Source of the DNA: an uncultured Clostridia bacterium
GTDB lineage: Bacteria > Bacillota > Clostridia > Oscillospirales > Ruminococcaceae
DNA length: 35,735 nt
Direction of reading: 5' to 3'
NCBI GenBank assembly: GCA_944387515.1
Contig: CALXFL010000001.1
Location: 1 to 35,735, forward strand
The position numbers and the translations under genes are program-made. Under the pieces are notes generated by a model. It worked only from the letters and a program-made list of their open reading frames with translations, had not been told where the DNA came from and made no database searches. Below are positions 1-35,735 of the stretch, piece by piece. How positions within the stretch are numbered: the stretch's first letter is position 1; every line of letters starts with the position of its first letter.

Positions 1-576
1 AAAGAAGGCGATATGCTGGTTACCTGTGCCACCGTGGTCATGAGCTATATGCAGCTCATCTCCATGCCGATGATCGGAATTACCGGCGGCACCCAGCCCA
101 TCCTCAGCTACAACTACGGCGCCAAGAAAATTGACCGCATCCGTCAGGGAGAGAAGACCATCCTGACCATGGCCGTGATTTTCGCTGTCATCATGTTCAC
201 CTTCTCCCAGCTGGTGCCCGGTGCTTTTGCCCGGATCTTTACTGGAGATGCTGAGATTCTTTCTCTGTCGGCCTGGGGGATCCGAGTCTATACCGCCTGT
301 GTCATTCCCATGGCCTTCCAGTATACCCTGGTGGATGGACTGACCGCTCTGGGTGTCCCCAAAGCAGCAGTTTCCCTGTCCCTTTTCAGAAAGGGCGTGC
401 TGTTTGTGCTGACACTGGTGCTGCCGATCTGGTTTGGTGCCCGCAGCGCCTTCTTTGCAGAGCCTATTGCAGACTTTATCTCTGGCATTTCTTCCACCAC
501 GACTTTCCTGTTGATTTTCGGGCCGTTGATGCGCAAAAGAGCCGCCATGCCCGATGGAGAAGCCCTGTACAGCTGA
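1..576 (+). CDS. MATE family efflux transporter, C-terminal part (5' end lies outside the window)
   Basis: Frame 1 is open from base 1 to the TGA at 574-576. The translation is polytopic-membrane-like and contains the MATE-typical segment GTQPILSYNYGAKK. Same family style as the complete MATE gene at 28510-29859. Confidence 0.8.
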   Translation, partial: KEGDMLVTCATVVMSYMQLISMPMIGITGGTQPILSYNYGAKKIDRIRQGEKTILTMAVIFAVIMFTFSQLVPGAFARIFTGDAEILSLSAWGIRVYTACVIPMAFQYTLVDGLTALGVPKAAVSLSLFRKGVLFVLTLVLPIWFGARSAFFAEPIADFISGISSTTTFLLIFGPLMRKRAAMPDGEALYS

Positions 577-602
577 CGGAAAAAAGTATTTTGGTTTTGT
601 GG

Positions 603-631
603 TTACCAAATACATCTATTTGTGGTACAAT
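603..631 (+). promoter_or_regulatory. Putative sigma-A promoter reading into the tandem RNA-like array
   Basis: -35 TTACCA (603-608), 17-nt spacer, extended -10 TGgTACAAT (623-631). Lies just downstream of the MATE stop and upstream of the first hairpin (638-661). Confidence 0.45.
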
Positions 632-824
632 AAGGATGCAGCAGGGAGTTTTCTCTGCTGCCATTCCCTCCTTTCGTCTGCAGGATGTAGATCCTGTGGC
701 AATGTCCTTCTTTTGGCAGCCCCAGCGGAAGGGTGCGGCGTCGCCGCCACCCAAACCTCCTGCATTTTATGGCTCCTTCCGGCTGGCCGGCTGTACAGGA
801 AGCATGGAGTTTGTTCCGTAGTTT

Positions 825-856
825 GCCCCGCTTTTCAAAAGTGGGGCAATTTTTTT
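825..856 (+). terminator. Intrinsic terminator, array unit 1
   Basis: Stem GCCCCGC (825-831) / GTGGGGC (841-847), followed by AATTTTTTT (848-856). Confidence 0.75.
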
Positions 857-1023
857 GCGAAAAAGGAAAAGAAGTAGGGTTAACAAGACATCAGGAACTT
901 CTTCCTGATAGTTTCCTCCTTTCTTTGACAGAAGATTTCTTCTGTCCTACCTCCTAAAGTTCCCTGAAAGGCGGCGTAAGCTGCAAAAGACCTCCTGCAT
1001 TTCTGGCTCTTTCAGGACATTGG

Positions 1024-1066
1024 CCCCGCTTCTGGTTTGTTGCCCGGAAGCGGGGTGCTTCTTTTT
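1024..1066 (+). terminator. Intrinsic terminator, array unit 2
   Basis: 12-bp stem CCCCGCTTCTGG (1024-1035) / CCGGAAGCGGGG (1044-1055) with one G-U pair, followed by TGCTTCTTTTT. Confidence 0.75.
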
Positions 1067-1231
1067 GCGAAAAAGGAAAAGAAGTGAGGTTAACAAGGCA
1101 TCAGGAACTTTTTCCTGGTATACCTCCTTTCTATGGCAGAAGATTTCTTCTGTCCCTCCTTCTTCAGTTCCCTGGAAGGCGGCGTAAGCTGCAAAAGACC
1201 TCCTGCATTGTTTGGCTCTTCCAGGATTCTT

Positions 1232-1275
1232 GCTCCGCTTCTGGTTTGTTGCCCGGAAGCGGGGCGCTTCTTTTT
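1232..1275 (+). terminator. Intrinsic terminator, array unit 3
   Basis: Stem GCTCCGCTTCTGG (1232-1244) / CCGGAAGCGGGGC (1253-1265), followed by GCTTCTTTTT. Confidence 0.75.
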
Positions 1276-1398
1276 GCGAAAAAGCGCAGGAGGCGGGGTT
1301 AACAAGGCACATGCATTCTCCTTCTCTCAGTTTGGCGGAAAGCGGCGCAAGCCGGAAAAGACTTCTCTGCATTGTTTGGCTCTTTCACCCGACGAACG

Positions 1399-1441
1399 CC
1401 CCGTTTCCGGTGTATTTTCCGGAAGCGGGGTGATTCTTTTT
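1399..1441 (+). terminator. Intrinsic terminator, array unit 4
   Basis: 12-bp stem CCCCGTTTCCGG (1399-1410) / CCGGAAGCGGGG (1419-1430), followed by TGATTCTTTTT. Confidence 0.75.
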
Positions 1442-1614
1442 GCGAAAAAGGAAAGGGAGCAGGGTTAACAAAGCATCAGGAAGTTATTTCCTGGCATTTC
1501 TCCTTTTTTGCAGAAGCTTCTTCTGCCCCTCTTCAGCCTGATGGAAAGCGGCAACTGCCAAGCGGCAATTGCCGCATGAGATTTCCTGCGTTTTTGGCTT
1601 TTTCATCAGGCTGA

Positions 1615-1659
1615 CGCCCCATTTCCGACCCGTTGTCTGGAAGTGGGGCGATTTTTTTT
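1615..1659 (+). terminator. Intrinsic terminator, array unit 5
   Basis: 12-bp stem CGCCCCATTTCC (1615-1626) / GGAAGTGGGGCG (1639-1650), followed by A plus T8 (1651-1659). Confidence 0.8.
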
Positions 1660-1801
1660 GGAGAAAGGAAGAAAACAAAGCGAATATTTCGTTTAAAAAA
1701 ATGGAATTTTTATGACCTTCTCTGCGAAAAATAGCTGGAAAAGCGGTTTTCTCAACCAGAAGCTGCGGAGTTGTTTCGCGGGTTATGAAAGGAGAATCCC
1801 T

Positions 1802-3874
1802 ATGAAAAAGAGCAAAGGCTTGTCCTTTATGGGTATGGTGCTTTCTCTGTCCCTGCTGTGCAGTGTGGTACTGACAGCGTTCTATGGGCTGCCGGTTGAG
1901 GCTGCCGATTCCCAGAACCGGCATAATGTGGTAGTGGTCATGGATGCGAGTTATTCCATGGAAGACAGTGACGCAGACCGGCTTCGGATGGATGCTGTGG
2001 AACAGTTTATGGGACTGCTCACAGAGGAAGGAAACGTGGTAGGCGGTATCATTTTTGGCGGATATGCCGCTGAATCCCTGCCCCCGGTAGCCATCGACAG
2101 CCAGGAAGACAAGGATGCGGTCAATCAGTTTTTTTATAACAGCGGCTTTGTCAGCTATACCAATATCGGTGCTGGCCTGACTGCTGCTGAGGAAATGCTG
2201 GCTGAGGGAGGAGATCCTTCTCTGCCGTCGGTCATCATTCTCCTGAGTGACGGCAACACCGCCATGGAAACCGATGAAGCCCTGGAGGAAGCGCTGAATC
2301 TGAAAGCTGAAGCCATCCAGACTGCCCGGGACAATGGTACAGAAATCTATACCGTCTGTCTCAATGTGGACGGCAGCGCTGATGTCACCGAAATGCAGCA
2401 GATTTCCTCTGCTACCGGCGGCGTCTTTCAGGAGGTTGCCCGTCCCGAGGACCTGAAGGACGTGCTCAGCACCTTCTACACCCTGATTTATGGCACTTCC
2501 ACCATTCCGTTGGTGGAGGATGTCTTCCCTGAAAGCGGCCGTATTGAGACGCCCTTCCAGGTACCGGGTATCGGTGTAGAAGAGGTCAACATCGTCATCA
2601 ATGGACAGACGACCTCCATTACCCCCATTCGGCCCGATGGCACGCCCTGCGATACCGGCCTTCAGGTAACCAGCGGCCGCAGCTTTTCCCTGGTAAAAAT
2701 CCTGGATGTGGAGCCGGGAGACTGGACGCTGGTGACGACTGGCGTCCCCGGTGATGAGATCCGGGTGAATATGGTTTACAACACCAATCTGTCTGTGCTG
2801 ACTCAGGCAGATCCTGCTGAATCTCAGCTTCCTCCGGACACCCAGCTCACTGTAAAGGCGCAGCTGGCTTCAGGTGACGAGGTTGCTTCCACTGACCGGC
2901 AGTATACCGGCTACACTGCCCAGCTGGAACTGCTCAGCGGCGGACAGGTGGTCTCCACCCATACCATGCCGGTTCAGAACGGCGGCTTTTCTGTCTCAGT
3001 TCCGCTGAGCGAGGGCGTTTATCAGTATCAGGTGCGGGTAACTGGCTATTATCTGGAGCGGGTCAGCGATCCGGTATCTCTGACCGTTTCTGCTGCTGCC
3101 GAACCTCCTGTCAGCAGTGTTTCTGCTCCTGAAGAACGGGTGGAAAAGGTGGTTAATCTGTGGCCCTTCAAGGGAGGACTGCTGACACTGGACCTGAAGG
3201 AGCTGTTTGTGGCAGAGGAGACTCCTCAGATTTCCATTCTCTCCACCTCCTTCCTGGAGGGAAAGGACTACCGGCTGGAAGGCACCCTTCTGACCCAGGA
3301 CGGCTTCAGCCTTTCCAAAGGTTCCTATACCATTGAAGCCGTTTCGTCCACCGGTCAGACTGCTCAGGTGGAGCTGGTGGTACTCACCCGAAATATTGGT
3401 CTGTTGACCCTGCTGGGACTGGGTATTATTGCGCTGCTGGTGGCAGCCGGAATGGGTGTAGGACTTTATCTGGCCTTGACCAAACGGTTTTACGGCACCA
3501 TTCAGGTCACCTCCATGGCGGACGGCGCCACCAAAACGGATTCCCGTTCTCCTGCCCGGGGCCGCTGCCGTCTCAGTCAGTTTGACCTGCTGCAGACCGG
3601 TTTCCACTATGGAAAGTGTTACTTCCAGGCCACTGGCCAGCGGCATATCTTCCTCATAACCGATCAGCCGGTATCCAGTGGCGGCGTGATTTCCAAAAAG
3701 GTGCGGATCGAGAGCGGCCAGCAGACTGCGGTTACCCTACCGAACCAGGATGGAAAGATGCTCTCCATTTTGTTTGTCAGCCGTAAGGCGGCTTCCGCTG
3801 CCAGCATCAAGGCACCGAAGGCTCCCAAGGTGAAACCGCCCAAGCCTCCGAAACCCCCTAAAATTCGTCGGTAA
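1802..3874 (+). CDS. Membrane-anchored von Willebrand factor A (vWA) domain protein: signal/anchor, extracytoplasmic vWA, beta-rich repeats, TM helix, cytoplasmic tail
   Basis: ATG at 1802 follows RBS AAAGGAG (1788-1794); the longer ORF from 1712 has no RBS. Hydrophobic N-terminal leader MKKSKGLSFMGMVLSLSLLCSVVL. MIDAS motif DxSxS in VVVMDASYSMEDSD, plus LLSDGNT. TM segment IGLLTLLGLGIIALLVAAGMGVGLYLAL, then a ~125-aa tail ending KAPKAPKVKPPKPPKPPKIRR. Confidence 0.85.
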   Translation: MKKSKGLSFMGMVLSLSLLCSVVLTAFYGLPVEAADSQNRHNVVVVMDASYSMEDSDADRLRMDAVEQFMGLLTEEGNVVGGIIFGGYAAESLPPVAIDSQEDKDAVNQFFYNSGFVSYTNIGAGLTAAEEMLAEGGDPSLPSVIILLSDGNTAMETDEALEEALNLKAEAIQTARDNGTEIYTVCLNVDGSADVTEMQQISSATGGVFQEVARPEDLKDVLSTFYTLIYGTSTIPLVEDVFPESGRIETPFQVPGIGVEEVNIVINGQTTSITPIRPDGTPCDTGLQVTSGRSFSLVKILDVEPGDWTLVTTGVPGDEIRVNMVYNTNLSVLTQADPAESQLPPDTQLTVKAQLASGDEVASTDRQYTGYTAQLELLSGGQVVSTHTMPVQNGGFSVSVPLSEGVYQYQVRVTGYYLERVSDPVSLTVSAAAEPPVSSVSAPEERVEKVVNLWPFKGGLLTLDLKELFVAEETPQISILSTSFLEGKDYRLEGTLLTQDGFSLSKGSYTIEAVSSTGQTAQVELVVLTRNIGLLTLLGLGIIALLVAAGMGVGLYLALTKRFYGTIQVTSMADGATKTDSRSPARGRCRLSQFDLLQTGFHYGKCYFQATGQRHIFLITDQPVSSGGVISKKVRIESGQQTAVTLPNQDGKMLSILFVSRKAASAASIKAPKAPKVKPPKPPKPPKIRR

Positions 3875-3881
3875 CAGCAGA

Positions 3882-3912
3882 AAAACCTCCCGGTTTCGGG
3901 AGGTTTTTGCTT
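3882..3912 (+). terminator. Intrinsic terminator after the vWA gene
   Basis: Stem AAAACCTCCCG (3882-3892) / CGGGAGGTTTT (3897-3907), loop GTTT, followed by TGCTT. Confidence 0.8.
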
Positions 3913-4026
3913 CCTCTGAAACGCTACTCGGTAAACCATCCATGCGAAAAAATCCCCCTTTCTTTGTTAAACAATACAACAGATCAATTTTGGGATACTC
4001 CCTTTGCCTGGAAAGGATGACAATGT

Positions 4027-4755
4027 ATGATGACTGAAAAGAATCAGGCCTTATTGGAAGAAACACTTCAGAAATCCGGTGTGGAAGCGGATCATACCCA
4101 GCTGGTATTGGGGATGGGGGGCGCCGGCATCCGGCTGGCAGAAGAGCTGGCAGAGGCGCTGGGCCGCATGGTTCAGCAGCCGGTGACGGTCAGCGCAATG
4201 GACAGCGACAGCTGCGCTGTCCAGCCGGGAAGAAATGTCTTCCTGCTGAAGGGCACCCTGCCTGGCGGTATTACCGGAGCAGGCGCCGCTGGTGACCGGC
4301 GGCTGGCTCATCTCTGGATGATGGAGCAGTTGGAAGCCCTTACCCGCTGGATCACCCCTCTGATGCAGCTACAAAAGCCGTTGGACATCTGGCTGACAGC
4401 TGGCATGGGAGGTGGTACCGGCTCAGGCTGTCTGTTGTCCATGGCCTATCTGGTGCGCCATGTCACCGCTGACATGGCGGGTGTGACCCTCCGATGCTGT
4501 CTGACGATGCCTGGTCTGACCTCTGGCTGGCCCAATCTGGTGGTGAAGCAGCTGGAGACCAACAGCCGCCGCAGCGTCCAGGAGCTGGCCTACTGTGTCA
4601 ACCTTCCCGCCGCCGACCAGGTGGACCACCAGCTGGATAACCGGCCGCTGCTGGATGGCTGCTGGCTGCGGGATTCGTCCGAAAAATGGCAGCCTGTGGG
4701 CGGCAGCCGGGAAGCCCTGGGAGAACTTCTGGCCCGGACCGACAGCAGCTGCTGA
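4027..4755 (+). CDS. Minimal FtsZ/tubulin-superfamily GTPase domain protein (242 aa), without an FtsZ-like C-terminal domain
   Basis: Phosphate-loop motifs occur in FtsZ order: LVLGMGGAG (G1), MDSD (compare NTD), ITGAGAAGD (compare GLGAGANPEVG), and the tubulin signature TAGMGGGTGSGC (compare FtsZ GMGGGTGTG). It shares ELAYCVNLP with ELDYCMNLP and ELDYCMQLQ of the two giant paralogs. RBS GGAAAGGA at 4010-4017. Confidence 0.8.
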   Translation: MMTEKNQALLEETLQKSGVEADHTQLVLGMGGAGIRLAEELAEALGRMVQQPVTVSAMDSDSCAVQPGRNVFLLKGTLPGGITGAGAAGDRRLAHLWMMEQLEALTRWITPLMQLQKPLDIWLTAGMGGGTGSGCLLSMAYLVRHVTADMAGVTLRCCLTMPGLTSGWPNLVVKQLETNSRRSVQELAYCVNLPAADQVDHQLDNRPLLDGCWLRDSSEKWQPVGGSREALGELLARTDSSC

Positions 4756-4817
4756 ACCCGCTCCTCGAGAGAACGCTCTGTACACATTTCAACACATCCG
4801 GGAAAGGAGCCTATTAC

Positions 4818-4889
4818 ATGAATCAGGAAATGATCGAGTCTATGAGTATTCGTGACAGTTCATTTTTTTTACAAACGCGGATTGGATAA
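4818..4889 (+). other. 23-codon ORF with a strong RBS, in frame with the downstream ClpX-like gene and separated from it only by TAA (4887-4889)
   Basis: RBS AAAGGAG (4803-4809) then ATG at 4818. Translation is MNQEMIESMSIRDSSFFLQTRIG followed by stop. The frame continues open after the TAA, and ClpX-like homology starts immediately at 4890. Confidence 0.35.
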
Positions 4890-4970
4890 CTGATCCCCCG
4901 GGATATTGAAAACTGGATACACACCGATGACGGCATCATCGGTCAGGATGCCGCTGTCCGGGCAGCTGCC

Positions 4971-5825
4971 ATGATTGTCTACAACCACTATGAAGGGCGT
5001 CCTTCCGTTTCTCTGTTTGCAGGTCCTACCGGCAGCGGAAAGACCCAGATCTGGCGCGCTCTTCAGCAGGAATATGGCAGCCAGAACATCATCATTCAGG
5101 ATGCCAGTGTCCTGTCAGCCGAAGGCTGGCGGGGCGGCAACAAGATTTCCACCATCTTTCGCAGCCTGAATGCAGACCAGCGGGAGCGGATCATTCTGGT
5201 GTTGGACGAATGTGACAAGCTGCTGGAGCCCATGCACGGCGCCAACGGCACCAATTACAGCGATCTGATGCAGAACCAGCTGCTGCGGATGTGCGATCAT
5301 GATACCCTCTTTTTTGGCAGTGAAGACAGTCAGTCCAGTATGACCATCAGCTGCGCCCGGGTATCAGTGGTGATGCTGGGTGCCTTTGCCCGGCTCACCG
5401 AGCAAAAAAGGAAAGACAGCAGTTGTATAGGCTTTGGGCGTAATCCGGAATTTTCTCAAAACAGTGTCACAGAGCTAACCACGGAAGATCTGATCGATTA
5501 CGGTATGAGAGCCGAGCTGGCCGGATGGCTGGACCGGATCGTTTGTATGGATCTCCTTTCCATCCGAGATCTGGTCCAGATCGGCAAGCAGGAAGTGACC
5601 CGGCTGGAAGAACAGCTGCATATCCGGCTCCGGATCGCACCGGATGTGCTGATTATGCTGGCCCGGGCGGCTGTGGGCAAGGGATTGGGCGCCCGTTGGC
5701 TCAAGGCCCGGCTGGGACAGCTGCTGGACGATCGGCTTTATGACGATCCCGATGCCGACAGCTACGAGATTCTTTATGAGCCGGCTGATGCGGATGCCCG
5801 GCGGCAGGCTTGCTGTATGGACTGA
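4971..5825 (+). CDS. ClpX-like AAA+ ATPase without a zinc-binding N-domain; homology extends upstream to 4890, so the true 5' end is unresolved
   Basis: Walker A GPTGSGKT and Walker B ILVLDECDK. Pore-loop-like AEGWRGG (compare ClpX AGYVGED). CIGFGRN (compare the ClpX GIGFGAT IGF loop). EDLIDYGMRAELAGWLDRIV (compare EDLIKFGLIPEFIGRLPVV). GLGARWLK (compare TGARGLR). Codons 4890-4970 encode ...DDGIIGQDAAVRAAAMIVYNHY, matching ClpX [20 protein letters not shown], but contain no in-frame ATG, GTG or TTG. Confidence 0.8.
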   Translation: MIVYNHYEGRPSVSLFAGPTGSGKTQIWRALQQEYGSQNIIIQDASVLSAEGWRGGNKISTIFRSLNADQRERIILVLDECDKLLEPMHGANGTNYSDLMQNQLLRMCDHDTLFFGSEDSQSSMTISCARVSVVMLGAFARLTEQKRKDSSCIGFGRNPEFSQNSVTELTTEDLIDYGMRAELAGWLDRIVCMDLLSIRDLVQIGKQEVTRLEEQLHIRLRIAPDVLIMLARAAVGKGLGARWLKARLGQLLDDRLYDDPDADSYEILYEPADADARRQACCMD

Positions 5826-5856
5826 TTTTTGGATTTTCAGGAAAGGAGCAAAGAAA

Positions 5857-8289
5857 ATGGACGGATATGACGCATTGCGCCTGACAAAGGGAGGCGGTCT
5901 CACCGCCGGAACCATGAAACCAGCGGAGGATGGATTGCATCTGTTCCTTGGACTGGGCGGCACCGGCCTCGAGTGTCTGCGCACCCTGAAGACTCGGGCC
6001 CGGGAATGGCTGGCTTTGTCAGAACTGGCAGAAGCTCCTTTTTCTCTGTTTGGAATCGATACCAACGATTACAGCAGAACAACAGGTGAATTCCTGTTGC
6101 CCCTGGAAGAGCAAGAGTTTCTCTGGCTTCGTTATCCCGGCAATTTGGGGCCTCACCTGCGTGACAGGACGGATCTCGCCTGGCTGCAGTGGAATGAGAT
6201 TCCCGATCTGGAGACTGGCAGGCCTGTTTGCCGGCAGCATAGCCGCTTTTTTCTGATGGAACATTGGCAGGAGCTGTCTGACCGCCTTCTGGATCAGTTG
6301 CAGAAGCTTCGAAGCAGAGCGCCGCAGCTTCCCATTTTTGTCCATGTCATTACCAGTATGAGTGGCCTTGCTGGTTCTGGTTGCTTTCTGGATCTCTGCT
6401 ATCTGCTTCGGAAGCTGGTGGAGATGTATGGAATGGAAAGAGTGTTTCTTTGTGGCTGGTTCTTTTTGCCCGAAACGATTCTCTCCCGAATTCCGAATAG
6501 CGATGTATCCAGTTTCCGGTTTGTCTCCATAAACAGCTATGCTGCTCTTCGGGAGTTGGATTACTGTATGAATCTTCCTGAGAATGGCAGCAGCTTTACC
6601 CAGGTTTATAAAAATGGAATGTCTGTGCCCTGGGACAGACCGCCGGTGGATTTGGCCTGTCTGGTGGGATTGCCTGAGCAGGATCCCTATCGGGGGTATC
6701 GAAAAGCCATGGAAAACCTCATGCAATACCTGATGGGACAACTGCTTTATCCTGGCTTTGCAGGGAGAATTGCCGATTTTCAGCAGAGAGCCGGACAGGC
6801 CTGGCAGAACAGAACAGATGGCAGCCGTCCGGTTTATGGCCTGCTTCAGAGCAATGCTGCCATGGCGCCGTTACGGGAGGTACAGACCAATCTGGCAGCG
6901 CTGCTTTTTGAGAAATGGAACCCTCTGTTGTCTCACCTCCCTGCCAAACAGGACGTGGAACAGCTTATCTGTAGGGCCTTCGGTAGCCAGCATATCGGTG
7001 ATCTTTACCAGACGTTGTATTTCCGGCTTACCGAGGGAGCGGATGACGGCTATATTCCTTATCCTGACAGCTGGAAAGATGTTCGGAAAAACGGCAGCAG
7101 CCATTTTCTCCAGCACTACAAAGATCAGACTGCCAACAAGCTGAGCCGGATCACCAGAAATCAGGAGAGCCTGCTGGATCCTGGCAATCCGGATTCCCTC
7201 ATCGCCAGAATCTGTCATCAGCTGGACAATGCCGTCATGGATCTGGACCAGGGCCCTGAGTACGTCTGGCAGACTTTGGAGATATGTCATGGTTACAATC
7301 TGCTGACTGTTGTGGACCGCCTGATTCTGGAGAATACCGAACGGCAGAGCCAGAACGCCGCCCAGCATAACCTCCGTCACATGGAGTATGAAAAGGCCAG
7401 ATCTGTCTTTGACGGTGCCACCGGCCTTTTCTCCCTTCCCAGCAAAGCGTTTGCAGAATATGAGTTTTTCCTGCGTGCGCTGGAGTGGCACGCTTACTGT
7501 ATGGGCGCCTATGAGGTCATGAACAGGCTGCTTTCACATTTCAGAAGCCAGTTGATGGAAGAAGGGGAACGTTACAGAAAACTGTCCAGAATGACGGAAC
7601 AGCTGAGGAAAACCTTTGAAGAGAACCGGCTTCTGCTGCGCTGCATCAACCCCAGGTATCTGCTGCCTGCTCAGTGGCATGTGATGGATCAGCTGTGTCC
7701 GCAGCTGGAGCAGGCGGTGGAGCAGGCAGACCAAAAGAAACTGTGGCAAACGTTCATCGCAGGGCTGATGTCAAGGGATACCAGCTGTCCAGACAGCGTG
7801 TTTCAATGGGTAATTACCTGTATACAGGAATCTTTTCCGACATTTTTCAGTCAGGGCTTTGCTTCCTGGCTGTACCCGCTGTGCAGCGCATCGCCTGACG
7901 GACCGCTGTCTGTTGTTTCACTGGCGAATGTCTGCAGTCTGGATGAAAGACCATTTCAAAGACAGCAGTATATGGGGTGTCACCTTTACGAGGAGCCTTT
8001 CAACGACTGGCGGAAGCTGCCGCCTCTTACGCCCCTCAGCAGGTTGTCTGGCGATATGAAGAAATTGCTGGAAGAAGAGATCCGGCGGGTGACCGAGCTT
8101 TTTCAGGAGGGGAGAAGCCAGGGCATCATCCAGCCGGACGGCCGTTTGACCGGTACCCGTACGATACTGGATGGCAGAGGTGTACCTGAAGCGCAGGAGC
8201 AGATCCTGCTGGACAGTTTCTGGCAGGCGCCGGCTTTGCAGCAATGGGTAGAGGAAGAACTCCAAATAAGAGACAAACGGGCTGATTAA
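5857..8289 (+). CDS. Giant tubulin-like (Tubulin_2/FtsZ-like style) protein A, 810 aa, degenerate nucleotide-binding signature
   Basis: RBS GAAAGGAG (5841-5848) then ATG at 5857. G1 is LFLGLGGTG. The signature position reads ITSMSGLAGSGCF instead of GGTGSG, and the GAG loop is replaced by ETGRPVCRQ. A long alpha-helical remainder is paralogous to protein B, for example DDGYIPYPDSWKDVRKNGSSHFLQHYKDQTANKL versus DDGYTPYPDGWKYVRENGNSRFVQHYTDQTANKL. Confidence 0.85.
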   Translation: MDGYDALRLTKGGGLTAGTMKPAEDGLHLFLGLGGTGLECLRTLKTRAREWLALSELAEAPFSLFGIDTNDYSRTTGEFLLPLEEQEFLWLRYPGNLGPHLRDRTDLAWLQWNEIPDLETGRPVCRQHSRFFLMEHWQELSDRLLDQLQKLRSRAPQLPIFVHVITSMSGLAGSGCFLDLCYLLRKLVEMYGMERVFLCGWFFLPETILSRIPNSDVSSFRFVSINSYAALRELDYCMNLPENGSSFTQVYKNGMSVPWDRPPVDLACLVGLPEQDPYRGYRKAMENLMQYLMGQLLYPGFAGRIADFQQRAGQAWQNRTDGSRPVYGLLQSNAAMAPLREVQTNLAALLFEKWNPLLSHLPAKQDVEQLICRAFGSQHIGDLYQTLYFRLTEGADDGYIPYPDSWKDVRKNGSSHFLQHYKDQTANKLSRITRNQESLLDPGNPDSLIARICHQLDNAVMDLDQGPEYVWQTLEICHGYNLLTVVDRLILENTERQSQNAAQHNLRHMEYEKARSVFDGATGLFSLPSKAFAEYEFFLRALEWHAYCMGAYEVMNRLLSHFRSQLMEEGERYRKLSRMTEQLRKTFEENRLLLRCINPRYLLPAQWHVMDQLCPQLEQAVEQADQKKLWQTFIAGLMSRDTSCPDSVFQWVITCIQESFPTFFSQGFASWLYPLCSASPDGPLSVVSLANVCSLDERPFQRQQYMGCHLYEEPFNDWRKLPPLTPLSRLSGDMKKLLEEEIRRVTELFQEGRSQGIIQPDGRLTGTRTILDGRGVPEAQEQILLDSFWQAPALQQWVEEELQIRDKRAD

Positions 8290-9110
8290 TGGAATCCGGG
8301 GGGCCAGCTGAGGCAGTTCGCTTCGGATTTGCTGCATTGCAGATGACTGCGATTTTTGGACGGCTGACAGATTGATAGGAGCAAAGAGACCAGGAATAGC
8401 ACCTATTGTGATCCTGAAGGAGGACTTTTTATGGCGGTTTATTCCAGATTGCCGCTTTCGACCGGCGGCGGTATCGGCTCAGAAGTACAGCAGGTCCACC
8501 AGACGCCGGGAGTTGCGACTGTACTCATCAGCCTGGGCGGCACCGGTGTCCGAGCTTATAACCGGCTGCATCCGGACAATCCCGAATCGGAGACTTCTAC
8601 TTATAAGCATATCCGGTTTCTGGGAGTGGACATCGACCCCACCAACACCGGCCGCAAGGCAGCGTGTCAAAAAAGAGATAAACGGACTGATTGATGGAAT
8701 CCGGGGTGGACAGCTGATGCTGTCCGCTCCAGATTTGCTGCCTTTTAAATTTTTTTTGCAGATTGCTGCGATTTTTGGGCGGCTGACAGATTTATGATAC
8801 CAAAGAGGCCAGGAATGGCACCTATCTGTAATCCTGAAGGAGGACTTTTTATGGCAGTTTATTCCAGATTGCTGCTTTCAGCTGGCGGCGGTATCGTCTC
8901 AGCGGTACAGCAGGCCCATCAGATGCCGGGCATCGCCACGGTGCTCATCGGCCTGGGCGGTACCGGTATCCAGTGCATCCGTACCATTAAAACCAGTGTC
9001 TATGAACGGCTGCTTCCGGATGATCCCGAAGCGGTGACGCCTACCTATAAGCATATTCGGTTTCTGGGAGTGGACACCGACCCCACCAGCACCGGTCGCA
9101 AGGTGGCAGG
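8265..9110 (+). repeat. Tandem segmental duplication (~404 + ~442 bp): 3' tail of gene A, intergenic region with RBS, and the first ~80 codons of gene B
   Basis: Copy 1 (~8265-8668) and copy 2 (~8669-9110) align along their length. Examples: AATAAGAGACAAACGGGCTGATTAATGGAATCCGGGG vs AAAAAGAGATAAACGGACTGATTGATGGAATCCGGGG, and CCTGAAGGAGGACTTTTTATGGCGGTTTATTCCAGATTGC vs ...ATGGCAGTTTATTCCAGATTGC. By eye ~80-85% identity, with a 24-nt deletion in the coding part of copy 1. Confidence 0.85.
8431..8694 (+). pseudogene. Truncated head fragment (87 codons) of a tubulin-like paralog, fused to a copy of the gene-A tail
   Basis: Translation MAVYSRLPLSTGGGIGSEVQQVHQTPGVATVLISLGGTG...YKHIRFLGVDIDPTNTGRK parallels the N-terminus of protein B (MAVYSRLLLSAGGGIVSAVQQAHQMPGIATVLIGLGGTG...YKHIRFLGVDTDPTSTGRK). 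It then ends ...KRDKRTD*, resembling the protein A end ...IRDKRAD*. It keeps RBS GAAGGAGG and an ATG. Confidence 0.6.
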
Positions 9111-12100
9111 CGCTGTCAGCACCAACGAGGACAAAAAGGCAGATCAGCTGCTGGTCCTGGATGATACCGAATTTTTCGACATCTCCAACAACCGGCTCAA
9201 GGATGCCTTACAGAATGAAGCTACCCTTTCCCGTCGGGATGACATTACCTGGCTGCGGTGGAACGACATTCCCATTCCCGACCTGGGTGAGGCGGGCGCT
9301 GGTGGTGTGCGGCAGGTGGGCCGGTTCATGATGATGGACCGCTCCATTGACTTCAAAGCCCGGATTCTTCAGGAGATCAATCTGGCCAAGGAATATGATG
9401 CCGGCAAGATGGAACCGGCCATCAACTCGGTTCACGTCCATGTCTTCACCGGCCTCAGCGGCGGCACCGGCTCCGGCTGCTTTCTGGATGTCTGCTATAT
9501 GCTCAAATCCCTGGCAGCAGAGATTGGCGGCGTGACCATTTTCGGCTACTTCTTCCTGCCGGATGTGAACCTGGCCAAAGTGTCTGCCACCGATACCCGT
9601 ACCCGTCAGTACATTCCCCGCAACGGCTTTGCCGCCATGCAGGAGTTGGACTACTGCATGCAGCTCCAGTTCAACGGCGGACGGTTCACCCAGATTTACG
9701 GCGGTCATACACCCATTGAATGGCGGGAGCCGCCGGTGGACATGGCCCACCTGATCTGTGCCACGAACCAGATGGGGGATTCCATTCCCAATGCTTACGA
9801 ATACTGTATGCAGGTGACGGCGGAATACCTGATGGACTTCCTCACCCAATCCTCTGCCGACTTCGGCGTTCTGTCCCAGATGGCCAATTTCCGCGCCAAG
9901 GTCAACGCCGCCAACGGAGAGAAGACCTTCGGCGGTAACCTGGCCTACTGTGTTCTGGGTGCCTCCTGCGCCACCATTCCCCTGCGGGAGATCAATACCT
10001 ACCTGGCTTCCCGGCTCTTTGGCCTGTGGAGCCAAGCGCTGGAGGGACGGATTCCCACCCGGCAGGAGGTGGAAAAGATCGCCTGCAACGCCATCGGTGG
10101 TCAGAGTGTCACAGATCTTTACCAGGCCCTGCTCATCAAGCTTACTGAGCGGGCGGACGACGGTTATACCCCCTATCCCGACGGCTGGAAATATGTTCGG
10201 GAGAACGGCAACAGCCGTTTTGTCCAGCACTACACCGACCAGACCGCCAACAAGCTGGGCCAGATCACCAGCAACCAGAAGAGCCTGCTGGAACTGGGCA
10301 ATCAGGAATCCATTGTGGCCAAGATCTGCCGTCAGCTGAATGATGCTGTCGTGGATTTGGACCGGGGTCCCAGCTACGCCTGGCAGACCCTTAATGCTGC
10401 ACAGAGCCACAATCTGCTGAATATTATAGACGGCCTGATCAAGGAGAACACCGAGCGCCAGAGTCAGGAGGCCGCCCAGCATAATCTCCGTCACACCGAC
10501 TATGAAAATGCCAAGGCCGCCTTTGACGGCGCCACCGGCCTTTTCTCCAATCCCGGCAGGGCATTCGGCGCCTATGAGTTTTACCTGAAGGCTTTGGAAC
10601 AGCATGACCGGATGATGGGTGTTTACGATGCCATGGATAAGATGCTCCGCAACCTCCGCCGTCAGCTGGAGGAACTGGCGGCCGGCTATTATGTCCGGCT
10701 GGCCCGGGTAGTGGAGACACTGATGAACTCCTTTAAGGAAAATTACACGCTGCTCGTCGGTAAGCAGCAGTTGAAAACCACTCACTTTGGCACGCCCATG
10801 ATGTCCATTGATGATCTGCGACCCATGCTGGATCGGGCTGTGGAGGAAATGAATCTTCGGAACAAGATGCAGGAGTTCATGGAAATGCTGCTGCAAAACA
10901 GCGATCAATGGCTTCAGGAGGATGAAAGAAAGATCACCAAGCTGGTGACCCGGTTCCTGGTAAAGGATACCTTCTCAGAGTTTGCCAGCCGCACCATTAC
11001 CAGCTATCTGTCCATTAAGTACCATACCGACAATGTGGATGTTCTGACCCAGAAAATCTATGATGACTGGATGCTGCCCCTGGACAACCGGGCCCAGCCT
11101 TTGTTCTACCTTAATGGACACATATGGAGCCAGGTTTCCGAGCTGAAGCAGGTCTCTGTGCCTGCTGAGGCTGCACCGGTGCGGATGGCGGCAGAAAATG
11201 CTGCCGCTCCTCTGGCTTGGGATATCAAACCCAGCCAGCTCACCGACCGGATCTATGTGATGCGCACCGCCTGTGCCCTGCCGCTTGCCGCTTACCAGAA
11301 ATGTGAGACCTATGAGCGGGATGCCTATTCCATTCCGGAGGCTGGCCGTCATTACTATGAGGGCAAGGGAACCGAGAAGATGCCCTTCGGCAATTGGCAG
11401 GATCTGCCCACCCTCACCCCCCTCTGCCTGTTACCTGCCACGTTGCCCGACAAGCTGACGAAGATGGTCAAACGGGTCCGGAGCGTCTTTGAACAGGCCA
11501 GAGCGGCCGGACTGATCGGAGATGAGGGACAGCTGTATGAGCAGGATACCGCCGCTGTCCAGAAGCTGCTGGAGGATGCCGCTACTCTGCGGCAGGGCCT
11601 TAAGAATGCCGCAGGCCTGCCCGAGGCTGAGAAGGTGCTGAAGCAGCTGGAGGAGGTGGCAGGCAGCACCCTGCCCATGCTCCCCACCGAGCAGAAGCTT
11701 CTTTGTGACGGATATGTTCCCACCCAGGAAGCCCGCGATATCATCATGCTGGATTATCTCTATCAGGCACCGGCCCGGATCGCCGAGCTGGAAGTCCGGC
11801 TGGACCTTCAGAAGCAGCTGGAAGGCCAGGTACAGGAGGAGATTCAGCAGCTGAAAAATACCATCTACCAGTTGGGGAAAGGTGCTCGACTCCAGGATGC
11901 CTTCTTTGACGCCGTCTTCACCGATGTCATCCATCTGGAGGGACGGGTGGCCATTTTTATCAAACAGGTATCTGGTATCAGTACCGAGATCTATCTCTCC
12001 AAACGGGGAGAGGAGTTCCCCTTTGCTTCAATTCCGGTCTATCAGGCCTTCCTCTCGGCTCAGGCCATGTCCGAGGAGGACCAGAAGCAGATGACCCGTC

Positions 12101-12297
12101 AGGTAGATGACATTTATAACACCAACGCGCCCATTCTCAAAGAAAACGGTGCCCGCCTGAAGGATGAGCTGTCGGTGGAGCAGATCCAGAGCTGGATCCA
12201 GCGGGCCGGCGATTTTCCTGAAACTGCCGAAATTACCGCCTTCCTGACCAAGCTGAAGCAGCGCTTTGACCTGTTCTGCGGAGAATTCAAGATCTGA
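8851..12297 (+). CDS. Giant tubulin-like protein B, 1148 aa, intact tubulin/FtsZ signature
   Basis: RBS GAAGGAGG (8836-8843) then ATG at 8851. G1 is VLIGLGGTG, the GAG loop is GEAGAGGVRQVGRF, and the signature is VFTGLSGGTGSGCFLDVCY (~9445-9480). A long helical, coiled-coil-like C-terminal part shares PF.NW..LP.LTPL with protein A. Confidence 0.9.
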   Translation: MAVYSRLLLSAGGGIVSAVQQAHQMPGIATVLIGLGGTGIQCIRTIKTSVYERLLPDDPEAVTPTYKHIRFLGVDTDPTSTGRKVAGAVSTNEDKKADQLLVLDDTEFFDISNNRLKDALQNEATLSRRDDITWLRWNDIPIPDLGEAGAGGVRQVGRFMMMDRSIDFKARILQEINLAKEYDAGKMEPAINSVHVHVFTGLSGGTGSGCFLDVCYMLKSLAAEIGGVTIFGYFFLPDVNLAKVSATDTRTRQYIPRNGFAAMQELDYCMQLQFNGGRFTQIYGGHTPIEWREPPVDMAHLICATNQMGDSIPNAYEYCMQVTAEYLMDFLTQSSADFGVLSQMANFRAKVNAANGEKTFGGNLAYCVLGASCATIPLREINTYLASRLFGLWSQALEGRIPTRQEVEKIACNAIGGQSVTDLYQALLIKLTERADDGYTPYPDGWKYVRENGNSRFVQHYTDQTANKLGQITSNQKSLLELGNQESIVAKICRQLNDAVVDLDRGPSYAWQTLNAAQSHNLLNIIDGLIKENTERQSQEAAQHNLRHTDYENAKAAFDGATGLFSNPGRAFGAYEFYLKALEQHDRMMGVYDAMDKMLRNLRRQLEELAAGYYVRLARVVETLMNSFKENYTLLVGKQQLKTTHFGTPMMSIDDLRPMLDRAVEEMNLRNKMQEFMEMLLQNSDQWLQEDERKITKLVTRFLVKDTFSEFASRTITSYLSIKYHTDNVDVLTQKIYDDWMLPLDNRAQPLFYLNGHIWSQVSELKQVSVPAEAAPVRMAAENAAAPLAWDIKPSQLTDRIYVMRTACALPLAAYQKCETYERDAYSIPEAGRHYYEGKGTEKMPFGNWQDLPTLTPLCLLPATLPDKLTKMVKRVRSVFEQARAAGLIGDEGQLYEQDTAAVQKLLEDAATLRQGLKNAAGLPEAEKVLKQLEEVAGSTLPMLPTEQKLLCDGYVPTQEARDIIMLDYLYQAPARIAELEVRLDLQKQLEGQVQEEIQQLKNTIYQLGKGARLQDAFFDAVFTDVIHLEGRVAIFIKQVSGISTEIYLSKRGEEFPFASIPVYQAFLSAQAMSEEDQKQMTRQVDDIYNTNAPILKENGARLKDELSVEQIQSWIQRAGDFPETAEITAFLTKLKQRFDLFCGEFKI

Positions 12298-12300
12298 GGA

Positions 12301-12330
12301 AACAGGGGCTGTATTGCAGCCCCTGTTTCT
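12301..12330 (+). terminator. GC-rich hairpin with a weak U-tract between gene B and the next gene (possible partial terminator or attenuator inside the operon)
   Basis: Stem AACAGGGGCTG (12301-12311) / CAGCCCCTGTT (12317-12327), loop TATTG, followed by TCTGGCTTGTTCTGG. Confidence 0.4.
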
Positions 12331-12364
12331 GGCTTGTTCTGGATAGTGGGGAAGGAGAAGGAAA

Positions 12365-14236
12365 ATGACAGATTTCAGTGTAAAGGATTTGATCAGCTAC
12401 TTTGCAGCCAGAGTCCGCCGCCGCCGGCACTTCCTCCCGGGAAGTACCATGTCGGTACCGGAATACCCGATGGCTGTGGTGTATCTGGGTAATGCGGATA
12501 AGGCTCATGAGGAGCTGTCCCGTCATCTGTTCCGGGTATGGCCGGCCTATGAGGAGGAGCTGCTGTTTCTCTCGGTCCGGCCGGATGGAGAAGAGATTGC
12601 CATTACCAGTCTGGGACCGGACGGCAGCCGGCAAGCGCTTACCGGAGATGATCTCCGCCGGATGGTCACGGTTTGTTTTAGCTCGGAAGCTCATTTTGCC
12701 CAGAAAAGCAGTCTATTGGTTTATTATCTGCTGGACACCACGGATTTTAAGGAGCCCAGCGAACTGGACAACTGGCTGCGGGTCATCAAGAAGATGAAAA
12801 AAGCGTTGGCGGCGCCTCAGCTGCCCGTGCTGACTATGCTGCTTCAGGAGGACTTTGTCCATCAGCCGGTGGCAGCCGGCATCCGCAGCCGGCTGGCGGA
12901 GCTGGCCGACATGCTGCCTGCGGTTTACCTCATCAGCAGCCAGCTGAAGGATGGCACTCTGCTGTCCGACTGGAAGGAGGGCTGGCACATTGCGGCTAAC
13001 CTGATGCTCCTGTCCAATCAGGGGCTTCCCCGCACCGTTTCCCTCCGGTCTCCCGGCTTCAAGGCCGTGGCCTATGCCCGGGAAGAAAAGCCAGTGGAGC
13101 AAATTGCTCAGGCCGTGCTGCGCTGTCTTATTATCCGGTTAGGAGACGAACTTCATGCCAATGCGCTGCCCAAGCCTCTTCAGGAAGAGGGAGCAGCTGG
13201 CCGGCTGGGACTTACCAATGAAGGCGCCTTCCAGCTGCTGGATAGCTACGGGGAGACGCTGATGGAAAAACTTTCTGCCGACCGGCTGAGCCGGTTCCCC
13301 CGCCGCCGGGCGGAGGAAATGGCAGTAAGTGAACAGACCACCGGCCAGGCCTTCAACGACCTGACTCTGGGCTGCTGGAAGGAATATCTGTGGCAGATGG
13401 TTCGGGAGACTGCATCCGGTATGGAGCAGTGGACTCCCGGCTGGCGGCGGGCTTACCGGGACTGGCTCTTTTCTCAATTCAATACCAGTGAACTGGCTGC
13501 ACTGGATGGACGGCAGGAACTGATCCACTCGATGATCGTCCAGGCTCCCAGTGAACCAGGCGATCTGCCGGTGCTGGTGGATGGCCGCCGCTGGCTGGGA
13601 AAGGCGCTGTCGGCCCATCCCGTTATCCAGAATTTCTTCCTTGGACTGATTGGGGAGATGGCAAAAGAAGCAGGCGCGTTCCTGTCTGCCTGGCAGGACC
13701 TGGTGGAAACCTGGCAGAAGGTCATTCCCCTGGCGGATGACAGTATCAGTGAGTTCTATACCCGCAAAATGAACCATGACTTTGACAGTAAGGGAAAGAA
13801 GTGGGTGGACGAGCTGCGGCGGATTCACACCCAGCAGGAACTGGAGCAGTTCCTTCACCGGATCATCGATGAGCTGGTGGATGGAGACGAGATCTACTAC
13901 GCGCCCTTTGAGGAGGAGCTGGCTTACCGCCTTCGGGAAATTCACGGAGACGATGGTCAGGCTGCTCAGATTTATCTGCGGGATAAGCTCACCGGAGACA
14001 ATGTCCGGCTTTACCTACCGGCGGCCTTCTGGATGGGAACGCCCCTGCTGTCGGCGATTCTGCTTCAGCATGACACCTCTCTTCATCAGTTCCTTATCGG
14101 TTCGCTTCCTGAAAATACCTGGTATTACCAGACCGGCAGCAGCGACCGGGCCGAGGCCATGGTGATCTATGAGGTGAACACCGAAAACATCTACCAGGGA
14201 CAGGAGGACGATGACGATGACCTATCAATACTGTGA
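12365..14236 (+). CDS. Hypothetical protein (623 aa), no recognisable catalytic motif; possibly a degenerate tubulin-like fold at the N-terminus
   Basis: RBS GGAAGGAGAAGGA then ATG at 12365. Long ORF with coding-like composition. Motif-free strand/helix pattern MAVVYLGNADKAHEEL ... LLVYYLLDTTDFKEPSELDNWLRVIKKM ... LPVLTMLL parallels the G1 strand, signature loop and following strand of the neighbouring tubulin-like proteins, but without the glycines. Confidence 0.75.
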   Translation: MTDFSVKDLISYFAARVRRRRHFLPGSTMSVPEYPMAVVYLGNADKAHEELSRHLFRVWPAYEEELLFLSVRPDGEEIAITSLGPDGSRQALTGDDLRRMVTVCFSSEAHFAQKSSLLVYYLLDTTDFKEPSELDNWLRVIKKMKKALAAPQLPVLTMLLQEDFVHQPVAAGIRSRLAELADMLPAVYLISSQLKDGTLLSDWKEGWHIAANLMLLSNQGLPRTVSLRSPGFKAVAYAREEKPVEQIAQAVLRCLIIRLGDELHANALPKPLQEEGAAGRLGLTNEGAFQLLDSYGETLMEKLSADRLSRFPRRRAEEMAVSEQTTGQAFNDLTLGCWKEYLWQMVRETASGMEQWTPGWRRAYRDWLFSQFNTSELAALDGRQELIHSMIVQAPSEPGDLPVLVDGRRWLGKALSAHPVIQNFFLGLIGEMAKEAGAFLSAWQDLVETWQKVIPLADDSISEFYTRKMNHDFDSKGKKWVDELRRIHTQQELEQFLHRIIDELVDGDEIYYAPFEEELAYRLREIHGDDGQAAQIYLRDKLTGDNVRLYLPAAFWMGTPLLSAILLQHDTSLHQFLIGSLPENTWYYQTGSSDRAEAMVIYEVNTENIYQGQEDDDDDLSIL

Positions 14237-14876
14237 ATACGATGAAAAGAGATTCGCCACAGCTCTCCGTCAGGACAGTGTCAACGGACACCTGAAATGG
14301 GATTCGGCAGCGGGACAGAGTGTGATGGTGTTTCGTTCTCCCTACGGAGAGGATCTGCTGTCCCAGATGGAGACGCTTTGTGCGGCAATGACCGGAAAGC
14401 CCCTGCCGGAGGGTTGTTTTCAGCCGGTGACACCGGAGATTCAGGTCCGGTATCTGACAGCGGTGGATAAGGCCCGATCCCAGGGTTGCCCCCTTCAGGG
14501 GGAGGGATACCGGTATACCGTCATCAGCTGTCTGGCTGATGGAGAATGCTGCCGGCTCTTTGCTCCTCAGCAGAACGTTATGAACCGTCCCTTTTGCGAT
14601 GTGCCGGTTACCATTCAGGCTTCGGTAGAGCCGGTGATGGCTGGCGGTGGGCCTTTCCGCCGCCTGCGCCTGTGGGGTAGGAGACAGGAGTTCTCCGGCT
14701 TCTACCATATTTCCTTTAAGATGGACCATCCCGACGATTATCCCAATGGTGGCATATCGGTCTGCTGCGGCGAAATGACCTTTCCGGTGACCAAGGAGAT
14801 GGTTCGGGAGGGCTTTTGTCTGCCAGCTTCGGAGAAACCCCGGCTGTTGTTCCGTGACGGCTTACAGATCAAATAA
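14217..14876 (+). CDS. Hypothetical protein (~219 aa), Cys-rich, translationally coupled to the upstream gene
   Basis: AGGAGG (14202-14207) lies 9 nt before ATG 14217; the alternative ATG at 14211 is only 3 nt away. The gene overlaps the upstream stop (14234-14236). No family recognised. Confidence 0.7.
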   Translation: MTYQYCEYDEKRFATALRQDSVNGHLKWDSAAGQSVMVFRSPYGEDLLSQMETLCAAMTGKPLPEGCFQPVTPEIQVRYLTAVDKARSQGCPLQGEGYRYTVISCLADGECCRLFAPQQNVMNRPFCDVPVTIQASVEPVMAGGGPFRRLRLWGRRQEFSGFYHISFKMDHPDDYPNGGISVCCGEMTFPVTKEMVREGFCLPASEKPRLLFRDGLQIK

Positions 14877-14890
14877 AGGAGCGTTTTACC

Positions 14891-16456
14891 GTGAAAAATC
14901 TTATCTGCCCCTATTGTTTTGAACCTTTTACGGATGAAGAGGTGCATTTTCGTTCTGAATATGTGAGCCCCGATGAGTTCCCCTTCCCGGAAGGATATGA
15001 CGACATTCAGGATTTCCGCACCCGTTATCGGGGCAGCGACCGGGATCAGCTGCTGGAGGCCTACGATGTCTGGGAGGTCTTCCGGCCTGCCATCTCTCCC
15101 AAGTATGAGAAGTTCTGGGCTGGATTCAGCGAAAAAAAGGATCAGTTCAAGACTACCGAAAAGGAACCGGCTGCCAAGTACTTTGGCGTTGAGCCCTATA
15201 AGCGTCCTGTATTGGATCCCGGCAGCCCCGTCCATCAGAAGTTCCTCCGTCCCCAGAAGGATGGATTCTTCATTCGGGACGAGAATGGCATGGTTTCCCA
15301 GATTCAGCTGAAGACGGGAGAGAAGTGCAACCGCCGGGTCTGCCCTCATTGTCACAATCCTTTGCCGGATGGCTATGGCGCCCATCGGGTGCGGTTTGTA
15401 TCGGTCATCGGCATCACCGGTGCAGGCAAGACAGTCTATTTTTCCCAGCTGCTGAAGCGGATGGATAAGTATGCTTTTGCCATTGGCATGTCATCTACCA
15501 CCACCACTGCCAGTGTTCAGAACTTCCTGGAACAGAATGGGGTAGAAAAGCAGAAGCCGCTGCCCACCTCCACGCCGCTGCGGGAAATGCAGCAGCCTCT
15601 TTTCTACGACATGACCTATTCGGTCAGCTCTACCCACAAAGAAACCGAGACACTGGTTCTCTACGATGTGCCGGGCGAGGTCTTTGACCCCAAAAAGATG
15701 GCACTGCTTCCGCTCTATGCGCCCTATATCCAGCACGCAGATGGATTGATTCTGCTCATCAGCCCCGATCAGTTTGAGGTGGTGGCACAGCTTCACGAGG
15801 AAACCCGTCAGCTGAGTGACGCACAGACCGCTTTGCAGGCTATTCACAGCACCGTGGTGGGCGGCGGTACAGAAAAATGCACCCGGCCGCTGGCCATCTG
15901 TGTGGCTCAGGCGGACCAGCCCAGAATCCAGGCGGTGCTCAGCCCCTCCCTCCGGGATAAGCTGCTGAGCGATGTTCGCAGCATCACTGGAAGGGATGGC
16001 CGGCCGGCGCCCTTCTTCAACGGCAACGACTATAACCTGCTTTATACGGAGCTGCAGGACTTTATTCTGAACGCAGATCCAGTTCTGGACAACACCGCCC
16101 ATACCAACTACCTTCATTACAGCTATTTCGCCTTTACTGCTTTGGGCTGTGAGGTGAAGCGCAACGAGGAACAGGGCTTTGATTACCCCGTAGGGCCCGT
16201 TCTGCCCAAGCGGATTGAGGAGCCGCTTTACTGGCTTCTTTACAAGCTGGGGTACATGGGCACTCAGGGGATTCCTCTTTCTGATCCACTCTGCTGTCCC
16301 AACTGCCACAGCTATGAGGGACCGGATCCATTGCCCGAGGATCACCAGTATGTGGAGGGAAGAAGATGGTTCTTCTTTCCCCATAAGATACCTGCCACCC
16401 ATATCTGTCATAAATGCGGACATCATTGGGTGCAGGAGGAAGGAGGACAGGGATGA
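14891..16456 (+). CDS. TRAFAC-type P-loop GTPase flanked by zinc ribbons
   Basis: GTG start at 14891 after RBS AAAGGAG. N-terminal CPYC...CPHC and C-terminal CPNC...CHKC Cys pairs. G1 GITGAGKT, G3 LYDVPGE, G4-like VAQAD (compare the septin-type AKAD). Confidence 0.85.
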   Translation: MKNLICPYCFEPFTDEEVHFRSEYVSPDEFPFPEGYDDIQDFRTRYRGSDRDQLLEAYDVWEVFRPAISPKYEKFWAGFSEKKDQFKTTEKEPAAKYFGVEPYKRPVLDPGSPVHQKFLRPQKDGFFIRDENGMVSQIQLKTGEKCNRRVCPHCHNPLPDGYGAHRVRFVSVIGITGAGKTVYFSQLLKRMDKYAFAIGMSSTTTTASVQNFLEQNGVEKQKPLPTSTPLREMQQPLFYDMTYSVSSTHKETETLVLYDVPGEVFDPKKMALLPLYAPYIQHADGLILLISPDQFEVVAQLHEETRQLSDAQTALQAIHSTVVGGGTEKCTRPLAICVAQADQPRIQAVLSPSLRDKLLSDVRSITGRDGRPAPFFNGNDYNLLYTELQDFILNADPVLDNTAHTNYLHYSYFAFTALGCEVKRNEEQGFDYPVGPVLPKRIEEPLYWLLYKLGYMGTQGIPLSDPLCCPNCHSYEGPDPLPEDHQYVEGRRWFFFPHKIPATHICHKCGHHWVQEEGGQG

Positions 16457-19400
16457 CCAGCAAGTATTACCGCTGCTGTTATACCAACGACACCTGGCAG
16501 CAGGACGGCCGCCTGGCTTCGGGCTGGCGGACAGTGGCTGCCTCTCCTGATTTGCCCCAGCAGGCCCGGGATACCTGTGGTTGGATGCAGAGCAGCGTGG
16601 TGCCCACCCGTCCGGTGAATCTGGACGAGGACGGCAATCCTCTGAATCTGCTGGAGATGGCCGGAGACGGTCAGTTTTTCTACCTGATTCGCACCCAGTA
16701 CGGCCTTCAGGACCGGGAGGGACGGGCCAACATCTTTTCCCATGGCTACATCTTTCCGGCAGAGTCCTCTCTGATGGAGAATCCTGCCGTCCTGTTGACT
16801 GCTGCCGGCCGGGAAAATTTTGGTCAGAGCATCGCAGAGGCAGAGGCCAAAACACCCAATTTTACCGGCAGCCTGCCCGCTCTGGCGGAGGCCCGGATGC
16901 GTTGTGGACTGGATGAAAAGCGTTACCTGACCCTTATTCGCTGTGTCTACCTTCAGATGACCCAGCGTCAGGCACTTTGGCCCCTTTATATCCAATGCCG
17001 GGACGAGGAGGAAATGAAGGCGCTGCTCTGCTGCATTTATGCAGCGCTTCCCCGGTATCTTCGGGGAAGACTTTACGTTTCCTCTGCTGAAATGGAAAAA
17101 AGAGGGCGCAACCTGATTTTCGTCCGGTCCGTAGCAGAGAAGAATCACTGGCTCATTCCCGCTACCGGAGAAAATGACCTGCTCACGCCCCGTGTCATTC
17201 AGCGGCTGGAACGGCTGGAATTTGTGGATTATCCGGTAATCTGCCAGCAGGATCAGGAACGGGCGGATTACTTTGACCGGCTGGAAGCGGAAGCAGACCG
17301 GCTCACTGTGGGGCTGGCTGCTCTTGCGCCCAACGATTCCCGGCAGGAGATGGTGCATAAGATTGCGCATCAGATTATCTGTGATGGGAATGCCCGTACC
17401 GGTGAGGAACTGGAGATCCGGTTGGCGGATGCCCTGCGGGCACCCCAGACCGACCGTCTGGACCTGTACCTGGCCGGGCTCCTGAAGCAGTACAGCGGTC
17501 TGGGGCTCTTCCTGACCCCGGAGGCGGAGGAGGAGCTGGCGGCCAGAGTACAGAATACCCGGCTGCATATGCTTGTTGATCAGATGGATGCCTATGACCG
17601 CCGCCGGCTGCTGACTCTTTCTCCCGAAGAAGGCGCCAAAGTTCTGGCTCTGCGGGATGAAGCAGCTGTGGAAAAGCTCCGGCCTTTGCTGCTGGCTGAT
17701 GCCCGGGGAACCGAGATCTTAGACCAGTATGAAGCAAATGCGTTGGGAGATTCGCCTGACTGGAAAACACTCTGGAGAGGTGTTCAGACAGTTTCCACGG
17801 TACCCCTTCCAGTAACCCGGGCACGGATTGAGGCCCTGGCCTGGCAGCGTTACGAGAAAGAGCTGGCGCCTGGCACCGCCCGTCAGACCTTTGAGGACTA
17901 TATGGCGCTGGTGTCCCGGTTGAATCCTGATACTGCTGCCCAGCTGGGGGACCGGGCCAGACTGCGGTATTGGCAGGACTTTTCTCTCACCTATGCCAGC
18001 CCCGAGCATCTGTCCGAGATGAATTTCTTTGTGATGGATGAAGACCGCCGTTGTCAGGTGGCCAGAGCCTTTGCCGCCTTGCCCATTTTCCGGGAGAAAA
18101 AGGGCGTCCGGCAGTTTTTGCGGGCCCTTTGTAGCTTTTATGCCAACTATCGGGCAGACCTGAGCCGGATGGACGGAGAGACCGCCATTGGACCGCTGCG
18201 CCAGCAGATGGAGCAGGCAGCTCAGGAGAACGATCTGCTCAACCGTTATATTGGCCATTGGATGGCACTGGCAGTGCGGCTTTCACCGGAGGAACTGGAC
18301 AGTCTGCTGGAGCTGGTTGAGGCAGCCAGCAAAGGGGAGACAGCCTCCTTTATCCGCAATGCGGCTTCTTTGCTGGAGGTGGTAAACCGTCAGGCCAGCG
18401 GAGAGATCACCTGGCTCAGAGGGCTTTTAAGCCGTCTCTGGCAGCAGCAGGAGCGCACAGGGGATGCAGTGCCGCTGGATGTCTGGCTTTCTCTGGCAGT
18501 TCCGGGAGAAAATCCCTTTCTGTCTCTGGCAAGCCTTCAACCCCGGGTATTGGAGCTGCCTCCAAAAGAGGTGGCAGCGGCCAGCCGGCTGCTCTTCCTT
18601 CCTCAGATTCGCCAGTATGCAGAGGAATACCAGCGTGGGGGAGAGCTTTCCCGCACTGTTAAACAGTGGATGAACACGGTACGGCAGATGGAAAAGAAGG
18701 GACTGGCGCCTGCTGTTTTGGACGAGGAGCCCAAAATGCCGCCTGTTCATGAAGTTGATTCCAGCCGGGGACAGCAGGACCGTTTCAGTAGTGTGCTGGA
18801 AATTCTCCGTCATCAGGAACCGGCGGAAAAATCCGGTGTGGATACAGGAGACAGAGCAGGAAGTGCCTTTGAGCCGTCTTCCCGCCAGGAACCTGCGGCC
18901 AAATCCAGCTTTGAGGGGCAGGACAGTCTGGACAGCGTGTTTGAACTGCTGCGCCGCCGTTCGGAAGAGAGCAAGGCGGTGCCGGCCCAGCCGCCGGAAC
19001 CTTCTCCGGCTTTGGAAGAACCTGCCGGACAGGACGGGCAAAAGGATGAATGGGCAAGCCTGTATGCCAGCATGGATCGTTTTCTGGGCAAAGAGGTGCC
19101 CGATTCTGAAACACCTGCGCCTAAACAGGAGCCTGAAAAATCCTGGCAGAGCACTGCTTCGGGCAGGATGACCTCGGGAGCATCAGTACGGCCGCTGGAA
19201 CCGCTCCGGCAGGAGAAGGAAAAGCAGCCGGAACAGGGAAGCTTTGGCAGTTCACCTTCTGACGCCAATTACAGCAGTGGTTTCGCTTCGGAAAAAGGGC
19301 GCAGCGGTGCCACCATTCCGGATGTGCCGCTACAGGGCAGCACGGGAACTGTCCGGTCCGGTGCCTCAGTCCGGCCTCAGGACATTCCCCCTCAGGGAAA

Positions 19401-19704
19401 TACTGACAAACAGGAGCCGTCCCGGGGATTCAGCGGCTATCAGCCCACTCCGCCCCGGTACTTTGACCAGGAGTTTGACACTCTTCGCTCTGGTGCGTCG
19501 GTCCGGCCTTCGGAGACAGCTGGGGTGCATGGAGCAGAGTCTCCCTTGACGGAAAATACGCCGCTTCAGGATCATTCCGGCGGAATCCATTCGGAGCAGC
19601 TGGAAAGAGGCCAGACAGAACCTGCAGACGCACCGTCTCAGGAAGGACCGGCTTCCCAAGTCTCTTCCCTTCTGGACCGGCTCCGGGGATTTTTCAAGAA
19701 ATAG
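16453..19704 (+). CDS. Large GTPase-coupled protein (1083 aa): conserved N-terminal module, helical body, ~330-aa disordered repeat-bearing tail
   Basis: ATG at 16453 overlaps the upstream TGA (ATGA, 16453-16456), preceded by AGGAGGAAGGAGGA. N-terminus is MTSKYYRCCYTNDTWQQDGRLASGWRTVAASPDLP. The tail has three SGASVRP repeats (19174-19194, 19357-19377, 19489-19509) and repeated SV(L/F)E(I/L)LR motifs. Confidence 0.8.
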   Translation: MTSKYYRCCYTNDTWQQDGRLASGWRTVAASPDLPQQARDTCGWMQSSVVPTRPVNLDEDGNPLNLLEMAGDGQFFYLIRTQYGLQDREGRANIFSHGYIFPAESSLMENPAVLLTAAGRENFGQSIAEAEAKTPNFTGSLPALAEARMRCGLDEKRYLTLIRCVYLQMTQRQALWPLYIQCRDEEEMKALLCCIYAALPRYLRGRLYVSSAEMEKRGRNLIFVRSVAEKNHWLIPATGENDLLTPRVIQRLERLEFVDYPVICQQDQERADYFDRLEAEADRLTVGLAALAPNDSRQEMVHKIAHQIICDGNARTGEELEIRLADALRAPQTDRLDLYLAGLLKQYSGLGLFLTPEAEEELAARVQNTRLHMLVDQMDAYDRRRLLTLSPEEGAKVLALRDEAAVEKLRPLLLADARGTEILDQYEANALGDSPDWKTLWRGVQTVSTVPLPVTRARIEALAWQRYEKELAPGTARQTFEDYMALVSRLNPDTAAQLGDRARLRYWQDFSLTYASPEHLSEMNFFVMDEDRRCQVARAFAALPIFREKKGVRQFLRALCSFYANYRADLSRMDGETAIGPLRQQMEQAAQENDLLNRYIGHWMALAVRLSPEELDSLLELVEAASKGETASFIRNAASLLEVVNRQASGEITWLRGLLSRLWQQQERTGDAVPLDVWLSLAVPGENPFLSLASLQPRVLELPPKEVAAASRLLFLPQIRQYAEEYQRGGELSRTVKQWMNTVRQMEKKGLAPAVLDEEPKMPPVHEVDSSRGQQDRFSSVLEILRHQEPAEKSGVDTGDRAGSAFEPSSRQEPAAKSSFEGQDSLDSVFELLRRRSEESKAVPAQPPEPSPALEEPAGQDGQKDEWASLYASMDRFLGKEVPDSETPAPKQEPEKSWQSTASGRMTSGASVRPLEPLRQEKEKQPEQGSFGSSPSDANYSSGFASEKGRSGATIPDVPLQGSTGTVRSGASVRPQDIPPQGNTDKQEPSRGFSGYQPTPPRYFDQEFDTLRSGASVRPSETAGVHGAESPLTENTPLQDHSGGIHSEQLERGQTEPADAPSQEGPASQVSSLLDRLRGFFKK

Positions 19705-19725
19705 GGCTGCAGGAAAGGAGAATCA

Positions 19726-21093
19726 ATGGAACGGCTGAAAGAATGGCTGCCGGCTTTTTCGCCGGCAGGGATCATACTGGCGGCAGTGCTGGCAGCACTG
19801 CTGGTCTGGAGCTTTTATAGCTGGAAGCGGAGGGGCCAGCCTGTCCGGCGGCGGGTCTCCGCACCGGATCCCGGTCCACTGTACTTCAGTGAGCTTTACG
19901 GGGGCCGGATCTATCTTCCTGTGGGTTCCCGCACCGGTGCGCTAGGGGAGCCGAATCGGGCCGGACAGAGTGTGATTTTGCAGGAGCTGACCAGCGGAGA
20001 GCAGTTTTGCCTTCAGCGTCAGGGAAGCCACAGCGGAAAGATGGCCTGGCAGGTGCTCTGTCCGCCTCAGTGGCAGGACATTCTCTGGCCCTGTGATCTG
20101 GTGAGACTTCGCCGCCCGGATCAGAAGAGCGGGTGCACGATTCTCTCTGACCGTTTCTGGGGAGAAGATCCGCCCACACCGGAAGAGCAGCTTCAGCGGA
20201 TGGACCAGGAGGAGCTGGCTCTGGTGATGCCTATGGGCGGCTGTCCTTCCGGACTGACGCCGCTGTCTGGTCTGCTGGCCGGGATGCAGAAGTCGCTGGA
20301 AGCACCCAATTACATCACCCAGCCCCGGATTGCCCGGTTGGCGCTCTCCCTGGCGGAAGTGCTGGCGCGGTTGGAGGAGCGGGGGTACAGCTGTCTGGAC
20401 CTCCATCCTGACCGGCTGCTGGTGACACCGGACGATCGGATCTGGCTGGATTATTCCAGTCTGATCTGTCCGGTGGATCAGCTGGAAGTGGGTGTTCAGC
20501 TGAAGGAAGAGGAATTTCCGCTGGAATTTGCCGAGCCGCTGCTGGGAACCGGCAAGCGGCAACTGGCCGATCTTCACACCGCCCGGTTTTCTCTGGCGGC
20601 ACTGCTCTTTTATCTGCTGTTTGGAGCTTATCCCTATGATGGACGGCTGATGTCCGGTTATGCCGATGGTTCGGTGCAGCAGCACTTTGTCAAATTCAAG
20701 GCCTATCATCAGGCGCCGGTGTTTCTGTTTGATCCGGTGGATGACAGCAACAGGCTCGTCTTTACCGCAAAAAGTGAGCCGCTTAAAGCGGCATGGGAAC
20801 AGACACCTCTGCCAGTGCAGCAGGCCTTTGTAGAGATTTTGGGTACACAGAATGCGCTGCGGGAGCAGCCGGTTCAGAATCTTTCTCCGGCTCAATGGGC
20901 AGAGGTGCTCCGATGGCTGCCAGTGCTCAAGCCATCTGAATCAGCAGAACCAGTCCGTACAGCACCGGCTGATGAAGCAGATATACCGGCAGTGCAAACC
21001 GCCCCACCAGCGACAATGGCCGGATCCCCAGCTGCTTCCACCGCTCCCACTGAGGGAGACGGGTCAGAAGCGGATGGAGAAACCGCCCTGTGA
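19726..21093 (+). CDS. N-terminally membrane-anchored protein kinase-like protein, probable pseudokinase
   Basis: RBS AAAGGAGA then ATG at 19726. TM segment AGIILAAVLAALLVWSFY. Catalytic-loop-like GYSCLDLHPDRLLV (compare HRDLKPENILV, Lys and Asn not conserved). DYS in place of DFG. C-lobe signature FSLAALLFYLLFGAYPYDG. No obvious Gly-rich loop or VAIK. Ala/Pro-rich acidic tail. Confidence 0.75.
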   Translation: MERLKEWLPAFSPAGIILAAVLAALLVWSFYSWKRRGQPVRRRVSAPDPGPLYFSELYGGRIYLPVGSRTGALGEPNRAGQSVILQELTSGEQFCLQRQGSHSGKMAWQVLCPPQWQDILWPCDLVRLRRPDQKSGCTILSDRFWGEDPPTPEEQLQRMDQEELALVMPMGGCPSGLTPLSGLLAGMQKSLEAPNYITQPRIARLALSLAEVLARLEERGYSCLDLHPDRLLVTPDDRIWLDYSSLICPVDQLEVGVQLKEEEFPLEFAEPLLGTGKRQLADLHTARFSLAALLFYLLFGAYPYDGRLMSGYADGSVQQHFVKFKAYHQAPVFLFDPVDDSNRLVFTAKSEPLKAAWEQTPLPVQQAFVEILGTQNALREQPVQNLSPAQWAEVLRWLPVLKPSESAEPVRTAPADEADIPAVQTAPPATMAGSPAASTAPTEGDGSEADGETAL

Positions 21094-21655
21094 CAAACAG
21101 AAAAAGCCAGGGCAGCAGGGGAAAGTAGTCGGTGGAGAAAAAGTCCGCCGGCGGAAATCCAGTCCATACCGCCAGCATACGAAGAGGCAGCCCGGCAGTT
21201 TCGCTCAGAGATGGCAGGGTGATGGCCCAAAGGGCCAGAAAGACGATGAAACTCCCGGCTGCGTCCAGAATGGGCGGGATCCGGCGGCATAGCCGGTCCA
21301 GGGGAATCATCAGCAGCATAGCCGAGCCAGTAAAGGTGAGCACACCGCAGATAACCCGGTTTTCCGGGATAATGAGCAGGGTGACGATGGTGAGGAGCGC
21401 GCCGGCGCCCAGCACCGTCAGTCCTCTTTTCAGGTGATGGCGGCCCATGGGCCAGCAGAAGCCGGACAGGAGAATAAAGGTCCAGCAGATGCTCTGCTGC
21501 CAGAAACGGGCAGCGTCTGAGGTAAACCAGCCCCAGGGCAGGCCCAGCAGATAAAACCCATCCCAGCAGGCGTGGTAGGCAATCATGCTGAGGATGGCAG
21601 CGCCCCGGATGGTATCGGGGAGAGCCGCCCGGCGGGCGGAAGAAGGGGATGGCAT
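20927..21655 (-). CDS. DUF1624 / heparan-alpha-glucosaminide N-acetyltransferase-like integral membrane protein
   Basis: ATG (reverse complement of 21653-21655) is 7 nt after RBS AAAGGAGG (reverse complement of 21663-21670). The N-terminus ...IRGAAILSMIAYHACWDGFY and C-terminus GRFALPVYLLHQPVLYG are typical of the family. Polytopic. Confidence 0.8.
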   Translation of the reverse strand: MPSPSSARRAALPDTIRGAAILSMIAYHACWDGFYLLGLPWGWFTSDAARFWQQSICWTFILLSGFCWPMGRHHLKRGLTVLGAGALLTIVTLLIIPENRVICGVLTFTGSAMLLMIPLDRLCRRIPPILDAAGSFIVFLALWAITLPSLSETAGLPLRMLAVWTGFPPADFFSTDYFPLLPWLFLFVTGRFLHPLLTRLPQWERWKQLGIRPLSLVGRFALPVYLLHQPVLYGLVLLIQMA

Positions 21656-21795
21656 GAGATGGCCTCCTTTTTGGGGGAAGACCCCCGGGATTTCTGCTTC
21701 TATCCTACCACGGGGGGCGGGAATCTGCAAGAGGCATCCTGGTGAAGATGGATGCCCGACAATGGGGAAAGATCCCCGGAAAGTGAGGATGCAAG

Positions 21796-22818
21796 ATGGC
21801 AAACAGGGAAACAAGGGGGCAGCCCTTTTCCGCTCTGGCCGGAAGAATCCGACAGGTGAAGGAGCAGGATTCCGGGCTGCTGGCCCGTCCGGATGCCTTG
21901 CGGGAGGCGCTCCTGTCGGCGGGGGCTTCTCCGGTGGAGGCAGCGCAGGTAGAGCTGATGGCGAGGGTCACCGGCTTTGCCGAGCTGATCGATCCCACTG
22001 TTCCAGCTCCTCAGGCGGTGCTCGAGCGGTACATCTACCACGCTATCCGGGAGTCTGGCCTTTCCCGGACAGTAGTCTGGAAGCGGGCGGGAGAGCTGGC
22101 CTGGGGAGTAGGCAGTGCTGTGGACATCACCAGCCTGGTTCCGCCGGAGGATACCGATATTGAAAAGGGAAGCTATGTAGCACCTGCTTCGGTTTATGAG
22201 GAGGAACTGAACCAGTTCGGTCAGGCTCTCTTCGGTGGGGGAACAATGGGACAGTCCAACGCCGGAAATCTCAATTTTGACCTTCTGACAGCCGGACTGG
22301 CGCTGGGGATTCCCCGGGCCCGGTACTACCTGGGCTACTGTCTTCTCCACGGCACTGGCATTGCCCAGAGCAGAGAAGAAGGCATCCGGCTGCTTCAGCA
22401 GGCGGCGGACGGCGGTTGCCTGCCGGCAGCGGCAGCCCTGGCGGACTGCTATTACGAGGATGGTCCCGTTCATTGGCCGGCAGCCTGGGCCCTGTATACC
22501 GGCCCGGGTGCCGTCTGTCTTGACGATGCCCGTCAGAAACGGGTGCGCGCCATCCTTGCACAGCAGCAATGGAACAGAACACTGGCAATCGGTGTTAGCA
22601 TTCTGGCAGTGCTGGCGCTGGTGTTGGCGGTGGCTTTGCCCCGGGAAGGACTTTATGCGGTTTCATCCCTTTGGCGGTGGCTCGGAGCGGCAGCAGCGGT
22701 AGCAGGCACCGGATTGGGCTGGTGGCGGCTGTTCCGGCAGCCCTGCGGCCGCCTTTCCTGGATGCCTGTGGGAGCGTTGGCCTGCTGGGCTATCCTGATA
22801 CTGGGAATGCTTTTATGA
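21796..22818 (+). CDS. Sel1-like repeat protein with C-terminal transmembrane helices
   Basis: Sel1/TPR-like repeats (ARYYLGYCLLHGTGIAQSREEGIRLLQQAADGGCLPAAAALADCYYEDG), followed by hydrophobic helices AIGVSILAVLALVLAVAL and later ones. Divergent from the DUF1624 gene across a 140-bp spacer. Confidence 0.7.
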   Translation: MANRETRGQPFSALAGRIRQVKEQDSGLLARPDALREALLSAGASPVEAAQVELMARVTGFAELIDPTVPAPQAVLERYIYHAIRESGLSRTVVWKRAGELAWGVGSAVDITSLVPPEDTDIEKGSYVAPASVYEEELNQFGQALFGGGTMGQSNAGNLNFDLLTAGLALGIPRARYYLGYCLLHGTGIAQSREEGIRLLQQAADGGCLPAAAALADCYYEDGPVHWPAAWALYTGPGAVCLDDARQKRVRAILAQQQWNRTLAIGVSILAVLALVLAVALPREGLYAVSSLWRWLGAAAAVAGTGLGWWRLFRQPCGRLSWMPVGALACWAILILGMLL

Positions 22819-22831
22819 AAGGAGGAAGGGT

Positions 22832-25153
22832 ATGTCTCAGGTAAAAAGCTTTGCCACAGCCTTTTCCCGCATGTGGCACACCGATTGGAAACCCGAGGAT
22901 GCCGGCGTGATGGCCCGGCGGAACGGAGTCATATACTGCTTCCTCAACACCCTTCTTATGGGCATCGTGGTTTGGAAAGGAATTACGCTGGTGGGGGGAC
23001 TGCTGGCGGTGGCCGTGGCTTGCTGTCAGTGGGGTGTCATGCTGGTGCGAAGCAAAAACCGGCTTCCTGCGCTGTCTGGTTTGCATTTGCTTGTTTTTAC
23101 TGATCTGATTTTGGTTTGTGTGGCCCGGTATCCCTTTTTCCTTACTGGAGTGGGTACGCAGCCACCGTGGAGCGACGGCAGCGATCCGCTTATCTGGCTT
23201 TGGGCATTGCCCGCCGTTGGTTTGCTGGTCTGGGGAATGGGCAGCATCAAGCGGCGCTGGCCGCTGCTGGCCGGTGGGCTTCTGTGGTGCTGGACCTGTA
23301 TCGTAGGAATGGGCAGCACGGATGGGTTCGAGGGCCTTGGCTCCATGGGACGCAGCCTGTTGCTGATAACCATGTCAGCCATGGTTATTTGGTACGGCGT
23401 CAGTCATGTTGCCTGCACCGTTTTGCCTCAGCAGAAAAGCGTTGGATGCTGGTTGTGGGTACCGATTCTGGTGGCACTGCCGCTCTTTCTCACCTTCTTT
23501 CCCACCCAGGCCAGCTGGATTGCCCTTTCTCTTCCCCGGCTGCTGGATGCTCTGACTCCGGGATGGATCTGGCTCTTTGTGGCTGCCATGCTCGCTTTGC
23601 TGTCGGTACCGATGCGGATGGCTCCCAATACCATGGGTGTGGATGCCCTGGGACTCTGGTGCCTGGCAGGCGGAATGGTGCTGGTCTTCGGTCTTCATCG
23701 GATGTATTTTTCCTGGTGCTGGCTGCTTTTAGGCGTGTATGCCTTTCTGTGCTTTCTGATTTTCCGGCAGGAGATGAAAAAACAGGGCACGTTGGGAATT
23801 TACAATGGGGACGTCGTGTTGCTGCTGACAGTGGCAGGGTTGTTGCTTTCGGCACTGCTGTCTCAGGGACTGTGGCCCTTGGCTGTGACGGCGGCTGTTT
23901 ACCTGCTGGCTCTCTGGACTCAGAAAAAACGGCAGGGACGGCTTTGGATACTGGCTTTGGCTATGGGCATGACCCTGATGATGGTTTTGTCCTGGTACAT
24001 CCACAGAAGCCCGATGACCCTTCTTCTCATCGCCCTCACCTTTCTCTTTACCGGTGCGGCCTTCTGGCTGCTGGACCGGCCTATGCCAGGTGGTATACAG
24101 CTATCCTGTTGGGCGGCTCCGGCAGGAGTCTGTGGGGCACTGCTTCTCTCCCTGGTGCTGGTCACCCGGGCAGGTGTGGCCATTTCGGCCAGCTGGGAGG
24201 GGGATCAGCTGCTGCTGACCCTTACACCCCGGGCAGCCGATGGACAGATTGTGAAGATAGAGGCGTACTGGGATGGACAACCCATCTCCCCCATTCCAGG
24301 AGAAAACACCCTTATTCCTGCCGGAGAGCAGCTGACGGTAAAGGCAGTAGATGAAAAGGGCGTGGAGAGCCGCCGCACCCTCTACTATCCCTATACCCTC
24401 AAGACCTTGACCCAAAGTCTGGAAACCATGGAGCAGAATGCCAGACAGTCTCTTCAGGCCTGGCAGGATGAGGTGAGGCTGAATGCGCTGCTGCTCCATG
24501 ATGCAGGAGAAGCGCCTCCTGATGCATGGGGGGAGGGAAATGCCCTCTGCCTCGCTCATCCCATGATGGCTGGGGCAGCGGATTACCGGCTGGAGATGGA
24601 GGGAAGTCCTTTTGTGACCACCAGCTTTGAGAATGGCGTTCTTACCATCACGCCAGAGGGCATCTCCAACCACAAAGCCTATGAGAGCACCCTGACCCTG
24701 CTGGACAGTGGGGGAGAGGAGCTGGACCAGTTCCACTTCTGGCTGCTGGTGGGATTTCCCGGGGAGGCGCTGCCGCTTCCGCTGGATCCGCCCACTCAGG
24801 AGCCGGTGCGGCTGGTGAGTAGCTCGGGTGCCCGGTTGGCGCAGGATGGCGGCGCTTTGTACCTGGGGCCGGCAGGCTCCTCCTGGCAGCTGTCTGCACT
24901 GGATGACGGCTATGCCTTGCAGGATTTCGGATGGTCCGATCTCTATCTCACCACGGCGGATGGTACTCTGTCCATGATCGAGGAACCGGTCAGCTGGCGC
25001 TTTGACTGTCAGTGGGTGATGGGGCAGGGCCGGTACTGGCAGCTGAGCCGGAATGGCCTGGTCCTCATGACCGACGGTGAGTCGGTCTGGCTGGAGGAAG
25101 ACCCGGAAAATGGCCTTTGTTGGACACTGACCCGTCTTTCAGAGGAGGGATAA
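22832..25153 (+). CDS. Large polytopic membrane protein (773 aa, roughly a dozen TM helices) with a ~330-aa C-terminal soluble, probably extracytoplasmic, domain
   Basis: RBS GAAAGGAGGAAGG then ATG at 22832, 13 nt after the upstream stop. Long hydrophobic N-terminal two-thirds, then a beta-rich soluble region. No family recognised. Confidence 0.75.
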   Translation: MSQVKSFATAFSRMWHTDWKPEDAGVMARRNGVIYCFLNTLLMGIVVWKGITLVGGLLAVAVACCQWGVMLVRSKNRLPALSGLHLLVFTDLILVCVARYPFFLTGVGTQPPWSDGSDPLIWLWALPAVGLLVWGMGSIKRRWPLLAGGLLWCWTCIVGMGSTDGFEGLGSMGRSLLLITMSAMVIWYGVSHVACTVLPQQKSVGCWLWVPILVALPLFLTFFPTQASWIALSLPRLLDALTPGWIWLFVAAMLALLSVPMRMAPNTMGVDALGLWCLAGGMVLVFGLHRMYFSWCWLLLGVYAFLCFLIFRQEMKKQGTLGIYNGDVVLLLTVAGLLLSALLSQGLWPLAVTAAVYLLALWTQKKRQGRLWILALAMGMTLMMVLSWYIHRSPMTLLLIALTFLFTGAAFWLLDRPMPGGIQLSCWAAPAGVCGALLLSLVLVTRAGVAISASWEGDQLLLTLTPRAADGQIVKIEAYWDGQPISPIPGENTLIPAGEQLTVKAVDEKGVESRRTLYYPYTLKTLTQSLETMEQNARQSLQAWQDEVRLNALLLHDAGEAPPDAWGEGNALCLAHPMMAGAADYRLEMEGSPFVTTSFENGVLTITPEGISNHKAYESTLTLLDSGGEELDQFHFWLLVGFPGEALPLPLDPPTQEPVRLVSSSGARLAQDGGALYLGPAGSSWQLSALDDGYALQDFGWSDLYLTTADGTLSMIEEPVSWRFDCQWVMGQGRYWQLSRNGLVLMTDGESVWLEEDPENGLCWTLTRLSEEG

Positions 25154-25155
25154 AA

Positions 25156-25944
25156 ATGTCTCGAATCCTCAATCGGATGTTTGGTGGATTGATGCTGGTT
25201 ATTGTGGTGGTGCTGGTGTTTACCGGACTGCGGGACAGCCTTCAGGCGGATGGCAGCCTGGGCCGCTCCTTTGCCCTTCTTATGGGAGAACTGCCCTTTG
25301 CCAGCCGGATTACTGGGCTGTTGGCTGTCTGGATGGGATTTTCTGATGGAATCCCTCCGATGAATACCCGGAGTCTGTTTGAGGAACTGGTACGGCTGCT
25401 GCTCATGGCGGCCATTCAGGGACCTATAACGGCCTTCCTCACCCGGCTTTTCCTGCCCATTCCTCAGAATCTTCCGTCGGCTCCCACCCGTTGGGAGGCA
25501 GAGGAACGGTACATGGCCTCTCCTGGCTACCGGATCAAATCTCTGCTGGTAGCGGTGGTGTCTGCGCCGGTGGTGGCCCTTCTGTGCGGCCAGCTGATAA
25601 AGCTGGGCGTGGGAAAGCTTCAGAACAGTCTGGGTACCGTAGGAACGATTTTGATGGGCATTCTGCTGACAGTGGTGATTTTCATGTTGTCGGTGGTCTG
25701 GCTGCTGAAACGCAGTTTCTCGCTGGCCACAGCAGTCCGCTGGCGGTTGGGCAGTACCGTGCTGGTGGGGATGGTGAAGACGGTAGGGGTGAACACCCTC
25801 TGTTTGCTTCTCTATCTCTCATTGCTGAAGCAGTGGGCGCCCGGTGTACTGGCATCGCTGGTGGGGCTGGTGGTCTGGCTGATTATACTGGAAGCCGGCG
25901 GGCGGCTGTTGCTGTCCACGCTGGTGGGTGAGCCCGGACGGTGA
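25156..25944 (+). CDS. Polytopic membrane protein (262 aa), unknown function
   Basis: RBS GAGGAGGG then ATG at 25156, 2 nt after the upstream TAA. Several hydrophobic helices. Confidence 0.7.
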   Translation: MSRILNRMFGGLMLVIVVVLVFTGLRDSLQADGSLGRSFALLMGELPFASRITGLLAVWMGFSDGIPPMNTRSLFEELVRLLLMAAIQGPITAFLTRLFLPIPQNLPSAPTRWEAEERYMASPGYRIKSLLVAVVSAPVVALLCGQLIKLGVGKLQNSLGTVGTILMGILLTVVIFMLSVVWLLKRSFSLATAVRWRLGSTVLVGMVKTVGVNTLCLLLYLSLLKQWAPGVLASLVGLVVWLIILEAGGRLLLSTLVGEPGR

Positions 25945-25960
25945 CGGTATACCCAAATAA

Positions 25961-25996
25961 GAAAGCCTCCTCTGTTTTGAAACAGAGGAGGCTTTC
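25961..25996. terminator. Bidirectional intrinsic terminator between convergent genes
   Basis: Perfect 16-bp stem GAAAGCCTCCTCTGTT / AACAGAGGAGGCTTTC with loop TTGA. T-rich on the + side (TTCCTGTCTT) and A-rich upstream (AAATAA), which serves the minus strand. Confidence 0.75.
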
Positions 25997-26008
25997 TTCC
26001 TGTCTTGC

Positions 26009-28180
26009 TCAGCCGCCCTTTCGCTGGCTGCGGTATTCGCCGGGGGTGATACCCTCGACGCTCTTGAACCGCCGGATAAAGCTGGAGGTCTGGGAATAGC
26101 CCATCCGCCGGGCAATTTCGCTCACCGGAAGGTCAGTAGAGTGAAGCAGCATCCGGATATGCTCATGACGCAGGCTGCCCATGTAGTCCGAAATGGTGGT
26201 GCCGGTCCGCTCGTGGAATAGCTTGCCCAATGCTGCCGGACTTACTTCCATGGCATCGGCAATGAGGGCGACGCTCAGGTCGGGGTTGTCTATGTTGTCA
26301 TTGATGTAGTGCAGAATCCGGTCAAAGCCGTCGGAGGGAGGCGTCTGGCGGCTCCGGATCAGCCCGATCACCTGGTCCCGCAGCAGCACCAGCCGTTGCC
26401 GGGCATCTTCTTCGCTCTGGAAGGGGGGCCAGCTGCTCATGTCGGGAACGCCTTCGGTAGGTGGAGGCTGGAGCGCACTCACTGCCCGCATGAAGGTAAT
26501 GGCGATGTCATAGCTGAGACCGGTGGAGACAAACCCTCGTCCAGTCTGAAGCTGCCCCAGCAAAGAGTCGGTGAGAAAGTAGATCCGCTCCACGTTTCCA
26601 CCTGTGATGGCGGTATATAGCCCGTCCAGCTCTGCCTGGGGATACATCATGGTCAAATTGTCTCCAGGGGGGGGACATTCATACTGGTAAATCAACTGCT
26701 CCTCCTCTCCCGGCCTCCGGGCCGACATGGCGTCACAGTAGGAAATCCAAATCTTCTGAAAATCCTCCACCGGGCTGCCGCACTGAAGAAGGAAGATCCG
26801 GCCGAATTTCCGTTCCAGCAGTCCCACGGGATGCTCCAACAGCTGGGCAAGTGTTCGGTTTTCTTTCAATTCCAGCAAAAAGAGCTGGCTTCGGTTCTCA
26901 ATATAATCAGTGCTGTAGCTGACGATGCCCTGTTCCGAGAGCAGCAGCCGCAGCTCGTGGAGAAGCGGTGGGAATGCTTCATCCGGGAAGTGTTCCTGCA
27001 GGGAGAACAGTACCACACCGAACCGTCGTCCTTCTACCAGAATACCTGCCCGGGTCAATTGGTCGGACCGGTGCAGGCTACCAGTAAAGAGCCGGTGCAG
27101 CAGCTTTTGCTGGACGGCCTGCTCTTTTTGCTGCCGCAGATCATAGTCCCGGTGGGAGAGGCGCTGAAGGGCATAGCTGGCAGCATCCAGTTCGCCGGTG
27201 GAGGCGATGGGCATCAGCTCCGGGACAAATTTCAGGAAGCTGCCGTACAGCTGATGAATGGGCCGGTAATTGCGGCGGCTCAGCAGCAGGATCAGGCCCA
27301 TACAGAGCACCGCTTCCAATATAACGCCAATGACAAAGGAGCGGCTCAGCTGATCGGCTTCCTGCATGACCATTTCATACGGCAGAATAAAGAGAATGGT
27401 AGCCGTGTAGTCGCTGCTGGTGTGGCGGTTCAGATAGTATTTTCCACTGGGGGTATCCAGCAGCTGGAAGTTGCCCTGGGTGGAACGGGCAGTGGACAGA
27501 CTTTCTTCCTGAACTTCGCCGTTCTGCCAGATCAGGATGCCGTTGTCCCACAGCATCAGGGAGAGGCTGGGGTCGGCATCCACCGGCGTGGGGAGCAGTG
27601 CTCCTGCATCCAGCCAGAAGCTCAGCGCTCCTTCCCCGTTTTCGATGGGGACCGTGTAGGCAATGACCGCCTTGGTGGTGGCAGGACCCGAACCAATGAA
27701 GGCCTCCCGGTAAAATCCCGCCTTTTCAGGGATTTCATCCAGCCGCTGAATGGAATCCGGACCGCCCTTTGCCCGGTAAAGGGCCTGGGAGGTGGTAAAG
27801 ATGACGTTGGAGTCATTCCGTTGGTAAACGATTTCAACCAGGGCTTCATTGAGCACCCGGGCCTGTTCCAGGGTTTGGCTGATCTGACCCCAGATCTGGG
27901 GAGAGCCGCCGGGTTCTTGGATTTGCAGGGCATTTTTTTCTGCCAGCATTTCGGCAATCCGATCACACTGGTAGAGCGTTCGCTGGAAATAGGTCTCGGT
28001 GCGGGCACAGGTGGCCTCAGCCAGGGAAAACAGCTTCTGGGTGTACCGCTGGCCAATAAAGCTGGTGAAAAAGACCGAAAAGGTGAGAATCGGAATCACC
28101 AGAATGAGACAGAGCGAGAGGAAAAAGGTGAGATAGTCCCGCTTGCTCCGGAAATAGGAAACGATGGCATCGAGCTTCAT
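26009..28180 (-). CDS. AraC/XylS-family transcriptional regulator with an N-terminal TM and extracytoplasmic sensor-like region
   Basis: C-terminal AraC HTH: ...LSVALIADAMEVSPAALGKLFHERTGTTISDYMGSLRHEHIRMLLHSTDLPVSEIARRMGYSQTSSFIRRFKSVEGITPGEYR. Two TM helices flank a ~270-aa domain. Start MKLDAIVSYF chosen at 28180, with GAAGG 6 nt upstream. Confidence 0.85.
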   Translation of the reverse strand: MKLDAIVSYFRSKRDYLTFFLSLCLILVIPILTFSVFFTSFIGQRYTQKLFSLAEATCARTETYFQRTLYQCDRIAEMLAEKNALQIQEPGGSPQIWGQISQTLEQARVLNEALVEIVYQRNDSNVIFTTSQALYRAKGGPDSIQRLDEIPEKAGFYREAFIGSGPATTKAVIAYTVPIENGEGALSFWLDAGALLPTPVDADPSLSLMLWDNGILIWQNGEVQEESLSTARSTQGNFQLLDTPSGKYYLNRHTSSDYTATILFILPYEMVMQEADQLSRSFVIGVILEAVLCMGLILLLSRRNYRPIHQLYGSFLKFVPELMPIASTGELDAASYALQRLSHRDYDLRQQKEQAVQQKLLHRLFTGSLHRSDQLTRAGILVEGRRFGVVLFSLQEHFPDEAFPPLLHELRLLLSEQGIVSYSTDYIENRSQLFLLELKENRTLAQLLEHPVGLLERKFGRIFLLQCGSPVEDFQKIWISYCDAMSARRPGEEEQLIYQYECPPPGDNLTMMYPQAELDGLYTAITGGNVERIYFLTDSLLGQLQTGRGFVSTGLSYDIAITFMRAVSALQPPPTEGVPDMSSWPPFQSEEDARQRLVLLRDQVIGLIRSRQTPPSDGFDRILHYINDNIDNPDLSVALIADAMEVSPAALGKLFHERTGTTISDYMGSLRHEHIRMLLHSTDLPVSEIARRMGYSQTSSFIRRFKSVEGITPGEYRSQRKGG

Positions 28181-28438
28181 AGGCATCCTTCTTATGGATT
28201 GTTCTGGGGAGGAGTGTCCGGGTTCACAGTGTGGTGAAGCAGATGTTCCCAAAAGAAAAATCCCGATATGGACAGCATCCTCATGAAGTCAGAGAAGTTT
28301 TGTCAGGTTTGCAAAGATATTCTGAAAATGTATGAGAACAGTATAACACATTCCCCGAAAACTTTCAATCATTTCCCCGGTCTCTCTGCGGTCTGGTAAA
28401 AATCATGTCAGGAACCTCTTTTCAACCTGTGAAAACCG

Positions 28439-28467
28439 TTGACATTTGGCTCATCCTGCATTATCAT
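28439..28467 (+). promoter_or_regulatory. Sigma-A-type promoter for the MATE gene, with a palindrome over the -10
   Basis: TTGACA (28439-28444), 17-nt spacer, TATCAT (28462-28467). The inverted repeat CCTGCAT-N7-ATGCAGG (28455-28475) overlaps the -10. Confidence 0.55.
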
Positions 28468-28509
28468 AATGCAGGACATTTTCAAAAAAAGACAGGAGGA
28501 AACATTGTC

Positions 28510-29859
28510 GTGGTACGGGACCTTACCAGTGGAAGCCCATTGCGGCTCATCATTCAATTTACCATCCCGCTCATGTGCGGAAATTTCTTTCAGCAGTTTT
28601 ACAACATGGCGGACAGCATCATTGTGGGTCAGTTTCTCGGTGTAAAGCCCCTGGCAGCAGTGGGGGCAACCGGCTGTCTCAATTTTCTCATCATCGGATT
28701 TGTGTTGGGCGTATGCAGCGGCTTTTCCATTCCCATCGCCCAGTTTTTTGGTGCGGGGGATTATAAGAGTTTGCGGCGGTGTGTAGCCAATGCCGTCTGG
28801 ATGGGAATTGCCATGACAGTGGTGCTGACTACTGCCACGGTACTGGGCTGCCGGTGGATTCTCACCCTTTTACAGACGCCCGCGGATATTTTTGAGGATG
28901 CTTATGCCTACATTGTCATCATCTTCGCCGGTATCGGCACCACCTTCCTATATAATCTGCTCTCTGGCTTCCTCCGGGCACTAGGAGACAGCCGCAGCCC
29001 GCTGGTCTTCCTGATTATCAGCTCGGCGCTCAATGTGGGACTGGATCTGCTCTTCATTGCAGGGTTTCATACCGGCGTGGAAGGTGCTGCTCTGGCTACC
29101 GTCATTGCCCAGGGCATTTCCGGTGTGCTCTGTCTCTTCTACATCATAAAGAAGTTCCCCATTCTGCGGGTCAGTGGTTCCGAATGGCGGCTGGATGCCG
29201 GACAGATCCGCAAGCTCACCGGCATGGGCGTTCCCATGGGCCTTCAGTTTTCCATCACTGCTGTAGGCTCCACCATCCTGCAAAGCGCTGTCAATGTGTT
29301 GGGATCCGGCGCTGTGGCCGCCGTCACTGCGGGCAGCAAGGTGCAGATGATCCTTACCGTGCCGATGGAGACGCTGGGCGTCACAATTGCCACCTATGCC
29401 GGCCAGAATCTGGGCGCCGGTAAGATCGAACGGGTGCAGGCAGGCGTGCGCCAATCCCTGATTCTGGGTATTGGCTATGCAGTGGTAGCCTGTATTATCA
29501 ACATCGCCGTGGGAACCTCTATTGCCCGGCTCTTTATCTCGGGCGGAGAGACAGCCATTATGGATCAGGTAGGGCAGTTCCTGTGGATGAACAGCCTTTT
29601 CTATCCGCTTCTTGCCAGCCTGCTGGTGCTTCGTAACGCCATTCAGGGCCTGGGCTTTGGCGTTCCGGCCATGGCTGCCGGTGTGTTTGAGATGGTTGCC
29701 CGGTCTCTGGTGGCCCTCTGCCTGGTGTCGGCTTTTGCCTTTCCGGCAGTTTGTATGGCAAACCCGGCTGCCTGGGTCGCAGCTAATCTGTTGCTGATTC
29801 CCGTCTATCGGGTGGTCATTCACCGTCTGCGTCACACCTATCCGGCCAGCACAATCTGA
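28510..29859 (+). CDS. MATE family efflux transporter
   Basis: GTG at 28510 lies 9 nt after AGGAGGA (28494-28500). The N-terminus VRDLTSGSPLRLIIQFTIPLMCGNFFQQFYNMADSIIVGQFLG is MATE-typical. 12-TM-like profile. Confidence 0.85.
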   Translation: MVRDLTSGSPLRLIIQFTIPLMCGNFFQQFYNMADSIIVGQFLGVKPLAAVGATGCLNFLIIGFVLGVCSGFSIPIAQFFGAGDYKSLRRCVANAVWMGIAMTVVLTTATVLGCRWILTLLQTPADIFEDAYAYIVIIFAGIGTTFLYNLLSGFLRALGDSRSPLVFLIISSALNVGLDLLFIAGFHTGVEGAALATVIAQGISGVLCLFYIIKKFPILRVSGSEWRLDAGQIRKLTGMGVPMGLQFSITAVGSTILQSAVNVLGSGAVAAVTAGSKVQMILTVPMETLGVTIATYAGQNLGAGKIERVQAGVRQSLILGIGYAVVACIINIAVGTSIARLFISGGETAIMDQVGQFLWMNSLFYPLLASLLVLRNAIQGLGFGVPAMAAGVFEMVARSLVALCLVSAFAFPAVCMANPAAWVAANLLLIPVYRVVIHRLRHTYPASTI

Positions 29860-29941
29860 CTCTGGGAGCAGAAAGATGATAATGACGTTTTCTGTTAAAA
29901 GATTCATCTTTTCTGCTGCTTTTCCAGCCGCTACAAAGCGG

Positions 29942-29970
29942 CCGGACTTGTCCTGTCCGGACAGTTTTTT
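29942..29970 (+). terminator. Probable intrinsic terminator after the MATE gene
   Basis: Stem CCGGAC (29942-29947) / GTCCGG (29955-29960), followed by ACAGTTTTTT. A second small hairpin GCCGCT/AGCGGC lies just upstream. Confidence 0.5.
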
Positions 29971-30080
29971 CAGTATGGCTATTTGAGCAGGAATATGGAT
30001 TTTTCGATTATCTTTTAACAGATGAGCAAGATTGTTTCATAAATCCGCAAAAATCGAGCAATAAATTGGTTTCCCCGTCC

Positions 30081-30109
30081 TTGCCAAAGCAATCAAATAC
30101 AGGTAGAAT
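30081..30109 (+). promoter_or_regulatory. Putative sigma-A promoter for the oxidoreductase operon
   Basis: TTGCCA (30081-30086), 17-nt spacer, TAGAAT (30104-30109). Confidence 0.5.
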
Positions 30110-30159
30110 AAAAGTAGAGAGCAAAGCTCAAAAGATGGAAACAGAGGAGAATTAAAATC

Positions 30160-31203
30160 ATGAAGAAAACGTACGGCGTTGTATTGATCGGATGCGGCCA
30201 TATCGGAAAGGCCCATATCAGCGATATTTATTTTCGGGAAGAAATCGATATCATCGGCGTCGTGGATCTCCAGCCGGAGCTTGCGAAAGCCTTTGCCAAA
30301 CGGTTCGGCGCCAAGGAATGGAGCACCGATTACCGGGATTTTCTGAACCGCCCCGATGTGGATATCGTCATCATTGCCACCTATGTGGCTACCCATCTGT
30401 CCATCCTGCGGGAGTGTCTGGCTGCTGGTAAGCACGTCCTCTGTGAAAAGCCCATCGCTTCCAGCCTGGAGGAGGGCGAGGAGTTCTACCATCTGGTTAA
30501 ATCCCATCCCGAATGCCGGGTACAGGTGGCTCATATTCTCCGATACAACGAAACCTACCGCCGGGCCGCTCAGATGATCCATGACGGCATGATCGGTGAG
30601 GTGCGTCTGATCCGGATGGCCCAGAACCATCATATCATGAACCGGGAACGGTACGCCACCCTGCTGCGGGATTGCCCGCCCATTGTAGATTGCGGCGTTC
30701 ATTATGTGGATGTCATCCGCTGGTTTACCGGTATGGACATTGTAACCCTCAGCGGTGTCGGCTGCCGGATTGGCGACGTTGCCCCCGAGGACACCTACAA
30801 CTACGGCCTGCTGACCATGCAGCTGGAAAATGGCGCTTCGGCCTTTTATGAAGCTGCCTGGGCTGACACTACGGCATCCAGCAACCTGAAGGAATTCATC
30901 GGCGATAAGGGCCGCATCCGGCTGGTGCTTCAGGAATACCGCTTCCAGGACCACGAGGAAGGGGATCTGATCGAGTACTACGATGCCGTGGAGAATGTCT
31001 ACCACACCATCAACATCCGCTCCAAATACAAAAATATGTGGGGACAGCTTCAGGGCCTGATCCGCAGCATCGAGACCGGCGTCGAAACCTTCCCCACCAT
31101 CGACGATGTATACATTGCTTTCCGGCTGGCGCTGCTGGGCGACCAGGCCATCAAGGAGGAGAAGTTTGTCAACCTCCGCTCTGACCGGGAGCTGCTGGAC
31201 TGA
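30160..31203 (+). CDS. Gfo/Idh/MocA family NAD(P)-dependent oxidoreductase
   Basis: RBS AGAGGAGA then ATG at 30160. N-terminal Rossmann motif VVLIGCGHIGKAH and the family EKP motif (VLCEKPIA). Confidence 0.9.
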   Translation: MKKTYGVVLIGCGHIGKAHISDIYFREEIDIIGVVDLQPELAKAFAKRFGAKEWSTDYRDFLNRPDVDIVIIATYVATHLSILRECLAAGKHVLCEKPIASSLEEGEEFYHLVKSHPECRVQVAHILRYNETYRRAAQMIHDGMIGEVRLIRMAQNHHIMNRERYATLLRDCPPIVDCGVHYVDVIRWFTGMDIVTLSGVGCRIGDVAPEDTYNYGLLTMQLENGASAFYEAAWADTTASSNLKEFIGDKGRIRLVLQEYRFQDHEEGDLIEYYDAVENVYHTINIRSKYKNMWGQLQGLIRSIETGVETFPTIDDVYIAFRLALLGDQAIKEEKFVNLRSDRELLD

Positions 31204-31205
31204 GT

Positions 31206-31727
31206 ATGGCGGCGCTGAGAAAGATGCTGGGCAGTCCGGAGGATCCGCTCTGCCGGGAGATGATGGCGGTGATCGATACCCAGTCCCTTCAGACATTGGC
31301 TGCCTGGGCGGCGGATACAGCACTCCAGCGGTATCTGCCGGTATATGAAGCGGCAGGCGGAGAACCAGCTCTTCGCCAGGAGGCGGAGGTATGCCGGGAA
31401 TTGATTGGGGCAGGTGGGAAGCCTGCGGCACTGGCTCCTCACCTGCGGGAGCTGACCCGGTTGGCCCGGGAGACCCAGGGCGCGGCAGCGCAGGCAGCGG
31501 CCCGGGCGGTATCGGTGGCCTGCGGGGTGATGCGCTCTCCGGGGAATGCATTAGGGTTTGTGTTCTATGGAGCGGCGGCCATGGCTTACAGCCAGGCCGG
31601 TATTCATGAAACCAGTGAGGTTTACGACGGGCTGGCCCGGCAGGAGTGGGCAGCGGTGTTGGATTCCCTCAAAATGGCTGCTTTGCCGGATGAGGAGAAT
31701 CCGGTTAAAATTGATTGGAACTGTTAA
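31206..31727 (+). CDS. All-alpha hypothetical protein; from memory resembles a Firmicutes family sometimes annotated as putative immunity (Imm5-like) protein
   Basis: ATG lies 2 nt after the upstream TGA (coupled). Ala/Leu-rich helical sequence ending ...ENPVKIDWNC. The family assignment is recollection only. Confidence 0.6.
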   Translation: MAALRKMLGSPEDPLCREMMAVIDTQSLQTLAAWAADTALQRYLPVYEAAGGEPALRQEAEVCRELIGAGGKPAALAPHLRELTRLARETQGAAAQAAARAVSVACGVMRSPGNALGFVFYGAAAMAYSQAGIHETSEVYDGLARQEWAAVLDSLKMAALPDEENPVKIDWNC

Positions 31728-31730
31728 AAA

Positions 31731-31772
31731 ATCGGCATGGCTTCGGCTGTGCCGATTTTGCTTTGGTTTTTT
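31731..31772 (+). terminator. Intrinsic terminator
   Basis: Stem ATCGGCA (31731-31737) / TGCCGAT (31750-31756), followed by TTTGCTTTGGTTTTTT. Confidence 0.6.
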
Positions 31773-31815
31773 ATAGGGGAAGCTGAAAGAGCAGACTTGC
31801 TGTACCGGACAGAGA

Positions 31816-31844
31816 TTGCGCTTTCTATTCGTGCGTGGTATAAT
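31816..31844 (+). promoter_or_regulatory. Putative promoter with extended -10
   Basis: TTGCGC (31816-31821), 17-nt spacer, TGgTATAAT (31836-31844). Confidence 0.55.
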
Positions 31845-31892
31845 TTTCTTGTCTGACAAGCCGGTTTGCCGGCAGCAAAAGGAGAGATCAGC

Positions 31893-32456
31893 TTGAAGCT
31901 CAATACCCTGGGCATTGCCCATACTTTTTTGGAGCAGCACATCACCCCTGGCAGCTTCTGCATCGATGCTACCGCCGGGCGGGGCCGGGATACTGCCTTT
32001 CTCTGCCGGCTGGTGGGGGAGCAGGGGAAAGTGCTGGCCTTTGACATCCAGCAGGAGGCCGTGGAAGCCACCCGCACCCGTCTGAAGGAAGAAGAGTTGG
32101 ACGCCATCGGAGAGGTGGTACTGGACAGCCATATCCATATGGATCAGTATGCCCAGCCTGGAACAGTAGACGCTGTGGTCTTCAACTTTGGCTACCTGCC
32201 CGGCGGGGACCATCGGATTTTTACCCGCCCCGAGACCAGCATTCCCGCTGTGGAGCAGGGGCTTTCCCTGTTACGGGAGGGGGGCGTGCTCTGCGCCTGT
32301 GTCTACCATGGCGGCGACACCGGCTATGAGGAACGGGATGCCCTGATGGACTATTTTGCCACCATTGACAGCAAGGTCTATACCGTTCTGGTCTGCGACT
32401 TCCGCAACCGGCCGGGGGATCCGCCCATTGCCGTCCTTATCTGGAAGCGCACCTGA
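31893..32456 (+). CDS. Class I SAM-dependent methyltransferase, YtqB (putative rRNA/tRNA methylase) family
   Basis: TTG at 31893 lies 6 nt after AAAGGAGAG. FCIDATAGRGRDTAFLCRLVGEQGKVLAFDIQQEAV parallels B. subtilis YtqB ...[31 protein letters not shown] (recalled). Confidence 0.75.
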   Translation: MKLNTLGIAHTFLEQHITPGSFCIDATAGRGRDTAFLCRLVGEQGKVLAFDIQQEAVEATRTRLKEEELDAIGEVVLDSHIHMDQYAQPGTVDAVVFNFGYLPGGDHRIFTRPETSIPAVEQGLSLLREGGVLCACVYHGGDTGYEERDALMDYFATIDSKVYTVLVCDFRNRPGDPPIAVLIWKRT

Positions 32457-32544
32457 GGAGCCCCCTTGTGTAAAGGACCTGCTCTGTGGTATACTGAATG
32501 GAAACGACTTTCATGCGCCGTCCGGAGGCGGCAGGAGGCTTTTG

Positions 32545-33324
32545 ATGGAACAGCGGCAAAAGGGGAGGATGACCATACTGGAACGAATTTTTCTGGCAGC
32601 GGGACTGGTAGTGCTGCTTTACTGCCTGGTGGTGACCGTCTGGATGGGACCGATTTCCTTTGTGCCGGTGCTGCTGGCCGGAGGAGTGGGGCTCTGCCTG
32701 CTGGGGCTGCTGCCTAAGCTGCTTCCCGGAGGTTGGGTGGTCTTTGCCTGCCGCCGGATCGGGATGCCGGTGGTACTGCTGGGCTTGGTGGTCATGCTGG
32801 TGTCGGAGGGATTTGTCCTGTCCGGTGTTCTCACTGCTCCCAAGGATGGCGCTGACTATACCCTGGTGCTGGGAGCGGGCCTTCGGGGAGATCAGGTCAC
32901 CCTGCTGCTCCGGGGACGGTTGGAGACGGCGCTGGACCGGTGGCAGGGAGAAAAAATCGTGGTTTCAGGCGGACAGGGACCGGATGAAACCGTCACCGAG
33001 GCATCGGCCATGGCCCGCTGGCTTCGGGAGCAGGGAGGGGTAGATCCTTCGGTTTTGCTGCTGGAGGAGAATTCCCGCAATACCATGGAAAATCTTCAGT
33101 TTTCCCGTGCTCTCATGGAGGCTGACAGCGGCAAGCCCATCTCTCAGCTGAGGGTGCAGATCGTCAGCAGTGACTACCACTGTACCCGTGCCCTGATGCT
33201 CAGCCGCCGGGCAGGTTATGGAGAGGTCTGGACGGCGGGCGCTCCCACTCGGCCCATTCTGGTGCCGGTCAACCATATCCGGGAGAGCATGGCTCTGGTC
33301 AAATCGTTTTTGCTGGACCGGTAA
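32545..33324 (+). CDS. YdcF/DUF218 family membrane-anchored protein
   Basis: AGGAGG (32533-32538) then ATG at 32545. N-terminal TM helices. DUF218 motifs VSGGQGPDE, SRNTMEN, SSDYHCTRA. Confidence 0.8.
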   Translation: MEQRQKGRMTILERIFLAAGLVVLLYCLVVTVWMGPISFVPVLLAGGVGLCLLGLLPKLLPGGWVVFACRRIGMPVVLLGLVVMLVSEGFVLSGVLTAPKDGADYTLVLGAGLRGDQVTLLLRGRLETALDRWQGEKIVVSGGQGPDETVTEASAMARWLREQGGVDPSVLLLEENSRNTMENLQFSRALMEADSGKPISQLRVQIVSSDYHCTRALMLSRRAGYGEVWTAGAPTRPILVPVNHIRESMALVKSFLLDR

Positions 33325-33351
33325 GGCCCCATACAGAAAGGAAGATCATCT

Positions 33352-34302
33352 TTGGCAAATCAATTGCTGCCGGCTTATCTGGTGCTGCCGGCTCAGGTTG
33401 TCGACCAGCATCTGGCCACTGCCAGTGGCGTTTACTGGAAGGTACTGCTGGCGGTGACTCGACGGGATTCCATGGACGTGGCGGCGCTGGCCCAATGGCT
33501 TTCTCTGCCGGAAAGTGACGTCCGGGAGGCTTTGCAATACTGGATTGCCCAGGGGGTGCTGCCCGGTGGGCAGCCGGCTGCTCAGGCTCCGGTACCTGCC
33601 CGTCAGGGAGAGGCCCCTCCCCGTCACCGGCTGACGGCCCAGGAGCTGTCCCAGCGCACCCAGCAAAGTGAACAGCTGCGGTTTGTTTTTCAGACTGCGG
33701 AGGGTATCTACGGCCGTCCCCTCACCGATACCGAACGGCGGGGCTTTGTCTATTTTCTGGATGATCTGGGACTTCCGCCCGACGTGGTGGTCATGGCGGT
33801 GGACTTCTGCGTCACCAACGGTAAGCTGCACTTCAACTACCTGCAAAAGCTTTGTGTGGGCTGGGCCCAGCAGGAGATCAACACCCACGCTCTGGCGGAG
33901 GAGTATATCCGGGAGCAGACCCGCCGTTGGAGTAATGAACGGCAGGTGCAGGAAGCCTTTGGTATTCAGAACCGGGGACTCACGGCGGAGAACAAAAAGT
34001 TCATCTCCCAGTGGTTCTACCAGTTCGGTTTCAATATTCAGATGATCCAGTTGGCCTACGAACGGGCGGTGGACAAGATTGGGCGGCTCAGTTTTCCCTA
34101 TATTCATAAGATCCTCCAGAGCTGGTACCAAAACGATCTGCGCACTCCGGAGGATGTGGCAGAACGGGACCAGCCGCCTGTTCGGATGGCTGCCCGTACT
34201 CAGGCCCAGCCGTCCCGGCCGGCTTCCTCTTACGATCCGGAGGAGTTTGACCGGCGGGGCTTCGACCTGCCCCCATTGCCTGAAAGGAGAGAGGATTCGT
34301 GA
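33352..34302 (+). CDS. DnaD domain (DnaB_2) replication initiation/primosome protein
   Basis: TTG at 33352 after GAAAGGAAG. Two DnaD-type C-terminal repeats: FVYFLDDLGLPPDVVVMAVDFCVTNGKLHFNYLQKLCVGW and ISQWFYQFGFNIQMIQLAYERAVDKIGRLSFPYIHKILQSW. Confidence 0.85.
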   Translation: MANQLLPAYLVLPAQVVDQHLATASGVYWKVLLAVTRRDSMDVAALAQWLSLPESDVREALQYWIAQGVLPGGQPAAQAPVPARQGEAPPRHRLTAQELSQRTQQSEQLRFVFQTAEGIYGRPLTDTERRGFVYFLDDLGLPPDVVVMAVDFCVTNGKLHFNYLQKLCVGWAQQEINTHALAEEYIREQTRRWSNERQVQEAFGIQNRGLTAENKKFISQWFYQFGFNIQMIQLAYERAVDKIGRLSFPYIHKILQSWYQNDLRTPEDVAERDQPPVRMAARTQAQPSRPASSYDPEEFDRRGFDLPPLPERREDS

Positions 34303-35273
34303 ACAGTTCCCTTGTGGCCCAGGCCATGGAGCAGATCCGTCAGCGGCGGCTGTTGGAGGACATCGCCCTGGAGCAGCGGCTGGACGAGATCACCCTCAAG
34401 GTGCCGGAGGTGATGGAGGCTCGGAATCAATTGGCTCAGACATCGGCCAAGCTGGGCCGTCTCATCTTCACCCGCGGCACCGATATCGAGACTGGCGTGG
34501 CGAAGATCCGGGACGAGAACCTGGCTCTTCAGGAGAAGGAACGGGTACTGCTGCGGCAGAATGGATATCCGGAAGACTACCTGCGTCCTCACCGGGTCTG
34601 TGCTGATTGCGAGGATACCGGTTACCATGACGGCGTACGCTGTCACTGTGTAGATGCACTGGTGCGCCAGCTGGCTCTCCAGCAGCTGAACCAGGTGTCC
34701 AGCTTGAAGCTCACCGGATTTGACAACTTCCGGCTGGATTATTACCCCACCGACCCAGAGGATGGCCGGATTCCCCGCAAGTGGATGGAGCGGGTGCTCC
34801 ATTATTGTCAGGAATATGTCCGCACTTTTCAGCCGGACATGAAGGGATTGCTGATGCAGGGAAATACCGGCCTTGGCAAGACCCATCTTTCCCTGGCTAT
34901 TGCCACTGGTGTCATTCGCCGGGGCTTCGGAGTGGTTTACGGTTCTACCCAGGATTTTCTTCGGGTCATTGAAAAGGAGCACTTCGGCCGGGCTGCCCAG
35001 CCTGCGGATACGCTGGATGGCTTGTTGGCGGCGGACCTGCTGATTCTGGACGATCTGGGGGCGGAGTTCTCCACCCAGTTCACCCAGTCGGTGATTTACA
35101 ACATTCTGAATACCCGCATCAGCCAGAACCGGCCTACCATCGTCAGTACCAATCTCTCCCGTTCTGAGCTGGAGGAAAAATATGGGCAGCGCGTGGTTTC
35201 AAGACTTTATACCCAGCTGACTTGTCTGCGTTTTGTAGGGCGGGATATCCGCCAGCTGAAAAGCCAGATGTAA
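34299..35273 (+). CDS. DnaC/DnaI/IstB-like AAA+ helicase-loader ATPase
   Basis: GTG at 34299 overlaps the upstream TGA (GTGA). Walker A GNTGLGKTHL, Walker B LLILDDLGAE. Cys cluster CADCEDTGYHDGVRCHC typical of DnaI-like loaders. Confidence 0.9.
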   Translation: MNSSLVAQAMEQIRQRRLLEDIALEQRLDEITLKVPEVMEARNQLAQTSAKLGRLIFTRGTDIETGVAKIRDENLALQEKERVLLRQNGYPEDYLRPHRVCADCEDTGYHDGVRCHCVDALVRQLALQQLNQVSSLKLTGFDNFRLDYYPTDPEDGRIPRKWMERVLHYCQEYVRTFQPDMKGLLMQGNTGLGKTHLSLAIATGVIRRGFGVVYGSTQDFLRVIEKEHFGRAAQPADTLDGLLAADLLILDDLGAEFSTQFTQSVIYNILNTRISQNRPTIVSTNLSRSELEEKYGQRVVSRLYTQLTCLRFVGRDIRQLKSQM

Positions 35274-35289
35274 TAGAGTAGAAACGAAT

Positions 35290-35322
35290 AGGAGCGTTCT
35301 GAGAACGCTCCTTCTTTCTTTT
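35290..35322 (+). terminator. Intrinsic terminator
   Basis: 10-bp stem AGGAGCGTTC / GAACGCTCCT with loop TGA, followed by TCTTTCTTTT. Confidence 0.75.
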
Positions 35323-35518
35323 GGGTAGAATTGTATGACTGATGAATATAATGGTATATTCCTGGTCAATCCGGTATATTGCCCTGGATATATTTGTTTA
35401 TGCTGAATATTCTTGCATTTTCGTCGGGTATTCTGCATGAAAATTGAGTATTTCCCGGTGAATAGAGGGATAAGTTGCATAAAGATTTGGATTTTCTGAA
35501 TTTTCACCCAAAATATCC

Positions 35519-35547
35519 TTGCATTTACCCGGTGGTTGTGCTAAAGT
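35519..35547 (+). promoter_or_regulatory. Weak candidate promoter for the solute-binding protein gene
   Basis: TTGCAT (35519-35524), 17-nt spacer, TGcTAAAGT (35539-35547). Confidence 0.3.
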
Positions 35548-35588
35548 ATAACCATCACCAAAACACCAGGCAAAAGGAGAAATGAGAT

Positions 35589-35735
35589 ATGAATCTGAAG
35601 AAAATGCTGGCACTGGCTGCTGCCGCTGCCATGACCCTGTCCCTCGCATCCTGCTCTTCCGGCAAAAAGGTGGCTTCCGTGGAGGATCTGGCCGGCGCCC
35701 GCATCGGTGTTCAGCTGGGAACCACCGGTGACATC
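35589..35735 (+). CDS. Lipoprotein, probable amino-acid ABC transporter substrate-binding protein (N-terminal 49 codons; runs off the window)
   Basis: RBS AAAGGAGA (35573-35580) then ATG at 35589. Signal peptide with lipobox MNLKKMLALAAAAAMTLSLASC, then ...LAGARIGVQLGTTGD, typical of family-3 SBPs. Confidence 0.7.
   Translation, partial: MNLKKMLALAAAAAMTLSLASCSSGKKVASVEDLAGARIGVQLGTTGDI

Follow-up and report, generated by a model that had tools for sequence, protein, structure and literature searches.

Tandem attenuators and riboswitches, such as the triple T-box thrZ leader of Bacillus subtilis and tandem glycine or TPP riboswitches, consist of repeated structured RNA modules that lie between one promoter and an operon and all have terminators of their own. 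Type III toxin-antitoxin loci (ToxI/ToxN) comprise a promoter, tandem RNA repeats, a terminator that sets the RNA-to-protein ratio, and one or more defence genes; repeats of the ToxI type are about 34-36 nt long and are processed by a ToxN-family endoribonuclease. Copies of the small RNA (sRNA) LhrC each have a regulated promoter of their own and are about half the length of the units described here. In Listeria monocytogenes, the CU-rich regions of LhrC1-5 bind Shine-Dalgarno (SD) sequences (PMC5880928). The CcsR1-4 RNAs of Alphaproteobacteria are four tandem anti-SD sRNAs that come from a single promoter and out of a UTR (PMC8034643).

Here we describe an array of five paralogous direct-repeat units, 166-225 nt each and all on the + strand, at positions 632-1660 of a 35,735-nt stretch of DNA from an uncultured gut member of the Clostridia (the window). 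The array lies between the efflux-pump gene matE and an anti-invader (conflict) gene cluster led by vWA. Its sequence is best read as a putative multi-copy sRNA family with SD-complementary stretches. It resembles LhrC1-5 in being a multicopy Firmicute family with intrinsic terminators and several CU-rich regions, here putatively single-stranded, suited to AG-rich SDs (PMC5880928), but it has no sequence or Rfam similarity to LhrC, carries a promoter at the first of five units only, and has the extra helices P3/P3a and a candidate P0. With CcsR1-4, or 'cuckoo' RNAs, it shares tandem homologous units (four in CcsR), anti-SD motifs (CCUCCUCCC) and one promoter; the CcsR RNAs derive from the 3' or 5' UTR of an adjacent gene, and their loci are prone to duplication and rearrangement (PMC8034643, PMC4615179). 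The CcsR motifs lie in hairpin loops, and the CcsR units are freed by RNase E rather than ended by terminators of their own as here. They also occur in a different phylum, with linkage to a DUF1127 gene, and show no homology to the array.

Layout of the Array

Each unit ends in a + strand terminator-like hairpin (12-14 bp, -18 to -28 kcal/mol) followed by a T-run (Table 1), and 13 terminator-like sites were observed in the region compared to 3.4 expected from shuffles. A search of the + strand from 400 to 2000 for sigma-70-like promoters returned the site in front of unit 1 and no other. Units 2-5, each located directly 3' of a strong terminator, had none, and neither had the vWA 5' region from 1660 to the ATG at 1802. 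By eye, none of the alternative-sigma promoter types considered (SigH, SigB, SigD, ECF, sigma-54) fits the leader. No tRNA or tmRNA was found. The preliminary description of this DNA had reported five units with their terminators, a good promoter at unit 1 alone, and the motifs TAACAAGG (1091-1098), ACCTCCTTTCTA (1122-1133) and ACCTCCTGCAT (755-765, 990-1000, and 1198-1208); all were found again at the positions it gave.

Table 1. Positions of the features of the array and its surroundings in the window.
Feature	Position	Strand	Details
Promoter	603-631	+	sigma-70-like, TTACCA-17 nt-TACAAT with TG extension; predicted start of unit 1 at about 638
Unit 1	632/638-856	+	P1' 638-661; single-stranded UUCCCUCCUUUCGU 664-677; P2' 678-699; P3 domain 707-803 enclosing P3a 731-752 and unpaired ACCUCCUGCAUU 755-766; small hairpin about 804-820; terminator 823-849, U-run 850-856
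Unit 2	857-1066	+	purine-rich leader GCGAAAAAGGAAAAGAAGUAGGGUUAACAAGAC 857-889; P1 890-909; CU-rich 912-926; P2 927-946; CU-rich 946-959; P3 963-970 with 1009-1016; P3a 971-984 (GUAA loop); ACCUCCUGCAU 990-1000; terminator 1023-1056, tail to 1066
Unit 3	1067-1275	+	plan as unit 2; TAACAAGG 1091-1098; P1 1100-1119; ACCUCCUUUCUA 1122-1133; P2 1135-1154; CCCUCCUUCUUC about 1153-1166; P3 1172-1179 with 1218-1225; P3a 1180-1193; ACCUCCUGCAU 1198-1208; terminator 1231-1266
Unit 4	1276-1441	+	deletion derivative lacking P1 and P2, P3 weakened; UUCUCCUUCUCUC 1316-1328; terminator 1397-1432
Unit 5	1442-1660	+	leader 1442-1474; P1 about 1476-1494; UUUCUCCUUUUUU 1497-1509; P2 1510-1525; long P3 1533-1547 with 1600-1614; extended P3a with 14-nt duplication 1546-1573; terminator 1615-1650
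Terminators, units 1-5	823-856, 1023-1066, 1231-1275, 1397-1441, 1615-1659	+	
Conserved block GGUUAACAAG(A/G)CA	878-890, 1088-1100, 1297-1309, 1463-1475	+	
Unit-like remnants, vWA 5' region	1660-1675, 1723-1748	+	GGAGAAAGGAAGAAAA (first), 3' of the unit 5 terminator; GCGAAAAAUAGCUGGAAAAGCGGUU (second)

Small proteins or type I toxin-antitoxin pairs are barely conceivable as products of the units. Open reading frames (ORFs) of 33-141 aa do cross the units on both strands, and gene calling has placed such ORFs in the databases as hypothetical proteins. However, they run through the terminators, the unit periods (209, 210, and 166 nt) shift the frame from one unit to the next, and no start codon, frame or length is conserved between units. 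Searches of 5.8 and 1.84 billion proteins with a spurious minus-strand ORF returned the same locus in other assemblies and nothing else. We consequently rejected a small-ORF or leader-peptide reading for want of a conserved start codon or frame, and likewise a minus-strand reading with GGAGG as true ribosome-binding sites (RBSs), the peptides being unconserved and the terminators confined to the + strand.

Conservation of RNA Structure

Every unit folded better than its own shuffles (z from -2.6 to -6.6; -5.2 for unit 1). When 16 unit sequences, paralogues as well as strain variants, were aligned, 95.1% of the alignment cells in P1, P2, P3/P3a, and the terminators were able to pair, compared to 44-51% in slid controls. 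Changes on both sides of a pair were found six times, in P3 and in the terminator, the covariation being that of paralogues and close strains from one species-level lineage. Between strains, the loop of P3a changes from GUAA to GUGA (both GNRA) together with a change from G-U to G-C, and a model built without unit 1 (R1) matched unit 1 over model positions 34-209 (E 6e-6). That the helices are kept through differing sequences, across paralogues and strains, supports selection on RNA structure and not on ORFs. This had already been suggested in the preliminary description and agrees with the lack of a shared start codon or frame. Its examples of compensatory changes held for P3. The comparison of CAGGAT/ATCCTG in unit 1 with CAGGAA/TTCCTG in units 2, 3, and 5 was invalid: it sets P2 of unit 1 against P1 of the others, two hairpins that flank opposite sides of the CCUCCUUUC block and occupy non-homologous positions. 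A GCUCUUU resembling rrn boxA was ruled out, as it is the covarying 3' strand of P3.

The block GGUUAACAAG(A/G)CA is complementary to (C)UGCAUU(G)UUUGGCU(C), located late in each same unit (e.g., 1203-1220 and 1367-1384). The two may form a candidate long-range helix, P0, which would be pseudoknotted with P3 or alternative to it. Nine of its 11 pairs are invariant, and the sole variant, C to U in unit 3 of strain L096, retains a G-U pair. In the same way, GGUUAACAAGGCA is complementary across 13 positions to UGCAUUGUUUGGCU(C), the other most conserved block.

Strain Variation and Distribution

The array was seen in one species-level lineage only, on five further metagenome contigs that are 94-99.7% identical. 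Unit 1, unit 5, and the vWA 5' region diverge less between the window and strain L095 (2/225, 4/219, and 1/141 differences, respectively) than the neighbouring third codon positions of the flanking genes (16/366, 4.4%). Units 2-4 change between strains through gene conversion, indels, and part losses. Unit 4 of L095 is full-length (223 nt) with P1, P2, and an intact 9-bp P3, and unit 4 of the window is decaying; unit 5 of L095 is without the 14-nt duplication.

The preliminary description had proposed to count copies of the unit elsewhere in the genome. One solo short relative was found about 4 kb upstream of the array, between the guaB terminator and a convergent gene, which gives two loci in the approximately 55 kb of known sequence from the source genome. 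Further copies were found neither in the remaining 34 kb of the window nor in 46 kb of sequence from related species. The solo copy has a leader, a P1 that has undergone compensatory changes, the UUUCUCCUUUUUUG of unit 5 without any difference, and a terminator of its own. It had no sigma-70-like promoter and no downstream gene on its own strand, being followed only by terminators and the convergent gene.

No Rfam 15 family, including RsaE/RoxS, LhrC, T-box, riboswitches, and the SSU rRNA 3' end, matched anywhere in the window at gathering thresholds. At E up to 10, the Rfam scan that the preliminary description had also proposed gave terminator-driven matches only (e.g., anti-hemB with 23.6 bits against a threshold of 49.5; RsaE with 19 against 79, on the wrong strand). 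Pattern scans gave chance single hits or none in IMG/VR and, with the loop motif, in JGI metagenomes, and chance hits only when the junction motif was run against GTDB species genomes; plasmids and phages, searched by BLAST, returned nothing. At the matE orthologue loci of related species the array is absent and a real convergent gene is found in its place, while homologous vWA-Tubulin_2 loci elsewhere have short upstream regions and no array.

These observations bear on the view that the units are a structured, terminator-carrying intergenic repeat of the BOX, RUP, or Correia type, possibly mobile or recombination-driven and amplified by unequal crossing-over, which spread within the source genome and has no dedicated regulatory role besides supplying terminators. 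The presence of two loci in about 55 kb, the rapid turnover of units 2-4 between strains, and the failure to find homologues in other species are in agreement with this. The unit ends are also inversely complementary (GCGAAAAAG ... CUUUUUGC), so that a palindrome, CTTTTTGCGAAAAAG, is formed at the junctions. However, this complementarity is merely that of an A-run and a terminator U-run. No target-site duplication was seen, and the sequence from the window and from related species held no extra copies. Compensatory changes keep P3 in every unit and P1 in the solo copy, and unit 1 is more conserved than synonymous sites. We regard the repeat as an unlikely explanation.

CU-Rich Stretches and a Proposed sRNA Family

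The motif (C/U)CUCCUU occurs in all units and in the solo copy. CCTCC was found eight times on the + strand of the array compared to 1.2 times in shuffles (GGAGG once), the copies being paralogous and hence non-independent. The CU-rich stretch was unpaired in the minimum free energy fold of unit 1; in units 2-5, folded with the leader included, it was unpaired with a probability of 0.2-0.64. Complementarity between the invariant leader GCGAAAAAGGA and the first CU-rich stretch, which extends to 11 bp in unit 5, would lead to sequestration of that stretch if the leader is transcribed. Pairing of the CU-rich stretches with strong SDs within the window was predicted at -14 to -20 kcal/mol. Since such complementarity is generic to any SD, no specific target emerges, and the vWA RBS was dropped as a specific target because its pairing lacked specificity. 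Sequestration of the SD within the vWA 5' UTR was also dropped; this region had no significant fold and folded no better than shuffles.

Tentatively, we take the array to be a lineage-specific, tandemly amplified family of sibling sRNAs with SD-complementary, CU-rich single strands; its five terminators would in addition insulate the conflict operon downstream. As judged from its promoter motif, the 5' hairpin at the predicted start, the unpaired CU-rich stretch, and the terminator, unit 1 has the appearance of a classical sRNA gene. The sigma-A-type promoter, together with read-through from matE, a gene without its own terminator, would yield a unit 1 RNA of about 219 nt with a 5' hairpin, ending at the first terminator. 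Units 2-5 may be produced in falling amounts by terminator read-through, possibly with subsequent cleavage at the A-rich junctions; alternatively, they could have promoters of a type that was not recognised. Each RNA would carry one to three pyrimidine-rich stretches, (C/U)CUCCUU(U/C), between its hairpins. We infer that these, being complementary to the Firmicute SD, could act in trans by pairing with the RBSs of target mRNAs and block initiation in the manner of CU- or C-rich sRNAs of Gram-positive bacteria. The five serial terminators between the sole recognisable promoter and the vWA/tubulin/DO-GTPase/GAP1 operon would, as a side effect, keep basal transcription of the latter very low.

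The solo copy has no downstream gene to control in cis and so counts in favour of sRNAs. Several findings count against them. The expression of units 2-5 and of the solo copy is doubtful, as none of them has a sigma-70-like promoter and all lie directly 3' of strong terminators. Strains differ in the third CCUCC motif, unit 4 is decaying, the SD pairing is generic, the first CU-rich stretch pairs with the leader, and homologues are confined to one species-level lineage.

Possible Attenuation of the Downstream Operon

The main rival to an sRNA family is that the vWA conflict operon is transcribed from the promoter at 603-631 across a series of five attenuator repeats. In each repeat, the purine-rich leader would pair either with the CU-rich stretch, allowing the terminator to form, or with the 5' strand of the terminator, allowing read-through, and an unspecified factor or condition would tip the balance. 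Five attenuators in series could give a tight, switch-like control, or plain constant strong attenuation with insulation from matE. The array is directly upstream of vWA and in the same orientation, with no sigma-70-like promoter in units 2-5 or between unit 5 and the vWA start codon, and unit-like leader remnants extend into the vWA 5' region, which is itself conserved. Folds of nascent RNA from units 2, 4, and 5 showed the leader paired with the 5' strand of the terminator (duplex against shuffles, p = 0.012, 0.021, and 0.085, respectively), and a strain change of U875 to C turns a U-G pair of this duplex into C-G. In unit 3, however, the complementarity was not above shuffles (p = 0.49).

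The array shares with tandem attenuators and riboswitches the repeated structured modules with own terminators between one promoter and an operon, and the thrZ leader, with three tandem T-box attenuators, is a precedent. To our knowledge, five tandem copies exceed the described cases. In contrast to these systems, no riboswitch, T-box, or antiterminator of Rfam matched, the window yielded no gene for an antiterminator protein, and the array is missing at homologous operons, where vWA-Tubulin_2 systems have short upstream regions. Five hairpins of this stability would permit almost no read-through. The family is not always upstream of a co-oriented gene: the position of the solo relative between convergent genes means that it is not purely a leader of the downstream operon. 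We consider serial attenuation doubtful, yet deserving of more weight than an intergenic repeat.

Resemblance to the 16S rRNA 3' End

The preliminary description had also raised the possibility of a decoy of the 16S rRNA 3' terminus. By imitating UAACAAGG-helix 45-GAUCACCUCCUUUCUA, the units would titrate some factor able to recognise the 16S 3' end, candidates being a maturation RNase, an Era-like GTPase, a ribotoxin, or mRNA SD regions globally. Such a decoy could act as RNA antitoxin or regulator of the downstream conflict system, and the locus, with a promoter followed by repeated RNA, leaky terminators, and a conflict operon, is reminiscent of type III toxin-antitoxin systems. However, the array units are far from the length of ToxI-type repeats, and no ToxN/AbiQ-type gene is present among the Pfam matches; the domains found downstream of the array are VWA, Tubulin_2, AAA, DO-GTPase2, and GAP1-N2.

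Local alignment to the last 55 nt of 16S rRNA, for which a general Firmicute consensus was used and not the sequence of the source organism, scored above shuffles for unit 3 (0/500), unit 1 (0.006), and unit 2 (0.012), but not for units 4 and 5 (0.14 and 0.5). Unit 1 aligned GGCAGCCCCAGCGGAAGGGUGCGGC against GGUAGCCGUAUCGGAAGGUGCGGC of helix 45, and in unit 3 both order and spacing match the 16S end. These similarities were not kept across the family. The succession of UAACAAGG, a helix 45-like hairpin with GGAA loop, and GAUCACCUCCUUUCU was exact in unit 3 only. TAACAAGG is exact in units 3 and 4 only, is replaced by TAACAAGA in unit 2, TAACAAAG in unit 5, and TTATTTTAT in the solo relative, and is absent from the unit 1 RNA. 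The 12-nt ACCUCCUUUCUA was found in unit 3 alone, with UCUCCUU in units 4 and 5 and the solo copy, and the second ACCUCCUGC of unit 3 reads AUCUCUUUGC, ACCUCUGC, or AUCUCCUGC in other strains. The P1 loops are CUUC, CUUU, or UUAU, unlike the GGAA of helix 45, and the helix 45-like stretch of unit 1 is divided between P3 and P3a in the fold. GGUUAACAAGGCA is conserved because of its complementarity to the block UGCAUUGUUUGGCU(C), and TAACAAGG is likewise complementary to UGCAUUGUUUGGCU. The Rfam SSU model did not match even at E up to 10, and homologous conflict systems are without the array. The chance that the units titrate a 16S-recognising factor is accordingly very slight. It is marginally better, if still small, for the broader proposal that they are either 16S 3' terminus decoys or a repeated sensor/attenuator RNA tying the GAP1-N2 GTPase-centric conflict system to the state of the translation/termination machinery.

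Implications

The restriction of the element to one species-level lineage limits its general importance. Several 'hypothetical proteins' in the databases are artefacts of the array. Should a decoy or sensor/attenuator be the true explanation, the array would be a previously undescribed RNA component of a conflict system. As sRNAs, if expressed, the units would represent a new family, not listed in Rfam, in the poorly studied gut Oscillospirales, with the unusual architecture of one promoter followed by five paralogous units that each have a strong terminator. They would also offer an example of tandem sRNA amplification, gene conversion, and decay among closely related strains. The position of the array between the sole recognisable promoter and the GAP1-N2 GTPase/tubulin operon raises the question of whether a potentially self-harming system is silenced by stacked terminators or controlled by the RNAs encoded upstream of it.

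Organization of the array

The 1.2-kb gap between the MatE stop codon (576) and the vWA ATG (1802) was found to hold five related tandem units on the + strand, u1 to u5. Repeat comparison and terminator hairpins bear out the preliminary description, which had claimed five related terminator-closed units and whose motif coordinates were all correct on re-check. Every unit (5/5) is closed by a terminator-like hairpin, 12-14 bp long (-18 to -28 kcal/mol), with a T-run behind it, and terminator-like sites across the region numbered 13 compared to 3.4 expected. The claim that only u1 has a good promoter also held: a single sigma-70-like promoter was found on the + strand in 400-2000, and it sets the u1 start at the base of the 5' hairpin. 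CCTCC occurs eight times on the + strand of the array compared to 1.2 in shuffles, the copies being paralogous and non-independent.

The matE gene has no terminator of its own (576-603), the nearest one downstream being that of u1, and u1 may additionally arise as a 3' UTR of matE. Between each terminator U-run and the next unit lies a perfectly conserved palindrome, CTTTTTGCGAAAAAG, whose role may be that of a processing site, a protein operator or a promoter element of unrecognised type.

Features of the array and related loci. Differences are relative to L095, a strain contig 94% identical to the window; third codon positions of the flanking genes, the reference, differ at 16/366. L064 and L065 are further DNA stretches.
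Feature	Coordinates	Strand	Differences to L095
Promoter, TTACCA-17-TACAAT with TG extension	603-631	+	
u1	632/638-856	+	2/225
u2	857-1066	+	13/210
u3	1067-1275	+	9/209
u4	1276-1441	+	14/166 and a 57-nt indel
u5	1442-1660	+	4/219
vWA 5' region			1/141
Junction palindromes	852-866, 1062-1076, 1271-1285, 1437-1451		
Solo copy, ~4 kb upstream of the array in the source genome	L064 5074-5177 (= L065 2408-2512)		
Conflict system	1802 to ~26000		

Conserved RNA structure

Full-length units (u2, u3, u5 and u4 of L095) consist of an invariant purine-rich leader, GCGAAAAAGG... followed by GGUUAACAAGGCA, hairpin P1, the CU-rich stretch (C/U)CUCCUUUCU, hairpin P2, a second CU-rich stretch, a long helix P3 around hairpin P3a and the unpaired A(C/U)CUCCUGCAUUGUUUGGCU, and the terminator. 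The P3a loop is a GNRA in u2-u4. u1 lacks the leader because the promoter takes its place; a covariance model built without u1 aligns to it over positions 34 (where P1 starts) to 209 of the model (E 6e-6).

In an alignment of 16 unit sequences, 95.1% of cells are paired in the named helices compared to 44-51% with the partners slid, and six pairs, in P3 and the terminator, have changed on both sides. P3 differs in sequence in every unit (CCUGAAAG/CUUUCAGG, CCUGGAAG/CUUCCAGG, GGCGGAAAG/CUUUUCCGCC and AGCCUGAUG/CAUCAGGCU), and neither start codon, frame nor length is conserved in ORFs crossing the units. The retention of the P3 helix in differing sequence and the unconserved ORFs therefore indicate selection on RNA structure, as had been proposed, and there is next to no chance that the units are coding. 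The 'hypothetical proteins' of 73-160 aa in public collections (P0241-P0244; minus strand, 947-1372) are spurious ORFs across the RNA array.

Variation between strains

u1 is under purifying selection. Changes in u2 and u3 relative to L095 were clustered, and the 3' half of u2 in L095 equals u3, which indicates gene conversion. The u4 of the window has arisen by deletion and its P3 is damaged, the full u4 being retained in L095. In P3a, GUAA changes to GUGA along with G-U to G-C, preserving the structure; beside it, ACCUCCUGC of u3 is replaced by AUCUCUUUGC, ACCUCUGC or AUCUCCUGC in other strains. A P3a/loop variant is common to u3 of another stretch, L094, and u2 and u3 of L095 (window 963-1020, 1180-1210).

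Distribution

The scan against Rfam suggested in the preliminary description returned no family matching the units. The source belongs to the Oscillospirales, and its MatE is 86% identical to a 'Candidatus Merdivicinus' protein and 72% to that of Angelakisella. The matE-array-vWA locus was also found on five other metagenome contigs (94-99.7% identity). At matE loci of related species the array is absent and a real convergent gene takes its place, and at homologous vWA-Tubulin_2 loci the upstream region is short and ordinary. Scanning GTDB genomes, JGI metagenomes and IMG/VR for patterns yielded chance matches only, BLAST against plasmids and phages gave no match, and the same locus alone was recovered when translated sequence was searched against collections of 5.8 and 1.84 billion proteins. 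The unit family is new to Rfam and limited to one species-level lineage. That the array is a structured, possibly mobile intergenic repeat is improbable.

The solo copy is a further, short family member with its own terminator, located after the guaB terminator and before the bidirectional terminator of a convergent Sm_multidrug_ex gene. It reads GCGAAAAAAGG, then GGUUA at the spacing seen in the units; its P1 carries compensatory changes (AGUCAGAAAG/UUUCUGACU), and its CU-rich UUUCUCCUUUUUUG is identical to that of u5. The spacing of GCGAAAAA and GGTTA equals that at the unit junctions.

Resemblance to the 16S rRNA 3' end

The units had been suggested to imitate the 16S rRNA 3' end. When the units were aligned locally to the final 55 nt of a general Firmicute 16S rRNA consensus, scores exceeded those of shuffles for u3 (0/500), u1 (0.006) and u2 (0.012), but not for u4 (0.14) or u5 (0.5). 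RNAalifold pairs GGUUAACAA.GCA with UGC.AUUG.UUUGGCU, the blocks most strongly conserved in the unit, in a candidate 13-position long-range helix, P0; 9/11 counted pairs are invariant and the lone variant keeps a G-U pair. Pairing in P0 accounts for the conservation of the TAACAAGG block without mimicry. The block is also missing from the u1 RNA, and the solo copy has another sequence in its place and little of the partner block; the exact 12-mer is found in u3 only, P1 loops are other than GGAA, and the h45-like run of u1 is divided between P3 and P3a in the fold. Mimicry is thus unsupported, and a 16S-end decoy or RNA antitoxin is very unlikely. We treated the resemblance as due in part to chance and in part to convergence, because complementarity to a Shine-Dalgarno (SD) sequence makes any stretch similar to the 16S tail.

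Possible functions of the array

The feature is real and its structure supported. Judged from sequence, the array may tentatively be read as a lineage-specific, tandem-amplified family of sibling sRNAs, each unit having one terminator and a single promoter feeding all. This reading is plausible, if unproven, and is favored because u1, itself under purifying selection, resembles a complete sRNA gene, because a cis-leader role is impossible for the solo copy, and because all members keep an SD-complementary pyrimidine-rich stretch between 5' hairpin and terminator. The layout also parallels that of LhrC1-5, in which SDs are bound by CU-rich regions (PMC5880928), and that of CcsR1-4, four anti-SD sRNAs encoded in tandem and transcribed from one promoter as part of a UTR, at duplication-prone loci (PMC8034643). 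The reading is weakened in that no promoter was recognised for u2-u5 or the solo copy, that the first CU-rich stretch has a complement in the leader (11 bp in u5) and would be masked in any transcript including it, and that CU-rich pairing would suit one SD as well as another.

Downstream of the array lie the genes for vWA, three Tubulin_2 proteins, an AAA ATPase, DO-GTPase2 and GAP1-N2, together with those for a Sel1-repeat protein and several proteins without Pfam match. They match the firmicute 'tubulin theme' of GAP1-N2 GTPase-centric conflict systems; the description of these by Kaur et al. (2020) mentions neither an RNA component nor terminators (PMC7159879). The AAA ATPase ORF (4971-5825) and the next, Tubulin_2 ORF (5740-8289) overlap by 86 nt from their first start codons, and the latter gene probably starts further downstream. 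Further along, the annotation of the same scaffold (L097) places GFO_IDH_MocA, Imm5_like and a putative rRNA methylase (PF06962) at ~30160-32456 (+); no Pfam match was obtained for the long minus-strand ORFs 30037-31551 and 31551-32213, which are unlikely to be genes.

The main rival to the sRNA reading, somewhat unlikely in our view, is that the array serves the conflict operon as its leader, with five attenuators or insulators forming a ladder. Between u5 and the vWA ATG no promoter was seen, unit-like leader remnants extend into the vWA 5' region, and the unit leader can pair with the terminator 5' strand; this pairing, however, exceeds chance only marginally, and in u3 it does not. Irrespective of its main function, the array puts five terminators between the lone recognisable promoter, as well as matE with no terminator of its own, and the conflict operon, and these must lower the transcription of the operon.

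Follow-up and report, generated by a model that had tools for sequence, protein, structure and literature searches.

In the window (the whole 35,735-nt stretch of DNA that was analyzed), every long open reading frame (ORF) from 1802 to 21093 was on the + strand. G7 and G8 overlapped (end at 14236 and start at 14217, respectively), the stop codon of the GTPase gene (G9) and the start codon of the GAP1 gene (G10) shared the sequence ATGA at 16453-16456, and a GGAGG-type ribosome-binding site was found 5-10 nt upstream of each gene except the ORF starting at 4971. The motifs GMGGAG/GMGGGTGSG, GLGGTG/SGGTGSG, GLGGTG/SGLAGSG, GAGKT, DVPGE, and AQAD were all found in the sequence. The co-directional layout, the overlaps, and the motifs given in an earlier note on this DNA were therefore confirmed, and the strong ribosome-binding sites that it described were present for all genes but the 4971 ORF. 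Its count of eleven genes was reduced to ten credible ones, because the 141-aa ORF at 8372-8797 was discounted as a degenerate copy of the 5′ part of TubB. The features were as follows.

1802..3874, + strand: G1, with a signal peptide/transmembrane (TM) segment, an extracellular vWA domain, a beta-rich ectodomain, one TM segment, and a cytoplasmic tail
4027..4755, + strand: G2, 242-aa mini tubulin-like protein (Tubulin_2, 1.7e-12; Tubulin, 2.3e-6)
4819..5825, + strand: G3, ClpX-like AAA+ protein, a 335-aa gene of which a 284-aa ORF from 4971 remains here
5857..8289, + strand: G4 (TubA), 810 aa, Tubulin_2 paralogue of TubB (1.1e-25)
8263..8850, + strand: degenerate tandem copy of the region upstream of TubB plus its first ~85 codons (direct repeat families D5, D6, D8, and D10)
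8851..12297, + strand: G6 (TubB), 1148 aa, core Tubulin_2 protein (Pfam, 4.6e-57)
12298..12330, + strand: candidate hairpin with a 15-bp stem in the 67-nt gap after TubB (terminator-like scan, consensus match only)
12365..14236, + strand: G7, 623-aa conserved core protein (25/34 evaluable loci)
14217..14876, + strand: G8, 219-aa (~220) conserved core protein (23/34 evaluable loci)
14891..16456, + strand: G9, Zn-ribbon DO-GTPase2 (1.4e-10; bit score 41.6, cut-off 27)
16453..19704, + strand: G10, GAP1 protein whose N-terminal domain is of the N2 type (GAP1-N2, 1.1e-9; bit score 38.8, cut-off 24)
19726..21093, + strand: G11, kinase-fold protein (family profile against PDB kinases; 21/32 evaluable loci)
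21796..22818, + strand: D1, Sel1-repeat protein carrying TM segments at its C-terminus (Sel1, 4.1e-8), conserved module member
22832-25153, + strand: D2, polytopic protein (~12 TM) whose C-terminal region is soluble, tight spacing, GGAGG ribosome-binding site
25156-25944, + strand: D3, polytopic protein, tight spacing, GGAGG ribosome-binding site

A census of 46 genome loci, seeded with TubB only, was used to define the conserved part of this set (42 loci were evaluable for G2 and G3, and 31-34 for each core component). The core was collinear, in the order vWA(TM) protein, TubB, G7 (623 aa), G8 (~220 aa), Zn-ribbon DO-GTPase, GAP1, kinase-like protein, and Sel1/TM protein, and was found in 18-30 of the 31-34 evaluable loci per component, which bore out the expected co-occurrence of core genes beyond the present genome. 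Because the Sel1/TM protein (D1) belongs to this core, the conserved unit does not end at 21093, as had been proposed, but extends to at least 22818; it probably reaches 25944, which would include D2 and D3. All eight core genes in the window were full-length ORFs with strong ribosome-binding sites. Four elements are species-specific additions: TubA, the mini-tubulin (G2), the ClpX-like gene (G3), and an unrelated reverse-strand acyltransferase gene (HGSNAT-type) that separates G11 from D1, overlapping the G11 tail. The hairpin at 12298..12330 could be an internal attenuator or a terminator dividing the locus into two expression units.

Census hosts were Oscillospiraceae, Lachnospiraceae, Streptococcus suis (a single strain record), and Coriobacteriia, and most relatives had one tubulin gene, not two. 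Flanking genes varied among loci (isocitrate dehydrogenase, ABC transporter, kinase, and dynamin-like genes), as would be expected of an accessory module that spreads horizontally. The sampled neighbors were mostly housekeeping rather than defense genes, and an accessory TerD protein was observed in the E. cellulosolvens locus. The locus was chromosomal; it was not found on phages, and plasmids carried only distant Tubulin_2 genes. As anticipated, PADLOC, which has no model for such systems, returned no match, and no toxin-like effector domain, nuclease, or pore effector was detected in the proteins of the locus.

The domain assignments of the earlier note were upheld by profile matches above gathering cut-offs for VWA, Tubulin_2 (three proteins), DO-GTPase2, and GAP1-N2. 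TubB consisted of a tubulin/FtsZ-fold region in its N-terminal ~400 residues, a long helical middle, and a variable C-terminal region. The T1, T4, and ELDYC motifs of the N-terminal region were canonical and intact, and their residues were invariant among TubB homologues, of which more than 1000 were full-length. The tubulin/FtsZ fold was supported by the Tubulin_2 profiles and by Foldseek matches of the AF2 model of TubB (pLDDT 80) to CetZ2 (1.5e-5, TMt 0.50), tubulins, and TubZ. TubA, which starts at 5857, was 39% identical to TubB over 729 residues, with 76-78% nucleotide identity over 6949-7484; its T4 loop was degenerate (SGLAGSG), and it lacked a portion equivalent to the final ~340 residues of TubB. 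Degenerate T4 loops were also frequent in the extra tubulin paralogues of other loci. The duplicate at 8263..8850 contained the spurious 141-aa ORF. Fragment matches to the TubB N-terminus were found in the same-species contig L056, and a sister assembly carried a TubA/TubB chimera.

The T1/T4 loops of G2 were canonical, with QELAYC replacing ELDYC. When 1.84 billion representative proteins were searched, G2 matched itself, one fragment, a repetitive 2,055-aa protein (33 short stretches), and, weakly (E of at least 5.8e-7), long Tubulin_2 proteins. It was present in same-species contigs L055-L058 only and absent from 42 of 42 related evaluable loci. G2 is a species-restricted ORFan, and its earlier reading as a system component was not supported.

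Like ClpX, G3 had the AAA+ module (residues 26-318 aligned with E. coli-type ClpX; 4.7e-17 against PDB ClpX), the pore-1 loop position, and the IGF tripeptide of the IGF loop. Unlike ClpX, it had no N-terminal zinc-binding domain, carried GW(R/K)G (GWRG here) instead of GYVG in the pore loop, and was 5′-truncated in the window. AAA/AAA_2 Pfam matches were obtained, and the NCBIfam ClpX match (1.2e-17, 64 bits) was far below the equivalog cut-off of 359 bits. DNA alignment placed the damage within the first 51 codons (an extra T, TGG changed to TGA, and a lost C); the latter two changes were shared with L055, whereas the 335-aa gene was intact in the same-species L056-L058. No ribosome-binding site was found at 4971, the start of the remaining ORF. 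No counterpart was found in any of 42 evaluable related loci, and none of three sampled homologues had a tubulin-system or GAP1 neighbor: two were in mobile-element contexts (adjoining ArdC, recombinase, RecT, or primase genes), and the third stood alone, with a recombinase at a distance of 6.7 kb. A role for G3 as a dedicated filament remodeler, which the earlier note had suggested, was not supported on these grounds (0/42 related loci, three sampled relatives free of tubulin-system neighbors, and loss of the native start here).

G9 had counterparts in 30/34 evaluable loci. Its CPYC and CPHC motifs were invariant, its Walker A and Walker B motifs were GITGAGKT and DVPGE, and the CxxC pairs, the P-loop, and the Walker B D.PGE were conserved among 26 homologues. 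G10 (28/32 evaluable loci) is predicted to be translationally coupled to G9 via the ATGA. Its C-terminal tail of ~330 residues was polar, with three SGASVRP motifs and 72% polar/disorder-promoting residues (51% in residues 1-750). G1 had a counterpart immediately 5′ of TubB in 28/32 evaluable loci. Its vWA domain (Pfam VWA, 3.5e-13) had an intact MIDAS motif (DASYS), and the TM segment at approximately residues 525-561 was followed by a conserved cytoplasmic tail domain (RGRxKL...YFQATG), which had no PDB match, and by a basic proline-rich C-terminal end. All 29 G1 homologues matched VWA_2, 27 matched VWA, and 13 matched GBD_Hemicentin.

G7 had no Pfam or PDB match, and profile comparisons showed no resemblance to either TubB or vWA; its single-sequence AF2 model (pLDDT 39.8) was too poor for use, and more divergent loci had a gene-sized gap at its position. 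Pfam and PDB searches with G8 were also without match. For G11, no Pfam match for a kinase fold was obtained, and its 24-sequence family profile matched the C-lobes of PDB kinases (MELK, 4.7e-8; Tribbles, 2.8e-5), in agreement with the kinase fold proposed earlier. In the family alignment the HRD-type Asp was mostly retained, the catalytic-loop Asn was replaced by Arg, and neither the Gly-rich loop nor the VAIK motif was seen; G11 is probably a pseudokinase. An N-terminal hydrophobic segment was present in just 2/24 homologues; the TM is lineage-specific, and a function as transmembrane sensor was not supported. The C-terminal extension was not conserved. D1 had a counterpart directly after G11 in 18/31 evaluable loci. 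A gene of 512-571 aa followed D1 in L001 and L003, and in L004, L005, and L011 the ORF following D1, truncated in each case by the edge of the locus, was matched weakly (25-32 bits); D2 and D3 are probable downstream members of the module.

The locus belongs to the tubulin-theme GAP1-N2-type DO-GTPase conflict systems, Firmicutes version, as these are set out in the main text of the paper that predicted them computationally (Kaur, Burroughs, Iyer, and Aravind 2020; PMC7159879). It likewise qualifies as one of the FtsZl1/Tubulin_2-vWA-GTPase-kinase operons described by Makarova and Koonin (2010; PMC2875224), who connected FtsZl1 with vWA, GTPase, and kinase genes. The claim that no described system has this gene set thus falls by the earlier note's own standard, under which a match to a known system would count against it. 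As in the systems of Kaur et al., the Zn-ribbon DO-GTPase has the Walker B Glu and GAP1-N2 follows directly. According to the main text of that paper, the Firmicutes version carries two tubulin plus coiled-coil genes, a membrane vWA protein, a GAP1 whose tail is polar, an FNIII-repeat protein, and a second vWA protein in fusion with YtkA. Found here were two tubulin-domain genes whose C-terminal regions are long and helical, a membrane protein with its vWA domain outside, the polar GAP1 tail, and a Firmicutes host; unlike in that version, there was one vWA gene, YtkA and FNIII domains were not detectable, and the ClpX-like gene and mini-tubulin were added in the present species only. G7, G8, the kinase-like protein, and the Sel1/TM protein, which are conserved here, are not mentioned in that main text. 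Like FtsZl1 operons, the locus combined a Tubulin_2-type GTPase domain lacking FtsZ_C or Tubulin_C Pfam domains, a vWA with intact MIDAS, a fusion of a diverged P-loop GTPase with a Cys-rich module, and kinase-type genes. Unlike them, it had no OmpA-family partner, its tubulin proteins were giant (810-1148 aa) with long helical extensions, and the predicted TubB fold aligned over ~370 columns with CetZ/tubulin, more than the N-terminal GTPase domain alone. TubB shared with TubZ, CetZ, and tubulin the tubulin/FtsZ fold and the T1 (GGTG), T4 (GGTGSG), and acidic T7/H8-like (ELDYC) motifs. It differed from these filament formers in its 10-15% identity, in ~750 extra residues, in a polymerization that is predicted, in its vWA/GTPase/GAP1 operon context (rather than partition or cell shape), and in not being on plasmids or phages. 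No experimental study of the predicted tubulin/GTPase system, and no follow-up paper on it, was found in the literature.

The best explanation, to which we give a probability of roughly 60%, is that the locus belongs to the predicted tubulin/GTPase system, with a sensor, a switch, and a tubulin-like polymer, and most plausibly with a role in conflict. The surface vWA/MIDAS ectodomain protein would bind an envelope or foreign ligand and signal via its conserved cytoplasmic tail. The coupled DO-GTPase-GAP1 pair would act as a GTP-dependent threshold switch that licenses GTP-dependent polymerization of the giant tubulin-like protein beneath the membrane. The kinase-like, Sel1/TM, and polytopic proteins may organize or anchor the polymer, with G7 and G8 as putative adaptors. 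The output would be a membrane-proximal polymer and envelope remodeling or cell arrest, most plausibly in an abortive-infection-like conflict role. This general sensor-switch-filament logic, also present in the earlier note, agrees with the published prediction as given in the main text of Kaur et al. (PMC7159879). Given the mostly housekeeping neighbors and the missing PADLOC model, the conflict role rests on the published inference and on patchy distribution.

The same genes may instead form an envelope-spanning, GTP-gated tubulin-type cytoskeleton with cell-biological tasks (membrane remodeling, vesicle or septum-independent shaping, or cell-cell interaction), which we consider a distinctly less probable reading. 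The long core of ~8 genes, strictly collinear, conserved, and rich in membrane components, is consistent with it, as are the missing effectors and PADLOC match, the neighbors sampled, and the chromosomal location away from phages and, distant Tubulin_2 genes apart, plasmids. Membrane remodeling is also the role argued for FtsZl1 operons by Makarova and Koonin (PMC2875224). However, the system occurs patchily and across phyla (Bacillota and Coriobacteriia, with the single S. suis record), flanks differ per site, paralogues show both expansion and decay (tubulin ORFs that are split, chimeras, and fragment duplications), and accessory genes such as that for TerD vary. Patchy distribution with differing flanks, paralogue expansion with decay, and variable accessory genes are hallmarks of a conflict role in the main text of Kaur et al. 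(PMC7159879).

It is improbable that the copy in the present genome is a decaying or non-functional relic. The disrupted 5′ end of G3, the duplicated TubB 5′ pseudo-fragment (8263-8850), the acyltransferase gene inserted at the G11 tail, and the chimera in the sister assembly would fit such decay, but the damage was limited to lineage-specific additions, the eight core genes were full-length with their ribosome-binding sites, and the catalytic motifs of TubB were intact. An undescribed eleven-gene machine, with a three-tubulin filament and the ClpX-like AAA+ protein as its dedicated remodeler, is largely refuted and the least probable of all. ClpX antagonizes FtsZ polymers, G3 retains a ClpX-type pore loop and IGF loop, and in several same-species assemblies the vWA gene is separated from TubB by the ClpX-like, mini-tubulin, and TubA genes. 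Against this stand the prior description of the system, the lack of G2 and G3 in 42/42 related loci, the ORFan status of G2, the three sampled G3 homologues without tubulin or GAP1 neighbors, and the loss here of the native start and first 51 codons of G3, whose remaining ORF has no ribosome-binding site.

As a member of the predicted tubulin/GTPase system, the locus adds a gut Clostridia representative to a system that had already been predicted, and G2 and G3, the source of its apparent uniqueness, are restricted to the species.

All long ORFs between positions 1802 and 21093 were located on the + strand, and GGAGG-type ribosome-binding sites preceded every gene except the ORF at 4971. The features with assigned coordinates and domains were the following.

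Features of the locus (position, strand, description; values are Pfam E-values)
1802-3874, + strand: G1, membrane vWA protein (VWA, 3.5e-13)
4027-4755, + strand: G2, 242-aa mini tubulin (Tubulin_2, 1.7e-12)
4971-5825, + strand: G3, ClpX-like AAA+ protein (AAA / AAA_2)
5857-8289, + strand: TubA, 810-aa tubulin paralogue (Tubulin_2, 1.1e-25)
8851-12297, + strand: TubB, 1148-aa tubulin paralogue (Tubulin_2, 4.6e-57)
12298-12330: strong hairpin after TubB
14891-16456, + strand: G9, Zn-ribbon DO-GTPase (DO-GTPase2, 1.4e-10; 41.6 bits vs. a cut-off of 27)
16453-19704, + strand: G10, GAP1 protein (GAP1-N2, 1.1e-9; 38.8 bits vs. a cut-off of 24)
20927-21655, - strand: HGSNAT_cat/DUF1624-type acyltransferase (3.1e-36)
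21796-22818, + strand: D1, protein with Sel1 repeat and TM segments

The co-directional layout described in the earlier note was reproduced, as were its two gene overlaps (the start of G8, at 14217, precedes the end of G7, at 14236; the ATGA at 16453-16456 is common to the stop of G9 and the start of G10), and all the motifs that it quoted were found in the translations. The 623-aa and 219-aa core proteins (G7 and G8) and the kinase-like protein (G11) had no match in Pfam. In G9, CPYC and CPHC were invariant and GxxGAGKT and D.PGE conserved among 26 homologues. Separate matches for the GAP1-M and GAP1-C domains were not obtained in G10. Its tail (residues 751-1083) was composed of 72% S/P/E/Q/G/T/K/R/D and 18% hydrophobic residues. 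This polar tail carries the motif SGASVRP three times, at residues 908, 969, and 1013 (window 19174-19494, residues 908-1019), with no tandem repeat in the DNA; the copies may serve as short linear motifs for interaction or modification.

The AlphaFold2 model of TubB (25-sequence alignment, mean pLDDT 80) contained long helices, for example residues 568-636, and its N-terminal ~400 residues matched CetZ2 (E 1.5e-5, TM 0.50 on target), alpha/beta/gamma-tubulins, and TubZ in Foldseek. When the alignment of G11 (24 members) was compared with the PDB, protein-kinase C-lobes were matched (MELK, 4.7e-8; pseudokinase Tribbles, 2.8e-5), with only the C-lobe aligning. APE-like and alphaF-like motifs were kept and the HRD-type and DFG-type Asp were mostly kept. 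G11 is a likely pseudokinase, because Arg stands in the place of the catalytic-loop Asn and neither a Gly-rich loop nor the VAIK Lys is recognizable in the 24 sequences.

The combination of genes corresponds to a system that has already been described. "GTPase-centric systems", as defined by Kaur, Burroughs, Iyer and Aravind (eLife 2020, PMC7159879), are built on a DO-GTPase that often bears Zn ribbons, followed downstream by a GAP1 protein. As described there, the GAP1-N2 type has a TRAFAC-type DO-GTPase with a conserved Walker B Glu and usually N-terminal zinc ribbons, includes a protein whose FNIII repeats evolve rapidly, and has tubulin-domain genes as central members in ~52% of neighborhoods, in Firmicutes and Actinobacteria. 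The Firmicutes tubulin version is described as containing two tubulin genes, each fused to a C-terminal coiled coil, and two vWA proteins, one being a YtkA fusion and the other a membrane protein whose vWA domain is extracellular. The window shares with this description the DO-GTPase with a directly downstream, ATGA-overlapped GAP1-N2 gene, two Tubulin_2 genes with helical C-terminal regions, a membrane protein whose vWA domain lies outside, and the polar tail of G10. No second vWA gene was found in the window; one is present in two of the comparison loci (L014 and L018). No YtkA match was found in the window or among 29 homologues of G1, and no fn3 match was found by sequence-level search in any window protein or among the same homologues, 13 of which matched GBD_Hemicentin; the beta-rich ectodomain of G1 or, instead, G8 could take the role of the published FNIII protein.

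An earlier study (Makarova and Koonin 2010, PMC2875224) had already associated FtsZl1, the present Pfam Tubulin_2, with kinases, with diverged GTPases that carry Cys-rich modules, and with vWA proteins whose MIDAS motif is intact. TubB agrees with that family in its T1/T4 signatures, the absence of a C-terminal FtsZ_C or Tubulin_C domain in Pfam, and the vWA gene upstream. The earlier note was confirmed in its observations and partly supported in its interpretation; its statement that no such system had been described was wrong, because the window matches these published descriptions (the system in Kaur et al. 2020; the FtsZl1-vWA-GTPase-kinase link in Makarova and Koonin 2010). Full-text literature searches returned no experimental follow-up. 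The locus is a further member of a computationally predicted, experimentally uncharacterized system and does not represent a kind of its own. In the main text of Kaur et al., as consulted here, there is no mention of two features presented below, namely four additional core subunits and a pattern of paralogue degeneracy.

TubB had more than 1000 homologues of full length, and scanning one genome per species with TubB yielded 46 loci, all ORFs of which were searched with the window proteins by phmmer. These loci came from Oscillospiraceae, Lachnospiraceae, [Eubacterium] cellulosolvens, Coprococcus, Streptococcus suis YS226, and Coriobacteriia (Atopobiaceae, Olsenella). A single collinear module was present across loci, consisting of vWA, TubB, G7, G8, DO-GTPase, GAP1, G11, and D1; co-occurrence of the core genes therefore extends beyond their own genome. 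Counting only loci with enough flank, the vWA gene was found upstream of TubB in 28/32, G7 in 25/34, G8 in 23/34, the DO-GTPase in 30/34, GAP1 in 28/32 (in the same GTPase-to-GAP1 order), G11 in 21/32, and D1 in 18/31. Loci in which G7 or G8 was missed were the most divergent ones, and a gap of the right size was still present at that position. Because the module reaches D1 (21796-22818), the unit extends past 21093, where the earlier note had ended it. Two tightly spaced genes for polytopic membrane proteins, D2 and D3 (22832-25944), are probable module members; in three loci, D2 weakly matched the gene that comes next there, which is truncated. The acyltransferase gene of the window has been inserted between G11 and D1, neighbors in other loci, and its 3′ end overlaps the nonconserved C-terminal extension of G11 by ~167 nt.

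Flanking genes varied between loci, as expected of an accessory module that moves horizontally. At 13395-14366 of the [Eubacterium] cellulosolvens locus (L009), a SEC-C + TerD protein, a variable accessory component of stress/conflict flavor, follows GAP1 where other loci have the kinase-like and Sel1 genes. A TubZ/PhuZ-like partition role on mobile elements was rejected, because searches with TubB found only distant Tubulin_2 genes among plasmids (Thermus and Allomeiothermus megaplasmids) and none among phages.

Against the PDB, profiles of G7, of G8, and of the tail that G1 extends into the cytoplasm gave nothing better than E = 0.2, and no Pfam, PDB-sequence, or profile-profile match was obtained for any of the three. 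Pfam scans of all G7 and G8 homologues returned scattered single matches only, which were taken as chance. Profile-profile comparison of G7 and G8 with tubulin and vWA domains gave probabilities of <1%, and the idea that either protein is a degenerate form of such a domain was dropped. The homologue search with G7 returned its own cluster only, and its single-sequence AF2 model was unusable (pLDDT 39.8) and was left out of the fold search.

TubA and TubB share 39% amino-acid identity, and one nucleotide stretch is 76-78% identical. The T4 loop of TubA is degenerate (SGLAGSG), and the extra Tubulin_2 paralogues as a group (L014, L018, L047, L003, and TubA of the window) often had a degenerate T4 (SGLAGSG, SGATGAG, SDETGSG, GDLLAAG); the TubB paralogue adjoining G7 always kept GGTG[SA]G. 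This pattern hints at a division of labor between catalytic and noncatalytic tubulin subunits. In a sister assembly of the same species (L055, 4296-7622), a single 1108-aa TubA/TubB chimera replaces the two genes, which could reflect recombination between paralogues or assembly collapse. The segment between TubA and TubB (8263-8850) is a degenerate tandem duplicate of the promoter-proximal region and first ~85 codons of TubB and thereby accounts for a spurious 141-aa ORF (8372-8797).

G2 and G3 were absent from 42/42 evaluable loci and occurred only in metagenome contigs of the same species. Split tubulin ORFs in three loci (L022, L035, and L046) were considered as equivalents of G2 plus TubA and rejected as frameshifted single paralogues. 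Among 1.84 billion representative proteins, G2 retrieved only itself, a fragment, weak matches to long Tubulin_2 proteins, and one repetitive protein of 2,055 aa that aligned in 33 short stretches; by this search, G2 is an ORFan. It keeps GGGTGSG, with QELAYC in place of the family-invariant ELDYC.

The nearest NCBIfam model to G3 was ClpX (1.2e-17; 64 bits vs. an equivalog cut-off of 359 bits). The G3 family shares with ClpX the AAA+ module, the position of the pore loop, and the IGF tripeptide, but has a GW(R/K)G pore loop and no zinc-binding domain, the N-terminal Cys cluster being missing from the intact 335-aa form. Judged by these features, G3 is ClpX-like, not ClpX, and we know of no description of such a family. 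No tubulin or GAP1 neighbor was present in the three contexts of G3 relatives examined (L052, 5539-7994; L054, 9326-12570; L050, 10001-11062). Two of the relatives sit beside mobile-element genes, one adjoining DUF3846/ArdC-N and a serine recombinase and the other amid RecT, FtsK, recombinase, and D5-primase genes. In L050 the gene stands alone, a recombinase lying 6.7 kb off. The family may encode a mobile-element ClpP adaptor or anti-defense unfoldase. Relative to the intact alleles of the same species (L056-L058), the window has, at 4819-4970, one additional T within a T-run, TGG>TGA, and a lost C in a C-run, and the residual ORF at 4971 is the one without a ribosome-binding site. The latter two changes are shared by L055, and they are therefore real polymorphism; on this allele comparison, the 5′ loss of G3 is a segregating pseudogenizing polymorphism, not a sequencing error. 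The locus has additions limited to this species, one of them (G3) damaged.

Two further features lie outside the module. The 1.2-kb gap between a MATE gene and the vWA gene is occupied by four tandem copies of a ~208-nt unit (750-1500; spacings of 210, 209, and 166 nt), each having a strong GC-rich hairpin with a T-run behind it (823-849, 1023-1056, 1231-1266, and 1397-1432). The units, like the rest of the window, had no match in Rfam; they may represent stacked terminators, copies of a small repeated element, or an array of sRNAs. At 31206-31727, a putative Imm-5-like immunity protein (Pfam, 3.4e-14) adjoins a GFO/IDH/MocA oxidoreductase, with no toxin gene nearby.

The components suggest how the module might operate. 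The outside vWA/MIDAS domain of G1 and its beta-sandwich ectodomain would likely be the ligand sensor, with the conserved cytoplasmic tail as the likely transmitter and the translationally coupled DO-GTPase-GAP1 pair as the likely switch. TubB, with intact T1 and T4, an acidic ELDYC, and an extension of ~750 mainly helical residues, would likely form a GTP-dependent polymer. The kinase-like, Sel1/TM, and polytopic proteins would likely be scaffolds or anchors, and the hairpin at 12298-12330 may separate abundant structural genes (vWA and tubulin genes) from regulatory ones.

The output of the module may be defense or conflict, following Kaur et al., or it may be membrane remodeling, which Makarova and Koonin proposed for FtsZl1 operons. 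The patchy cross-phylum distribution and the turnover of paralogues speak for a conflict role; the absence of a toxic effector and the housekeeping neighbors point the other way. For defense-island enrichment, ten upstream neighbors were sampled, most of them housekeeping genes, a sample too small to conclude from. PADLOC-DB v2 gave only marginal matches for G3 and G11 (E ≥ 5e-4) and none for the other eight proteins, so that no component matched a catalogued defense system. The most far-reaching reading, with a probability of about 0.3, is that vWA, TubB, G7, G8, DO-GTPase, GAP1, the pseudokinase, and the Sel1/TM protein, possibly with the polytopic proteins, form an outside-to-inside gated, envelope-spanning immune or abortive-infection machine, in which a giant tubulin-type polymer would be the effector and degenerate-loop paralogues such as TubA would be alpha/beta-like regulatory partners. 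This hypothesis is already published in outline, as a prediction.

DO-GTPase/GAP1 systems are still computational predictions only, and the present analysis sharpens the experimental target to eight collinear core genes, which may have polytopic membrane proteins as further partners. The genes of the window outside this core have been identified, and cultured carriers can be named ([Eubacterium] cellulosolvens LD2006, Coprococcus sp. OM04-5BH, Lachnospiraceae bacterium TWA4, and Streptococcus suis YS226). Within the family, the GTP-binding signature tends to be lost from accessory tubulin paralogues. To our knowledge, bacterial tubulin-superfamily proteins have no demonstrated role beyond cell division, plasmid/phage DNA positioning, and cell shape. 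If the immune or abortive-infection reading is true, this would be the first such bacterial system with a tubulin-superfamily filament as its effector.

Follow-up and report, generated by a model that had tools for sequence, protein, structure and literature searches.

A degenerate Tubulin_2 paralog beside an intact FtsZl1-type protein in a predicted GAP1-N2 conflict system

What might a giant tubulin-like protein do when its GTP-binding loops have degenerated and an intact paralog is encoded next to it? Two adjacent genes, A and B, raise this question within a 35,735-nucleotide stretch of DNA from an uncultured Clostridia bacterium, probably of gut origin (GCA_944387515.1 CALXFL010000001.1:1-35735; hereafter ‘the window’). 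An initial annotation proposed that A and B form an obligate heteromer in which only one subunit binds or hydrolyzes GTP, a counterpart to alpha/beta-tubulin or BtubA/B. Our analyses partly support that interpretation as a whole. The reading we tentatively favor, at a probability of roughly 45%, is that A does not bind GTP and serves B as an accessory subunit or modulator, not as an obligate alpha/beta-like partner.

A and B are true tandem paralogs within the FtsZl1/Tubulin_2 branch of the FtsZ/tubulin superfamily (Table 1). Their reading frames and shared N-terminal tubulin-like domain are as first described, and both proteins score above the 27-bit cut-off of Pfam PF13809, Tubulin_2 (A: 91.1 bits, E 1e-25, profile positions 1-297 of 356; B: 194.3 bits, E 5e-57, positions 1-351 of 356). 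An AAAGGAG ribosome-binding site lies 9 nt upstream of the A start codon. For B, a start at 8794 (a 1167-aa ORF) was rejected, as the orthologs all begin MAVY. BLASTP aligned A to B with 39% identity across 732 aa (E 1e-151), and a second alignment covered the common C-terminal motif (PF.[ND]W..LP.LTPL), whose W, L, and P residues are at least 90% conserved across the family. The central helical module, put at ~75% nucleotide identity by eye, proved to be 75.1% identical when computed. AF2 modeled A with a pLDDT of 88 and B with a pLDDT of 89.7 and a pTM of 0.78. Foldseek searches retrieved FtsZ, CetZ, tubulin, and TubZ for the A model (best E 3.2e-4, 6y1v; TM 0.40-0.47) and FtsZ, CetZ, and tubulin for the B model (best E 6.6e-6, 2r6r, ~362 columns; TM 0.46-0.52 on target); no PDB relative was found by sequence. 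Beyond the tubulin-like domain, the models predict helical bundles and, in each protein, one long helix of 68-69 residues (B 568-636, A 528-595), and A lacks the last ~140 aa of B and part of an alpha/beta domain. The large appended scaffolds suspected at the outset are real and correspond to the known FtsZl1 architecture (PMC2875224).

Table 1. Features of the A-B locus, in window coordinates.
Feature	Position	Strand	Evidence
vWA-domain protein, 690 aa, first operon gene	1802..3874	+	Pfam VWA E 3.8e-13
Mini tubulin-like protein, 242 aa	4027..4755	+	Pfam Tubulin_2 E 1.7e-12, Tubulin E 2.3e-6
Clp/AAA_2-type AAA+ ATPase, 284 aa	4971..5825	+	Pfam AAA, AAA_2, ClpB_D2-small
Protein A, 810-aa Tubulin_2 paralog, degenerate T3 and T4	5857..8289	+	ORF, Pfam, BLASTP, model
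A T1 loop GLGGTG, aa 32-37, intact	5950..5967	+	Loop alignment
A T3-loop equivalent ETGRPVCRQHSR, aa 119-130, glycines lost	6211..6246	+	Loop alignment
A T4 equivalent SGLAGSG, aa 169-175, G to L and T to A	6361..6381	+	Loop alignment
A central helical module, aa 384-545	7006..7491	+	Nucleotide identity to 10120-10605
A C-terminal motif PFNDWRKLPPLTPL, aa 714-727	7996..8037	+	BLASTP A vs B
Tandem duplication, ~405 nt	8263..9103	+	Repeat families D1-D5, 80-90% identity
Remnant ORF, 87 aa	8431..8694	+	Translation; internally deleted duplicate of first ~90 B codons
Protein B, 1148-aa core Tubulin_2 (FtsZl1), intact T1, T3, and T4	8851..12297	+	ORF, Pfam, model
B T3 loop GAGGVRQVGR, aa 149-158	9295..9324	+	Loop alignment
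B T4 signature SGGTGSG, aa 203-209	9457..9477	+	Loop alignment
B central helical module, aa 424-585, conversion-tract donor	10120..10605	+	Nucleotide identity, allele tracts
B C-terminal motif PFGNWQDLPTLTPL, aa 845-858	11383..11424	+	BLASTP A vs B; family consensus
Terminator-like hairpin, 15-bp stem, right behind B stop codon	12298..12330	+	Consensus scan only
Conserved 623-aa protein, no Pfam domain	12365..14236	+	Homologs in 55 loci
Conserved ~220-aa protein, no Pfam domain	14211..14876	+	Also seen in relatives
DO-GTPase, double-GTPase family	14891..16456	+	PF19993 DO-GTPase2 E 1.4e-10
GAP1 protein with GAP1-N2 domain, 1096 aa	16414..19704	+	PF20013 E 1.2e-9
Further operon genes: 455 aa (no domain), Sel1-repeat, 773 aa (no domain)	19726..25153	+	Pfam scan
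Sel1-repeat protein	21796-22818	+	Pfam scan

An hhalign comparison of a B-family profile with E. coli FtsZ (E 2.8e-4) placed the B loops on T3 (GAGANPEVGR) and T4 (GGGTGTG). In ~119 B-type relatives, conservation of the glycines and threonine of T3 and T4 stands at 94-100%, which makes the loop substitutions in A real departures rather than family noise. The motif strings given in the initial annotation – GAGGVRQVGR and SGGTGSG in B, ETGRPVCRQHSR and SGLAGSG in A – are exact, and its picture of two paralogs, one with an intact and the other with a degenerate GTP pocket, holds up once the loops are mapped. Judged from its sequence, A has lost the phosphate-contacting residues of T3 and T4 while retaining T1, which is common to both proteins. 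Because A scores above the profile cut-off and lacks the T4 signature, it is a divergent Tubulin_2 member by homology, not by motif. Acidic residue(s) of the T7 ‘synergy’ loop activate GTP hydrolysis in the neighboring subunit; no conserved T7 motif of the NxDxx(D/E) type was evident in the family consensus, and hhalign is unreliable past helix H5.

Comparison with relatives shows that B, whose GTP pocket is intact, belongs to the conserved core of the system, and A looks like a lineage-specific extra copy, a loosely constrained add-on. We found 1088 relatives of B and four of A, which is limited to one species-level cluster and, N-domain included, has no relative above 39% identity outside it. 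In all five related contigs examined gene by gene (L006-L010), the vWA gene lies directly upstream of the B-type gene; four of these have the order vWA, B, 623 aa, 215 aa, DO-GTPase, GAP1 without A, and the fifth (L008) carries further Tubulin_2 paralogs upstream of vWA. The expected co-occurrence of A and B was borne out within the species, where both are present on every contig long enough for both and the A-cluster and B-cluster contigs have seven matching sizes in common, but not beyond it, as most of the 78 species-level loci hold a single Tubulin_2 gene. Tandem arrays in which an upstream, usually shorter copy accompanies a long intact copy are recurrent in other lineages. T3 or T4 is degenerate in 12 of 19 extra upstream copies versus 18 of 81 main copies (Fisher p 0.0014), and the extra copies are mostly nearest to the long copy of their own locus, indicating independent duplications. 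Loop columns of the degenerate copies change at approximately the background rate: constraint has been lost there, and no new conserved motif has taken its place. In two loci (L046 and L033), the upstream copy appears as two adjacent ORFs and could be a pseudogene.

Variation among A alleles indicates how far the gene is constrained. All 12 full-length alleles found have an open frame of 810 or 815 codons, even though two alleles differ at about 87 nucleotides and an in-frame 15-nt indel occurs among them. The T4 equivalent is identical in all 12, and the T3 equivalent (ETGRP[VI]CRQHSR) in 11, the twelfth differing only by V to I; the degenerate state, whose conservation the initial annotation had wished to see checked, is fixed. 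Constraint on A is far below that on every neighbor (pN/pS 0.41 versus 0.06-0.18), B included (0.09; Fisher p 2e-8), and 15% of columns vary among A alleles versus 3% in B. The tubulin-like domain of A is nevertheless under measurable purifying selection (N-domain pN/pS 0.24, below neutrality; binomial p 6e-5), and the C-terminal third, at 0.90, is indistinguishable from neutral. The same loops in 12 alleles, an N-domain pN/pS below 1, and a ribosome-binding site of its own together argue that A is maintained.

B still donates sequence to A by gene conversion within the ~160-aa helical module located after the tubulin domain. Third-codon-position identity between A and B is 0.6-0.8 in A 384-545 only and 0.35-0.45 elsewhere, the A module is 65% identical at the amino acid level to its own B and 39% to B orthologs, and in one A allele (P0274) tracts of B origin occupy A 394-441 and 458-485. 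Tandem copies at another locus (L067) have a divergent T3-T4 segment (third-position identity 0.38-0.43) between segments homogenized to 0.8-0.9. Central-module homogenization is not general, being absent from the tandem copies of three loci (L048, L013, and L069); it may thus have arisen neutrally, merely because the copies are adjacent. One related contig appears to carry an A-N::B-C hybrid gene without the intact GTPase domain of B.

The spacer between A and B contains a remnant copy of the B 5' end, which amends the initial annotation. Each copy of the ~405-nt duplication (copy 1, 8263-8667; copy 2, 8668-9103) covers the last 27 nt of A, the leader, and the 5' end of B. The remnant ORF is fused to a copy of the last A codons and has no Pfam match; gene calls in L002-L005 and L095 include it with a length of 82 or 87 aa.

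It is possible, if rather unlikely, that A is a redundant duplicate becoming a pseudogene, with loop loss, C-terminal shortening, and fast evolution reflecting simple decay, and with conversion and the hybrid gene as by-products of similar sequences lying side by side. Such decay would accommodate the weak overall constraint and near-neutral C-terminal third of A, its many variable columns, its missing segments relative to B, its presence in one species-level cluster only, the background rate of change in degenerate loops, and the perhaps broken upstream copies of L046 and L033, but 12 open frames, an N-domain pN/pS below 1, a confident AF2 model, and the independent recurrence of the degenerate-plus-intact arrangement speak against it.

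The wider gene cluster is co-oriented and runs vWA, mini-tubulin, AAA+, A, B-remnant, B, 623 aa, 221 aa, DO-GTPase, GAP1-N2, and further genes. The DO-GTPase2 and GAP1-N2 genes downstream of B, which match the description in PMC7159879 and PMC2875224, identify the locus as a predicted conflict system of the DO-GTPase-centric, GAP1-N2 type, which probably belongs to the Firmicutes ‘tubulin theme’. The DO-GTPase scores 41.6 bits to PF19993 (cut-off 27), and the GAP1 protein, whose gene overlaps the DO-GTPase stop codon, 38.8 bits to PF20013 (cut-off 24). Homologs of the vWA protein (690 aa counted from the start at 1802; the ORF opens at 1712) occur in 73 of 95 loci, those of the DO-GTPase in 65, and those of GAP1 in 45. 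The 623-aa protein gene comes after the B-type gene in relatives, and the genes behind GAP1 have a similar order in L006-L010. No experimental paper on a GAP1-N2 DO-GTPase system was found in the literature, and the function of the system is a computational prediction. PADLOC-DB v2 defense models gave no match for A, B, vWA, DO-GTPase, or other neighbors, with marginal AAA matches only (E 5e-4 to 9e-4).

A, the mini-tubulin, and the Clp-like AAA ATPase constitute a lineage-specific insert between vWA and B. The mini-tubulin is a third tubulin-like gene in the same operon, a further amendment to the initial annotation. It corresponds to the N-terminal, GTPase-bearing half of the fold alone, has intact T1 (GMGGAG) and T4 (GGGTGSG) loops, and is strongly constrained (dN/dS 0.084). 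Its sole match among 5.8 billion proteins is one 99% copy, and no homolog was found in any locus outside the window lineage (95 loci). The AAA+ ATPase, called as 335 aa in L002, is confined to the window lineage among the loci compared. Since these three genes were inserted together, they could form a separate add-on module in which the mini-tubulin supplies a GTP-binding half-domain, the AAA+ remodels or disassembles assemblies, and A acts as a scaffold or as a decoy target for invader proteins attacking B. Degenerate copies in four other loci (L048, L034, L067, and L061) come without a mini-tubulin or AAA+ and no homologous trio was found elsewhere, which makes such a module improbable despite the strict association of the three genes in this one lineage, the intact and constrained mini-tubulin, and the recurrence of inactive NTPase versions as an effector type in the relevant passages of PMC7159879.

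The obligate A/B heterodimer of the initial annotation, a polymerizing unit in which only B would bind or hydrolyze GTP, seems very unlikely: the adjacency, co-orientation, and constant co-occurrence of A and B within the species, their common central module and C-terminal motif, and the fixed degenerate state of A would suit it, but B has more than 1000 relatives, homologous systems mostly have a single B-type gene (as in four of five related contigs), an obligate structural partner would be expected to be about as constrained as B (0.09, against 0.41 for A), and the hybrid gene, if real, removes the B GTPase domain from an otherwise intact operon.

As an accessory subunit or modulator, A would no longer bind or sense GTP. 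It would be non-catalytic and may associate with B or the partners of B via the interchangeable central module and the C-terminal motif, thereby capping, limiting, seeding, or decoying the GTP-dependent assembly of B. That assembly is the predicted output of the system, presumably governed by the vWA protein together with the DO-GTPase/GAP1 switch. A would be dispensable for the basic system, as it is absent from most relatives.

The system type has already been described, its two-tubulin Firmicutes form included (Kaur, Burroughs, Iyer & Aravind, eLife, 2020; PMC7159879). In the passages of that paper concerned with GAP1-N2 systems, the Firmicutes theme combines two genes for tubulin plus coiled-coil proteins with two for vWA proteins, of which one carries a YtkA fusion and the other transmembrane helices, and the systems include a protein with rapidly evolving FNIII repeats. 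The window resembles this theme in its clostridial origin, its upstream vWA gene, its DO-GTPase followed by a GAP1 with N2, and its two tubulin-domain genes with long helical C-terminal parts. Pfam recognized one vWA gene at this locus, finding neither a second nor YtkA, and matched no FNIII repeats in the ORFs scanned, among which the 623-, 455-, and 773-aa proteins have no domain match. The window differs from the theme in adding the mini-tubulin and the Clp-like AAA+ ATPase, and most close relatives on the contigs examined have one tubulin gene rather than two. The same passages do not mention a degenerate GTP pocket in one tubulin gene. New here are B as the core, A, mini-tubulin, and AAA as an insert, the fixed loop loss in A, ongoing conversion, and repeated extra paralogs.

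FtsZl1 proteins are about 1000-1150 aa long, have an FtsZ-like domain followed by a long coiled-coil/helical stretch and a predominantly helical C-terminal domain, and are encoded in operons with a vWA and a divergent P-loop GTPase (PMC2875224), to which the vWA and DO-GTPase genes of the window operon correspond. The family is partly defined by a GGGTG(S/T)G-type T4 signature (PMC2875224), present in B and missing from A. Makarova & Koonin (Biol Direct, 2010; PMC2875224) found FtsZl1 not alignable beyond helix H5 and proposed a role in membrane remodeling, not conflict. The alignment of the AF2 model of B with FtsZ covered the chains almost in full (362-366 columns), so B probably has the second half of the fold as well.

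Alpha/beta-tubulin and BtubA/B are obligate heterodimers in which both subunits have an intact G-box and bind GTP; what sets the subunits apart is the T7 catalytic residue and exchangeability. The initial analogy stands insofar as A and B are likewise unequal paralogs of the superfamily, with what would be unequal nucleotide-site roles. Unlike the subunits of those pairs, however, A is optional and weakly constrained and its whole phosphate pocket is degraded; because both pockets are intact in the known heterodimers, the analogy fails on its defining feature. A is more pseudo-enzyme-like: as in pseudo-GTPases and pseudo-kinases, the fold is kept and nucleotide-binding residues are lost, with an active relative alongside. 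Regulatory, decoy, or dominant-negative roles have been proposed for pseudo-enzymes, which represent a concept rather than a family of homologs. A decoy or dominant-negative theme also characterizes the inactive cellular NTPases that Kaur et al. present, in the passages considered here, as recurrent effectors, their inactive NTPase ‘effector’ domains being noted in MoxR-vWA and GTPase-centric systems (PMC7159879).

The gene string around the two tubulin-like genes is one of the 'GTPase-centric' systems of GAP1-N2 type that Kaur, Burroughs, Iyer and Aravind predicted to act in biological conflict (eLife 2020, PMC7159879). Both this kind of system and its two tubulin genes are already described there, with no mention of a degenerate pocket in one tubulin copy. 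To judge by the names of the closest homologs, the host is probably an uncultured gut member of the Oscillospiraceae or Clostridia. The tubulin-like proteins, A (810 aa) and B (1148 aa), are members of the FtsZl1 family (Tubulin_2), whose FtsZ-like N-domain is followed by a coiled coil and a helical C-domain, with a vWA protein and a divergent GTPase as operon companions (Makarova and Koonin 2010, PMC2875224). A literature search found no experimental studies of FtsZl1/Tubulin_2 proteins or DO-GTPase systems, and a PADLOC scan of nine operon proteins returned nothing useful – PADLOC has no model for such systems. Within the FtsZ/tubulin superfamily, FtsZl1/Tubulin_2 proteins form the branch that has diverged furthest, and DO-GTPase systems are common in gut Clostridia.

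Table. Positions of genes and other features of the system and its surroundings.
Feature	Position	Strand
MatE fragment	13-576	
Terminator-like hairpins (four)	823-849, 1023-1056, 1231-1266, 1397-1432	
vWA protein	1802-3874	+
Mini tubulin-like protein, 242 aa; T1 GMGGAG, T4 GGGTGSG	4027-4755	+
Clp/AAA_2-type AAA+ ATPase	4971-5825	+
A, 810 aa	5857-8289	+
Central module of A	7006-7491	
Tandem duplication, copies 1 and 2	8263-8667, 8668-9103	
Remnant ORF, 87 aa	8431-8694	+
B, 1148 aa	8851-12297	+
Central module of B	10120-10605	
Terminator-like hairpin	12298-12330	
623-aa protein, no domain	12365-14236	+
221-aa protein, no domain	14211-14876	+
DO-GTPase (PF19993)	14891-16456	+
GAP1 with N2 domain (PF20013)	16414-19704	+
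455-aa protein, Sel1-repeat protein, 773-aa protein	19726-25153	+
AraC-family regulator	26009-28252	-
MatE, full gene	28405-29859	
DnaB_2 (DnaD-like) protein and IstB/DnaC-like ATPase	33352-35273	

Several features lie between or beside these genes. A strong terminator-like hairpin with a 15-bp stem stands directly 3' of the B stop codon, within the operon-like gene string, where it might dampen transcription running on into the gene for the 623-aa protein. Four similar GC-rich hairpins, spaced ~170-210 nt, occur between the MatE fragment at the left end of the window and the vWA gene, with the pattern GCCCCGCTTC..GGAAGCGGGGC followed by a T-run. The full MatE gene lies to the right of the system and adjoins the AraC-family regulator, and the right end of the window encodes a replication-initiation or helicase-loader pair.

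Both tubulin-like proteins pass the curated cut-off of the Pfam 'Tubulin like' domain PF13809 (A 91 bits, B 194 bits), and BLASTP aligns them at 39% identity over 732 residues (E 1e-151), with a second alignment covering a C-terminal PF.[ND]W..LP.LTPL motif. The A start codon follows a ribosome-binding site (AAAGGAG, 9 nt upstream); for B we used the MAVY... start common to all orthologs, the mechanically called ORF opening earlier, at 8794. Aligning the B-family profile to E. coli FtsZ (local hhalign, E 2.8e-4, reaching approximately helix H5 and so stopping short of the T7 loop) placed the B nucleotide loops T1 GLGGTG, T3 GAGGVRQVGR and T4 GLSGGTGSG on FtsZ GVGGGG, GAGANPEVGR and GMGGGTGTG, respectively. 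The loop glycines and threonine are 94-100% conserved across ~119 B-type relatives. A keeps T1, and its T3 and T4 read ETGRPVCRQHSR and SGLAGSG. The initial annotation had described a paralog pair with one intact and one degenerate signature; all of its quoted motif strings are correct, and both proteins share the Tubulin_2 domain. Because T3 senses the gamma-phosphate and T4 binds phosphates, and because T4 substitutions in FtsZ, T108A for example, abolish GTP binding, the loop sequences of A predict that it would be unable to bind GTP.

AlphaFold2 on family alignments gave confident models for both proteins (B pLDDT 89.7, pTM 0.78; A pLDDT 88.1, pTM 0.78). When we compared the predicted models with the PDB using Foldseek, the first ~400 residues of B matched FtsZ, CetZ and tubulins (best E 6.6e-6; target-normalised TM 0.46-0.52) over ~362 aligned columns, nearly whole FtsZ chains. 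The N-domain of the A model gave weaker matches (E 3.2e-4, TM 0.40-0.47), to FtsZ, CetZ2, tubulin and TubZ. Searching the PDB by sequence with B and the B-family profile found no solved structure, only weak coiled-coil noise. Beyond the tubulin-like domain, both models contain helical bundles plus a single 68-69-residue helix; the B model continues into an alpha/beta domain and a C-terminal domain, both of which A largely lacks. The long helical region of the A model also gave weak Foldseek matches to the tripartite alpha-pore-forming toxin components SmhB and AhlB (E 7e-3 to 1e-2), which probably reflect generic long-helix similarity.

The central module, a ~160-aa helical segment following the tubulin-like domain (A 384-545, B 424-585), shows concerted evolution. 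Its nucleotide identity between A and B, put at ~75% by eye in the initial annotation, is 75.1% when computed, and third-codon-position identity is 0.6-0.8 across A 384-545 and 0.35-0.45 elsewhere. At the protein level the A module is 65% identical to its own B and 39% identical to B orthologs, so the similarity is younger than the genes and reflects gene conversion rather than protein-level constraint alone. The B module is 46% identical to its own orthologs, and the N-domain of A is equally far (33-37%) from its own B and from B's orthologs, with an NSYAALRELDY motif common to short-class proteins; these comparisons do not single out A as a recent duplicate of its own B. Within the window, no exact match between A and B exceeds 18 nt. 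One A allele, P0274 (815 aa), contains sequence derived from B in two tracts, A 394-441 and 458-485, which cover 26 informative sites; since A tolerates B's version of the module, the two modules are probably functionally interchangeable. Another homogenised central module was found at L034 (921 aa vs 1131 aa) and, as a mosaic, at L067. Homogenisation was absent from the paralog pairs at L048, L013 and L069, so it is not general.

A related contig (L001) lacks the 3' part of A, the spacer and the 5' part of B, including B's GTPase domain. It encodes at 4296-7622 a 1108-aa protein (P0002) in which A residues 1 to ~393 are joined to the central and C-terminal parts of B, and its left breakpoint is that of the P0274 tract. 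P0002 could stem from a genuine deletion by unequal crossing-over, or from the assembler jumping across a converted and nearly identical tract. The spacer between A and B lies within a ~405-nt tandem duplication (80-90% identity), each copy comprising the last 27 nt of A, a leader with a ribosome-binding site and the first ~250 nt of B. A 24-nt deletion in copy 1 leaves the 87-aa ORF, a remnant of the B N-terminus with no evident function, which also occurs in related contigs and is older than the strain split. A 141-aa TTG-initiated ORF at 8372-8797, out of frame with the remnant gene, was judged spurious. We also looked downstream of A for B-like C-terminal coding remnants that would mark A as truncated; tblastn gave no match, the spacer containing a duplicated B 5' end instead.

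We next consider whether A is maintained. Its exact-sequence cluster numbers 21 sequences, 12 of them different alleles of full length (810 or 815 aa). The degenerate loops are fixed, SGLAGSG and ETGRP[VI]CRQHSR being present in every one of the 12. Comparing codons between the window and contig L002 gave pN/pS values of 0.41 for the whole A gene (N-domain 0.24, central module 0.45, C-terminal third 0.90), 0.09 for B and 0.12 for five other operon genes pooled (Fisher, A vs B p 2e-8; A vs other genes p 1e-6). A lies below neutrality for the whole gene (binomial p 9e-5) and the N-domain (p 6e-5), and neutrality is not rejected for its C-terminal third (p 0.79). Among alleles, 15% of protein columns vary in A and 3% in B. 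These comparisons indicate that A is maintained, under constraint far weaker than that on any neighbour. The 12 alleles, the P0274 conversion tract and the possible crossover hybrid make a clean small case of concerted evolution of tandem paralogs whose active sites stay different. In the same comparison, synonymous divergence (Sd/S) is 0.143 for B, ~2x that of the adjacent A (0.066), which suggests that the two neighbours have different recombination histories.

A might instead be a decaying duplicate, and the locus would then be an ordinary member of a described family. Consistent with decay, the constraint on A is much weaker than that on everything around it; this weak constraint nevertheless suits an accessory or fast-evolving role better than slow decay, and we regard decay as unlikely.

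The distribution of relatives separates B from A. A word-indexed search returned 1088 B relatives at E <= 1e-5, and the best 120 of these are nearly all 1140-1170 aa, with 42-50% full-length identity. A has four: its 94% allele cluster, the hybrid P0002 and two ~800-aa proteins of 26-30% identity that keep canonical loops. An exhaustive phmmer search of 1.84 billion representatives found no A N-domain relative above 39% identity outside A's own cluster, and the GTDB species set contained no closer locus. Loci with more distant B orthologs (L006, L007, L009 and L010) run vWA, B, ~625 aa, ~215 aa, DO-GTPase and GAP1 onward, with nothing between vWA and B; at L008 the vWA gene is followed directly by a B-type gene, and two extra Tubulin_2 paralogs lie upstream of vWA.

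Among 95 loci, the mini-tubulin and AAA+ genes occur in the window's lineage only. This restriction and the gap-free vWA-B order in relatives mark the block of mini-tubulin, AAA+ and A as specific to this lineage and inserted into an operon that is itself widespread; B forms the core, with A added on. The mini-tubulin has intact T1 and T4, comprises the N-terminal GTPase half of the fold only and is strongly constrained (dN/dS 0.084); a search of 5.8 billion proteins for homologs that might trace the origin of the insert found only a 99% copy. The AAA+ ATPase, sited between mini-tubulin and A, has a ClpB D2-small domain and an uncertain start codon (335 aa in L002-L004, 284 aa in the window and L001). 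A reading in which A belongs to a separate add-on module with these two neighbours is quite improbable.

To place A among its relatives, we tabulated each Tubulin_2 ORF and its loops at 78 species-level loci from a family-profile search. Most loci have one long canonical Tubulin_2 gene, and approximately a dozen carry tandem sets of two to four, in which a long copy (~1120-1165 aa) usually lies downstream of shorter ones. A non-canonical T3 core and/or T4 was found in 12/19 extra copies and 18/81 main copies (Fisher p 0.0014), a comparison that uses a crude classification, non-independent loci and a query profile built from degenerate members. The 18 main copies are mostly mild cases (GACG or GASG) or short-type proteins on short contigs. 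Extra copies are mostly nearest to their own locus's long copy (L008 74%, L067 83%, L061 70%, L070 75%, L043 59%, L069 50%, L034 48%, L048 43%, L013 43%), which argues for largely independent duplications.

Extra copies fall into two classes, one in which 0-2/11 loop positions differ, even where overall identity is as low as 40-50%, and one with 3-8/11 changed, approximately the background rate. We had considered 'targeted' loop inactivation; the count of 41 loop changes, where a uniform rate predicts 52, gives no preference for loops, and we therefore describe constraint as lost in a subset. Extra copies have either kept pocket constraint fully or lost it, and targeted change was not seen. 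At L067, two copies (2821-5847 and 5863-9315) with 83% identical N-domains have third-position identity of 0.8-0.9 in homogenised segments, between which the T3/T4 stretch stays old (0.38-0.43); the upstream copy has FSTYG and CGATGSG where the other has AGAGG and GGGTGSG. This single case hints that two pocket states have been kept apart.

Individual loci vary further. A Hungatella MAG (L092, 1439-16137) carries four Tubulin_2 paralogs, all four with non-standard T3 or T4 (e.g., CGMTGGG, SGTTGSG) and no canonical partner within the stretch covered, and Bifidobacterium callimiconis (L043, 9995-21265) has an array of three. In the ORF/HMM table the upstream copy is two adjacent ORFs at L046 (6814-9902; 303+726 aa) and two adjacent, overlapping ORFs at L033 (7798-9964; 289+511 aa), which may be broken or frameshifted genes. 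At L014 (6097-14332), a degenerate 992-aa Tubulin_2 with LPIPYCRQHGR and SGSIGSG follows the main operon and is next to genes for an Endonuclease_NS_2 protein and a TraG/VirD4-like coupling protein, together with a second vWA gene.

Together, A and B are a real paralog pair within a described system of predicted function, with a fixed degenerate pocket in a maintained, weakly constrained, lineage-specific copy, and degenerate extra copies arose independently more than once. The likeliest reading is that A would associate with B or with B's partners and modulate B assembly. More broadly, nucleotide-dead tubulin-like paralogs could recur as a regulatory subunit, kept by selection, of a tubulin-based bacterial polymer for immunity or containment: copies of the core protein would repeatedly lose the GTP pocket and act as caps, seeds or decoys that set an assembly threshold. 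In this lineage the mini-tubulin and the Clp-like AAA+ would join A in elaborating that role as a three-gene add-on. We put the probability of this reading at roughly one in five. If degenerate paralogs do regulate assembly of the intact one, they offer a handle on whether these giant proteins polymerise at all and on thresholding of the predicted GTPase-gated 'containment' system.

The initial annotation had likened A and B to alpha/beta-tubulin or BtubA/B, as an obligate heteromer in which only one subunit binds or hydrolyses GTP. Its observation was correct and the system is of a known kind, but the analogy over-reaches. A and B do occur together within A's lineage, on all contigs of sufficient length to include the two, whereas most related systems have only B. 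These B-only systems, the weak constraint on A – not that of an obligate partner – and the intact pockets of the proposed counterparts together argue against an obligate heterodimer. Alpha/beta-tubulin and BtubA/B keep intact GTP pockets in both subunits, whereas the pocket of A is degenerate. A regulatory role for degenerate paralogs, if true, would form a prokaryotic analogue of the specialised tubulin isoforms that are non-exchanging or non-polymerising.
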